Source: Eledone cirrhosa
Lineage: Eukaryota
Assembly (NCBI GenBank): GCA_964016885.1
Contig: OZ024758.1
Location: 62,001-126,000 of the forward strand
Direction: 5' to 3'
DNA: 64,000 bases
Part shown: positions 1 through 64,000 of the stretch, one piece after another
Layout of the letters: every line of letters starts with the position of its first letter
Numbering within the stretch: the stretch's first letter is position 1
Notes under the pieces: generated by a model
Databases searched by the model: none
What the model was told of the DNA's origin: nothing
What the model saw: the letters and a program-made list of their open reading frames with translations, nothing else
Position numbers and translations under genes: made by a program

Positions 1-322
1 GAACGACCAAGCATAAACGAGTTGAGAGAGAAACTGTGTTTAAGAGGGATAAGTTGTGGTGTGCAAGAGAGGACTGAGATGGTATGGGCATGTGATGCGC
101 ATGGAGGTTGAGCGCTGGGTAAAGAAGGGAGACGCAGTAGAGGAAGACCACGAAAAACATGGGTGGAGGTGGTGAGAGCCGACTTCAGATCGCTGAAACT
201 CACCAAGGAGATGACGAAGGACCGTGACAAGTGAAGAGATGCTTTGCTCAAGAGGACCTGTCCCACCCTTTCAAGCAGGGAAAAGCGGACGTAAAATGAT
301 GAACAGACGATGATAATGATGC
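1..322 (+). mobile_element. RTE-clade LINE 3' end (ORF C-terminus plus tail); present in every unit (complete copy e.g. 3216-3685)
   Basis: Encodes RGRPRKTW and W.GHV.RM motifs. Ends CCCACCCTTTCAAGCAGGGAAAAGCGGACGTAAAATGATGA with an (ATG)n-like tail, matching the 3' ends at 57470-57890 and 60630-60680. Confidence 0.9.
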
Positions 323-390
323 TCTCTATATATCTATCTCTCTATCAATCTATCCAGATATCTGTGCATCAGTCTATCTATTTACCTATA
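323..390 (+). repeat. Degenerate (TCTA)n microsatellite, every unit
   Basis: ctctctatatatctatctctctatcaatctatcc...gtctatctatttacctata. Confidence 0.7.
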
Positions 391-651
391 AACACCCTCC
401 TCACTCCGTCTCAGGATCACCGAGACATCACCAACAACCAACCCACGCTGTGGGAAACAGTCCTCCCCGGGGCACACCCTGCTACTTCACACCATCTGTC
501 TGTCTCGCTGCCTAACTACCGAGAAATCCGGCTTCTGTGCTTGCCTAATTTGTAGGTTATTAGGCAGTTGGCAGGTTTGCGGAAGTTGGTTTTGCAAATG
601 GTTAAAACACTTGCATCACAAAATTCAAATAGCATCACTCCTTGTTTTATC

Positions 652-770
652 TTTCTCGTCTTTACCTAGGCCTGCATAAGTTAGTGTTACGGTTAGTGTT
701 ACTGTTAGCGTTACGACTAGTTTTAGGGTTAATTGAGAGCAAGAAACTGCTGCTAGGTAAAGACAAGAAA
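652..770. repeat. 18-bp inverted repeat enclosing 8 degenerate TTAGGG-like hexamers (MITE/foldback-like), every unit
   Basis: tttctcgtctttacctag (652-669) vs ctaggtaaagacaagaaa (753-770), 1 mismatch. Interior 681-728 reads ttagtg ttacgg ttagtg ttactg ttagcg ttacga ctagtt ttaggg. Confidence 0.75.
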
Positions 771-807
771 TTCTGCATTTACAAGCAATTTTTACAAACA
801 GCCACAA

Positions 808-1630
808 TGACAGGACGGAGACATCGTTATGCTAGCAGGGGATTTCAATGGTCATGTTGGACAGCTCTACGATGGTTACACTGAGGTACATGTTGGGCAC
901 ACTTACGGCTTAAGAAATGAAGCAGTGAAACTTCTTGAATTTTGCAATGCAATTGCACTAACCATCTACAACACTAACTTACACAAATCTGCCAACCACC
1001 TAATAACCTACAAATCAGGCAAGCACATAAGCCAGATTGACTTCTTGCTAGTTAGGCAGCGGGACAGGCAGATGGTGTCAAATGCAAAGGCATACCCCGG
1101 GGAAGAATGTACCCCACAGCATAGGTTAGTCGTTAGTGATATCTCATTAAGCAAGAGACTGAATGAGACATACAGGAAGGTGTGGAAAAAAGAAAGGTCT
1201 GGAAGCTAAAAGAGCTCTCACTAAAATACAAATTTAGGAAAGCCCTTCAATATGTGTATGATGAAAAAGAAGACGATTTAGAGTCGTACAACATAGATGA
1301 TAACTGGAATTTCTTATGCGATACCTTACTGCAGGTTACTGATGAAACTTGTGGCTGGATCAGAGTTCCAACCAGACAGAGAGTGACATGGTGGTGGGAC
1401 AGCACGGTAGATCGGGCCATTGGAGACTAAAGACTAGCATGGAATGCTTGCAAAATTAGTGCGAGTAGAGAAGAATATACAGCCGCTAAGAGAGAAGCTA
1501 GACGTCAGGTGTACTTAGCATGCAAGGAGGCTGCTCGACGACGTGCGCTGTTCCGTACTGCAAGGCAGTGTGTCAGTGCAAATCGGGATTAAGTCTGTCC
1601 GCAATGATGCCGCTGTACTTTGTGTCACGA
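808..1630 (+). pseudogene. RTE LINE apurinic endonuclease C-terminal half plus linker, frameshifted and 5'-truncated, every unit
   Basis: LAGDFNGHVG, ITYKSG..SQIDFLL, PQHRLVV and TWWWD motifs; frameshift near 1190 and in-frame stops. Confidence 0.92.
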
Positions 1631-1790
1631 ATGAGTGTTGATGAGTAGAAAAGAGGACAAAACTCTATTCCGTCAGGGAAATGGCCATGTTCGATATGCA
1701 GAAACGGAACTGGCATAAATTATATAAAACGTACACAAAAGATCGAGTGCGATAGCAGGCACGTAGTGGGATAGCAGGCAAACTAACAGC
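1631..1790 (+). pseudogene. RTE LINE fragment covering the decayed PHD-finger region of the RT, joined by an internal deletion
   Basis: gagtagaaaagaggacaaaactct...gggaaatggccatgttcgatatgcagaaa...agtgggatagcaggcaaactaaca aligns by eye to 59862-60009 (SREEDKTLIPSGKWSCSIC...SGIAGKLT). Confidence 0.8.
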
Positions 1791-1845
1791 ATATTTTGAT
1801 TATAATAAAACAAATAATAATAGTAATAATAATAATAATAATAAT

Positions 1846-1891
1846 CGTCATTGTTCTTTTCTTCTGTGCCTTTCTTTGCCTTCTCTGTCAT
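1846..1891 (-). other. Putative terminal-type exon (acceptor only; end undefined), every complete unit
   Basis: Minus strand ttctttttttcttttatttttgttattcag|ATGACAGAGAAGGC...; strong polypyrimidine tract plus CAG; runs into (TAT)n. Confidence 0.45.
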
Positions 1892-2066
1892 CTGAATAAC
1901 AAAAATAAAAGAAAAAAAGAATCTTAAACATATGTTGCCTTTACAAAGTGCTGTGATCAAAGTAGCTTTTAAGCAATTTCCTAACTAACAAACAACATCA
2001 ACAAAATATATACAAATATCTTTGAATGTCAAGTCCACCAAGAGAAAATAGTCATAATGTACTTAC

Positions 2067-2121
2067 AGATACAATGCTAGGGACTCGCATCAATGAGTTT
2101 TAGTAGAAAATGACTGACTGA
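2067..2121 (-). other. Putative 55-nt exon with stops in all three frames, every complete unit
   Basis: Minus strand cctctgtcccctcaacag|TCAGTC...GTATCT|gtaagt. Confidence 0.4.
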
Positions 2122-2381
2122 CTGTTGAGGGGACAGAGGTGTGTTTTCAAATATTTATCAATTCACAACAAAGCCTCACAAAGCTACATCATAATGCAAA
2201 CTCACAACACCCTTCTTATGCAACCTCACCAAGCAACCCCACAACACAACCTCACGTTCACAATTCACAACACTCAACAAGGCATTCGTTATCTAGGGTT
2301 TACAGTAAACATAGCGAGGTAAGACACACCCAGTACACTCTGTAAAGTGGTCATTAGGTTAAGATTAAACTGAAATCATAC

Positions 2382-2459
2382 CTCCATTGTCGTTGGCGTA
2401 TATTTTCTCTAAAACTTAATTTCATTGCTTTCATTTCTCTTCTTTTTCTTCTATTCCAT
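2382..2459 (-). other. Putative 78-nt symmetric (phase 2-2) exon; copies also at 5745, 9108, 12471, 15834, 19192, 22832, 26195, 29558, 32921, 36279 and 39914
   Basis: Minus strand ttttttttcatatttag|ATGGAATAG...CAATGGAG|gtatga. The only open frame reads WNRRKRREMKAMKLSFRENIRQRQW. Confidence 0.6.
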
Positions 2460-2518
2460 CTAAATATGAAAAAAAAATTATACAGGTCATTTCGTCTTAT
2501 CAAGAGGTCCATTTAAAA

Positions 2519-2974
2519 TTGAGATTAACGAATATAGGGTCCAAGAGGCGATTAAGGAATTGAAAAATGGTGAGGCTGCTGGACCATCGGAGATAGTTGC
2601 TGAGATGCTGAAGGCCTCAGGGGACGTAGGCACTAAACTGGTTGCACACATCATCAATCAGGCTATATATGGCAGTGTCATACCCAAAGACTAGTGCAAA
2701 AGTAAAGGGGACGCTCTTGAGAGGAGAAATTATAGGGATATAAAACTGATGGATCAGGTTATGAAAGTGGCAGAAAGGATATTAGCACAACTAATTAGAG
2801 AAAGGGTCAAACTAGATGAGATGCAGTTTGGTTTTGTGCCTGGGAATAGTACAACAGATGCCCTCTTCTTGATGAGACAATTACAAGAGAGGTTCTTAGA
2901 GAAAAATAAGCCACTATACTTAGCCTTTGTTGACCTAGAGAAGGCCTTTGATAGGGTACGCCGATCTGTCATCT
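2519..2974 (+). pseudogene. RTE LINE reverse transcriptase N-terminal fragment, every complete unit
   Basis: AAGPSEIVAEMLKASG, NYR.IKLMDQVMKV.ERI, QFGFVPG.STTDA and AFVDLEKAFDRV; stops and truncation before YADD. Confidence 0.93.
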
Positions 2975-3133
2975 TATTATTTAACCTATAAATGGGGCCC
3001 CAACAGGTACTACTACACCAGGCCAGAGCAGACCTGGGAGTTATGACAACTAAGGGGGTAACTCCATGTTCCCCACAGTTCCTCCTGAACTTGAGCCTTG
3101 CCACTGGATGTAGTTTAATGTCATACCCAGGAC
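2975..3133 (-). mobile_element. Short interspersed repeat (SINE-like) interrupting the RT fragment, followed by (TA/CA)n at 3136-3215
   Basis: Non-LINE segment gtcctgggtatgacattaaactacatcc...ctcccaggtctgctctggcctggtgtagtagtacctgttgggg. It resembles an abundant cephalopod repeat from memory (not verified). Also present at 44088-44245. Confidence 0.55.
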
Positions 3134-3159
3134 AAATATATACATACATATATATACAT

Positions 3160-3200
<41 letters not shown>

Positions 3201-6200
3201 TACAAATATATATATGCGTACGAAAGTGTGGTTACATGATGCCTATGCGAGATGTGCGACCCTGCATGGTAGTGAAACATGGACAGCAACTGCAGAGGGT
3301 ATGCGATGGCTGGAGAGAAATGAAGCAAGCACGCTCCGTTGGATGTGCAATGTCAATGTGCGGGAACGACCAAGCATAAACGAGTTGAGAGAGAAACTGT
3401 GTTTAAGAGGGATAAGTTGTGGTGTGCAAGAGAGGACTGAGATGGTATGGGCATGTGATGCGCATGGAGGTTGAGCGCTGGGTAAAGAAGGGAGACGCAG
3501 TAGAGGAAGACCACGAAAAACATGGGTGGAGGTGGTGAGAGCCGACTTCAGATCGCTGAAACTCACCAAGGAGATGACGAAGGACCGTGACAAGTGAAGA
3601 GATGCTTTGCTCAAGAGGACCTGTCCCACCCTTTCAAGCAGGGAAAAGCGGACGTAAAATGATGAACAGACGATGATAATGATGCTCTCTATATATCTAT
3701 CTCTCTATCAATCTATCCAGATATCTGTGCATCAGTCTATCTATTTACCTATAAACACCCTCCTCACTCCGTCTCAGGATCACCGAGACATCACCAACAA
3801 CCAACCCACGCTGTGGGAAACAGTCCTCCCCGGGGCACACCCTGCTACTTCACACCATCTGTCTGTCTCGCTGCCTAACTACCGAGAAATCCGGCTTCTG
3901 TGCTTGCCTAATTTGTAGGTTATTAGGCAGTTGGCAGGTTTGCGGAAGTTGGTTTTGCAAATGGTTAAAACACTTGCATCACAAAATTCAAATAGCATCA
4001 CTCCTTGTTTTATCTTTCTCGTCTTTACCTAGGCCTGCATAAGTTAGTGTTACGGTTAGTGTTACTGTTAGCGTTACGACTAGTTTTAGGGTTAATTGAG
4101 AGCAAGAAACTGCTGCTAGGTAAAGACAAGAAATTCTGCATTTACAAGCAATTTTTACAAACAGCCACAATGACAGGACGGAGACATCGTTATGCTAGCA
4201 GGGGATTTCAATGGTCATGTTGGACAGCTCTACGATGGTTACACTGAGGTACATGTTGGGCACACTTACGGCTTAAGAAATGAAGCAGTGAAACTTCTTG
4301 AATTTTGCAATGCAATTGCACTAACCATCTACAACACTAACTTACACAAATCTGCCAACCACCTAATAACCTACAAATCAGGCAAGCACATAAGCCAGAT
4401 TGACTTCTTGCTAGTTAGGCAGCGGGACAGGCAGATGGTGTCAAATGCAAAGGCATACCCCGGGGAAGAATGTACCCCACAGCATAGGTTAGTCGTTAGT
4501 GATATCTCATTAAGCAAGAGACTGAATGAGACATACAGGAAGGTGTGGAAAAAAGAAAGGTCTGGAAGCTAAAAGAGCTCTCACTAAAATACAAATTTAG
4601 GAAAGCCCTTCAATATGTGTATGATGAAAAAGAAGACGATTTAGAGTCGTACAACATAGATGATAACTGGAATTTCTTATGCGATACCTTACTGCAGGTT
4701 ACTGATGAAACTTGTGGCTGGATCAGAGTTCCAACCAGACAGAGAGTGACATGGTGGTGGGACAGCACGGTAGATCGGGCCATTGGAGACTAAAGACTAG
4801 CATGGAATGCTTGCAAAATTAGTGCGAGTAGAGAAGAATATACAGCCGCTAAGAGAGAAGCTAGACGTCAGGTGTACTTAGCATGCAAGGAGGCTGCTCG
4901 ACGACGTGCGCTGTTCCGTACTGCAAGGCAGTGTGTCAGTGCAAATCGGGATTAAGTCTGTCCGCAATGATGCCGCTGTACTTTGTGTCACGAATGAGTG
5001 TTGATGAGTAGAAAAGAGGACAAAACTCTATTCCGTCAGGGAAATGGCCATGTTCGATATGCAGAAACGGAACTGGCATAAATTATATAAAACGTACACA
5101 AAAGATCGAGTGCGATAGCAGGCACGTAGTGGGATAGCAGGCAAACTAACAGCATATTTTGATTATAATAAAACAAATAATAATAGTAATAATAATAATA
5201 ATAATAATCGTCATTGTTCTTTTCTTCTGTGCCTTTCTTTGCCTTCTCTGTCATCTGAATAACAAAAATAAAAGAAAAAAAGAATCTTAAACATATGTTG
5301 CCTTTACAAAGTGCTGTGATCAAAGTAGCTTTTAAGCAATTTCCTAACTAACAAACAACATCAACAAAATATATACAAATATCTTTGAATGTCAAGTCCA
5401 CCAAGAGAAAATAGTCATAATGTACTTACAGATACAATGCTAGGGACTCGCATCAATGAGTTTTAGTAGAAAATGACTGACTGACTGTTGAGGGGACAGA
5501 GGTGTGTTTTCAAATATTTATCAATTCACAACAAAGCCTCACAAAGCTACATCATAATGCAAACTCACAACACCCTTCTTATGCAACCTCACCAAGCAAC
5601 CCCACAACACAACCTCACGTTCACAATTCACAACACTCAACAAGGCATTCGTTATCTAGGGTTTACAGTAAACATAGCGAGGTAAGACACACCCAGTACA
5701 CTCTGTAAAGTGGTCATTAGGTTAAGATTAAACTGAAATCATACCTCCATTGTCGTTGGCGTATATTTTCTCTAAAACTTAATTTCATTGCTTTCATTTC
5801 TCTTCTTTTTCTTCTATTCCATCTAAATATGAAAAAAAAATTATACAGGTCATTTCGTCTTATCAAGAGGTCCATTTAAAATTGAGATTAACGAATATAG
5901 GGTCCAAGAGGCGATTAAGGAATTGAAAAATGGTGAGGCTGCTGGACCATCGGAGATAGTTGCTGAGATGCTGAAGGCCTCAGGGGACGTAGGCACTAAA
6001 CTGGTTGCACACATCATCAATCAGGCTATATATGGCAGTGTCATACCCAAAGACTAGTGCAAAAGTAAAGGGGACGCTCTTGAGAGGAGAAATTATAGGG
6101 ATATAAAACTGATGGATCAGGTTATGAAAGTGGCAGAAAGGATATTAGCACAACTAATTAGAGAAAGGGTCAAACTAGATGAGATGCAGTTTGGTTTTGT

Positions 6201-6522
6201 GCCTGGGAATAGTACAACAGATGCCCTCTTCTTGATGAGACAATTACAAGAGAGGTTCTTAGAGAAAAATAAGCCACTATACTTAGCCTTTGTTGACCTA
6301 GAGAAGGCCTTTGATAGGGTACGCCGATCTGTCATCTTATTATTTAACCTATAAATGGGGCCCCAACAGGTACTACTACACCAGGCCAGAGCAGACCTGG
6401 GAGTTATGACAACTAAGGGGGTAACTCCATGTTCCCCACAGTTCCTCCTGAACTTGAGCCTTGCCACTGGATGTAGTTTAATGTCATACCCAGGACAAAT
6501 ATATACATACATATATATACAT

Positions 6523-6563
<41 letters not shown>

Positions 6564-9500
6564 TACAAATATATATATGCGTACGAAAGTGTGGTTACAT
6601 GATGCCTATGCGAGATGTGCGACCCTGCATGGTAGTGAAACATGGACAGCAACTGCAGAGGGTATGCGATGGCTGGAGAGAAATGAAGCAAGCACGCTCC
6701 GTTGGATGTGCAATGTCAATGTGCGGGAACGACCAAGCATAAACGAGTTGAGAGAGAAACTGTGTTTAAGAGGGATAAGTTGTGGTGTGCAAGAGAGGAC
6801 TGAGATGGTATGGGCATGTGATGCGCATGGAGGTTGAGCGCTGGGTAAAGAAGGGAGACGCAGTAGAGGAAGACCACGAAAAACATGGGTGGAGGTGGTG
6901 AGAGCCGACTTCAGATCGCTGAAACTCACCAAGGAGATGACGAAGGACCGTGACAAGTGAAGAGATGCTTTGCTCAAGAGGACCTGTCCCACCCTTTCAA
7001 GCAGGGAAAAGCGGACGTAAAATGATGAACAGACGATGATAATGATGCTCTCTATATATCTATCTCTCTATCAATCTATCCAGATATCTGTGCATCAGTC
7101 TATCTATTTACCTATAAACACCCTCCTCACTCCGTCTCAGGATCACCGAGACATCACCAACAACCAACCCACGCTGTGGGAAACAGTCCTCCCCGGGGCA
7201 CACCCTGCTACTTCACACCATCTGTCTGTCTCGCTGCCTAACTACCGAGAAATCCGGCTTCTGTGCTTGCCTAATTTGTAGGTTATTAGGCAGTTGGCAG
7301 GTTTGCGGAAGTTGGTTTTGCAAATGGTTAAAACACTTGCATCACAAAATTCAAATAGCATCACTCCTTGTTTTATCTTTCTCGTCTTTACCTAGGCCTG
7401 CATAAGTTAGTGTTACGGTTAGTGTTACTGTTAGCGTTACGACTAGTTTTAGGGTTAATTGAGAGCAAGAAACTGCTGCTAGGTAAAGACAAGAAATTCT
7501 GCATTTACAAGCAATTTTTACAAACAGCCACAATGACAGGACGGAGACATCGTTATGCTAGCAGGGGATTTCAATGGTCATGTTGGACAGCTCTACGATG
7601 GTTACACTGAGGTACATGTTGGGCACACTTACGGCTTAAGAAATGAAGCAGTGAAACTTCTTGAATTTTGCAATGCAATTGCACTAACCATCTACAACAC
7701 TAACTTACACAAATCTGCCAACCACCTAATAACCTACAAATCAGGCAAGCACATAAGCCAGATTGACTTCTTGCTAGTTAGGCAGCGGGACAGGCAGATG
7801 GTGTCAAATGCAAAGGCATACCCCGGGGAAGAATGTACCCCACAGCATAGGTTAGTCGTTAGTGATATCTCATTAAGCAAGAGACTGAATGAGACATACA
7901 GGAAGGTGTGGAAAAAAGAAAGGTCTGGAAGCTAAAAGAGCTCTCACTAAAATACAAATTTAGGAAAGCCCTTCAATATGTGTATGATGAAAAAGAAGAC
8001 GATTTAGAGTCGTACAACATAGATGATAACTGGAATTTCTTATGCGATACCTTACTGCAGGTTACTGATGAAACTTGTGGCTGGATCAGAGTTCCAACCA
8101 GACAGAGAGTGACATGGTGGTGGGACAGCACGGTAGATCGGGCCATTGGAGACTAAAGACTAGCATGGAATGCTTGCAAAATTAGTGCGAGTAGAGAAGA
8201 ATATACAGCCGCTAAGAGAGAAGCTAGACGTCAGGTGTACTTAGCATGCAAGGAGGCTGCTCGACGACGTGCGCTGTTCCGTACTGCAAGGCAGTGTGTC
8301 AGTGCAAATCGGGATTAAGTCTGTCCGCAATGATGCCGCTGTACTTTGTGTCACGAATGAGTGTTGATGAGTAGAAAAGAGGACAAAACTCTATTCCGTC
8401 AGGGAAATGGCCATGTTCGATATGCAGAAACGGAACTGGCATAAATTATATAAAACGTACACAAAAGATCGAGTGCGATAGCAGGCACGTAGTGGGATAG
8501 CAGGCAAACTAACAGCATATTTTGATTATAATAAAACAAATAATAATAGTAATAATAATAATAATAATAATCGTCATTGTTCTTTTCTTCTGTGCCTTTC
8601 TTTGCCTTCTCTGTCATCTGAATAACAAAAATAAAAGAAAAAAAGAATCTTAAACATATGTTGCCTTTACAAAGTGCTGTGATCAAAGTAGCTTTTAAGC
8701 AATTTCCTAACTAACAAACAACATCAACAAAATATATACAAATATCTTTGAATGTCAAGTCCACCAAGAGAAAATAGTCATAATGTACTTACAGATACAA
8801 TGCTAGGGACTCGCATCAATGAGTTTTAGTAGAAAATGACTGACTGACTGTTGAGGGGACAGAGGTGTGTTTTCAAATATTTATCAATTCACAACAAAGC
8901 CTCACAAAGCTACATCATAATGCAAACTCACAACACCCTTCTTATGCAACCTCACCAAGCAACCCCACAACACAACCTCACGTTCACAATTCACAACACT
9001 CAACAAGGCATTCGTTATCTAGGGTTTACAGTAAACATAGCGAGGTAAGACACACCCAGTACACTCTGTAAAGTGGTCATTAGGTTAAGATTAAACTGAA
9101 ATCATACCTCCATTGTCGTTGGCGTATATTTTCTCTAAAACTTAATTTCATTGCTTTCATTTCTCTTCTTTTTCTTCTATTCCATCTAAATATGAAAAAA
9201 AAATTATACAGGTCATTTCGTCTTATCAAGAGGTCCATTTAAAATTGAGATTAACGAATATAGGGTCCAAGAGGCGATTAAGGAATTGAAAAATGGTGAG
9301 GCTGCTGGACCATCGGAGATAGTTGCTGAGATGCTGAAGGCCTCAGGGGACGTAGGCACTAAACTGGTTGCACACATCATCAATCAGGCTATATATGGCA
9401 GTGTCATACCCAAAGACTAGTGCAAAAGTAAAGGGGACGCTCTTGAGAGGAGAAATTATAGGGATATAAAACTGATGGATCAGGTTATGAAAGTGGCAGA

Positions 9501-9885
9501 AAGGATATTAGCACAACTAATTAGAGAAAGGGTCAAACTAGATGAGATGCAGTTTGGTTTTGTGCCTGGGAATAGTACAACAGATGCCCTCTTCTTGATG
9601 AGACAATTACAAGAGAGGTTCTTAGAGAAAAATAAGCCACTATACTTAGCCTTTGTTGACCTAGAGAAGGCCTTTGATAGGGTACGCCGATCTGTCATCT
9701 TATTATTTAACCTATAAATGGGGCCCCAACAGGTACTACTACACCAGGCCAGAGCAGACCTGGGAGTTATGACAACTAAGGGGGTAACTCCATGTTCCCC
9801 ACAGTTCCTCCTGAACTTGAGCCTTGCCACTGGATGTAGTTTAATGTCATACCCAGGACAAATATATACATACATATATATACAT

Positions 9886-9926
<41 letters not shown>

Positions 9927-12900
9927 TACAAATATATATATGCGTACGAAAGTGTGGTTACATGATGCCTATGCGAGATGTGCGACCCTGCATGGTAGTG
10001 AAACATGGACAGCAACTGCAGAGGGTATGCGATGGCTGGAGAGAAATGAAGCAAGCACGCTCCGTTGGATGTGCAATGTCAATGTGCGGGAACGACCAAG
10101 CATAAACGAGTTGAGAGAGAAACTGTGTTTAAGAGGGATAAGTTGTGGTGTGCAAGAGAGGACTGAGATGGTATGGGCATGTGATGCGCATGGAGGTTGA
10201 GCGCTGGGTAAAGAAGGGAGACGCAGTAGAGGAAGACCACGAAAAACATGGGTGGAGGTGGTGAGAGCCGACTTCAGATCGCTGAAACTCACCAAGGAGA
10301 TGACGAAGGACCGTGACAAGTGAAGAGATGCTTTGCTCAAGAGGACCTGTCCCACCCTTTCAAGCAGGGAAAAGCGGACGTAAAATGATGAACAGACGAT
10401 GATAATGATGCTCTCTATATATCTATCTCTCTATCAATCTATCCAGATATCTGTGCATCAGTCTATCTATTTACCTATAAACACCCTCCTCACTCCGTCT
10501 CAGGATCACCGAGACATCACCAACAACCAACCCACGCTGTGGGAAACAGTCCTCCCCGGGGCACACCCTGCTACTTCACACCATCTGTCTGTCTCGCTGC
10601 CTAACTACCGAGAAATCCGGCTTCTGTGCTTGCCTAATTTGTAGGTTATTAGGCAGTTGGCAGGTTTGCGGAAGTTGGTTTTGCAAATGGTTAAAACACT
10701 TGCATCACAAAATTCAAATAGCATCACTCCTTGTTTTATCTTTCTCGTCTTTACCTAGGCCTGCATAAGTTAGTGTTACGGTTAGTGTTACTGTTAGCGT
10801 TACGACTAGTTTTAGGGTTAATTGAGAGCAAGAAACTGCTGCTAGGTAAAGACAAGAAATTCTGCATTTACAAGCAATTTTTACAAACAGCCACAATGAC
10901 AGGACGGAGACATCGTTATGCTAGCAGGGGATTTCAATGGTCATGTTGGACAGCTCTACGATGGTTACACTGAGGTACATGTTGGGCACACTTACGGCTT
11001 AAGAAATGAAGCAGTGAAACTTCTTGAATTTTGCAATGCAATTGCACTAACCATCTACAACACTAACTTACACAAATCTGCCAACCACCTAATAACCTAC
11101 AAATCAGGCAAGCACATAAGCCAGATTGACTTCTTGCTAGTTAGGCAGCGGGACAGGCAGATGGTGTCAAATGCAAAGGCATACCCCGGGGAAGAATGTA
11201 CCCCACAGCATAGGTTAGTCGTTAGTGATATCTCATTAAGCAAGAGACTGAATGAGACATACAGGAAGGTGTGGAAAAAAGAAAGGTCTGGAAGCTAAAA
11301 GAGCTCTCACTAAAATACAAATTTAGGAAAGCCCTTCAATATGTGTATGATGAAAAAGAAGACGATTTAGAGTCGTACAACATAGATGATAACTGGAATT
11401 TCTTATGCGATACCTTACTGCAGGTTACTGATGAAACTTGTGGCTGGATCAGAGTTCCAACCAGACAGAGAGTGACATGGTGGTGGGACAGCACGGTAGA
11501 TCGGGCCATTGGAGACTAAAGACTAGCATGGAATGCTTGCAAAATTAGTGCGAGTAGAGAAGAATATACAGCCGCTAAGAGAGAAGCTAGACGTCAGGTG
11601 TACTTAGCATGCAAGGAGGCTGCTCGACGACGTGCGCTGTTCCGTACTGCAAGGCAGTGTGTCAGTGCAAATCGGGATTAAGTCTGTCCGCAATGATGCC
11701 GCTGTACTTTGTGTCACGAATGAGTGTTGATGAGTAGAAAAGAGGACAAAACTCTATTCCGTCAGGGAAATGGCCATGTTCGATATGCAGAAACGGAACT
11801 GGCATAAATTATATAAAACGTACACAAAAGATCGAGTGCGATAGCAGGCACGTAGTGGGATAGCAGGCAAACTAACAGCATATTTTGATTATAATAAAAC
11901 AAATAATAATAGTAATAATAATAATAATAATAATCGTCATTGTTCTTTTCTTCTGTGCCTTTCTTTGCCTTCTCTGTCATCTGAATAACAAAAATAAAAG
12001 AAAAAAAGAATCTTAAACATATGTTGCCTTTACAAAGTGCTGTGATCAAAGTAGCTTTTAAGCAATTTCCTAACTAACAAACAACATCAACAAAATATAT
12101 ACAAATATCTTTGAATGTCAAGTCCACCAAGAGAAAATAGTCATAATGTACTTACAGATACAATGCTAGGGACTCGCATCAATGAGTTTTAGTAGAAAAT
12201 GACTGACTGACTGTTGAGGGGACAGAGGTGTGTTTTCAAATATTTATCAATTCACAACAAAGCCTCACAAAGCTACATCATAATGCAAACTCACAACACC
12301 CTTCTTATGCAACCTCACCAAGCAACCCCACAACACAACCTCACGTTCACAATTCACAACACTCAACAAGGCATTCGTTATCTAGGGTTTACAGTAAACA
12401 TAGCGAGGTAAGACACACCCAGTACACTCTGTAAAGTGGTCATTAGGTTAAGATTAAACTGAAATCATACCTCCATTGTCGTTGGCGTATATTTTCTCTA
12501 AAACTTAATTTCATTGCTTTCATTTCTCTTCTTTTTCTTCTATTCCATCTAAATATGAAAAAAAAATTATACAGGTCATTTCGTCTTATCAAGAGGTCCA
12601 TTTAAAATTGAGATTAACGAATATAGGGTCCAAGAGGCGATTAAGGAATTGAAAAATGGTGAGGCTGCTGGACCATCGGAGATAGTTGCTGAGATGCTGA
12701 AGGCCTCAGGGGACGTAGGCACTAAACTGGTTGCACACATCATCAATCAGGCTATATATGGCAGTGTCATACCCAAAGACTAGTGCAAAAGTAAAGGGGA
12801 CGCTCTTGAGAGGAGAAATTATAGGGATATAAAACTGATGGATCAGGTTATGAAAGTGGCAGAAAGGATATTAGCACAACTAATTAGAGAAAGGGTCAAA

Positions 12901-13248
12901 CTAGATGAGATGCAGTTTGGTTTTGTGCCTGGGAATAGTACAACAGATGCCCTCTTCTTGATGAGACAATTACAAGAGAGGTTCTTAGAGAAAAATAAGC
13001 CACTATACTTAGCCTTTGTTGACCTAGAGAAGGCCTTTGATAGGGTACGCCGATCTGTCATCTTATTATTTAACCTATAAATGGGGCCCCAACAGGTACT
13101 ACTACACCAGGCCAGAGCAGACCTGGGAGTTATGACAACTAAGGGGGTAACTCCATGTTCCCCACAGTTCCTCCTGAACTTGAGCCTTGCCACTGGATGT
13201 AGTTTAATGTCATACCCAGGACAAATATATACATACATATATATACAT

Positions 13249-13289
<41 letters not shown>

Positions 13290-16200
13290 TACAAATATAT
13301 ATATGCGTACGAAAGTGTGGTTACATGATGCCTATGCGAGATGTGCGACCCTGCATGGTAGTGAAACATGGACAGCAACTGCAGAGGGTATGCGATGGCT
13401 GGAGAGAAATGAAGCAAGCACGCTCCGTTGGATGTGCAATGTCAATGTGCGGGAACGACCAAGCATAAACGAGTTGAGAGAGAAACTGTGTTTAAGAGGG
13501 ATAAGTTGTGGTGTGCAAGAGAGGACTGAGATGGTATGGGCATGTGATGCGCATGGAGGTTGAGCGCTGGGTAAAGAAGGGAGACGCAGTAGAGGAAGAC
13601 CACGAAAAACATGGGTGGAGGTGGTGAGAGCCGACTTCAGATCGCTGAAACTCACCAAGGAGATGACGAAGGACCGTGACAAGTGAAGAGATGCTTTGCT
13701 CAAGAGGACCTGTCCCACCCTTTCAAGCAGGGAAAAGCGGACGTAAAATGATGAACAGACGATGATAATGATGCTCTCTATATATCTATCTCTCTATCAA
13801 TCTATCCAGATATCTGTGCATCAGTCTATCTATTTACCTATAAACACCCTCCTCACTCCGTCTCAGGATCACCGAGACATCACCAACAACCAACCCACGC
13901 TGTGGGAAACAGTCCTCCCCGGGGCACACCCTGCTACTTCACACCATCTGTCTGTCTCGCTGCCTAACTACCGAGAAATCCGGCTTCTGTGCTTGCCTAA
14001 TTTGTAGGTTATTAGGCAGTTGGCAGGTTTGCGGAAGTTGGTTTTGCAAATGGTTAAAACACTTGCATCACAAAATTCAAATAGCATCACTCCTTGTTTT
14101 ATCTTTCTCGTCTTTACCTAGGCCTGCATAAGTTAGTGTTACGGTTAGTGTTACTGTTAGCGTTACGACTAGTTTTAGGGTTAATTGAGAGCAAGAAACT
14201 GCTGCTAGGTAAAGACAAGAAATTCTGCATTTACAAGCAATTTTTACAAACAGCCACAATGACAGGACGGAGACATCGTTATGCTAGCAGGGGATTTCAA
14301 TGGTCATGTTGGACAGCTCTACGATGGTTACACTGAGGTACATGTTGGGCACACTTACGGCTTAAGAAATGAAGCAGTGAAACTTCTTGAATTTTGCAAT
14401 GCAATTGCACTAACCATCTACAACACTAACTTACACAAATCTGCCAACCACCTAATAACCTACAAATCAGGCAAGCACATAAGCCAGATTGACTTCTTGC
14501 TAGTTAGGCAGCGGGACAGGCAGATGGTGTCAAATGCAAAGGCATACCCCGGGGAAGAATGTACCCCACAGCATAGGTTAGTCGTTAGTGATATCTCATT
14601 AAGCAAGAGACTGAATGAGACATACAGGAAGGTGTGGAAAAAAGAAAGGTCTGGAAGCTAAAAGAGCTCTCACTAAAATACAAATTTAGGAAAGCCCTTC
14701 AATATGTGTATGATGAAAAAGAAGACGATTTAGAGTCGTACAACATAGATGATAACTGGAATTTCTTATGCGATACCTTACTGCAGGTTACTGATGAAAC
14801 TTGTGGCTGGATCAGAGTTCCAACCAGACAGAGAGTGACATGGTGGTGGGACAGCACGGTAGATCGGGCCATTGGAGACTAAAGACTAGCATGGAATGCT
14901 TGCAAAATTAGTGCGAGTAGAGAAGAATATACAGCCGCTAAGAGAGAAGCTAGACGTCAGGTGTACTTAGCATGCAAGGAGGCTGCTCGACGACGTGCGC
15001 TGTTCCGTACTGCAAGGCAGTGTGTCAGTGCAAATCGGGATTAAGTCTGTCCGCAATGATGCCGCTGTACTTTGTGTCACGAATGAGTGTTGATGAGTAG
15101 AAAAGAGGACAAAACTCTATTCCGTCAGGGAAATGGCCATGTTCGATATGCAGAAACGGAACTGGCATAAATTATATAAAACGTACACAAAAGATCGAGT
15201 GCGATAGCAGGCACGTAGTGGGATAGCAGGCAAACTAACAGCATATTTTGATTATAATAAAACAAATAATAATAGTAATAATAATAATAATAATAATCGT
15301 CATTGTTCTTTTCTTCTGTGCCTTTCTTTGCCTTCTCTGTCATCTGAATAACAAAAATAAAAGAAAAAAAGAATCTTAAACATATGTTGCCTTTACAAAG
15401 TGCTGTGATCAAAGTAGCTTTTAAGCAATTTCCTAACTAACAAACAACATCAACAAAATATATACAAATATCTTTGAATGTCAAGTCCACCAAGAGAAAA
15501 TAGTCATAATGTACTTACAGATACAATGCTAGGGACTCGCATCAATGAGTTTTAGTAGAAAATGACTGACTGACTGTTGAGGGGACAGAGGTGTGTTTTC
15601 AAATATTTATCAATTCACAACAAAGCCTCACAAAGCTACATCATAATGCAAACTCACAACACCCTTCTTATGCAACCTCACCAAGCAACCCCACAACACA
15701 ACCTCACGTTCACAATTCACAACACTCAACAAGGCATTCGTTATCTAGGGTTTACAGTAAACATAGCGAGGTAAGACACACCCAGTACACTCTGTAAAGT
15801 GGTCATTAGGTTAAGATTAAACTGAAATCATACCTCCATTGTCGTTGGCGTATATTTTCTCTAAAACTTAATTTCATTGCTTTCATTTCTCTTCTTTTTC
15901 TTCTATTCCATCTAAATATGAAAAAAAAATTATACAGGTCATTTCGTCTTATCAAGAGGTCCATTTAAAATTGAGATTAACGAATATAGGGTCCAAGAGG
16001 CGATTAAGGAATTGAAAAATGGTGAGGCTGCTGGACCATCGGAGATAGTTGCTGAGATGCTGAAGGCCTCAGGGGACGTAGGCACTAAACTGGTTGCACA
16101 CATCATCAATCAGGCTATATATGGCAGTGTCATACCCAAAGACTAGTGCAAAAGTAAAGGGGACGCTCTTGAGAGGAGAAATTATAGGGATATAAAACTG

Positions 16201-16611
16201 ATGGATCAGGTTATGAAAGTGGCAGAAAGGATATTAGCACAACTAATTAGAGAAAGGGTCAAACTAGATGAGATGCAGTTTGGTTTTGTGCCTGGGAATA
16301 GTACAACAGATGCCCTCTTCTTGATGAGACAATTACAAGAGAGGTTCTTAGAGAAAAATAAGCCACTATACTTAGCCTTTGTTGACCTAGAGAAGGCCTT
16401 TGATAGGGTACGCCGATCTGTCATCTTATTATTTAACCTATAAATGGGGCCCCAACAGGTACTACTACACCAGGCCAGAGCAGACCTGGGAGTTATGACA
16501 ACTAAGGGGGTAACTCCATGTTCCCCACAGTTCCTCCTGAACTTGAGCCTTGCCACTGGATGTAGTTTAATGTCATACCCAGGACAAATATATACATACA
16601 TATATATACAT

Positions 16612-16652
<41 letters not shown>

Positions 16653-19320
16653 TACAAATATATATATGCGTACGAAAGTGTGGTTACATGATGCCTATGC
16701 GAGATGTGCGACCCTGCATGGTAGTGAAACATGGACAGCAACTGCAGAGGGTATGCGATGGCTGGAGAGAAATGAAGCAAGCACGCTCCGTTGGATGTGC
16801 AATGTCAATGTGCGGGAACGACCAAGCATAAACGAGTTGAGAGAGAAACTGTGTTTAAGAGGGATAAGTTGTGGTGTGCAAGAGAGGACTGAGATGGTAT
16901 GGGCATGTGATGCGCATGGAGGTTGAGCGCTGGGTAAAGAAGGGAGACGCAGTAGAGGAAGACCACGAAAAACATGGGTGGAGGTGGTGAGAGCCGACTT
17001 CAGATCGCTGAAACTCACCAAGGAGATGACGAAGGACCGTGACAAGTGAAGAGATGCTTTGCTCAAGAGGACCTGTCCCACCCTTTCAAGCAGGGAAAAG
17101 CGGACGTAAAATGATGAACAGACGATGATAATGATGCTCTCTATATATCTATCTCTCTATCAATCTATCCAGATATCTGTGCATCAGTCTATCTATTTAC
17201 CTATAAACACCCTCCTCACTCCGTCTCAGGATCACCGAGACATCACCAACAACCAACCCACGCTGTGGGAAACAGTCCTCCCCGGGGCACACCCTGCTAC
17301 TTCACACCATCTGTCTGTCTCGCTGCCTAACTACCGAGAAATCCGGCTTCTGTGCTTGCCTAATTTGTAGGTTATTAGGCAGTTGGCAGGTTTGCGGAAG
17401 TTGGTTTTGCAAATGGTTAAAACACTTGCATCACGAAATTCAAATAGCATCACTCCTTGTTTTATCTTTCTCGTCTTTACCCAGGCCTGCATAAGTTAGT
17501 GTTACGGTTAGTGTTACTGTTAGCGTTACGGCTAGTTTTAGGGTTAATTGAGAGCAAGAAACTGCTGCTAGGTAAAGACAAGAAATTCTGCATTTACAAG
17601 CAATTTTTACAAACAGCCACAATGACAGGACGGAGACATCGTTATGCTAGCAGGGGATTTCAATGGTCATGTTGGACAGCTCTACGATGGTTACACCGAG
17701 GTACATGTTGGGCACACTTACGGCTTAAGAAATGAAGCAGTGAAACTTCTTGAATTTTGCGATGCAATTGCACTAACCATCTACAACACTAACTTACACA
17801 AATCTGCCAACCACCTAATAACCTACAAATCAGGCAAGCACATAAGCCAGATTGACTTCTTGCTAGTTAGGCAGCGGGACAGGCAGATGGTGTCAAATAC
17901 AAAGGCATACCCCGGGGAAGAATGTACCCCACAGCATAGGTTAGTCGTTAGTGATATCTCATTAAGCAAGAGACTGAATGAGACATACAGGAAGGTGTGG
18001 AAAAAAGAAAGGTCTGGAAGCTAAAAGAGCTCTCACTAAAATACAAATTTAGGAAAGCCCTTCAATATGTGTATGATGAAAAAGAAGACGATTTAGAGTC
18101 GTACAACATAGATGATAACTGGAATTTCTTATGCGATACCTTACCGCAGGTTACTGATGAAACTTGTGGCTGGATCAGAGTTCCAACCAGACAGAGAGTG
18201 ACATGGTGGTGGGACAGCACGGTAGATCGGGCCATTGGAGACTAAAGACTAGCATGGAATGCTTGCAAAATTAGTGCGAGTAGAGAAGAATATACAGCCG
18301 CTAAGAGAGAAGCTAGACGTCAGGTGTACTTAGCATGCAAGGAGGCTGCTCGACGACGTGCGCTGTTCCGTACTGCAAGGCAGTGTGTCAGTGAAAATCG
18401 GGATTAAGTCTGCCCGCAATGATGCCGCTGTACTTTGTGTCACGAATGAGTGTTGATGAGTAGAAAAGAGGACAAAACTCTATTCCGTCAGGGAAATGGC
18501 CATGTTCGATATGCAGAAACGGAACTGGCATAAATTATATAAAACGTACACAAAAGATCGAGTGCGATAGCAGGCACGTAGTGGGATAGCAGGCAAACTA
18601 ACAGCATATTTTGATTATAATAAAACAAATAATAATAGTAATAATAATAATAATAATCGTCATTGTTCTTTTCTTCTGTGCCTTTCTTTGCCTTCTCTGT
18701 CATCTGAATAACAAAAATAAAAGAAAAAAAGAATCTTAAACATATGTTGCCTTTACAAAGTGCTGTGATCAAAGTAGCTTTTAAGCAATTTCCTAACTAA
18801 CAAACAACATCAACAAAATATATACAAATATCTTTGAATGTCAAGTCCACCAAGAGAAAATAGTCATAATGTACTTACAGATACAATGCTAGGGACTCGC
18901 ATCAATGAGTTTTAGTAGAAAATGACTGACTGACTGTTGAGGGGACAGAGGTGTGTTTTCAAATATTTATCAATTCACAACAAAGCCTCACAAAGCTACA
19001 TCATAATGCAAACTCACAACACCCTTCTTATGCAACCTCACCAAGCAACCCCACAACACAACCTCACGTTCACAATTCACAACACTCAACAAGGCATTCG
19101 TTATCTAGGGTTTACAGTAAACATAGCGAGGTAAAACACCCAGTACACTCTGTAAAGTGGTCATTAGGTTAAGATTAAACTGAAATCATACCTCCATTGT
19201 CGTTGGCGTATATTTTCTCTAAAACTTAATTTCATTGCTTTCATTTCTCTTCTTTTTCTTCTATTCCATCTAAATATGAAAAAAAAATTATACAGGTCAT
19301 TTCGTCTTATCAAGAGGTCC

Positions 19321-19324
<4 letters not shown>

Positions 19325-19355
<31 letters not shown>

Positions 19356-19641
19356 GAGATAATACCTTAAAATAATGGTAAAAAAAGTGTTTAATTACGA
19401 AAATCCTTTGAAATAACTTCCTCGCTCTTACTGGTCATACCTGCAAAACACAAAACACTAGCGTTAGCGTGAACAGTGCAGTGCAGTGCAGTGCAGTGTA
19501 ATTTAGTATGGTGCAGTTTAGTGGCACAGTACACTGTAAAACATTTAGCCAATCTCTCAGACATTTACAAATCTTTCAAGATATATATATATATGGGAGA
19601 GAGAGAAATTACCCTCAGTAGATCAGACAGAGGGACCAGCT
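19325..19641. repeat. ~314-bp segment present only in long units (also ~36412-36728 and ~40047-40363): A29, microexon, (CAGTG)n, RTE piece
   Basis: Short units read ccatttaaaa|ttgagatt. Long units carry the extra segment, and a diverged homologue lies at 43358-43632. Confidence 0.95.
19432..19440 (-). other. Putative 9-nt microexon GTATGACCA (also 36519-36527 and 40154-40162)
   Basis: Minus strand (cactg)n-ttcacgCTAACgctagtgttttgtgttttgcag|GTATGACCA|gtaaga. Confidence 0.6.
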
Positions 19642-22600
19642 ATTGAGATTGACGAATATAGGGTCCAAGAGGCGATTAAGGAAATGAAAAATGGTGAGGC
19701 TGCTGGACCATCGGAGATAGTTGCTGAGATGCTGAAGGCCTCAGGGGACGTAGGCACTAAACTGGTTGCACACATCATCAATCAGGCTATATATGGCAGT
19801 GTCATACCCAAAGACTAGTGCAAAAGTAAAGGGGATGCTCTTGAGAGGAGAAATTATAGGGATATAAAACTGATGGATCAGGTTATGAAAGTGGCAGAAA
19901 GGATATTAGCACAACTAATTAGAGAAAGGGTCAAACTAGATGAGATGCAGTTTGGTTTTGTGCCTGGGAATAGTACAACAGATGCCCTCTTCTTGATGAG
20001 ACAATTACAAGAGAGGTTCTTAGAGAAAAATAAGCCACTATACTTAGCCTTTGTTGACCTAGAGAAGGCCTTTGATAGGGTACGCCGATCTGTCATCTTA
20101 TTATTTAACCTATAAATGGGGCCCCAACAGGTACTACTACACCAGGCCAGAGCAGACCTGGGAGTTATGACAACTAAGGGGGTAACTCCACGTTCCCCAC
20201 AGTTCCTCCTGAACTTGAGCCTTGCCACTGGATGTAGTTTAATGTCATACCCAGGACAAATATATACATACATATATATATATACATACACACATATATA
20301 TATATATATATATACATATATACAAATATATATATGCGTACGAAAGTGTGGTTACATGATGCCTATGCGAGATGTGCGACCCTGCATGGTAGTGAGACAT
20401 GGACAGCAACTGCAGAGGGTATGCGATGGCTGGAGAGAAATGAAGCAAGCACGCTCCGTTGGATGTGCAATGTCAATGTGCGGGAACGACCAAGCATAAA
20501 CGAGTTGAGAGAGAAACTGTGTTTAAGAGGGATAAGTTGTGGTGTGCAAGAGAGGACTGAGATGGTATGGGCATGTGATGCGCATGGAGGTTGAGCGCTG
20601 GGTAAAGAAGGGAGACGCAGTAGAGGAAGACCACGAAAAACATGGGTGGAGGTGGTGAGAGCCGACTTCAGATCGCTGAAACTCACCAAGGAGATGACGA
20701 AGGACCGTGACAAGTGAAGAGATGCTTTGCTCAAGAGGACCTGTCCCACCCTTTCAAGCAGGGAAAAGCGGACGTAAAATGATGAACAGACGATGATAAT
20801 GATGCTCTCTATATATCTATCTCTCTATCAATCTATCCAGATATCTGTGCATCAGTCTATCTATTTACCTATAAACACCCTCCTCACTCCGTCTCAGGAT
20901 CACCGAGACATCACCAACAACCAACCCACGCTGTGGGAAACAGTCCTCCCCGGGGCACACCCTGCTACTTCACACCATCTGTCTGTCTCGCTGCCTAACT
21001 ACCGAGAAATCCGGCTTCTGTGCTTGCCTAATTTGTAGGTTATTAGGCAGTTGGCAGGTTTGCGGAAGTTGGTTTTGCAAATGGTTAAAACACTTGCATC
21101 ACGAAATTCAAATAGCATCACTCCTTGTTTTATCTTTCTCGTCTTTACCCAGGCCTGCATAAGTTAGTGTTACGGTTAGTGTTACTGTTAGCGTTACGGC
21201 TAGTTTTAGGGTTAATTGAGAGCAAGAAACTGCTGCTAGGTAAAGACAAGAAATTCTGCATTTACAAGCAATTTTTACAAACAGCCACAATGACAGGACG
21301 GAGACATCGTTATGCTAGCAGGGGATTTCAATGGTCATGTTGGACAGCTCTACGATGGTTACACCGAGGTACGTGTTGGGCACACTTACGGCTTAAGAAA
21401 TGAAGCAGTGAAACTTCTTGAATTTTGCGATGCAATTGCACTAACCATCTACAACACTAACTTACACAAATCTGCCAACCACCTAATAACCTACAAATCA
21501 GGCAAGCACATAAGCCAGATTGACTTCTTGCTAGTTAGGCAGCGGGACAGGCAGATGGTGTCAAATACAAAGGCATACCCCGGGGAAGAATGTACCCCAA
21601 GCAAGAGACTGAATGAGACATACAGGAAGGTGTGGAAAAAAGAAAGGTCTGGAAGCTAAAAGAGCTCTCACTAAAATACAAATTTAGGAAAGCCCTTCAA
21701 TACGTGTATGATGAAAAAGAAGACGATTTAGAGTCGTACAACATAGATGATAACTGGAATTTCTTATGCGATACCTTACTGCAGGTTACTGATGAAACTT
21801 GTGGCTGGATCAGAGTTCCAACCAGACAGAGAGTGACATGGTGGTGGGACAGCACGGTAGATCGGGCCATTGGAGACTAAAGACTAGCATGGAATGCTTG
21901 CAAAATTAGTGCGAGTAGAGAAGAATATACAGCCGCTAAGAGAGAAGCTAGACGTCAGGTGTACTTAGCATGCAAGGAGGCTGCTCGACGACGTGCGCTG
22001 TTCCGTACTGCAAGGCAGTGTGTCAGTGCAAATCGGGATTAAGTCTGTCCGCAATGATGCCGCTGTACTTTGTGTCACGAATGAGTGTTGATGAGTAGAA
22101 AAGAGGACAAAACTCTATTCCGTCAGGGAAATGGCCATGTTCGATATGCAGAAACGGAACTGGCATAAATTATATAAAACGTACACAAAAGATCGAGTGC
22201 GATAGCAGGCACGTAGTGGGATAGCAGGCAAACTAACAGCATATTTTGATTATAATAAAACAAATAATAATAGTAATAATAATAATAATAATAATCGTCA
22301 TTGTTCTTTTCTTCTGTGCCTTTCTTTGCCTTCTCTGTCATCTGAATAACAAAAATAAAAGAAAAAAAGAATCTTAAACATATGTTGCCTTTACAAAGTG
22401 CTGTGATCAAAGTAGCTTTTAAGCAATTTCCTAACTAACAAACAACATCAACAAAATATATACAAATATCTTTGAATGTCAAGTCCACCAAGAGAAAATA
22501 GTCATAATGTACTTACAGATACAATGCTAGGGACTCGCATCAATGAGTTTTAGTAGAAAATGACTGACTGACTGTTGAGGGGACAGAGGTGTGTTTTCAA

Positions 22601-23609
22601 ATATTTATCAATTCACAACAAAGCCTCACAAAGCTACATCATAATGCAAACTCACAACACCCTTCTTATGCAACCTCACCAAGCAACCCCACAACACAAC
22701 CTCACGTTCACAATTCACAACACTCAACAAGGCATTCGTTATCTAGGGTTTACAGTAAACATAGCGAGGTAAGACACACCCAGTACACTCTGTAAAGTGG
22801 TCATTAGGTTAAGATTAAACTGAAATCATACCTCCATTGTCGTTGGCGTATATTTTCTCTAAAACTTAATTTCATTGCTTTCATTTCTCTTCTTTTTCTT
22901 CTATTCCATCTAAATATGAAAAAAAAATTATACAGGTCATTTCGTCTTATCAAGAGGTCCATTTAAAATTGAGATTAACGAATATAGGGTCCAAGAGGCG
23001 ATTAAGGAATTGAAAAATGGTGAGGCTGCTGGACCATCGGAGATAGTTGCTGAGATGCTGAAGGCCTCAGGGGACGTAGGCACTAAACTGGTTGCACACA
23101 TCATCAATCAGGCTATATATGGCAGTGTCATACCCAAAGACTAGTGCAAAAGTAAAGGGGACGCTCTTGAGAGGAGAAATTATAGGGATATAAAACTGAT
23201 GGATCAGGTTATGAAAGTGGCAGAAAGGATATTAGCACAACTAATTAGAGAAAGGGTCAAACTAGATGAGATGCAGTTTGGTTTTGTGCCTGGGAATAGT
23301 ACAACAGATGCCCTCTTCTTGATGAGACAATTACAAGAGAGGTTCTTAGAGAAAAATAAGCCACTATACTTAGCCTTTGTTGACCTAGAGAAGGCCTTTG
23401 ATAGGGTACGCCGATCTGTCATCTTATTATTTAACCTATAAATGGGGCCCCAACAGGTACTACTACACCAGGCCAGAGCAGACCTGGGAGTTATGACAAC
23501 TAAGGGGGTAACTCCATGTTCCCCACAGTTCCTCCTGAACTTGAGCCTTGCCACTGGATGTAGTTTAATGTCATACCCAGGACAAATATATACATACATA
23601 TATATACAT

Positions 23610-23650
<41 letters not shown>

Positions 23651-26600
23651 TACAAATATATATATGCGTACGAAAGTGTGGTTACATGATGCCTATGCGA
23701 GATGTGCGACCCTGCATGGTAGTGAAACATGGACAGCAACTGCAGAGGGTATGCGATGGCTGGAGAGAAATGAAGCAAGCACGCTCCGTTGGATGTGCAA
23801 TGTCAATGTGCGGGAACGACCAAGCATAAACGAGTTGAGAGAGAAACTGTGTTTAAGAGGGATAAGTTGTGGTGTGCAAGAGAGGACTGAGATGGTATGG
23901 GCATGTGATGCGCATGGAGGTTGAGCGCTGGGTAAAGAAGGGAGACGCAGTAGAGGAAGACCACGAAAAACATGGGTGGAGGTGGTGAGAGCCGACTTCA
24001 GATCGCTGAAACTCACCAAGGAGATGACGAAGGACCGTGACAAGTGAAGAGATGCTTTGCTCAAGAGGACCTGTCCCACCCTTTCAAGCAGGGAAAAGCG
24101 GACGTAAAATGATGAACAGACGATGATAATGATGCTCTCTATATATCTATCTCTCTATCAATCTATCCAGATATCTGTGCATCAGTCTATCTATTTACCT
24201 ATAAACACCCTCCTCACTCCGTCTCAGGATCACCGAGACATCACCAACAACCAACCCACGCTGTGGGAAACAGTCCTCCCCGGGGCACACCCTGCTACTT
24301 CACACCATCTGTCTGTCTCGCTGCCTAACTACCGAGAAATCCGGCTTCTGTGCTTGCCTAATTTGTAGGTTATTAGGCAGTTGGCAGGTTTGCGGAAGTT
24401 GGTTTTGCAAATGGTTAAAACACTTGCATCACAAAATTCAAATAGCATCACTCCTTGTTTTATCTTTCTCGTCTTTACCTAGGCCTGCATAAGTTAGTGT
24501 TACGGTTAGTGTTACTGTTAGCGTTACGACTAGTTTTAGGGTTAATTGAGAGCAAGAAACTGCTGCTAGGTAAAGACAAGAAATTCTGCATTTACAAGCA
24601 ATTTTTACAAACAGCCACAATGACAGGACGGAGACATCGTTATGCTAGCAGGGGATTTCAATGGTCATGTTGGACAGCTCTACGATGGTTACACTGAGGT
24701 ACATGTTGGGCACACTTACGGCTTAAGAAATGAAGCAGTGAAACTTCTTGAATTTTGCAATGCAATTGCACTAACCATCTACAACACTAACTTACACAAA
24801 TCTGCCAACCACCTAATAACCTACAAATCAGGCAAGCACATAAGCCAGATTGACTTCTTGCTAGTTAGGCAGCGGGACAGGCAGATGGTGTCAAATGCAA
24901 AGGCATACCCCGGGGAAGAATGTACCCCACAGCATAGGTTAGTCGTTAGTGATATCTCATTAAGCAAGAGACTGAATGAGACATACAGGAAGGTGTGGAA
25001 AAAAGAAAGGTCTGGAAGCTAAAAGAGCTCTCACTAAAATACAAATTTAGGAAAGCCCTTCAATATGTGTATGATGAAAAAGAAGACGATTTAGAGTCGT
25101 ACAACATAGATGATAACTGGAATTTCTTATGCGATACCTTACTGCAGGTTACTGATGAAACTTGTGGCTGGATCAGAGTTCCAACCAGACAGAGAGTGAC
25201 ATGGTGGTGGGACAGCACGGTAGATCGGGCCATTGGAGACTAAAGACTAGCATGGAATGCTTGCAAAATTAGTGCGAGTAGAGAAGAATATACAGCCGCT
25301 AAGAGAGAAGCTAGACGTCAGGTGTACTTAGCATGCAAGGAGGCTGCTCGACGACGTGCGCTGTTCCGTACTGCAAGGCAGTGTGTCAGTGCAAATCGGG
25401 ATTAAGTCTGTCCGCAATGATGCCGCTGTACTTTGTGTCACGAATGAGTGTTGATGAGTAGAAAAGAGGACAAAACTCTATTCCGTCAGGGAAATGGCCA
25501 TGTTCGATATGCAGAAACGGAACTGGCATAAATTATATAAAACGTACACAAAAGATCGAGTGCGATAGCAGGCACGTAGTGGGATAGCAGGCAAACTAAC
25601 AGCATATTTTGATTATAATAAAACAAATAATAATAGTAATAATAATAATAATAATAATCGTCATTGTTCTTTTCTTCTGTGCCTTTCTTTGCCTTCTCTG
25701 TCATCTGAATAACAAAAATAAAAGAAAAAAAGAATCTTAAACATATGTTGCCTTTACAAAGTGCTGTGATCAAAGTAGCTTTTAAGCAATTTCCTAACTA
25801 ACAAACAACATCAACAAAATATATACAAATATCTTTGAATGTCAAGTCCACCAAGAGAAAATAGTCATAATGTACTTACAGATACAATGCTAGGGACTCG
25901 CATCAATGAGTTTTAGTAGAAAATGACTGACTGACTGTTGAGGGGACAGAGGTGTGTTTTCAAATATTTATCAATTCACAACAAAGCCTCACAAAGCTAC
26001 ATCATAATGCAAACTCACAACACCCTTCTTATGCAACCTCACCAAGCAACCCCACAACACAACCTCACGTTCACAATTCACAACACTCAACAAGGCATTC
26101 GTTATCTAGGGTTTACAGTAAACATAGCGAGGTAAGACACACCCAGTACACTCTGTAAAGTGGTCATTAGGTTAAGATTAAACTGAAATCATACCTCCAT
26201 TGTCGTTGGCGTATATTTTCTCTAAAACTTAATTTCATTGCTTTCATTTCTCTTCTTTTTCTTCTATTCCATCTAAATATGAAAAAAAAATTATACAGGT
26301 CATTTCGTCTTATCAAGAGGTCCATTTAAAATTGAGATTAACGAATATAGGGTCCAAGAGGCGATTAAGGAATTGAAAAATGGTGAGGCTGCTGGACCAT
26401 CGGAGATAGTTGCTGAGATGCTGAAGGCCTCAGGGGACGTAGGCACTAAACTGGTTGCACACATCATCAATCAGGCTATATATGGCAGTGTCATACCCAA
26501 AGACTAGTGCAAAAGTAAAGGGGACGCTCTTGAGAGGAGAAATTATAGGGATATAAAACTGATGGATCAGGTTATGAAAGTGGCAGAAAGGATATTAGCA

Positions 26601-26972
26601 CAACTAATTAGAGAAAGGGTCAAACTAGATGAGATGCAGTTTGGTTTTGTGCCTGGGAATAGTACAACAGATGCCCTCTTCTTGATGAGACAATTACAAG
26701 AGAGGTTCTTAGAGAAAAATAAGCCACTATACTTAGCCTTTGTTGACCTAGAGAAGGCCTTTGATAGGGTACGCCGATCTGTCATCTTATTATTTAACCT
26801 ATAAATGGGGCCCCAACAGGTACTACTACACCAGGCCAGAGCAGACCTGGGAGTTATGACAACTAAGGGGGTAACTCCATGTTCCCCACAGTTCCTCCTG
26901 AACTTGAGCCTTGCCACTGGATGTAGTTTAATGTCATACCCAGGACAAATATATACATACATATATATACAT

Positions 26973-27013
<41 letters not shown>

Positions 27014-30000
27014 TACAAATATATATATGCGTACGAAAGTGTGGTTACATGATGCCTATGCGAGATGTGCGACCCTGCATGGTAGTGAAACATGGACAGC
27101 AACTGCAGAGGGTATGCGATGGCTGGAGAGAAATGAAGCAAGCACGCTCCGTTGGATGTGCAATGTCAATGTGCGGGAACGACCAAGCATAAACGAGTTG
27201 AGAGAGAAACTGTGTTTAAGAGGGATAAGTTGTGGTGTGCAAGAGAGGACTGAGATGGTATGGGCATGTGATGCGCATGGAGGTTGAGCGCTGGGTAAAG
27301 AAGGGAGACGCAGTAGAGGAAGACCACGAAAAACATGGGTGGAGGTGGTGAGAGCCGACTTCAGATCGCTGAAACTCACCAAGGAGATGACGAAGGACCG
27401 TGACAAGTGAAGAGATGCTTTGCTCAAGAGGACCTGTCCCACCCTTTCAAGCAGGGAAAAGCGGACGTAAAATGATGAACAGACGATGATAATGATGCTC
27501 TCTATATATCTATCTCTCTATCAATCTATCCAGATATCTGTGCATCAGTCTATCTATTTACCTATAAACACCCTCCTCACTCCGTCTCAGGATCACCGAG
27601 ACATCACCAACAACCAACCCACGCTGTGGGAAACAGTCCTCCCCGGGGCACACCCTGCTACTTCACACCATCTGTCTGTCTCGCTGCCTAACTACCGAGA
27701 AATCCGGCTTCTGTGCTTGCCTAATTTGTAGGTTATTAGGCAGTTGGCAGGTTTGCGGAAGTTGGTTTTGCAAATGGTTAAAACACTTGCATCACAAAAT
27801 TCAAATAGCATCACTCCTTGTTTTATCTTTCTCGTCTTTACCTAGGCCTGCATAAGTTAGTGTTACGGTTAGTGTTACTGTTAGCGTTACGACTAGTTTT
27901 AGGGTTAATTGAGAGCAAGAAACTGCTGCTAGGTAAAGACAAGAAATTCTGCATTTACAAGCAATTTTTACAAACAGCCACAATGACAGGACGGAGACAT
28001 CGTTATGCTAGCAGGGGATTTCAATGGTCATGTTGGACAGCTCTACGATGGTTACACTGAGGTACATGTTGGGCACACTTACGGCTTAAGAAATGAAGCA
28101 GTGAAACTTCTTGAATTTTGCAATGCAATTGCACTAACCATCTACAACACTAACTTACACAAATCTGCCAACCACCTAATAACCTACAAATCAGGCAAGC
28201 ACATAAGCCAGATTGACTTCTTGCTAGTTAGGCAGCGGGACAGGCAGATGGTGTCAAATGCAAAGGCATACCCCGGGGAAGAATGTACCCCACAGCATAG
28301 GTTAGTCGTTAGTGATATCTCATTAAGCAAGAGACTGAATGAGACATACAGGAAGGTGTGGAAAAAAGAAAGGTCTGGAAGCTAAAAGAGCTCTCACTAA
28401 AATACAAATTTAGGAAAGCCCTTCAATATGTGTATGATGAAAAAGAAGACGATTTAGAGTCGTACAACATAGATGATAACTGGAATTTCTTATGCGATAC
28501 CTTACTGCAGGTTACTGATGAAACTTGTGGCTGGATCAGAGTTCCAACCAGACAGAGAGTGACATGGTGGTGGGACAGCACGGTAGATCGGGCCATTGGA
28601 GACTAAAGACTAGCATGGAATGCTTGCAAAATTAGTGCGAGTAGAGAAGAATATACAGCCGCTAAGAGAGAAGCTAGACGTCAGGTGTACTTAGCATGCA
28701 AGGAGGCTGCTCGACGACGTGCGCTGTTCCGTACTGCAAGGCAGTGTGTCAGTGCAAATCGGGATTAAGTCTGTCCGCAATGATGCCGCTGTACTTTGTG
28801 TCACGAATGAGTGTTGATGAGTAGAAAAGAGGACAAAACTCTATTCCGTCAGGGAAATGGCCATGTTCGATATGCAGAAACGGAACTGGCATAAATTATA
28901 TAAAACGTACACAAAAGATCGAGTGCGATAGCAGGCACGTAGTGGGATAGCAGGCAAACTAACAGCATATTTTGATTATAATAAAACAAATAATAATAGT
29001 AATAATAATAATAATAATAATCGTCATTGTTCTTTTCTTCTGTGCCTTTCTTTGCCTTCTCTGTCATCTGAATAACAAAAATAAAAGAAAAAAAGAATCT
29101 TAAACATATGTTGCCTTTACAAAGTGCTGTGATCAAAGTAGCTTTTAAGCAATTTCCTAACTAACAAACAACATCAACAAAATATATACAAATATCTTTG
29201 AATGTCAAGTCCACCAAGAGAAAATAGTCATAATGTACTTACAGATACAATGCTAGGGACTCGCATCAATGAGTTTTAGTAGAAAATGACTGACTGACTG
29301 TTGAGGGGACAGAGGTGTGTTTTCAAATATTTATCAATTCACAACAAAGCCTCACAAAGCTACATCATAATGCAAACTCACAACACCCTTCTTATGCAAC
29401 CTCACCAAGCAACCCCACAACACAACCTCACGTTCACAATTCACAACACTCAACAAGGCATTCGTTATCTAGGGTTTACAGTAAACATAGCGAGGTAAGA
29501 CACACCCAGTACACTCTGTAAAGTGGTCATTAGGTTAAGATTAAACTGAAATCATACCTCCATTGTCGTTGGCGTATATTTTCTCTAAAACTTAATTTCA
29601 TTGCTTTCATTTCTCTTCTTTTTCTTCTATTCCATCTAAATATGAAAAAAAAATTATACAGGTCATTTCGTCTTATCAAGAGGTCCATTTAAAATTGAGA
29701 TTAACGAATATAGGGTCCAAGAGGCGATTAAGGAATTGAAAAATGGTGAGGCTGCTGGACCATCGGAGATAGTTGCTGAGATGCTGAAGGCCTCAGGGGA
29801 CGTAGGCACTAAACTGGTTGCACACATCATCAATCAGGCTATATATGGCAGTGTCATACCCAAAGACTAGTGCAAAAGTAAAGGGGACGCTCTTGAGAGG
29901 AGAAATTATAGGGATATAAAACTGATGGATCAGGTTATGAAAGTGGCAGAAAGGATATTAGCACAACTAATTAGAGAAAGGGTCAAACTAGATGAGATGC

Positions 30001-30335
30001 AGTTTGGTTTTGTGCCTGGGAATAGTACAACAGATGCCCTCTTCTTGATGAGACAATTACAAGAGAGGTTCTTAGAGAAAAATAAGCCACTATACTTAGC
30101 CTTTGTTGACCTAGAGAAGGCCTTTGATAGGGTACGCCGATCTGTCATCTTATTATTTAACCTATAAATGGGGCCCCAACAGGTACTACTACACCAGGCC
30201 AGAGCAGACCTGGGAGTTATGACAACTAAGGGGGTAACTCCATGTTCCCCACAGTTCCTCCTGAACTTGAGCCTTGCCACTGGATGTAGTTTAATGTCAT
30301 ACCCAGGACAAATATATACATACATATATATACAT

Positions 30336-30376
<41 letters not shown>

Positions 30377-33300
30377 TACAAATATATATATGCGTACGAA
30401 AGTGTGGTTACATGATGCCTATGCGAGATGTGCGACCCTGCATGGTAGTGAAACATGGACAGCAACTGCAGAGGGTATGCGATGGCTGGAGAGAAATGAA
30501 GCAAGCACGCTCCGTTGGATGTGCAATGTCAATGTGCGGGAACGACCAAGCATAAACGAGTTGAGAGAGAAACTGTGTTTAAGAGGGATAAGTTGTGGTG
30601 TGCAAGAGAGGACTGAGATGGTATGGGCATGTGATGCGCATGGAGGTTGAGCGCTGGGTAAAGAAGGGAGACGCAGTAGAGGAAGACCACGAAAAACATG
30701 GGTGGAGGTGGTGAGAGCCGACTTCAGATCGCTGAAACTCACCAAGGAGATGACGAAGGACCGTGACAAGTGAAGAGATGCTTTGCTCAAGAGGACCTGT
30801 CCCACCCTTTCAAGCAGGGAAAAGCGGACGTAAAATGATGAACAGACGATGATAATGATGCTCTCTATATATCTATCTCTCTATCAATCTATCCAGATAT
30901 CTGTGCATCAGTCTATCTATTTACCTATAAACACCCTCCTCACTCCGTCTCAGGATCACCGAGACATCACCAACAACCAACCCACGCTGTGGGAAACAGT
31001 CCTCCCCGGGGCACACCCTGCTACTTCACACCATCTGTCTGTCTCGCTGCCTAACTACCGAGAAATCCGGCTTCTGTGCTTGCCTAATTTGTAGGTTATT
31101 AGGCAGTTGGCAGGTTTGCGGAAGTTGGTTTTGCAAATGGTTAAAACACTTGCATCACAAAATTCAAATAGCATCACTCCTTGTTTTATCTTTCTCGTCT
31201 TTACCTAGGCCTGCATAAGTTAGTGTTACGGTTAGTGTTACTGTTAGCGTTACGACTAGTTTTAGGGTTAATTGAGAGCAAGAAACTGCTGCTAGGTAAA
31301 GACAAGAAATTCTGCATTTACAAGCAATTTTTACAAACAGCCACAATGACAGGACGGAGACATCGTTATGCTAGCAGGGGATTTCAATGGTCATGTTGGA
31401 CAGCTCTACGATGGTTACACTGAGGTACATGTTGGGCACACTTACGGCTTAAGAAATGAAGCAGTGAAACTTCTTGAATTTTGCAATGCAATTGCACTAA
31501 CCATCTACAACACTAACTTACACAAATCTGCCAACCACCTAATAACCTACAAATCAGGCAAGCACATAAGCCAGATTGACTTCTTGCTAGTTAGGCAGCG
31601 GGACAGGCAGATGGTGTCAAATGCAAAGGCATACCCCGGGGAAGAATGTACCCCACAGCATAGGTTAGTCGTTAGTGATATCTCATTAAGCAAGAGACTG
31701 AATGAGACATACAGGAAGGTGTGGAAAAAAGAAAGGTCTGGAAGCTAAAAGAGCTCTCACTAAAATACAAATTTAGGAAAGCCCTTCAATATGTGTATGA
31801 TGAAAAAGAAGACGATTTAGAGTCGTACAACATAGATGATAACTGGAATTTCTTATGCGATACCTTACTGCAGGTTACTGATGAAACTTGTGGCTGGATC
31901 AGAGTTCCAACCAGACAGAGAGTGACATGGTGGTGGGACAGCACGGTAGATCGGGCCATTGGAGACTAAAGACTAGCATGGAATGCTTGCAAAATTAGTG
32001 CGAGTAGAGAAGAATATACAGCCGCTAAGAGAGAAGCTAGACGTCAGGTGTACTTAGCATGCAAGGAGGCTGCTCGACGACGTGCGCTGTTCCGTACTGC
32101 AAGGCAGTGTGTCAGTGCAAATCGGGATTAAGTCTGTCCGCAATGATGCCGCTGTACTTTGTGTCACGAATGAGTGTTGATGAGTAGAAAAGAGGACAAA
32201 ACTCTATTCCGTCAGGGAAATGGCCATGTTCGATATGCAGAAACGGAACTGGCATAAATTATATAAAACGTACACAAAAGATCGAGTGCGATAGCAGGCA
32301 CGTAGTGGGATAGCAGGCAAACTAACAGCATATTTTGATTATAATAAAACAAATAATAATAGTAATAATAATAATAATAATAATCGTCATTGTTCTTTTC
32401 TTCTGTGCCTTTCTTTGCCTTCTCTGTCATCTGAATAACAAAAATAAAAGAAAAAAAGAATCTTAAACATATGTTGCCTTTACAAAGTGCTGTGATCAAA
32501 GTAGCTTTTAAGCAATTTCCTAACTAACAAACAACATCAACAAAATATATACAAATATCTTTGAATGTCAAGTCCACCAAGAGAAAATAGTCATAATGTA
32601 CTTACAGATACAATGCTAGGGACTCGCATCAATGAGTTTTAGTAGAAAATGACTGACTGACTGTTGAGGGGACAGAGGTGTGTTTTCAAATATTTATCAA
32701 TTCACAACAAAGCCTCACAAAGCTACATCATAATGCAAACTCACAACACCCTTCTTATGCAACCTCACCAAGCAACCCCACAACACAACCTCACGTTCAC
32801 AATTCACAACACTCAACAAGGCATTCGTTATCTAGGGTTTACAGTAAACATAGCGAGGTAAGACACACCCAGTACACTCTGTAAAGTGGTCATTAGGTTA
32901 AGATTAAACTGAAATCATACCTCCATTGTCGTTGGCGTATATTTTCTCTAAAACTTAATTTCATTGCTTTCATTTCTCTTCTTTTTCTTCTATTCCATCT
33001 AAATATGAAAAAAAAATTATACAGGTCATTTCGTCTTATCAAGAGGTCCATTTAAAATTGAGATTAACGAATATAGGGTCCAAGAGGCGATTAAGGAATT
33101 GAAAAATGGTGAGGCTGCTGGACCATCGGAGATAGTTGCTGAGATGCTGAAGGCCTCAGGGGACGTAGGCACTAAACTGGTTGCACACATCATCAATCAG
33201 GCTATATATGGCAGTGTCATACCCAAAGACTAGTGCAAAAGTAAAGGGGACGCTCTTGAGAGGAGAAATTATAGGGATATAAAACTGATGGATCAGGTTA

Positions 33301-33698
33301 TGAAAGTGGCAGAAAGGATATTAGCACAACTAATTAGAGAAAGGGTCAAACTAGATGAGATGCAGTTTGGTTTTGTGCCTGGGAATAGTACAACAGATGC
33401 CCTCTTCTTGATGAGACAATTACAAGAGAGGTTCTTAGAGAAAAATAAGCCACTATACTTAGCCTTTGTTGACCTAGAGAAGGCCTTTGATAGGGTACGC
33501 CGATCTGTCATCTTATTATTTAACCTATAAATGGGGCCCCAACAGGTACTACTACACCAGGCCAGAGCAGACCTGGGAGTTATGACAACTAAGGGGGTAA
33601 CTCCATGTTCCCCACAGTTCCTCCTGAACTTGAGCCTTGCCACTGGATGTAGTTTAATGTCATACCCAGGACAAATATATACATACATATATATACAT

Positions 33699-33739
<41 letters not shown>

Positions 33740-36407
33740 TACAAATATATATATGCGTACGAAAGTGTGGTTACATGATGCCTATGCGAGATGTGCGACC
33801 CTGCATGGTAGTGAAACATGGACAGCAACTGCAGAGGGTATGCGATGGCTGGAGAGAAATGAAGCAAGCACGCTCCGTTGGATGTGCAATGTCAATGTGC
33901 GGGAACGACCAAGCATAAACGAGTTGAGAGAGAAACTGTGTTTAAGAGGGATAAGTTGTGGTGTGCAAGAGAGGACTGAGATGGTATGGGCATGTGATGC
34001 GCATGGAGGTTGAGCGCTGGGTAAAGAAGGGAGACGCAGTAGAGGAAGACCACGAAAAACATGGGTGGAGGTGGTGAGAGCCGACTTCAGATCGCTGAAA
34101 CTCACCAAGGAGATGACGAAGGACCGTGACAAGTGAAGAGATGCTTTGCTCAAGAGGACCTGTCCCACCCTTTCAAGCAGGGAAAAGCGGACGTAAAATG
34201 ATGAACAGACGATGATAATGATGCTCTCTATATATCTATCTCTCTATCAATCTATCCAGATATCTGTGCATCAGTCTATCTATTTACCTATAAACACCCT
34301 CCTCACTCCGTCTCAGGATCACCGAGACATCACCAACAACCAACCCACGCTGTGGGAAACAGTCCTCCCCGGGGCACACCCTGCTACTTCACACCATCTG
34401 TCTGTCTCGCTGCCTAACTACCGAGAAATCCGGCTTCTGTGCTTGCCTAATTTGTAGGTTATTAGGCAGTTGGCAGGTTTGCGGAAGTTGGTTTTGCAAA
34501 TGGTTAAAACACTTGCATCACGAAATTCAAATAGCATCACTCCTTGTTTTATCTTTCTCGTCTTTACCCAGGCCTGCATAAGTTAGTGTTACGGTTAGTG
34601 TTACTGTTAGCGTTACGGCTAGTTTTAGGGTTAATTGAGAGCAAGAAACTGCTGCTAGGTAAAGACAAGAAATTCTGCATTTACAAGCAATTTTTACAAA
34701 CAGCCACAATGACAGGACGGAGACATCGTTATGCTAGCAGGGGATTTCAATGGTCATGTTGGACAGCTCTACGATGGTTACACCGAGGTACATGTTGGGC
34801 ACACTTACGGCTTAAGAAATGAAGCAGTGAAACTTCTTGAATTTTGCGATGCAATTGCACTAACCATCTACAACACTAACTTACACAAATCTGCCAACCA
34901 CCTAATAACCTACAAATCAGGCAAGCACATAAGCCAGATTGACTTCTTGCTAGTTAGGCAGCGGGACAGGCAGATGGTGTCAAATACAAAGGCATACCCC
35001 GGGGAAGAATGTACCCCACAGCATAGGTTAGTCGTTAGTGATATCTCATTAAGCAAGAGACTGAATGAGACATACAGGAAGGTGTGGAAAAAAGAAAGGT
35101 CTGGAAGCTAAAAGAGCTCTCACTAAAATACAAATTTAGGAAAGCCCTTCAATATGTGTATGATGAAAAAGAAGACGATTTAGAGTCGTACAACATAGAT
35201 GATAACTGGAATTTCTTATGCGATACCTTACCGCAGGTTACTGATGAAACTTGTGGCTGGATCAGAGTTCCAACCAGACAGAGAGTGACATGGTGGTGGG
35301 ACAGCACGGTAGATCGGGCCATTGGAGACTAAAGACTAGCATGGAATGCTTGCAAAATTAGTGCGAGTAGAGAAGAATATACAGCCGCTAAGAGAGAAGC
35401 TAGACGTCAGGTGTACTTAGCATGCAAGGAGGCTGCTCGACGACGTGCGCTGTTCCGTACTGCAAGGCAGTGTGTCAGTGAAAATCGGGATTAAGTCTGC
35501 CCGCAATGATGCCGCTGTACTTTGTGTCACGAATGAGTGTTGATGAGTAGAAAAGAGGACAAAACTCTATTCCGTCAGGGAAATGGCCATGTTCGATATG
35601 CAGAAACGGAACTGGCATAAATTATATAAAACGTACACAAAAGATCGAGTGCGATAGCAGGCACGTAGTGGGATAGCAGGCAAACTAACAGCATATTTTG
35701 ATTATAATAAAACAAATAATAATAGTAATAATAATAATAATAATCGTCATTGTTCTTTTCTTCTGTGCCTTTCTTTGCCTTCTCTGTCATCTGAATAACA
35801 AAAATAAAAGAAAAAAAGAATCTTAAACATATGTTGCCTTTACAAAGTGCTGTGATCAAAGTAGCTTTTAAGCAATTTCCTAACTAACAAACAACATCAA
35901 CAAAATATATACAAATATCTTTGAATGTCAAGTCCACCAAGAGAAAATAGTCATAATGTACTTACAGATACAATGCTAGGGACTCGCATCAATGAGTTTT
36001 AGTAGAAAATGACTGACTGACTGTTGAGGGGACAGAGGTGTGTTTTCAAATATTTATCAATTCACAACAAAGCCTCACAAAGCTACATCATAATGCAAAC
36101 TCACAACACCCTTCTTATGCAACCTCACCAAGCAACCCCACAACACAACCTCACGTTCACAATTCACAACACTCAACAAGGCATTCGTTATCTAGGGTTT
36201 ACAGTAAACATAGCGAGGTAAAACACCCAGTACACTCTGTAAAGTGGTCATTAGGTTAAGATTAAACTGAAATCATACCTCCATTGTCGTTGGCGTATAT
36301 TTTCTCTAAAACTTAATTTCATTGCTTTCATTTCTCTTCTTTTTCTTCTATTCCATCTAAATATGAAAAAAAAATTATACAGGTCATTTCGTCTTATCAA
36401 GAGGTCC

Positions 36408-36442
<35 letters not shown>

Positions 36443-39400
36443 GAGATAATACCTTAAAATAATGGTAAAAAAAGTGTTTAATTACGAAAATCCTTTGAAA
36501 TAACTTCCTCGCTCTTACTGGTCATACCTGCAAAACACAAAACACTAGCGTTAGCGTGAACAGTGCAGTGCAGTGCAGTGCAGTGTAATTTAGTATGGTG
36601 CAGTTTAGTGGCACAGTACACTGTAAAACATTTAGCCAATCTCTCAGACATTTACAAATCTTTCAAGATATATATATATATGGGAGAGAGAGAAATTACC
36701 CTCAGTAGATCAGACAGAGGGACCAGCTATTGAGATTGACGAATATAGGGTCCAAGAGGCGATTAAGGAAATGAAAAATGGTGAGGCTGCTGGACCATCG
36801 GAGATAGTTGCTGAGATGCTGAAGGCCTCAGGGGACGTAGGCACTAAACTGGTTGCACACATCATCAATCAGGCTATATATGGCAGTGTCATACCCAAAG
36901 ACTAGTGCAAAAGTAAAGGGGATGCTCTTGAGAGGAGAAATTATAGGGATATAAAACTGATGGATCAGGTTATGAAAGTGGCAGAAAGGATATTAGCACA
37001 ACTAATTAGAGAAAGGGTCAAACTAGATGAGATGCAGTTTGGTTTTGTGCCTGGGAATAGTACAACAGATGCCCTCTTCTTGATGAGACAATTACAAGAG
37101 AGGTTCTTAGAGAAAAATAAGCCACTATACTTAGCCTTTGTTGACCTAGAGAAGGCCTTTGATAGGGTACGCCGATCTGTCATCTTATTATTTAACCTAT
37201 AAATGGGGCCCCAACAGGTACTACTACACCAGGCCAGAGCAGACCTGGGAGTTATGACAACTAAGGGGGTAACTCCACGTTCCCCACAGTTCCTCCTGAA
37301 CTTGAGCCTTGCCACTGGATGTAGTTTAATGTCATACCCAGGACAAATATATACATACATATATATATATACATACACACATATATATATATATATATAT
37401 ACATATATACAAATATATATATGCGTACGAAAGTGTGGTTACATGATGCCTATGCGAGATGTGCGACCCTGCATGGTAGTGAGACATGGACAGCAACTGC
37501 AGAGGGTATGCGATGGCTGGAGAGAAATGAAGCAAGCACGCTCCGTTGGATGTGCAATGTCAATGTGCGGGAACGACCAAGCATAAACGAGTTGAGAGAG
37601 AAACTGTGTTTAAGAGGGATAAGTTGTGGTGTGCAAGAGAGGACTGAGATGGTATGGGCATGTGATGCGCATGGAGGTTGAGCGCTGGGTAAAGAAGGGA
37701 GACGCAGTAGAGGAAGACCACGAAAAACATGGGTGGAGGTGGTGAGAGCCGACTTCAGATCGCTGAAACTCACCAAGGAGATGACGAAGGACCGTGACAA
37801 GTGAAGAGATGCTTTGCTCAAGAGGACCTGTCCCACCCTTTCAAGCAGGGAAAAGCGGACGTAAAATGATGAACAGACGATGATAATGATGCTCTCTATA
37901 TATCTATCTCTCTATCAATCTATCCAGATATCTGTGCATCAGTCTATCTATTTACCTATAAACACCCTCCTCACTCCGTCTCAGGATCACCGAGACATCA
38001 CCAACAACCAACCCACGCTGTGGGAAACAGTCCTCCCCGGGGCACACCCTGCTACTTCACACCATCTGTCTGTCTCGCTGCCTAACTACCGAGAAATCCG
38101 GCTTCTGTGCTTGCCTAATTTGTAGGTTATTAGGCAGTTGGCAGGTTTGCGGAAGTTGGTTTTGCAAATGGTTAAAACACTTGCATCACGAAATTCAAAT
38201 AGCATCACTCCTTGTTTTATCTTTCTCGTCTTTACCCAGGCCTGCATAAGTTAGTGTTACGGTTAGTGTTACTGTTAGCGTTACGGCTAGTTTTAGGGTT
38301 AATTGAGAGCAAGAAACTGCTGCTAGGTAAAGACAAGAAATTCTGCATTTACAAGCAATTTTTACAAACAGCCACAATGACAGGACGGAGACATCGTTAT
38401 GCTAGCAGGGGATTTCAATGGTCATGTTGGACAGCTCTACGATGGTTACACCGAGGTACGTGTTGGGCACACTTACGGCTTAAGAAATGAAGCAGTGAAA
38501 CTTCTTGAATTTTGCGATGCAATTGCACTAACCATCTACAACACTAACTTACACAAATCTGCCAACCACCTAATAACCTACAAATCAGGCAAGCACATAA
38601 GCCAGATTGACTTCTTGCTAGTTAGGCAGCGGGACAGGCAGATGGTGTCAAATACAAAGGCATACCCCGGGGAAGAATGTACCCCAAGCAAGAGACTGAA
38701 TGAGACATACAGGAAGGTGTGGAAAAAAGAAAGGTCTGGAAGCTAAAAGAGCTCTCACTAAAATACAAATTTAGGAAAGCCCTTCAATACGTGTATGATG
38801 AAAAAGAAGACGATTTAGAGTCGTACAACATAGATGATAACTGGAATTTCTTATGCGATACCTTACTGCAGGTTACTGATGAAACTTGTGGCTGGATCAG
38901 AGTTCCAACCAGACAGAGAGTGACATGGTGGTGGGACAGCACGGTAGATCGGGCCATTGGAGACTAAAGACTAGCATGGAATGCTTGCAAAATTAGTGCG
39001 AGTAGAGAAGAATATACAGCCGCTAAGAGAGAAGCTAGACGTCAGGTGTACTTAGCATGCAAGGAGGCTGCTCGACGACGTGCGCTGTTCCGTACTGCAA
39101 GGCAGTGTGTCAGTGCAAATCGGGATTAAGTCTGTCCGCAATGATGCCGCTGTACTTTGTGTCACGAATGAGTGTTGATGAGTAGAAAAGAGGACAAAAC
39201 TCTATTCCGTCAGGGAAATGGCCATGTTCGATATGCAGAAACGGAACTGGCATAAATTATATAAAACGTACACAAAAGATCGAGTGCGATAGCAGGCACG
39301 TAGTGGGATAGCAGGCAAACTAACAGCATATTTTGATTATAATAAAACAAATAATAATAGTAATAATAATAATAATAATCGTCATTGTTCTTTTCTTCTG

Positions 39401-40042
39401 TGCCTTTCTTTGCCTTCTCTGTCATCTGAATAACAAAAATAAAAGAAAAAAAGAATCTTAAACATATGTTGCCTTTACAAAGTGCTGTGATCAAAGTAGC
39501 TTTTAAGCAATTTCCTAACTAACAAACAACATCAACAAAATATATACAAATATCTTTGAATGTCAAGTCCACCAAGAGAAAATAGTCATAATGTACTTAC
39601 AGATACAATGCTAGGGACTCGCATCAATGAGTTTTAGTAGAAAATGACTGACTGACTGTTGAGGGGACAGAGGTGTGTTTTCAAATATTTATCAATTCAC
39701 AACAAAGCCTCACAAAGCTACATCATAATGCAAACTCACAACACCCTTCTTATGCAACCTCACCAAGCAACCCCACAACACAACCTCACGTTCACAATTC
39801 ACAACACTCAACAAGGCATTCGTTATCTAGGGTTTACAGTAAACATAGCGAGGTAAAACACCCAGTACACTCTGTAAAGTGGTCATTAGGTTAAGATTAA
39901 ACTGAAATCATACCTCCATTGTCGTTGGCGTATATTTTCTCTAAAACTTAATTTCATTGCTTTCATTTCTCTTCTTTTTCTTCTATTCCATCTAAATATG
40001 AAAAAAAAATTATACAGGTCATTTCGTCTTATCAAGAGGTCC

Positions 40043-40077
<35 letters not shown>

Positions 40078-42675
40078 GAGATAATACCTTAAAATAATGG
40101 TAAAAAAAGTGTTTAATTACGAAAATCCTTTGAAATAACTTCCTCGCTCTTACTGGTCATACCTGCAAAACACAAAACACTAGCGTTAGCGTGAACAGTG
40201 CAGTGCAGTGCAGTGCAGTGTAATTTAGTATGGTGCAGTTTAGTGGCACAGTACACTGTAAAACATTTAGCCAATCTCTCAGACATTTACAAATCTTTCA
40301 AGATATATATATATATGGGAGAGAGAGAAATTACCCTCAGTAGATCAGACAGAGGGACCAGCTATTGAGATTGACGAATATAGGGTCCAAGAGGCGATTA
40401 AGGAAATGAAAAATGGTGAGGCTGCTGGACCATCGGAGATAGTTGCTGAGATGCTGAAGGCCTCAGGGGACGTAGGCACTAAACTGGTTGCACACATCAT
40501 CAATCAGGCTATATATGGCAGTGTCATACCCAAAGACTAGTGCAAAAGTAAAGGGGATGCTCTTGAGAGGAGAAATTATAGGGATATAAAACTGATGGAT
40601 CAGGTTATGAAAGTGGCAGAAAGGATATTAGCACAACTAATTAGAGAAAGGGTCAAACTAGATGAGATGCAGTTTGGTTTTGTGCCTGGGAATAGTACAA
40701 CAGATGCCCTCTTCTTGATGAGACAATTACAAGAGAGGTTCTTAGAGAAAAATAAGCCACTATACTTAGCCTTTGTTGACCTAGAGAAGGCCTTTGATAG
40801 GGTACGCCGATCTGTCATCTTATTATTTAACCTATAAATGGGGCCCCAACAGGTACTACTACACCAGGCCAGAGCAGACCTGGGAGTTATGACAACTAAG
40901 GGGGTAACTCCACGTTCCCCACAGTTCCTCCTGAACTTGAGCCTTGCCACTGGATGTAGTTTAATGTCATACCCAGGACAAATATATACATACATATATA
41001 TATATACATACACACATATATATATATATATATATACATATATACAAATATATATATGCGTACGAAAGTGTGGTTACATGATGCCTATGCGAGATGTGCG
41101 ACCCTGCATGGTAGTGAGACATGGACAGCAACTGCAGAGGGTATGCGATGGCTGGAGAGAAATGAAGCAAGCACGCTCCGTTGGATGTGCAATGTCAATG
41201 TGCGGGAACGACCAAGCATAAACGAGTTGAGAGAGAAACTGTGTTTAAGAGGGATAAGTTGTGGTGTGCAAGAGAGGACTGAGATGGTATGGGCATGTGA
41301 TGCGCATGGAGGTTGAGCGCTGGGTAAAGAAGGGAGACGCAGTAGAGGAAGACCACGAAAAACATGGGTGGAGGTGGTGAGAGCCGACTTCAGATCGCTG
41401 AAACTCACCAAGGAGATGACGAAGGACCGTGACAAGTGAAGAGATGCTTTGCTCAAGAGGACCTGTCCCACCCTTTCAAGCAGGGAAAAGCGGACGTAAA
41501 ATGATGAACAGACGATGATAATGATGCTCTCTATATATCTATCTCTCTATCAATCTATCCAGATATCTGTGCATCAGTCTATCTATTTACCTATAAACAC
41601 CCTCCTCACTCCGTCTCAGGATCACCGAGACATCACCAACAACCAACCCACGCTGTGGGAAACAGTCCTCCCCGGGGCACACCCTGCTACTTCACACCAT
41701 CTGTCTGTCTCGCTGCCTAACTACCGAGAAATCCGGCTTCTGTGCTTGCCTAATTTGTAGGTTATTAGGCAGTTGGCAGGTTTGCGGAAGTTGGTTTTGC
41801 AAATGGTTAAAACACTTGCATCACGAAATTCAAATAGCATCACTCCTTGTTTTATCTTTCTCGTCTTTACCCAGGCCTGCATAAGTTAGTGTTACGGTTA
41901 GTGTTACTGTTAGCGTTACGGCTAGTTTTAGGGTTAATTGAGAGCAAGAAACTGCTGCTAGGTAAAGACAAGAAATTCTGCATTTACAAGCAATTTTTAC
42001 AAACAGCCACAATGACAGGACGGAGACATCGTTATGCTAGCAGGGGATTTCAATGGTCATGTTGGACAGCTCTACGATGGTTACACCGAGGTACGTGTTG
42101 GGCACACTTACGGCTTAAGAAATGAAGCAGTGAAACTTCTTGAATTTTGCGATGCAATTGCACTAACCATCTACAACACTAACTTACACAAATCTGCCAA
42201 CCACCTAATAACCTACAAATCAGGCAAGCACATAAGCCAGATTGACTTCTTGCTAGTTAGGCAGCGGGACAGGCAGATGGTGTCAAATACAAAGGCATAC
42301 CCCGGGGAAGAATGTACCCCAAGCAAGAGACTGAATGAGACATACAGGAAGGTGTGGAAAAAAGAAAGGTCTGGAAGCTAAAAGAGCTCTCACTAAAATA
42401 CAAATTTAGGAAAGCCCTTCAATACGTGTATGATGAAAAAGAAGACGATTTAGAGTCGTACAACATAGATGATAACTGGAATTTCTTATGCGATACCTTA
42501 CTGCAGGTTACTGATGAAACTTGTGGCTGGATCAGAGTTCCAACCAGACAGAGAGTGACATGGTGGTGGGACAGCACGGTAGATCGGGCCATTGGAGACT
42601 AAAGACTAGCATGGAATGCTTGCAAAATTAGTGCGAGTAGAGAAGAATATACAGCCGCTAAGAGAGAAGCTAGAG

Positions 42676-43527
42676 GTTAGGTGTACTTAGCACGCAAGGA
42701 GGCTGCTCGACAAGAAGATCAAAGACGCGCCGTGTTCCGTATTGCGAGGCTGTGTGTCAGTGCAAATCGAGATTAAGTTTGTCTGCTTAATGATGCCGGC
42801 GTACTTAGTTTTACGGATGGTCAGAAAAAAAAGGCCTGGAAATGTCATTAAGAGAGACTGATGAATGTGGAGACCCAATGTGAGAAAGAGAGAAATTACC
42901 CCCCCAGTACATCCGACAGAGGGATCAGCTATTCAGATTGACGAATATATGGTCTAAGAGGCGATTAAGGAAATGAATAATGGTAAGGCCGCTGGACCGT
43001 CAGGAATAGTTGCCGAGATGCTGCAGGCATCAGGGGACATAGGCACTCAACTGGTTGCACGCTTCATCAAATCAGGCTATATATGTCGGTTTTGTACTCA
43101 AAGACTGCTGCAGCAATATTCTCGTAAATTGCTACAAAGGTAAAGGAGATGCTCTGGACATGAGCAATTATAGAGGAATAAAGCTGATGGATCAGGTTGT
43201 GAAAGTGGCAGAAAGGATATTAGCGCAACTAATTATAGAAAGGGTGCAACTAGATGCGATGCAGTTTGGTTATGTGCCTGGGAAAAGTGCAACAGATACC
43301 CTCTTAGCGAGACAACTACAAGAGAGGTTATTAGAAGCCACTATACTTAGCTTTTGTTGAAATAACTTCCTTTCTCTTACTGATCATAACTGCAAAATAG
43401 AAAACAGTAGCGTTAGCGTGAACAGTACAGTGCAGTGTAGTGTAGTGTGATTTAGTATGGTGCAGTTTAGTGGCACAGTACACTGTAAAACATTTAGCCA
43501 ATCTCTCAGACATTTACAAATATTTCA

Positions 43528-43576
<49 letters not shown>

Positions 43577-44275
43577 ATATACATGGGAGAGAGAGAAATT
43601 ACCCTCAGTAGATCAGACAGAAGAACCAGCTATTGAGATTGACGAATATAGGGTCCAAGAGGCAATTAAGGAAATGAAAAATGGTGAGGCTGCTGGACCA
43701 TCGGAGATAGTTGTTGAGATGCTGAAGGCCTCAGGGGACGTAGGCACTAAACTGGTTGCACACATCAATCAGGCTATATATGGCAGTGTCATACCCAAAG
43801 ACTAGTGCAAAAGTAAAGGGGATGCTCTTGAGAGGAGAAATTATAGGGGTATAAAACTGATGGATCAGGTTATGAAAGTGGCAGAAAGGATATTAGCACA
43901 ACTAATTAGAGAAAGGGTCAAACTAGATGAGATGCAGTTTGGTTTTGTGCCTGGGAATAGTACAACAGATGCCCTCTTCTTGATGAGACAATTACAAGAG
44001 AGGTTCTTAGAGAAAAATAAGCCACTATACTTAGCCTTTGTTGACCTAGAGAAGGCCTTTGATAGGGGTACCCCGATCTGTCATCTTATTATTTAACCTA
44101 TAAAAGGGGCCCTAACAGGTACTACTACACCAGGCCAGAGCAGACCTGGGAGTTATGACAACTAAGGGGGTAACTCCACGTTCCCCACAGTTCCTCCTGA
44201 ACTTGAGCCTTGCCACTGGATGTAGTTTAATGTCATACCCAGGACAAATATATACACACACACATATATATATAT
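42676..44275 (+). repeat. Older, diverged paralogue of the array unit (RTE linker/RT, microexon region, RT, SINE-like)
   Basis: Homologous to parts of the unit but with many substitutions in 42676-43450; lacks the 78-nt exon island. Confidence 0.85.
43381..43389 (-). other. Diverged copy of the 9-nt microexon, TTATGATCA
   Basis: CTAACgctactgttttctattttgcag|TTATGATCA|gtaaga; branch point, AG and GT are retained despite flanking substitutions. Confidence 0.6.
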
Positions 44276-44276
44276 C

Positions 44277-44808
44277 AAAATTGATGGAAGTTACGGAGTA
44301 GGCAGACCCAGAAAAACCTGGGACGATCTGATAAATTCCGACCTTACATACATCTCTCCAAGACAATGTCACTGGACAGAGATCTTTGGCACTACGCAGT
44401 AATACAGAAGACCTGATTTGTCTATGTACAACGCGAAACCTCGTCAGTAGGCACCTCTTAACCAAAAATACACCCGCATCCCACTACCCTCTCCTCCAAC
44501 CTCTCTCTGTAAAGTTATGTTGGTACCACAACATCCAGCCCTAAATAAATGAGGTCGTGTAGATGTCACGACAAAAAAAAAAAAAAAAAAAAAAAAATCT
44601 CCACGCTGTAATGTGCCCGTGTAGGTAACACGGTAAAAACCTCCCAGTCCACACTAAACGTGGTTGGTGTTAGGAAGGGCACCCAACCGTAGAAAACCTG
44701 CCAGACAGTCCTATACGAGCGAGAAAAACCAATCTTGCCTCAAGTGGGACATCTCCCGTCTAAACCCATGCTAGCGTGGAAGATAGACTTTAAACGATGA
44801 TGATGATA
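44277..44808 (+). mobile_element. 3' end of a second RTE family with long 3' UTR (5'-truncated)
   Basis: GVGRPRKTWDDLINSDL.HLHLSKTMS; collinear with 50292-50830 (minus strand); ends taaacgatgatgatga. Confidence 0.85.
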
Positions 44809-44970
44809 TATACACATGGGATAACAAGTTATCGTTTTAGGTAATCCAGTGAGAGGTTTCCTTACTTAGGTAGCGAGTTTGCAATAATTCCCATGCAGGT
44901 CGATCTTGGAGTAATAGTAGTGAAAGAATGAAGAGTAAGATGGTCGGCTGTATAAAAAGGGTTTTATTTA

Positions 44971-45070
44971 CAGTACTAACAATTGTTTCATTGAACAGGT
45001 GAGTCTAAAAGTCGCTAATCACTCGACCTTAAATACAGTGTGTGGCTCTGATAAAATCATCGGAATACTG
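44971..45070 (-). ncRNA. Degenerate type I hammerhead ribozyme motif (Penelope-like element remnant)
   Basis: cagtatt-CCGATGA-[67-nt imperfect stem II]-GAAAC-AATT-GTT-agtactg; 7-bp stem I; followed by aataaa. Confidence 0.55.
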
Positions 45071-45499
45071 GAGGGTGTAACACATGGCATTAGCATTTAT
45101 AGATACATCAGAGAATCGAGTGAATGAAAACGAAAACATCAATAATAAAAGATAAACAATAATAAAAGTATAAAGAAGAAAGAATGACGATATAAAAAAT
45201 AAGTACAAAATACGGTTTCTGATAATAGTAGAAGTTATAGTGTAAGTGGATGTGTAAAATAGTGACGACAATAATGATAACAATAACATGAAAAGGAATA
45301 CGATATATGTTTCAGCAAAATAAAAAGGCAAGTTGTATAATAAAATATCAAAGGATTAAATAAATAATAAAAAGTAAGAGATAGAGAGATAAGGAATAGG
45401 AGACAGGGACTGAGAATATGGATTCGAGGATGAGACAAAGGGTAGGAATAAGGAGAGGGACTAAAAGTTATGTTTTTCTTAACGATGATAATACAAAAT

Positions 45500-45880
45500 T
45501 AGAGGAATCAAAAGAGAATTACAGTACTATTCACATGTAGTGCAACTGGTGAAAAGTTTAAACCCCTTTTTACTGAAAAAAGCCTTAAACCTCGTTGTTT
45601 CAAGAATATTGACATTTCTAAACAGGAATTTTATTATAAAAAGAACATTACGGATGGATGACAGACAATATATTTTCATTTTACCTAAAAGAAATCAATT
45701 ACGAATTTTTTAAACAATAGAGAAAAGTATTATTGCTCCTTGATAATGCAGCATGCCACAAACAAAGCTTTTAAAATATAAAACTTTTTTTTTTCTACCC
45801 TCGAACACAACTACAAAATTACAACCTTTAGACCAAGGAATAATTTGGTCATTCAAAAGCAACTACAATACGATTTTTAT
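45500..45880 (+). mobile_element. pogo/Tigger-type DDE transposase remnant
   Basis: Broken frames give TVLFTCSATGEK.KP, KPRCFKN, EKVLLLLDNAACH and FLPSNTTTKLQPLDQGIIWSFK. Confidence 0.85.
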
Positions 45881-45949
45881 TAATAAAGTTGGTTAATAAA
45901 GATGTGAAAGTGTCAATTTAAAAGGAACGTCATGAGTTACGCCCCTTTA

Positions 45950-46020
45950 TTTTCCGAGTTCAACTTGGCCTTTCATCCTTATAGGGTCGATAAATAAAGT
46001 ACCAGTGATGCACTGGAATA
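45950..46020 (+). mobile_element. SINE fragment
   Basis: ccgagttcaacttggcctttcatccttatagggtcgataaataaagtaccag; reverse-complement homologue at 57000-57075; related piece at 48808-48870. Confidence 0.6.
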
Positions 46021-47039
46021 ATTGCTGGCAAAAGTAAAAACAGTTATTGCATGGTATTTTTGGTCAGTCCAGGCATGGGATTCGGTTGTAAAAGAGAATT
46101 GTAAATTGCTGGGAAAAGTCAGGTCTACGAATACAGAATTCAATGAGTGAAGATTCGGTTGCAAAAGCATTGTGTTTAGAAAATGGGGAATACGAGCTGA
46201 AATACGCACTTAAGGAACTCAAGGAACTAAAATATGATAATGTTACTTTTACAATTAAAACTTAAATTTAAATTTTTATGTCTTGTTTTTAGTTTGGGGA
46301 GGGGGGGGATGTCAAAATAACCAACTTTTCTTTTAAAATGTTAATTAAGGTAAACATGACAACTTAAATTCAAGTTTTTTGTCAAAAAAAAAAAAAAAAG
46401 GTCATTATTGACATTTTTACACACACATATATATACATACATACTTATATATACATACATACACTAGCTACACTCTACGCTATATATATATATACTACGA
46501 GTGGTTTTCTGCTAGCATGTGTAGTGTGTATATTGATATTATACGCAAGTATATATACATGGAGATATGATACGTCAAATAAAATCGCAATTGACAATAT
46601 ACACATTAGTTGAACGAAGACTGTGTTACACTGTCTTATGTGATAAATGATGCATTTATAGATAAGGATGAGGGGCTAAATATTATCTATATGATTTTAC
46701 ATTGTTGTTATAGGTCTTCGAAGGATATTAGTTATAAGTGATATAATTGAAATACCTTAATCGAAGAGTTGGTAGCTTCTTATCGGTAGTAAATGCTGCT
46801 GACTTCCAGGATATAAATAAATAGCTCTTCAATGCTCACTCCTCTATAAATATAATTTTATTTGTCGAAAAGGATTGTAGGAGTCATTTTACAATAAATT
46901 TTCGCGCGATGTATCATCTGCAAGTCAGTTCGGTCTGTCATACGCAACTTCCCATTGGTCAGTTTGATGTATGTTGAAAGTAAAGGAGTGTTTGAATGTG
47001 ATTGTGGTGTTTGCGGTGGTGCTTGTATTGACACATTGT

Positions 47040-47460
47040 AGCAGAGGGGAGTATGAGGCTCTGATGTGAGAGCATCTGTGTAGGCCCGCTTTAGTCTGTC
47101 AATAGAGTGTGTCTTTATGTCCATTAAAGTCAAAGGTGAAATGTTTATCTCTACGTGCAAGTACACGATAGGGTCCAGAATAAGGTGGAGTGAGAGGTCT
47201 TCTCACCGTCATTTCTGACAAAAACATGGGTCCACGAGGAAAGTCCCTCGGAACAGAATATTTAAAGGTTTGTTGCCTAGTTTTCATGCAAGTCGTGAAG
47301 GCGTAGTAGTGGTCGAATTGCCGGAGTACTCCAAAATGTTATCAGCGTAAGAGCTGTGTAGGTGTATAGTCGCCAAGGTGTTCATCAAAGACGTTCGTAA
47401 ACTTTAACAAAATAGTTGCGAACAAAACATTTAAAAATAATCTTTTGAAGTCCGTAGTAT
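47040..47460 (-). mobile_element. Gypsy-like LTR retrotransposon relic (integrase C-terminus fused to a gag-like piece)
   Basis: VRRPLTPPYSGPYRVLARRDKHF and SIDRLKRAY (GPY/F module); LGDYTPTQLLR resembles a Gypsy gag motif. Confidence 0.75.
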
Positions 47461-47959
47461 CCTTGAAACAGTAAAGAGTGCGCTTATGTTGGCCAAAGTA
47501 AAAGCGCGGGAATAAGTGATGAAGAAATAGGAGGTGAGTCGCCACATTGGACAAAAATGCCATGTGCAAACAAAATATTGTGTTATTGTAAACTCGACAT
47601 TTTTTTTTATGTGTGTGAAGGATGTATTCTTTACAGCCAGGTCACCATTTTTTATAGATACATCTTCACGCGTCAACTGTGTCGGTCTGTCTGATACGCG
47701 TCAACTGTGTCGGGTTTTTAACAAGAGAGTGAGACTGCCCATGTATTCATACGCAACCTCCCATTGGTCAGTTTGACATTATTTCGTATGCAAATGTTTG
47801 TTTTAATGCGTAGTGGAACAACGTCGCACTTCACAATACCAACATTTGCATAGACGATATTATATATAAACTGCATTAGAACAACTACATTTTTTTCGAA
47901 ACATTTACCTTCACCAGTTGGATACGTGACATTGCCACTGAAACTCCCTTAAATACGAC

Positions 47960-48200
47960 TGAAATATTGGTCGGCTGGTACACCCCTCAATATTTTGCGT
48001 GTGTGTACTTGATATGGGATCAACGAAATGCTTTGAACGATTGACAGTGAGATGTGTATAACGACCAGGCATACCCGCCACTCATCTGTATGGATCATAG
48101 ATCCATTTGCACAGTGCCTTTCAATGAGAGGCAGCAGTCTCGGCAGAATCAAGACCACCGAGTATCGCCGGATTTTGCTCAACCCATTCACTACATACAT
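47960..48200 (-). mobile_element. Merlin/IS1595(ISXO2)-like transposase remnant
   Basis: LLPLIERHCANGSMIHTDEWR and, in another frame, HFVDPISSTHTQNIEG. Confidence 0.75.
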
Positions 48201-48554
48201 CACGCATAAAATTGCACCGGTAAAAAAAATTTACTGTATATCGCAACAATATAGTGTTTAAAGAATTTTTTTTCTGTTAAAAACTGTAAATCTGTTAAAA
48301 AAAAAAAAATGTATTTCGCAGCAATATTTTTTCTGTTAAAAACTGTAAATAAATATTCATGTAAAAATGAAGCATAGTTTTTCTGTGAAAAACTGTAAAT
48401 AAATATTTATTTTGTTAAAAAATTAAATCAAAAATCTAATTTTCTCTGTTAATATTTTAATAAATATTTATTCTAAAAATTCAATGTTTTTTCGTGTAAA
48501 AATGAAGCATGTCAGAAAATTAACATGTAAAAATCAAGCAGCAGGCACGCGCTA

Positions 48555-48612
48555 GCTCGTATCTAAAAAAAAATCGTATGTCGGTTCACTCGTATCTCAA
48601 GGTACCACTGTA
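48555..48612 (-). mobile_element. Tc1/mariner (Tigger-like) terminal inverted repeat end with TA target
   Basis: Minus strand TA-CAGTGGTACCTTGAGATACGAG with an internal repeat of AGATACGAG. Confidence 0.55.
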
Positions 48613-48976
48613 TTTAAAACATATTTATGTTATTCTACTGTAAATTTATTTATATGCTCTGTTTATATTTTCATTCTGAAAGAATTGCAAACGATTTCTA
48701 ATGTTATTTATACAACTGAATAAAAGAGAAATTTGATAGTTTGTTAACAACTAAATACATTTGGAACAATTATTTACATCTTACAATTTGAAATGTTATT
48801 ATATATTAAATAAAGTACCAGTAATACACTGAATATTTGCCGGCCTTGTGCCAAAAGTAGAAACACTTATTATATATTAAATAACGTTACAAATGGGAGT
48901 GAAAATATAAACACATATGATATATACAAAGAATATAAATAAATTTACAGTAGAATAACATAAATGTTTTAAATAT
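48611..48976. repeat. AT-rich inverted repeat, arms ~48611-48676 and ~48897-48976
   Basis: tatttaaaacatatttatgttattctactgtaaatttatttatat vs atataaataaatttacagtagaataacataaatgttttaaata. Confidence 0.85.
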
Positions 48977-49036
48977 ATACATAACACTACAAATGCTTAA
49001 GTAACAGTATAAATTGAAGGGGTGGAAAACGGAGCC

Positions 49037-49283
49037 AACACCAGAGCAAAAGACAGCAGCCAGGGGTACTGGGCAACCTCTCTAATGATTTTTAAGGCAA
49101 GCCAGCACACTGGCAGTGTTACCTCGAGTGATGGCGAGGCTGGGGTGCTGGAAGAAACAAGCGCCCTCGCCAGTTACCTCTATTAGGCGAGCCGCCAGTG
49201 AAGAGAGGAACCTCGCAGTCAGCGGCCCGACTCCCCACAGGCTGAAAAATTTACCCCTCGCTGCTGTCTTTTGCTCTGATGTT
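49037..49283. mobile_element. GC-rich element bounded by 32-bp inverted repeats (MITE-like)
   Basis: aacaccagagcaaaagacagcagccaggggta (49037-49068) vs tacccctcgctgctgtcttttgctctgatgtt (49252-49283), 2 mismatches. Confidence 0.7.
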
Positions 49284-50149
49284 CAACCGTTCCTTTGCAT
49301 TTTCATAAATAAATTGACAGTTTTTCGAAGCTAGAAATCAAATAGAGATATTTTTATACACATTGTATTATGTGTTTTTATTTTCATTCTGAAAGAACTG
49401 AACAATTTGTAATGTTAATTAAACACATGTTTAGCATACCTTTGTCTTCCTCGTCTTGCTTCATTGAGAAATTCTAGTTTCCTCTCTTAATTCATTTCTT
49501 CTTTCTTCTGTTAAATTTCCTCTGAACTTTTTCCTTATATCATTAATATTATTGTTGTTTAAGTTGTTGCATTGAAATGGTTATCACTATTATGTGCTGT
49601 ATCAATATTGATAGCGTAATTTTCTGAAGTGACTCTCTTGTAAAATAAATGTCTTATTTGCTCCCATGGACGAGAAAGGAGGGTAAGAATAAATAAAAAA
49701 AAGTTTCCAGAAGAAATAATAGTGGTCCGTTTGTTCAAACAATGAAACACAACTTGTTACGTTTTCACCGAAAATCAAATTCAGCGCCGTTCGTCTACCA
49801 TTGCTGTATGTGGGTGTGTCTAAGTTTGTTTGGTGTGTACGCACGTGTCAAAGTCAATCATGTAATTATCTCCCCTTGGCAAACAAGTATGATATGGCGT
49901 AAGAGGGTGTTTAACATCTCAAGATAGACGTTGCAAAAGGTTTTGAGATACATAAATAGATATGTAGGTAGATAGATATATAATTGATAGATATGTAGGT
50001 AGATAGATAGATATATAATTATCACAAGTGTAGTGTTTGTACAAGAGTTTTCAAGTCGCTGGCTGGACTAAAAAGTCACACTCGTTCAGCGCATCGGTAG
50101 GGGTTCTCCTACATGAATATAATGTAGTGGCCGTACTCGAAATACTGAT

Positions 50150-50291
50150 ATATATATATATGTATGGGTACTGGTATGTATATGTATGTGTGAATACTAA
50201 TGTATGTGTATGTATGTATGTGTGTATGTATGTGTGTATGTGTATGTGTGTATATGTATATATGTGTATGTATGTATATATGTATATATGT
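50150..50291. repeat. (TA/TG/TATG)n microsatellite
   Basis: Direct inspection. Confidence 0.9.
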
Positions 50292-53200
50292 ATCATCATC
50301 ATGATCTTCGTTTAACGTCCATATTCCACGCTCGCATGGGTTTGGACGGGAATTTTCCCACTTGAGGCAAGAGTGGTTGTCTTGCTCGCATAGGACTGTC
50401 TGGCGGGTTTTCTACGGTTGGATGCCCTTCCTAACACCAACCACATTTACAGTGTGGAACTGGGAGGTTTTTACCGTGTTACCTACACGCCCACATTACA
50501 GCGTGGACTGTGTGTGCTTTTGTCGTGACACCTACACGACCTCATTTGTTTCGGGCTGGATGTTGTGGTACCAACATAACTTTACATTGAAAGGGGTGGT
50601 GTGGATGGAGTGGGGGTAATGGGACGGGGGTGTATTTTGTTAGAGGTGCCTACTGACTGTAGTAGGTTTCACTTTGTACTTAGGTAAGGCGGGTCTTCTC
50701 TATTACTGTGTAGCGCCAAAGAACTCGATCCAGTGACATTGTCTTGGAGAGGTGTAAGTGTGTGAGGTCGGAATTTATCAAGTCGTCCCAGGTTTTTCTG
50801 GGTCTGCCTACTCCGTGGCTACCGTTTATTTTTATTGCCCTGCACATTTTTATACAGCTGTCGTCTTTCATGCGCATCACGTGACCATACCAACATAGTC
50901 TTCTCTCGAGTAAACATCTGATCCCTCTTATTTCTAATTTCTCCCTTATTTCGTTTATGCTTTGCCGTTCACGTATATTACTATTACACATCCAGCGGAG
51001 CATGCAAGCTTCGTTTCTCTCCAGCCTGCGTATATCCTCTGCACACAATGCCTAGGTCTCACTGCCATGTAACATTGCTGTTCGTATGCAGGCATCATAC
51101 AGCCTGCCTTTCATTTTTAGAGAGAACCCTTTAACGGCCAATAGTAGTATAAGCTCTCTTAACTTTTTCCATCCCGTTCTGACTCTAGCTACTGTACTTT
51201 CAGAGCACCCTCCCCCACTGCTGATTTTATCACCCAGGTAACGGAAGCTGTCCACTATTTCTATAGAACCATCTGTGCAATGGAATGAGTTAGTATTCTG
51301 TGGGCACTTGTGTGCTACTTATTGCACCAGAGCACCGGCCACATATAAAATCTATATTCTTAGTTAGCTTTCCTGTGATCCAACTACATCTTTTATGTAG
51401 CCATACTTTGCATTTGGGACATAAAATGGAGTTTCTACCTACGCCTTTCCTACACACTGAGCATGGCCATTTCCCAGATGGGACCGGTGCCCTATTTTCC
51501 TTCCTACAAACTTTAGTCTTAGACAAGTTAACTTTAAGGCCTTTTGATTCTAGGCCATGCTTCCATGTTTGGAATTTATTTTCTAGTTCAGCCATTGATT
51601 CAGCTATGAGCGTTAGATCATCTGCATATAGGAGTTCCCATGGGCAGCCGGTCTTGAACTCCTCTGTTATAGCCTGAAGAGCAATAATAAATAGTAGGGG
51701 GCTAAGGACGGAGCCCTGATGAACACCAACTTTTACGCTAAACTCTTCACTATATTCGTTGTTAATTCTAACCTTGCTGACTGTTTCTTTATACATGGCT
51801 TGTATAGCTCTCACAAGCCATTCATCAACACCTAGTTTTCTAAGGGCTCACCAGATAATCAAGCGGGGTACTCTGTCAAAGGCTTTCTCCAAGTCAACAA
51901 AAGCTAAGTATAGGGGTTTACTTTTAGCTAGGTACTTCTCCTGTAGATGTTGTACAATGAAAAGAGCGTCTGTTGTACTTTTACCTGACACAAACCCGAA
52001 CTGCATTTCGTCTAGATCAATTCGCTCTCTGATTAGTTGCGCTATTACTTTTTCTGTGACCTTCATGACCTGGTCAATTAATTTAATGCCTCTATAGTTT
52101 CCCCCTATCTAGGGCATCACCTTTACCCTTGTAGCAGTTAATGATGATGCTGCTGCGCCAGTCCTTCGGAACGACCCCATTCTGTATGACTTGGTTTACT
52201 ATCCGGGTGACCATACTGTGTCCCACCGTTCCAGATGCTTTCAGCATTTCGGCAACTATTTCCGAAGGCCCGGACGCCTTGCCCGTCTTCATGTCTTTGA
52301 TCGCCTTACTTATTAAACTACCTTCAAATTTCACTGCTGGTCCCTCTATTGGGTCGATGTGGGGGAGACTGTCTTTCTCCCAATTATTCTCCTCATTTAG
52401 TAGCCTTTCGTAGTGACACTTCCAAGCTACCTTCTTATCAGCGTCAGTGATGGCAAGTACACCATCATCATTTAGGACACACTTCTCCCCGACAATATCA
52501 CTGTGTTCCTTGACACATTGCCTAGCAATCCTGAACACCTCACGTTTTTGGTCCTCGCGTTGTAGAACATGCTTGAACTTTCTTTCCTCTGCTTCCCTTC
52601 TTGCGAAGTACACTTGTCTCCTAGCTTCCCTCCTGGCCACTTGATAGTCTTCTCTACTTCCCCCATCCCGCCATGCTTTCCAGCCTTGATTGACCTCTCC
52701 ACCACCAAGTTACTCTCCTCCTGTCTAGAGGCCTGCTCCAGCCACAGGTTTCATCTGTCGCCTTCAACAGGTTAGCTTTCAGGAATTCCCACTCTTCCTC
52801 TATATTGTACAACTCTAATTGCTCTTCCTTACTATCAAAAGCATCAAGTAATATGCTTTTAAATTTATTACTGGCTGTGGGGTCCTTTAATTTCCATATT
52901 TTTCTCCTGAGGATAGTCCTCTTCTGTTGTCGAATACGTCTCGTCCTGACTATGAGGTCGCTAATTATGAGTCTATGTTGAGACGTGCATTCTTCATGGG
53001 GGAGGGATTTAGTGTTTACAACAGACACTCTGTCACGTCTCCTGGTAAGGATATAATCTACCTGGCTTGTGTGTCCCCCTATCTATAGGTGATCAAGTGA
53101 TTGTCTCGTTTTTTGAAGTTAGTGTTACAGATAGTTAGGTTATTTGCGTCACAGAATTCCAGGATTCTGGAGCCTTCCTCATTTCTAGTACCAAACCCAT

Positions 53201-53700
53201 AGCCTCCATGGATTCCGTCATAGCCGTCACAATGTTGTCCAACGTGACCATTTAGGTTGCCAGCAATAATTATATAGTCACTGTTGGTTATTTGGGAGGT
53301 AGTGAGCATCAGTGTCTCATAGAATCTGTCTTTTATAGTGCCGGGCAGTCCGGATTGGGGTGCGTACGCAGATATTACTGTCACCGTAGTTCTATTGAGG
53401 ACAAGTCTTATTTTAATTATTCTGTCGTTCACTCTATTTACGTCTATTATCTTATCTGCCCACTTTTCTGCTACCATGATTCCTACTCCACCCAGCCCAT
53501 CGTCATTTCCCACCAAGAAAAGCTTATAGCATCGTTCTTTACCCACGATGAATCTAGCAGACCCACCCCTCCACCTGGTCTCTTGAATACAACAAACATC
53601 GACCTCCTTACGTTCAAGCATTTCTACAACCTCATTAGAGCGACCCTTTAAGGTGCCTACATTCATGGTACCAACTCTGAAGTTTTGGATTGCGTTTGGA
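50292..53700 (-). mobile_element. Near-full-length RTE-clade LINE (APE + RT + PHD finger + 3' UTR), inactivated by frameshifts and stops
   Basis: GTMNVGTL, CCIQETRW, SAYAPQ, GNLNGHVG, QHRLII, QFGF, DLEKAFDRV, GVHQGSVLSPLLF, LYADDL, FRYLG and GRPRKTW occur in order; tail (ATG)n. Confidence 0.96.
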
Positions 53701-53805
53701 GGGTGGGAGCGGGGGGAAATGGGGGAGATGGGTTATGTTAGCCATCCACGACCGAAACAAAGAGGAGGAGCCCTTGCATTCTCGTCCATGAGGTGAATTT
53801 GTTTT

Positions 53806-54597
53806 TATGTATGTATATATATATATGTATGCATATGTGTGTGTATGTATGTATATATATGTGTATATGTATATATGTGTGTATGTATATATGTGTGTAT
53901 GTGTATATGTATATATGTGTATATGTATATATGTGTATATGTATATATGTGTATGTATATGTATATGTATGTATGTATATGTATGTATGTGTATATGTGT
54001 GTATATGTATGTGTATGTGTATATGTGTATATGTATGTATATGTGTATATGTATGTATATGTGTGTATGTATATGTATATATGTATGTATATGTATATAT
54101 GTATGTATGTGTATATATGTATGTATATGTATGTATATGTATATATGTATGTATGTATATGTATATATGTATGTATGTATATGTATATATGTATGTATGT
54201 ATATGTATATATACTTGTGTATATGTATATATACTTGTGTATATGTATATATACTTGTGTATATGTATATATACTTGTGTATATGTATATATACTCGTGT
54301 ATATGTATATATACTCGTGTATATGTATATATACTCGTGTATATGTATATATACTCGTGTATATGTATATATACTCGTGTATATGTATATATACTTGTGT
54401 ATATGTATATATACTTGTGTATATGTATATATACTTGTGTATATGTATATATGCTTGTGTATATGTGTATATGAATGTGTATATGCTTATGTGTATGTAT
54501 GTATGTATATGTATATTATGTATATATATATGTATGTGTGTATGTATGTGTATGTATGTATGTATGTATATGTATGTATATGTATTTATATGTATAT
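53806..54597. repeat. ~800-bp TA/TG compound microsatellite containing a 20-bp minisatellite (~54200-54460)
   Basis: atatgtatatatact(t/c)gtgt repeated about 12-13 times. Confidence 0.95.
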
Positions 54598-54926
54598 GGA
54601 GGCACATGGCTTAGTGGTTAGAGCATTGGCCTGGCAATCAAAAGATTGTGATTTCAATTCTCACACCGGGTGATGTGTTGTTTCCTTGAGCAAGACACTT
54701 TATTTCACATTGCTCCTGTTTACTCAGCTGTAAAAATGAGATGATAGGACAGGGGTCCCTATCATTCCACTGTAAAGTGGACGTGTAGGCGCCACGGATA
54801 TAAAGCACCCAGCACTCACTGTAAATGAGGTTGGTGTTAGGAAGGGCATCCGGCTGTAGAAATCAAGCCAGAATCAGTTCACGTCCCACCCTTGCAAACA
54901 GGGAAAAGCGGATGTAAAATGATGAT
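54598..54926 (+). mobile_element. tRNA-derived SINE with RTE-derived 3' tail
   Basis: A-box TGGCTTAGTGG, degenerate B-box, core ccttgagcaagacacttt, and tail cccacccttgcaaacagggaaaagcggatgtaaaatgatga equal to the RTE 3' end. Confidence 0.85.
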
Positions 54927-56542
54927 TCGTTGTTAATTCTAACCTTGCTGACTTTTTCTTCATACATGGTTTGTATAGCTCTGACAAGCAATTCATCAAC
55001 ACCTAGTTTTCTAAGAGTCCACCAGATAATGGAGCGGGGGACTCTGTCAAAGGCTTTCTCCAAGTCAACAAAAGCTAAGTATCGGGGTTTACTTTTAGCT
55101 AGGTACTTCTCCTGTAGTTGTCGTACAAGGAAAAGAGCGTCTGTGGTACTTTTACTTGACACAAACCCAAACGGCATTTCGTCTAGATCAATTCGCTCTC
55201 TTATTAATTGCGCTATAACTCTTTCTGTGACCTTCATGACCTGGTCAATTAATTTAATGCCTCTATAGTTTCCCCTATATAGGGCATCTCCTTTACCCTT
55301 GTAGCAGTTAATGATGATGATGCCATTATGCCAGTCATTTGGTATAACCCCATTCTGTATGACATGGTTTACTATCCGGGTGACCATAGAATGTCCCACC
55401 GATCCAGATGCTTTCAACATTTCAGCAACTATCTCTGAAGGCCCAGCTGCTTTGCCTGTCTCCATATCTTTGATTGCCTTACTTATTATACAACCTTCAA
55501 CTTGCACTGCTGGTTCCTCTATTGGATTGTTTTGGGGCAGACTATCTTTTTCCCACTTATTCTCCTCATTTAGTAGCCTCTCATAGTGACACTTCCAAGC
55601 TACCTTTTTATCTGTATCAGTGATGACAAGTATACCATCATCATTACGGGCACACTTCTCCCCGACAATATCACGGTTTTCCTTGACACATTGCCTAGCA
55701 ATCCTGAACACCTCACGTTTTTGGTCCTCACGTTGTAGAACATGCTTGAACTTTATTTCTTCTGCTTCCCTTCTTGCAAAGTACACTTGTCTCCTAGCTT
55801 CCCTCCTGGCCACTTGATAGGCTTCTCTGCTTCCCCCCATCCCGCCATGCTTTCCAAGCTCTCTTTTTGGCCTTGATTGACTCCTCCTGCCTATAGGTCT
55901 GCTCCAGCTACAGATTTCATCTGTTGCCTTCAGCAAGTTAACTTTCAGGAATTCCCACTGTTCCTCTATACTGTATGTCTCTAATTGCTCTTCTTTACTG
56001 TCAAAAGCATCAAGTAATTTGCTTTTAAATTTGTTACTGGCTGTGGGGTCCTTTAACTTTCATATTCTTCTTCTCAGGGTAGTCCTCCTCTGTTGTCGAA
56101 TACGTCTCGTCCTGACTATGAGGTCACTAACTATGAGCTATGTTGGGAGGTGCATTCTTCACGGGGGAGGGAAATAGTGTTTACAACAGACACTTTTTCA
56201 CATCTTCTGGTAAGGATATAATCTATCTGACTGCCATGTTCCCCTGATCTATAGGTGATCAAGTGATTGTCTGGTTTTTAAAGTTTGTGTTACAGATAGT
56301 TAGGTTATTAGAGTTACAGAATTCCAGGATTCTAAAACCTTCCTCATTTCTGGTACCAAACCTGTAGCCACCATGGATTCCATCATAGCTATCACAATGT
56401 TGTCCAACATGACCATTTAGGTCGGCAACAATTATGTTGTCACTGTCGGTTAGTTGGGAGGTAGTGAGCATTAGCGACTCATAGAATCTGTCTTTAATAA
56501 CGCCAGGCAGTCCACATTGGGGTGTGTAAGCAGATATTATTG
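54927..56542 (-). mobile_element. RTE LINE fragment (APE C-half, linker, RT N-half), same family as 50292-53700
   Basis: ORF 54863-55936 and ORF 56259-56471 are highly similar to the neighbouring copy. Confidence 0.93.
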
Positions 56543-56926
56543 TCCCCCTTTGCCCACCCGTCTCTTAAAGTAGCAGTAAAACATTGAACAATATTGAGTC
56601 AGCTTTTATAAAGTCGTTTGTCAAACGAGAGAACAGAGAGACAATACCAGTAACCACGAGAGAGACAACCAACCAACCATAATTATATAATAAATCAAAG
56701 TGAAAACAAAACAATATAATTCAACAGATTTTTCCAGATAAATCTTGCAAAACAATTTTTACCACCACCAACACCAACATAATTTCATCAACACACATAT
56801 TATACATATATATCTTTCATTTTCTAACCTTAATCCCTAACAAATCCCACCCCCTCCAGTTCTAAAAATAGCAAATTCTTCCAGAAAGATAGACAGGGAA
56901 GAGAGGAAACACAGAGAAGAGAGGAA

Positions 56927-57115
56927 CCCAGTATTTGACTGGTACTTTTATTCATAAAAAGATAAAGTGAGAAAAATAAAGAGAGGAAGAATTCACATCA
57001 GTATTTCACTGGTACTTTTTTTATCAACTTCCAAGGGATGAAAGGCAAAATTGACCTCGGCGGGATTTCAACTCAGAGAGCATAGAACAAAAAGGAATAC
57101 TGCAAAGTATTCTAA
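56927..57115 (-). mobile_element. SINE fragment with a local duplication of cagtatttgactggtacttt
   Basis: ggatgaaaggcaaaattgacctcggcgggatttcaactcaga (B-box-like on the minus strand); homologous to 45950-46020. Confidence 0.6.
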
Positions 57116-57469
57116 TAACTCCCACCTTATATGACATTTCATATATATATATATAACAATTGTATATATGCATGTGTGTATATACAACAAAATGATGAAA
57201 TTAATTAAATGGAAAATTTTTCCCCAATACAAAACGTAAAAATAAATTTAACAAAGCTTTTTTTTTAAGAAATTAATTATATTTAATTTTTTTTTTAAGA
57301 AATAAATGAAATTAAACTTTTTATTTTTTAAGAAAAAAATTAAATTGAACTTTTTTTTAAGAAATAAATTAAACAAATTTTATTTTTTAAGAAATAAATT
57401 AAATATAAATCTGACTGACCTGCAGCCATTTGACTTCCCGTGAGTGATTATGAACACACACCCACTAAT

Positions 57470-57890
57470 ATCATCATCATTTTACGTCCGCTTTTCCCTG
57501 CTTGCAAGGGTTGGACGGGTCCTATTCAGCACAGCATCTCTCCACTTGTCACGGTCCTTCGTCATCTCCTCGGTGAGATTTGAGGTCTGCTCTCACCACC
57601 TCCGCCCATGTTTTTCGTGGTCTACCTCTACTGCATCTTCCTTCTACTGGGATTTCTTGGCACTTCTTTAGCCGGCGGTCATCCTACATTCGCATCACAT
57701 GTCCATACCATCTCAGCCTTCTCTCCTGCACACCACAACTTATCCCTCTTATACCCAGTTTCTTTCTCAACTCGTCTATGCTTGGTCGTTCACGCACTTT
57801 GGCATTGCACATCCAATGGAGCATGCTTGCTTCATTTCTCTCTAGCCGTCGCATATCTTCTGCAGTTGCTGCCCATGTCTCACTACCATC
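57470..57890 (-). mobile_element. 5'-truncated RTE LINE 3' end (same family as the array unit)
   Basis: tcatcatcattttacgtccgcttttccctgcttgcaaggg...; collinear with 3270-3665. Confidence 0.9.
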
Positions 57891-59082
57891 TCACACATGT
57901 GTGTATGTATGAATCTGTGTGTGTGTGTATAATTGTGAACCTGGTGGTGGGGATGGAGGTGGTAGTAGTTGTTTGGGCGGAAATTTCATTGAGATGAAAG
58001 AAGTTTTGCCAGTCAGTGTGGGTATGTGTGTGTATGTGTAACAACAACAACACAAACACCGCCACCACTCACAACAACACCGCCAATCCAAACAACACCA
58101 GCAAAAACTAAAACATGATTTATTATTCTGTGAAGAAATTAAATATTTTGATCAGAACAATGTGAAATATATGTGTGTGTGTGAGTGTATGCATGTATGT
58201 GTGTACTTGTATATCGTAATTTCTATGTCTATATTTATGAGAAAGAAGGATAGAGAATCAACAGATCATGTATATAAATAGCTATTCAGTTTCATATATA
58301 CACACCCACCCAAAAATTAAAACTTAACCCTATCAATTCTTCTACAAATTGATGAATCCTGTCTTATCTAAGTGACAATCATATTTAAACAATAAAATAC
58401 AACCCCAAACCTTGAAAATACCTAACCTGTTGCAGTAATTATGTCACATGAAATATCTTTCTTTTAACAGCATACAATTAGCACTGACTGAGACCGAACC
58501 AGCCTTAACAAGGCATAAATTCAATCACAGTTTTATCAAACGACAACATTTCCGGATAAAAGGGAAACAACTCCAATAATTTTATTAAAATATTGTAGAG
58601 TAATCTCCCTTTGCTAATTGGAATGCTGCATAAACAGATTTGTAGTCTTATGTAAACACACAAACACTATACACAATAACATATATATATATATGTAGAT
58701 ATACATATAGATATACATATACGTGTATACATACATACATATATAGATATATGTACACATAAGTATATACATACATGACAATATACTATACCCCCACATC
58801 AAAACTAAAGCGCAACTATTTCAACGCTGGCAATCTAGCTCAACTTATCAGAGCTACAAGTCAAAATGTCAGAGTAAAAAGAAAAAAAAATTAAGCTTTT
58901 TAAACAAACGAGTTTTAGGAAATATATAAAATATAACCGGTGGCAATGTAATCCATCTTAGCAATTAATTATTATTGAAATTATATATTAAAAACAAATA
59001 GATATTTAGTGCTCAATGTCTGTTCATGTGAGTGAGAGAGTGTATGTGTGTGTTTTCTTCTTTCATTTTTTCACAAATTATT

Positions 59083-60678
59083 ATCCGATAGAGGGACCAG
59101 CTATTCACAAAGACGAATATAGGGTTAGGGCATCAAAAGTAGCTACTAAACTGGTTGCACGCATCGTCAATCAAGTTATATATATGGCTGAGTCATACCC
59201 AAAGACTGGTGCAGCAGTATTCTTATAAATTGCGACAAAGGTAGAAAGGGATGCTCTGGAAATGAGCAATTATAGGGGCATCAAACTGATGGATCCGGTT
59301 ATGAAAGTGACAGAAAGAATACTATTGCAACTAATTAGAGAAAGGGCCAAACTAAATGAGATGCAGTTTGGTTTTATGCCTGGGAAAAGTACAACAGATG
59401 CCCTCTTCTTAGTGATACAACTACAAGAGAGGTTCTTAGAGAAGAATAAGCCACTATACTTAGCTTTTGATGACTTAGAGGAGGTCTTTGATAGTGTACC
59501 ACGATCTGTCATCTGGTGGTCTCTAAGGAAAATAGGTGTAGAGGAATGGCTTGTGAGGACAGTGCAAGCTAAGTACAGAGGTTCTGTCAGTAAAGTGAGA
59601 GAAGTAATGGAGTTTAATGAGGAATTCCAGATACAAGTAGGAGTGCATCAGGGCTCTGTCCTCAGCCCGATCTTATTCATTATAATTCTCCAAGCCATAA
59701 CACGAGTTTAAGACTGACTGCCCATGGGAACTTCTCTAGGCTGACGATCTGGTACTTATAGCAGATTCAGTAGAGGAACTAGAGAAGAAATTCTGTCTAT
59801 GGAAAAATCAGTTGGAATCAAGAGGACTGAGAGTGAACCTAGCTAAGACAAAAGTATTGATAAGTAGAGAAGAGGACAAAACTCTGATTCCATCAGGGAA
59901 ATGGTCATGTTCAATATGTAGAAAAGGAGTTGGGATAAATTCTATAAAATGTACACAATGCAGATCCTGGGTACACAAGAGATGTAGTGGGATAGCAGGC
60001 AAACTAACAAGTAGAGAGAAATACGTATGCAGTAGTTGTACAGAACTTGACAGTAGAAGACGCAGTGATAGACACATTTACCACATGAAGGTGGGTTCTA
60101 AAGAAGTGGGTGATAGCTTCCGCTACCTAGGTGATCTGATTAGAATGGGAGGGGTGTTCCGAGACCATAATATCTAGAATAAGGACAGGTCGGAAGAAAT
60201 TTAGGGAGCTGCTTCCTCTGTTGACAAAGAAGGATTTCTCCCTGCGTACGAAAGGATGGTTATATGATGACTGTGTGAGATGCGCGATGCTGCATGATAG
60301 TGAGACTTGGGCAGCAACTGCAGAGGATATGCGATGGCTGGAGAGAAATGAACGACTAGGCATGGAGGACTTCAGGGAGAAACTGTTTAACTGGGATAAG
60401 TTGTAGTGTGCAGGAGAGAAGACTATGTTGGTATAGACATGTGATGCGCATGGAGGATGACACCTAGGTAAAGAAGTGCCAAGAAATCCCAGTAGAAGGA
60501 CAACGCAGTAGAGGAAGACCACGAAAAATACGGGCGGAGCTGGTGTGAGCAGACCTCAAATCTCTAAAGCTCAATGAGGAGATGACGAAGGACCGTGACA
60601 AGTGGAGAGATACTGTGCTCAATAGGTTCGTCCCACCCTTGCAAGCAAGGAAAAGCGGACGTAAAGTGATGAAGATAA
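59083..60678 (+). mobile_element. 5'-truncated RTE LINE (RT, PHD finger, 3' end), degenerate
   Basis: QFGFMPGKSTTDA, GVHQGSVLSP, stop-ADD, CSIC...CTQC..WVHKRC...CSSC, FRYLG, and tail gcggacgtaaagtgatga. Confidence 0.93.
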
Positions 60679-61599
60679 GACTTGTTGAAATTTAAACATC
60701 AACTAGGTAGATATGTATGCATGTGTGTGCAGCTATCCATCTATTTGTGTGTGCTTGTGTTCCTTTTCACTTATGTGTGCATCTGTATATGCTTAGTATT
60801 TAGATGCACATCATCTCCAATGTTTCAAATATTTTTTATCATACTTACATCGATTATACTTCGAATTACAAATATAGTCGTCTTCTTTCTATTTCTCTAA
60901 AGCAAAGCTTCACAACTAATATGAACGTATAGTCAGGGTCGACCATGTGCAAATGTTTCCTTATTTCTGCATAGAGAGTAATATAGATAAACAAATTATA
61001 TTATCTTCACCAACAAACGCTATATTGTCTCTCACTTTCAAGGATACGCTTTTGCAATAAAGACAAACTATCTGATTCCCTAATATATAATATTATATTG
61101 GTATCTGCTTGGCAGCGAACTCCAACTGCTGGGCGTCGTCTGTTATGCTTCCGATTCATTGCTTTTCACCGGAACAATCCACAACTACTCTTTCTATGTC
61201 TTAAAACGTTTGCTGTAACTCCCAATGTTTACTCTCGGGGATGACCTTTCTAGGGATTGCATTCTTCACACTTTTCGCCACATCTTTCCACAGCTTCTTC
61301 ACATCGGTCACATCTTCAATGTTCAATCTGCACAATTTCCACTTCTTTTCACATCTAGGTCTTTTGTGTACATCCCTATCTATTCTGTGACTCAGTTAGT
61401 CTTAGTTTCAAGTTCTTATATTGTAAAATAATCTTTCAACATGGGAGACAATATTGCACTTGTTGCTGAAGATAGACTTTTATCCTCTATATTATTCTCA
61501 CTCTCCAGCTTCCAGGTAACATATCCATGCATAATATTTGTGTGTGTGTGTCGTAATTTGTCTATATTTGAGAAAAGGATAATGATAAAAAGATATATA

Positions 61600-61912
61600 C
61601 AGGGAGGAGGAGAGTGACTTGGTGGTGGAACAATATGGTAGATGAGGCAGTTAAGGTTAAGCGACAGGCATGGAAAGAATGGAAGAACAGGGCACATTAC
61701 ATAGAGACCAGGAGGGAAGCTAGGCGACAAGTATACTTAGCTAGAAGGGAGGTAGAGGATAGGAAATTCAAGCATGTTTTGCAACACGAGGAACAGAAAC
61801 AGGAGGTGTTCCAGATTACGAGGCAGTGTGTCAGAGAGAATTGTGATGTCATTGGAGAGAAGTGTTTCCAGAATGATAAAGGTGAGCTTGCATTCACAAG
61901 TGCCCTATCCAT
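61600..61912 (+). mobile_element. RTE LINE linker fragment
   Basis: TWWWNNMVDEAVK...RREARRQVYLARRE...QCVRENCDVIGEKC. Confidence 0.85.
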
Positions 61913-61939
61913 ATAGGAGGTAGCAGAGCGGAAGCCAAA

Positions 61940-63392
61940 CAACATAGGCCAGTCTCCCTGACGTCACATATCAGTAAGGTCATGGAGCGAATCGTCAGAA
62001 AGAAACTGATCACTTTCCTCGAGGAAAATGACTGCCTGACTAACACACAGCATGGCTTTCACCCAGGAAGAAGCTGCCTTACACAGCTGCTACATCATTA
62101 AGACTGGGTACTGAAACAACTGCTTGACAGCTCACATGTGGACATGATATATCTGGACTTTGCGAAGGCCTTTGACAAAGTCGACCACGGAATGATATGT
62201 CACAAACTACACGGACTCACCATGACTAGAAAAGTAGGTGAGTGGCTGCACGACTTCTTAAAGGAAAGAAGCCAGACAGTCGCAGCAAACGGGGGCCCTC
62301 TCAAAGGAATTATCAATAACAAGTGGGGTTCCCCAAGGCACAGTCCTGGGACCACTACTGTTTTTGGTGGCTCTCTCAGACATACCCTCTGTAGTACATA
62401 CAACAACATCCCTCACTAGCTATGCTGATGACACTAAGGTAGCACAGAAATCAAAAACCCGGCTGACTCTGCCCTTTTACAACAAGGGCTGTATGCCATA
62501 TACAAATGGGCAGAAGACAACAACATGCAGTTTAATGCTGGCAAATTCCAAGTGCTACGCAATTCCTGCAAACACAAATACAGTACAACACAGTTACACC
62601 GGACCAGGAGGGACCGATATGACCGATATCCCTGGGTAAAAATCGATATGAGACTTGGGTATAGACATGAGCGATGATGCATCTTTTTCCTCTCACATCA
62701 TGAAAGTGGCGACAATGTGCAGACGACTCGCTGGCTGGATCTTGAAGACTTTCCGGACAAGAGACCGAGACACCATGTTGACACTATGGAGGACATTTGT
62801 CCTAAGCCGCCTGGACTATTGCTCCCAGTTGTGGTCACCCCATAGTGTCAAACTAACCATGGAGCTTGAGGCAATCCAGCGAAGCTACACCAAGAAGATT
62901 GTGACTATGAAGGAGATAAGCTACTGGGCGAGGCTAAAAGAACTGAACCTCTACTCCTTGGAATGAAGACGGGAGAGATACGCAGTGATCTACATGTGGA
63001 AAATCCTGGAGGGACTAGCACCAAACTTTGGCATTGGCAGCTGGACCAACTGCCGAACAGGACGTCATTGTGTGGTGCCAAAGATCCCGTCTTCCATATC
63101 TAGAATAAGGAGCAGATATTGCAAAAGTCTGGGGTTCAAGGACCCTCAACTCTTCAACAAGCTGCCAAGGGATCTGAGAGATCTGCATGGTGTGGATGTC
63201 TTCAAGAAACATGTCGACACCTTGCTATACAAGATCCTAGATGAGCCCACAGCAAGGCACGAGGGAAACCTAAGGGCAGCAGCAATGAACTCCCTGTTGC
63301 ACCAGTGGTCAACCAATACAGGCTGGAGATTAAATGTGTAGCAACAAGGGCGGTGCCCCAGCATAGCCTCAGCCGGATGGCTGGAACAGGTA
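61940..63392 (+). mobile_element. CR1-like LINE, 5'-truncated (RT to 3' end), frameshifted
   Basis: QHGF.PGRSCLTQLL, IYLDFAKAFDKVDH, SGVPQGTVLGPLLF, YADD, SRLDYCSQLWSP and LNLYSLE.RRER; ends at (TA)n. Confidence 0.9.
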
Positions 63393-63411
63393 AAAAGAGT
63401 ATATATATACA

Positions 63412-63442
<31 letters not shown>

Positions 63443-63447
<5 letters not shown>

Positions 63448-63820
63448 AAGTGTTAAAACGATCAAATTTTAGTTTAGAACATTTATTTGCTGACAATTGT
63501 TTCTTCCAGAAACATGTTACTAAAATCCTATCATTCAGAACATTTAAGATACATAATTGTTATTAGTGTCAAAGGCATCATGTGGAGAATCAGGAGTTAA
63601 AAAGATGTTCTGCTTGAAAGAACACAATTACAGGCAGCACTGGTTGGAAGTGTAATAGGTATAAGTAAAAAGCACAAGCAAAAAAATCACAGGCATAAAA
63701 GTTATAAGCAATGTTTCAACATTCCTTATGCTCCGATGATTCCAGACTTCCCTCTGGAAGAAACAATTGTCAGCAAATAAATGTTCTAAAGTAAAATTTG
63801 ATCATTTTAACACTTTGTAT
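63443..63820. mobile_element. Penelope-like element remnant with a 68-bp inverted (pseudo-LTR-like) repeat
   Basis: 63443-63510 is the reverse complement of 63753-63820 (2 mismatches); the right arm overlaps a hammerhead motif. Confidence 0.65.
63726..63780 (+). ncRNA. Minimal type I hammerhead ribozyme
   Basis: tgct-CCGATGA-ttccaga(cttccc)tctggaa-GAAAC-AATT-GTC^agca; predicted cleavage after C63771. Confidence 0.8.
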
Positions 63821-63869
63821 CTCGGTTCTGTAAAACACTTGAAAACTTGCATTGAGCCTTTTGTCATAC

Positions 63870-63911
63870 CGGTAACCTTCCAGATCATTATATGGAAGGT
63901 CATCTTCAGGG
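63870..63911 (-). other. Putative 42-nt phase 2-2 exon (PEDDLPYNDLEGY), or decayed hammerhead-like hairpin
   Basis: attttctttctcttag|CCCTGAAGATG...GGTTACCG|gtatga; also forms the stem tgaccttcca/tggaaggtta after CTGAAGA. Confidence 0.4.
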
Positions 63912-64000
63912 CTAAGAGAAAGAAAATACAGCGGTCTGAAGAAAGTGAAGAAGTTTGGCATGCCCGTCTAGCTGCTAACAGAGCCCAAACAGCTTTACCA

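Follow-up and report, generated by a model that had tools for sequence, protein, structure and literature searches.

The macrosatellite array and its 78-nt exon

The window, by which we mean the whole stretch of 64,000 nt that was analysed, starts 62 kb into contig C19, which opens with a telomere tract (C19:1-4574). It contains a macrosatellite array made of multi-kilobase head-to-tail units (3.35-3.7 kb, present in 1 to 16 copies per locus), the features of which are listed in Table 1. The array runs on to the left of the window, counts 16 exon-bearing units in all on this contig, and has its last exon copy ~46 kb from the telomere tract. Type A units are spaced at 3358-3363 bp and type B units at 3635-3640 bp. 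Seven of the 11 complete units in the window are byte-identical, and the island at 1790-2515 matches 12 places, nine at 100% and three at 99.2%.

Table 1. Features of the array and its surroundings (window coordinates; a slash marks a splice site).
Feature	Position	Strand	Remarks
Macrosatellite array	1..42819		12 exon-bearing units in the window
78-nt exon, copy cited in the initial annotation	2382..2459	-	type A unit; no 314-bp segment holding upstream donors
Reverse-transcriptase fragment	2695..2964	+	RVT_1, E 4e-10; LINE debris in each unit
314-bp segment	36415..36728		type B units only; type A without it
Island	39326..40313	-	collinear remnant (blocks 66-86% identical) of an unclassified dispersed repeat family
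Start of next in-unit exon	39380..39425	-	acceptor TTCAG/ATGA; 12 copies, from 1891 to 39425
Intron, 488 nt, GT-AG	39426..39913	-	skipped in run X1 (depth 262.5); no such skip in X2, X5 and X6
55-nt exon-like segment	39601..39655	-	12 copies; bypassed by the X1 junction, with nothing to suggest its use
78-nt exon, most centromere-proximal copy	39914..39991	-	donor active in run X1; the acceptor is active in the paralog and probably here too
Putative 96-nt intron	39992..40087	-	replacement donor AAG/GTATTA; X1 contig ending at 40088 and depth residuals
Dead donor	40130..40142	-	GAAGT here; GTAAGT in the C28 paralog, where the donor is used by X1 record 8
9-nt segment ("microexon")	40154..40162	-	within a longer exon in X1
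Helitron-like ORF start remnant (presumed)	49440..49750	-	common upstream flank; purine-rich, exon-like, broken in all frames

The initial annotation, made from the sequence, had described the locus as a LINE-debris macrosatellite with a tandemly amplified exon cassette on the minus strand. This description stands, as the 78-nt segment and its splice motifs are found in 12/12 window copies. Segment and motifs are letter-identical throughout, the acceptor being a T-run followed by CATATTTAG and the donor GAG/GTATGA. Besides the two copies in Table 1, identical exons have their low coordinates at 5745, 9108, 12471, 15834, 19192, 22832, 26195, 29558, 32921 and 36279. The exon was said to be of phase 2-2 and open in that phase only, and we find the same: the sole open frame is phase 2, reading WNRRKRREMKAMKLSFRENIRQRQW (hereafter the WNRR frame), while the remaining two frames have 2 and 3 stops. 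Among 20,000 shuffles, 9% left a given frame open and 25% left at least one frame open, so the open frame is not beyond what chance would give. The LINE debris, which we take to be RTE-like, contributes a reverse-transcriptase fragment to which the spliced RNA described below is antisense.

The assembly holds 170 occurrences of a 34-nt exon tag. A block of >120 kb is common to this and other chromosome ends at 94-99.6% identity, and the array thus belongs to a telomere-adjacent subtelomeric duplicon. A kb-long telomere tract follows 17 of the 20 arrays checked, and all 17 are oriented towards the tract. Of 10 internal arrays checked, 8 end in a telomere tract that borders a scaffold gap. One idea considered was a single giant Helitron spanning the subtelomeric block; remnants of PIF1-type helicases are present in the block in both orientations. 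The purine-rich "exon" at about 49500 was not accepted as an exon of the host: its relatives, presumably Helitrons judging by what we take to be Rep motifs, read as a Helitron-like ORF start.

In the comparisons listed, exon and introns are equally ~99% identical between chromosome ends. Thus, we count the 12 identical window copies as one observation, and a selection test inside the array was dropped because the copies are too similar. Twelve of 71 array-type exons differ, with six distinct sense-codon changes, none of them synonymous, and one distinct nonsense change; the WNRR frame is closed in this way in 2/71 copies. Zero synonymous changes out of six would also be expected by chance (p about 0.36), and the variant copies were partly chosen for differing.

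Probable splicing of the cassette in a public run

Four runs were compared. A GT-AG junction leading from 39914 to 39425 was detected in X1 and was missing from X2, X5 and X6. It reads AG/A TGA, that is, Arg-stop. X1 comprises 88 million letters and X2, a DNA-like run from a different sample of the same organism, 1428 million; 712 contigs of X2 were compared, with joints listed down to a depth of 3.9. X5 and X6 come from other organisms, cover the island in patches at depth 2-4 with no joint, and are uninformative. The kind of X1 is not on record, and by inference it is probably RNA. It is the single run of its sort and is in contig form, and contigs drop rare variants. Contig depth, which is a weak measure, was 406 over the exon versus 75-201 over the intron. 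The C28 paralog is likewise spliced in X1, at a depth of 490. The minus-strand splice sites predicted for the amplified cassette are therefore real, and the junction is of the type expected for a spliced lncRNA. At 39663 the X1 intron contig lacks one nucleotide that all 12 window copies have, so the RNA cannot be assigned to the window array.

Upstream of the exon, the donor AAG/GTATTA occurs in type B units only (40087, 36452 and 19365). The joint at 40088 is absent from the X1 junction listing, and under one coverage assumption a model with this donor fitted the depth slightly better (rmsd 0.14) than one in which the upstream exon lies beyond the stretch (rmsd 0.26). The 9-nt segment has further copies at 19432-19440, 36519-36527 and 43381-43389 and lies directly upstream for just 3/12 exon copies. 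It had been proposed as a microexon (R-Y-D-Q), which the data do not support: no junction for it is listed, the X1 contigs continue through it, the corresponding model gave an rmsd of 9.0 with a depth residual of 0.0, and the segment is part of a longer exon (X1 records 7 and 8). On the side of the next in-unit exon, no AATAAA or ATTAAA polyadenylation signal is present in 39425-38601. The promoter, 5′ end and 3′ end of the spliced RNA were not found. X1 also holds an unexplained non-canonical joint, 39563-39881, at a depth of 16.5 with 31 letters between.

Relatives of the island

A collinear match to the island was found in 6/6 long dispersed loci examined. Forty of 1845 candidates of this dispersed family were scored, and the best full-length ones are 81-88% identical to the copy on C2. 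The AG and GT splice sites are retained in 12/12 dispersed relatives, and the frame equivalent to WNRR is closed in 12/12. The WNRR frame is also closed in 5/5 copies of the C28 type, which form a second macro-array of 1.7 Mb. Three repeat generations can be told apart: the dispersed family, the 1.7-Mb macro-array and the macrosatellite at most telomere-bearing ends. Identity between the array and the C28 paralog is 78% in the exon and 90% and 100% in the flanking intron, and a 50-nt stretch of intron is invariant. The initial annotation had named, as grounds for its refutation, the island being a dispersed transposable element with unconserved splice-like motifs; half of this applies, as the island is indeed a dispersed repeat, but the splice motifs are conserved.

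Several identities were considered and rejected. A foldback or TIR element as the source family is not supported, as no terminal inverted repeat is shared among 6 dispersed-family loci. Pfam matches in 50/243 candidate ORFs are to generic TE or zinc-finger neighbours. The acidic phase-1 frame does not represent an ancestral gene, being closed in 12/12 relatives. The C28 array is neither a histone cluster (0/67 PF00125 matches on C28, and two stem-loop matches only) nor rDNA (no rRNA match in 110 kb).

Proposed origin of the array and nature of its probable RNA

We consider it quite probable that the locus is a telomere-adjacent macrosatellite, likely transcribed towards the telomere into spliced noncoding RNA, and that its unit combines LINE debris with a decayed fragment of the dispersed repeat. 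The fragment would have been captured by the unit with its splice sites ready-made. Unequal exchange would then have amplified the unit in tandem, and recombination between chromosome ends would have spread and homogenised it. Loss of one base from the ancestral upstream donor may have moved splicing to the donor 55 nt downstream. The RNA itself would mainly be a by-product of subtelomeric transcription.

An alternative with the same anatomy differs from this in invoking selection. Here the RNA would have a function, as a lncRNA directed towards the telomere or a precursor of piRNAs, being antisense to the LINE pieces and helping to set subtelomeric chromatin in the way of Drosophila TAS repeats or D4Z4-linked lncRNA. 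We regard this as possible but doubtful. The fixed place and polarity at 17/20 arrays would suit such a role, but copying of the entire block as a single unit accounts for the polarity as well. Splice sites are retained as frames decay, the donor appears to have been turned over, and the C28 paralog is spliced too. Splice sites kept over three repeat generations, together with the invariant 50-nt intron stretch, may indicate selection on the RNA and not a by-product. However, exon and intron diverge alike in 7 dispersed copies (3.2% vs 3.6%), and no Rfam family reaches the gathering score in 36300-50500, where the 8 weak matches, all outside the island, are microsatellites that look like miRNAs. 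Drosophila TAS, which are satellite-like subtelomeric repeats, yield abundant germline piRNAs (PMC6043984). A wider version, which we put forward only tentatively, would be a telomere-linked lncRNA system in which a LINE-antisense spliced module has passed through the three repeat generations, its splice sites conserved or replaced as all reading frames decayed, and acts as a regulator like TAS or TERRA, or as a source of piRNAs, its dose following array length.

Coding potential

Returning to the macrosatellite with spliced noncoding RNA, the spliced model has stops before and directly after the 78-nt exon, and the longest product that starts at an ATG in the WNRR frame has 18 residues. No long or conserved ORF is present in this model, in agreement with a lncRNA. 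Protein searches with the 52-residue ORF gave no match, one of them being weak evidence on its own, and the ORF has no homologue among 1.84 billion representatives. Having no homologue and a frame closed in relatives, the array does not qualify as a coding macrosatellite of the D4Z4/DUX4 or TAF11-like type. The initial annotation had established no start codon in the frame. In-frame ATGs do exist, in M-K-A-M within the exon and in a 52-codon unspliced ORF from 2512 (2512-2357) in the window copies, but the modelled RNA indeed has no upstream start.

It is highly improbable that the locus makes a micropeptide, of 18 residues from the in-exon ATG if spliced or 52 if unspliced, or is a pseudo-copy of a short K/T-rich peptide that the dispersed family would encode. 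Both ORFs exist, yet the longer one spans only 40-47 codons in other arrays, and the database search offers it no support. The phase-0 frame of the dispersed family is open in 11/12 copies with 4/10 changes synonymous vs 23% expected, but this excess is not significant, exon and intron rates match, and in the array the frame is closed at codon 3.

The initial annotation had favoured exon-to-exon splicing over the array, giving a copy-number-variable polymer of a basic 26-residue repeat, with amplified lncRNA or dead exons as its fallback. The polymer now appears extremely unlikely, and the Arg-stop junction and the closed frames favour the fallback. The arithmetic of an open phase 2-2 exon does work, its donor is used, and 150/150 scored matches (of 177 candidates) have an identical peptide, but this identity reflects recent homogenisation. 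No exon-to-exon joint is listed in the contigs of X1, the one run concerned. In the depth-bin fit the exon-to-exon model gave an rmsd of 18.7 vs 0.14-0.26 for the better-fitting models, and the residual where such joining would add depth was 0.0-0.5. The exon is instead seen to join the next in-unit exon, and each of the 17 diverged relatives read has the frame closed.

That the array is silent, with the X1 junction due to a DNA copy without the intron or to chimeric assembly, would fit a run that is not recorded as RNA and a sample differing from that of X2, but hardly deserves credence given two independent canonical GT-AG joins, of the array type and the paralog type, both missing from the much larger X2 of the same organism.

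Comparison with known subtelomeric repeats

Transcription of TERRA and subtelomeric lncRNAs runs towards the chromosome end, as it probably does here. The array differs from TERRA in lying tens of kilobases from the C19 tract and in that no promoter was found. Noncoding RNA from subtelomeres is described, as TERRA and subtelomeric lncRNAs, in a recent account (bioRxiv 10.1101/2025.05.15.654290). Human D4Z4 (4q35/10q26, DUX4 and a lncRNA) is a transcribed subtelomeric unit of the 3.3-kb class with variable copy number (PMC5687341). The present unit resembles it in size class, subtelomeric place, copy variation, presence at multiple ends and transcription. D4Z4 has a protein ORF and is found at two ends, whereas this unit has no coding evidence and is found at 17 or more ends with telomeres; no sequence kinship is claimed. 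The TAS of Drosophila are likewise transcribed subtelomeric tandem repeats of complex, satellite-like sequence (PMC6043984). They are dual-strand piRNA clusters, whereas only a minus-strand spliced form was seen for this array. The chromosome ends here have TTAGGG tracts in place of the retrotransposon arrays of Drosophila. In Hydractinia a Helitron-derived 372 bp repeat is amplified locally at subtelomeres (PMC11934779). The two share a transposon-derived unit and local subtelomeric amplification, and the block here has its PIF1-type helicase remnants; the present unit differs in being 3.4-3.7 kb long and made of LINE debris and an unclassified spliced repeat, with Helitron-like pieces outside the unit.

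For this lineage, assumed to be cephalopod, we found no comparable description in the open-licence papers searched. As it stands, the array is a good example of a subtelomeric macrosatellite that is transcribed and whose origin can be traced, and it illustrates how a homogenised array with an open, symmetric exon can pass for a gene encoding a repeat protein. If the RNA were regulatory, it would provide a ready handle on the subtelomeric chromatin of the lineage. The array can also serve as a chromosome-end marker in this assembly.

Probable Splicing of the Array Unit

A tandem array occupies the window from its start to 42.8 kb and consists of two unit types, each made up of an island and, for the remainder, plus-strand LINE debris (RVT_1 match). 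The 78-nt minus-strand segment described in the initial annotation is, together with its acceptor and donor, identical in all 12 copies. The island is present in six sequencing runs, none recorded as RNA, four of which were compared over 39380-40330. One of these, X1, which is probably RNA, shows splicing of the unit: a joint with minus-strand GT-AG ends skips 39426-39913 at a depth of 262.5. Over the same stretch this joint is absent from X2, a DNA-like run of the same organism (1428 million letters vs. 88 million for X1), and from X5 and X6, which are from other organisms. The joint links the 78-nt exon with the exon that follows it in the same unit and reads AG joined to A TGA, Arg-stop.

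The annotation had proposed splicing from one exon copy to the next, optionally through a 9-nt microexon. No go-back joint is listed in X1, and both exon-to-exon (rmsd 18.7) and microexon junctions (rmsd 9.0) misfit the depth bins, as the X1 pieces already sum to these within 0.5 at the 3′ half of the exon and around the 9-nt segment. These are contigs from one sample, in which rare splice forms are invisible. A residual depth of 131.6 at the 5′ end of the exon implies another upstream partner. The best fit (rmsd 0.14) is obtained with a donor at 40088, the end point of an X1 contig; this donor is missing from type A units. An exon outside 39380-40330 fits nearly as well (rmsd 0.26). None of the 12 window copies has the allele seen in the X1 intron contig, which 29 of the 46 copies fetched from elsewhere carry; the X1 joint is thus not assignable to the window array. 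At 39855-39886, X2 depth reaches about 200,000 over a 32-bp piece with numerous loose ends, part of an abundant short repeat.

Coding Potential

As annotated, the exon is open in a single phase, phase 2 (the WNRR frame). In shuffles of its composition a given frame is open in 9% and some frame in 25%. We compared 71 complete array-type exons, some variants having been fetched because they differed; 59 equal the reference and 12 differ. Of the six distinct sense-codon changes, five are missense, none is synonymous and one, seen in two single copies, is nonsense, a pattern that looks neutral on weak evidence (p about 0.36). The 52-residue ORF containing the repeat peptide had no match among 1.84 billion representatives, among longer proteins (weak search) or in Pfam.

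Dispersed and Paralogous Copies

Searching with a conserved intron tag, up to 3 mismatches being allowed, gave 249 matches; the one at C2:51.84 Mb is a member of a dispersed family. From 1845 candidates for this family, 40 were scored; they lie on C1-C4 and C8. Six of six long loci match the island as a collinear remnant of the family. All of the 12 best loci keep the acceptor AG and the donor GT, and the next acceptor was located in 11 of them. Their exons measure 89-132 nt, with the WNRR-equivalent frame closed throughout; a K/T-rich phase-0 frame, dead in the window-type array, is open in 11, but exon and intron divergence are alike (3.2% and 3.6%, seven loci). Members share a 10-20 kb low-complexity block. 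The family (L131-L162) is unclassified; its features are three acceptor modules, ~300-bp sub-repeats, and repeats of CACCA and ACTAAC. One copy is situated among histone genes (C2:321.56 Mb), and a C2H2 zinc-finger array lies ~8 kb from another.

Record 8 of X1, a diverged contig at a depth of 490, has 61 exact matches in the assembly, 45 of them in one array on C28 (124.7-126.4 Mb; period about 28-90 kb, mostly 30-45 kb). These copies have an intact upstream donor, GTAAGT, and record 8 is its canonical splice. The donor was intact in five copies of C28 type and one base short in all 62 array-type copies read. In the paralog the 9-nt segment falls inside the upstream exon, and the exon is 69 nt, with the WNRR frame closed after M-K. 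Exon identity to the window is 78%, and that of the flanking intron 90% and 100%; 50 intron bases directly past the donor (39864-39913, minus), without an Rfam match, are identical, and 34 of them are shared with the C2 copy. The LINE pieces and the exon with the stop are likewise present in the C28 unit, in a permuted order, which suggests that the unit was already tandem when the window-type and C28 arrays split. The C28 array is not a histone cluster, as no histone genes occur there.

Chromosome-End Setting

The first 4.6 kb of C19 are CCCTAA repeats, and the contig holds 16 exon copies. Five other contigs contribute ten stretches that match the array region at 92-99.6% identity; array and flanks therefore form a single shared block. 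Exact matches to a 34-nt exon tag number 170 assembly-wide, 100 of which are listed. We checked for downstream telomere repeats at 20 arrays, those on C1, C3, C14, C58 and C1499 being left out. A kb-long tract follows 8 of 10 contig-end and 9 of 10 scaffold-internal arrays, and the exon is oriented towards it in all 17; within the stretch read, none was seen at the C8 start, the C15 start or C21:14.0 Mb. Eight of the nine internal tracts adjoin a 200-N gap. The internal tracts are telomere-bearing contig ends joined inside scaffolds, through mis-scaffolding or fusion.

Locations of the array and of neighboring or related features (assembly G000)
Feature	Location	Size or period	Remarks
Window	C19:62001-126000		
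Type A unit	Window array	3358-3363 bp	
Type B unit	Window array	3635-3640 bp	Extra 314-bp segment containing the 9-nt "microexon"
Scaffold-internal telomere tracts	C4:1.88, C5:9.72, C7:65.65, C11:32.85, C11:35.21, C12:43.36, C21:13.86, C24:9.11, C27:0.87 Mb (L163-L182)	kb-long	
Second macrosatellite	C19:126000-156000 (L018-L020)	~5.9 kb	Immediately right of window; broken RT-like ORFs from another retroelement
Older degenerate tandem duplication	C19:7500-27000 (L011-L013)	~5 kb	86-95%; between telomere and array
PIF1-type helicase remnants, Helitron-like	L014:8830-9267 (-), L015:5403-5988 (+)		Telomere-side flank
Fragments resembling, by eye, what we take to be a Merlin-type transposase and an LTR-element integrase end	Window 47080-48160 (-)		
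C28 macro-array	C28:124.7-126.45 Mb (L091-L104)	about 1.7 Mb	CpG-rich sub-repeats, CCCTAA-like tracts, two histone stem-loop matches; type also at C18:6.71 Mb, C178, C1185

Proposed Origin and Function

Most likely, a fragment of the intron-bearing dispersed repeat, with LINE debris on its flanks, was captured in a telomere-adjacent block, and would then have been tandemly amplified and spread through exchange between chromosome ends. These three steps are inferred from the established behavior of subtelomeres. A transcript running towards the telomere and spliced at the inherited sites would yield an RNA that lacks a usable ORF and is antisense to the LINE pieces.

The main alternative to an RNA of this kind without further role is a putative TAS-like function in piRNA production or chromatin. 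The macrosatellite resembles Drosophila TAS as portrayed in PMC6043984, the piRNA parallel being putative here. D4Z4, according to PMC5687341, is alike in size, chromosomal place and transcription, but its unit is coding, whereas the macrosatellite here fails the coding-unit test. To the Hydractinia subtelomeric repeat (PMC11934779), the likeness is confined to chromosomal place.
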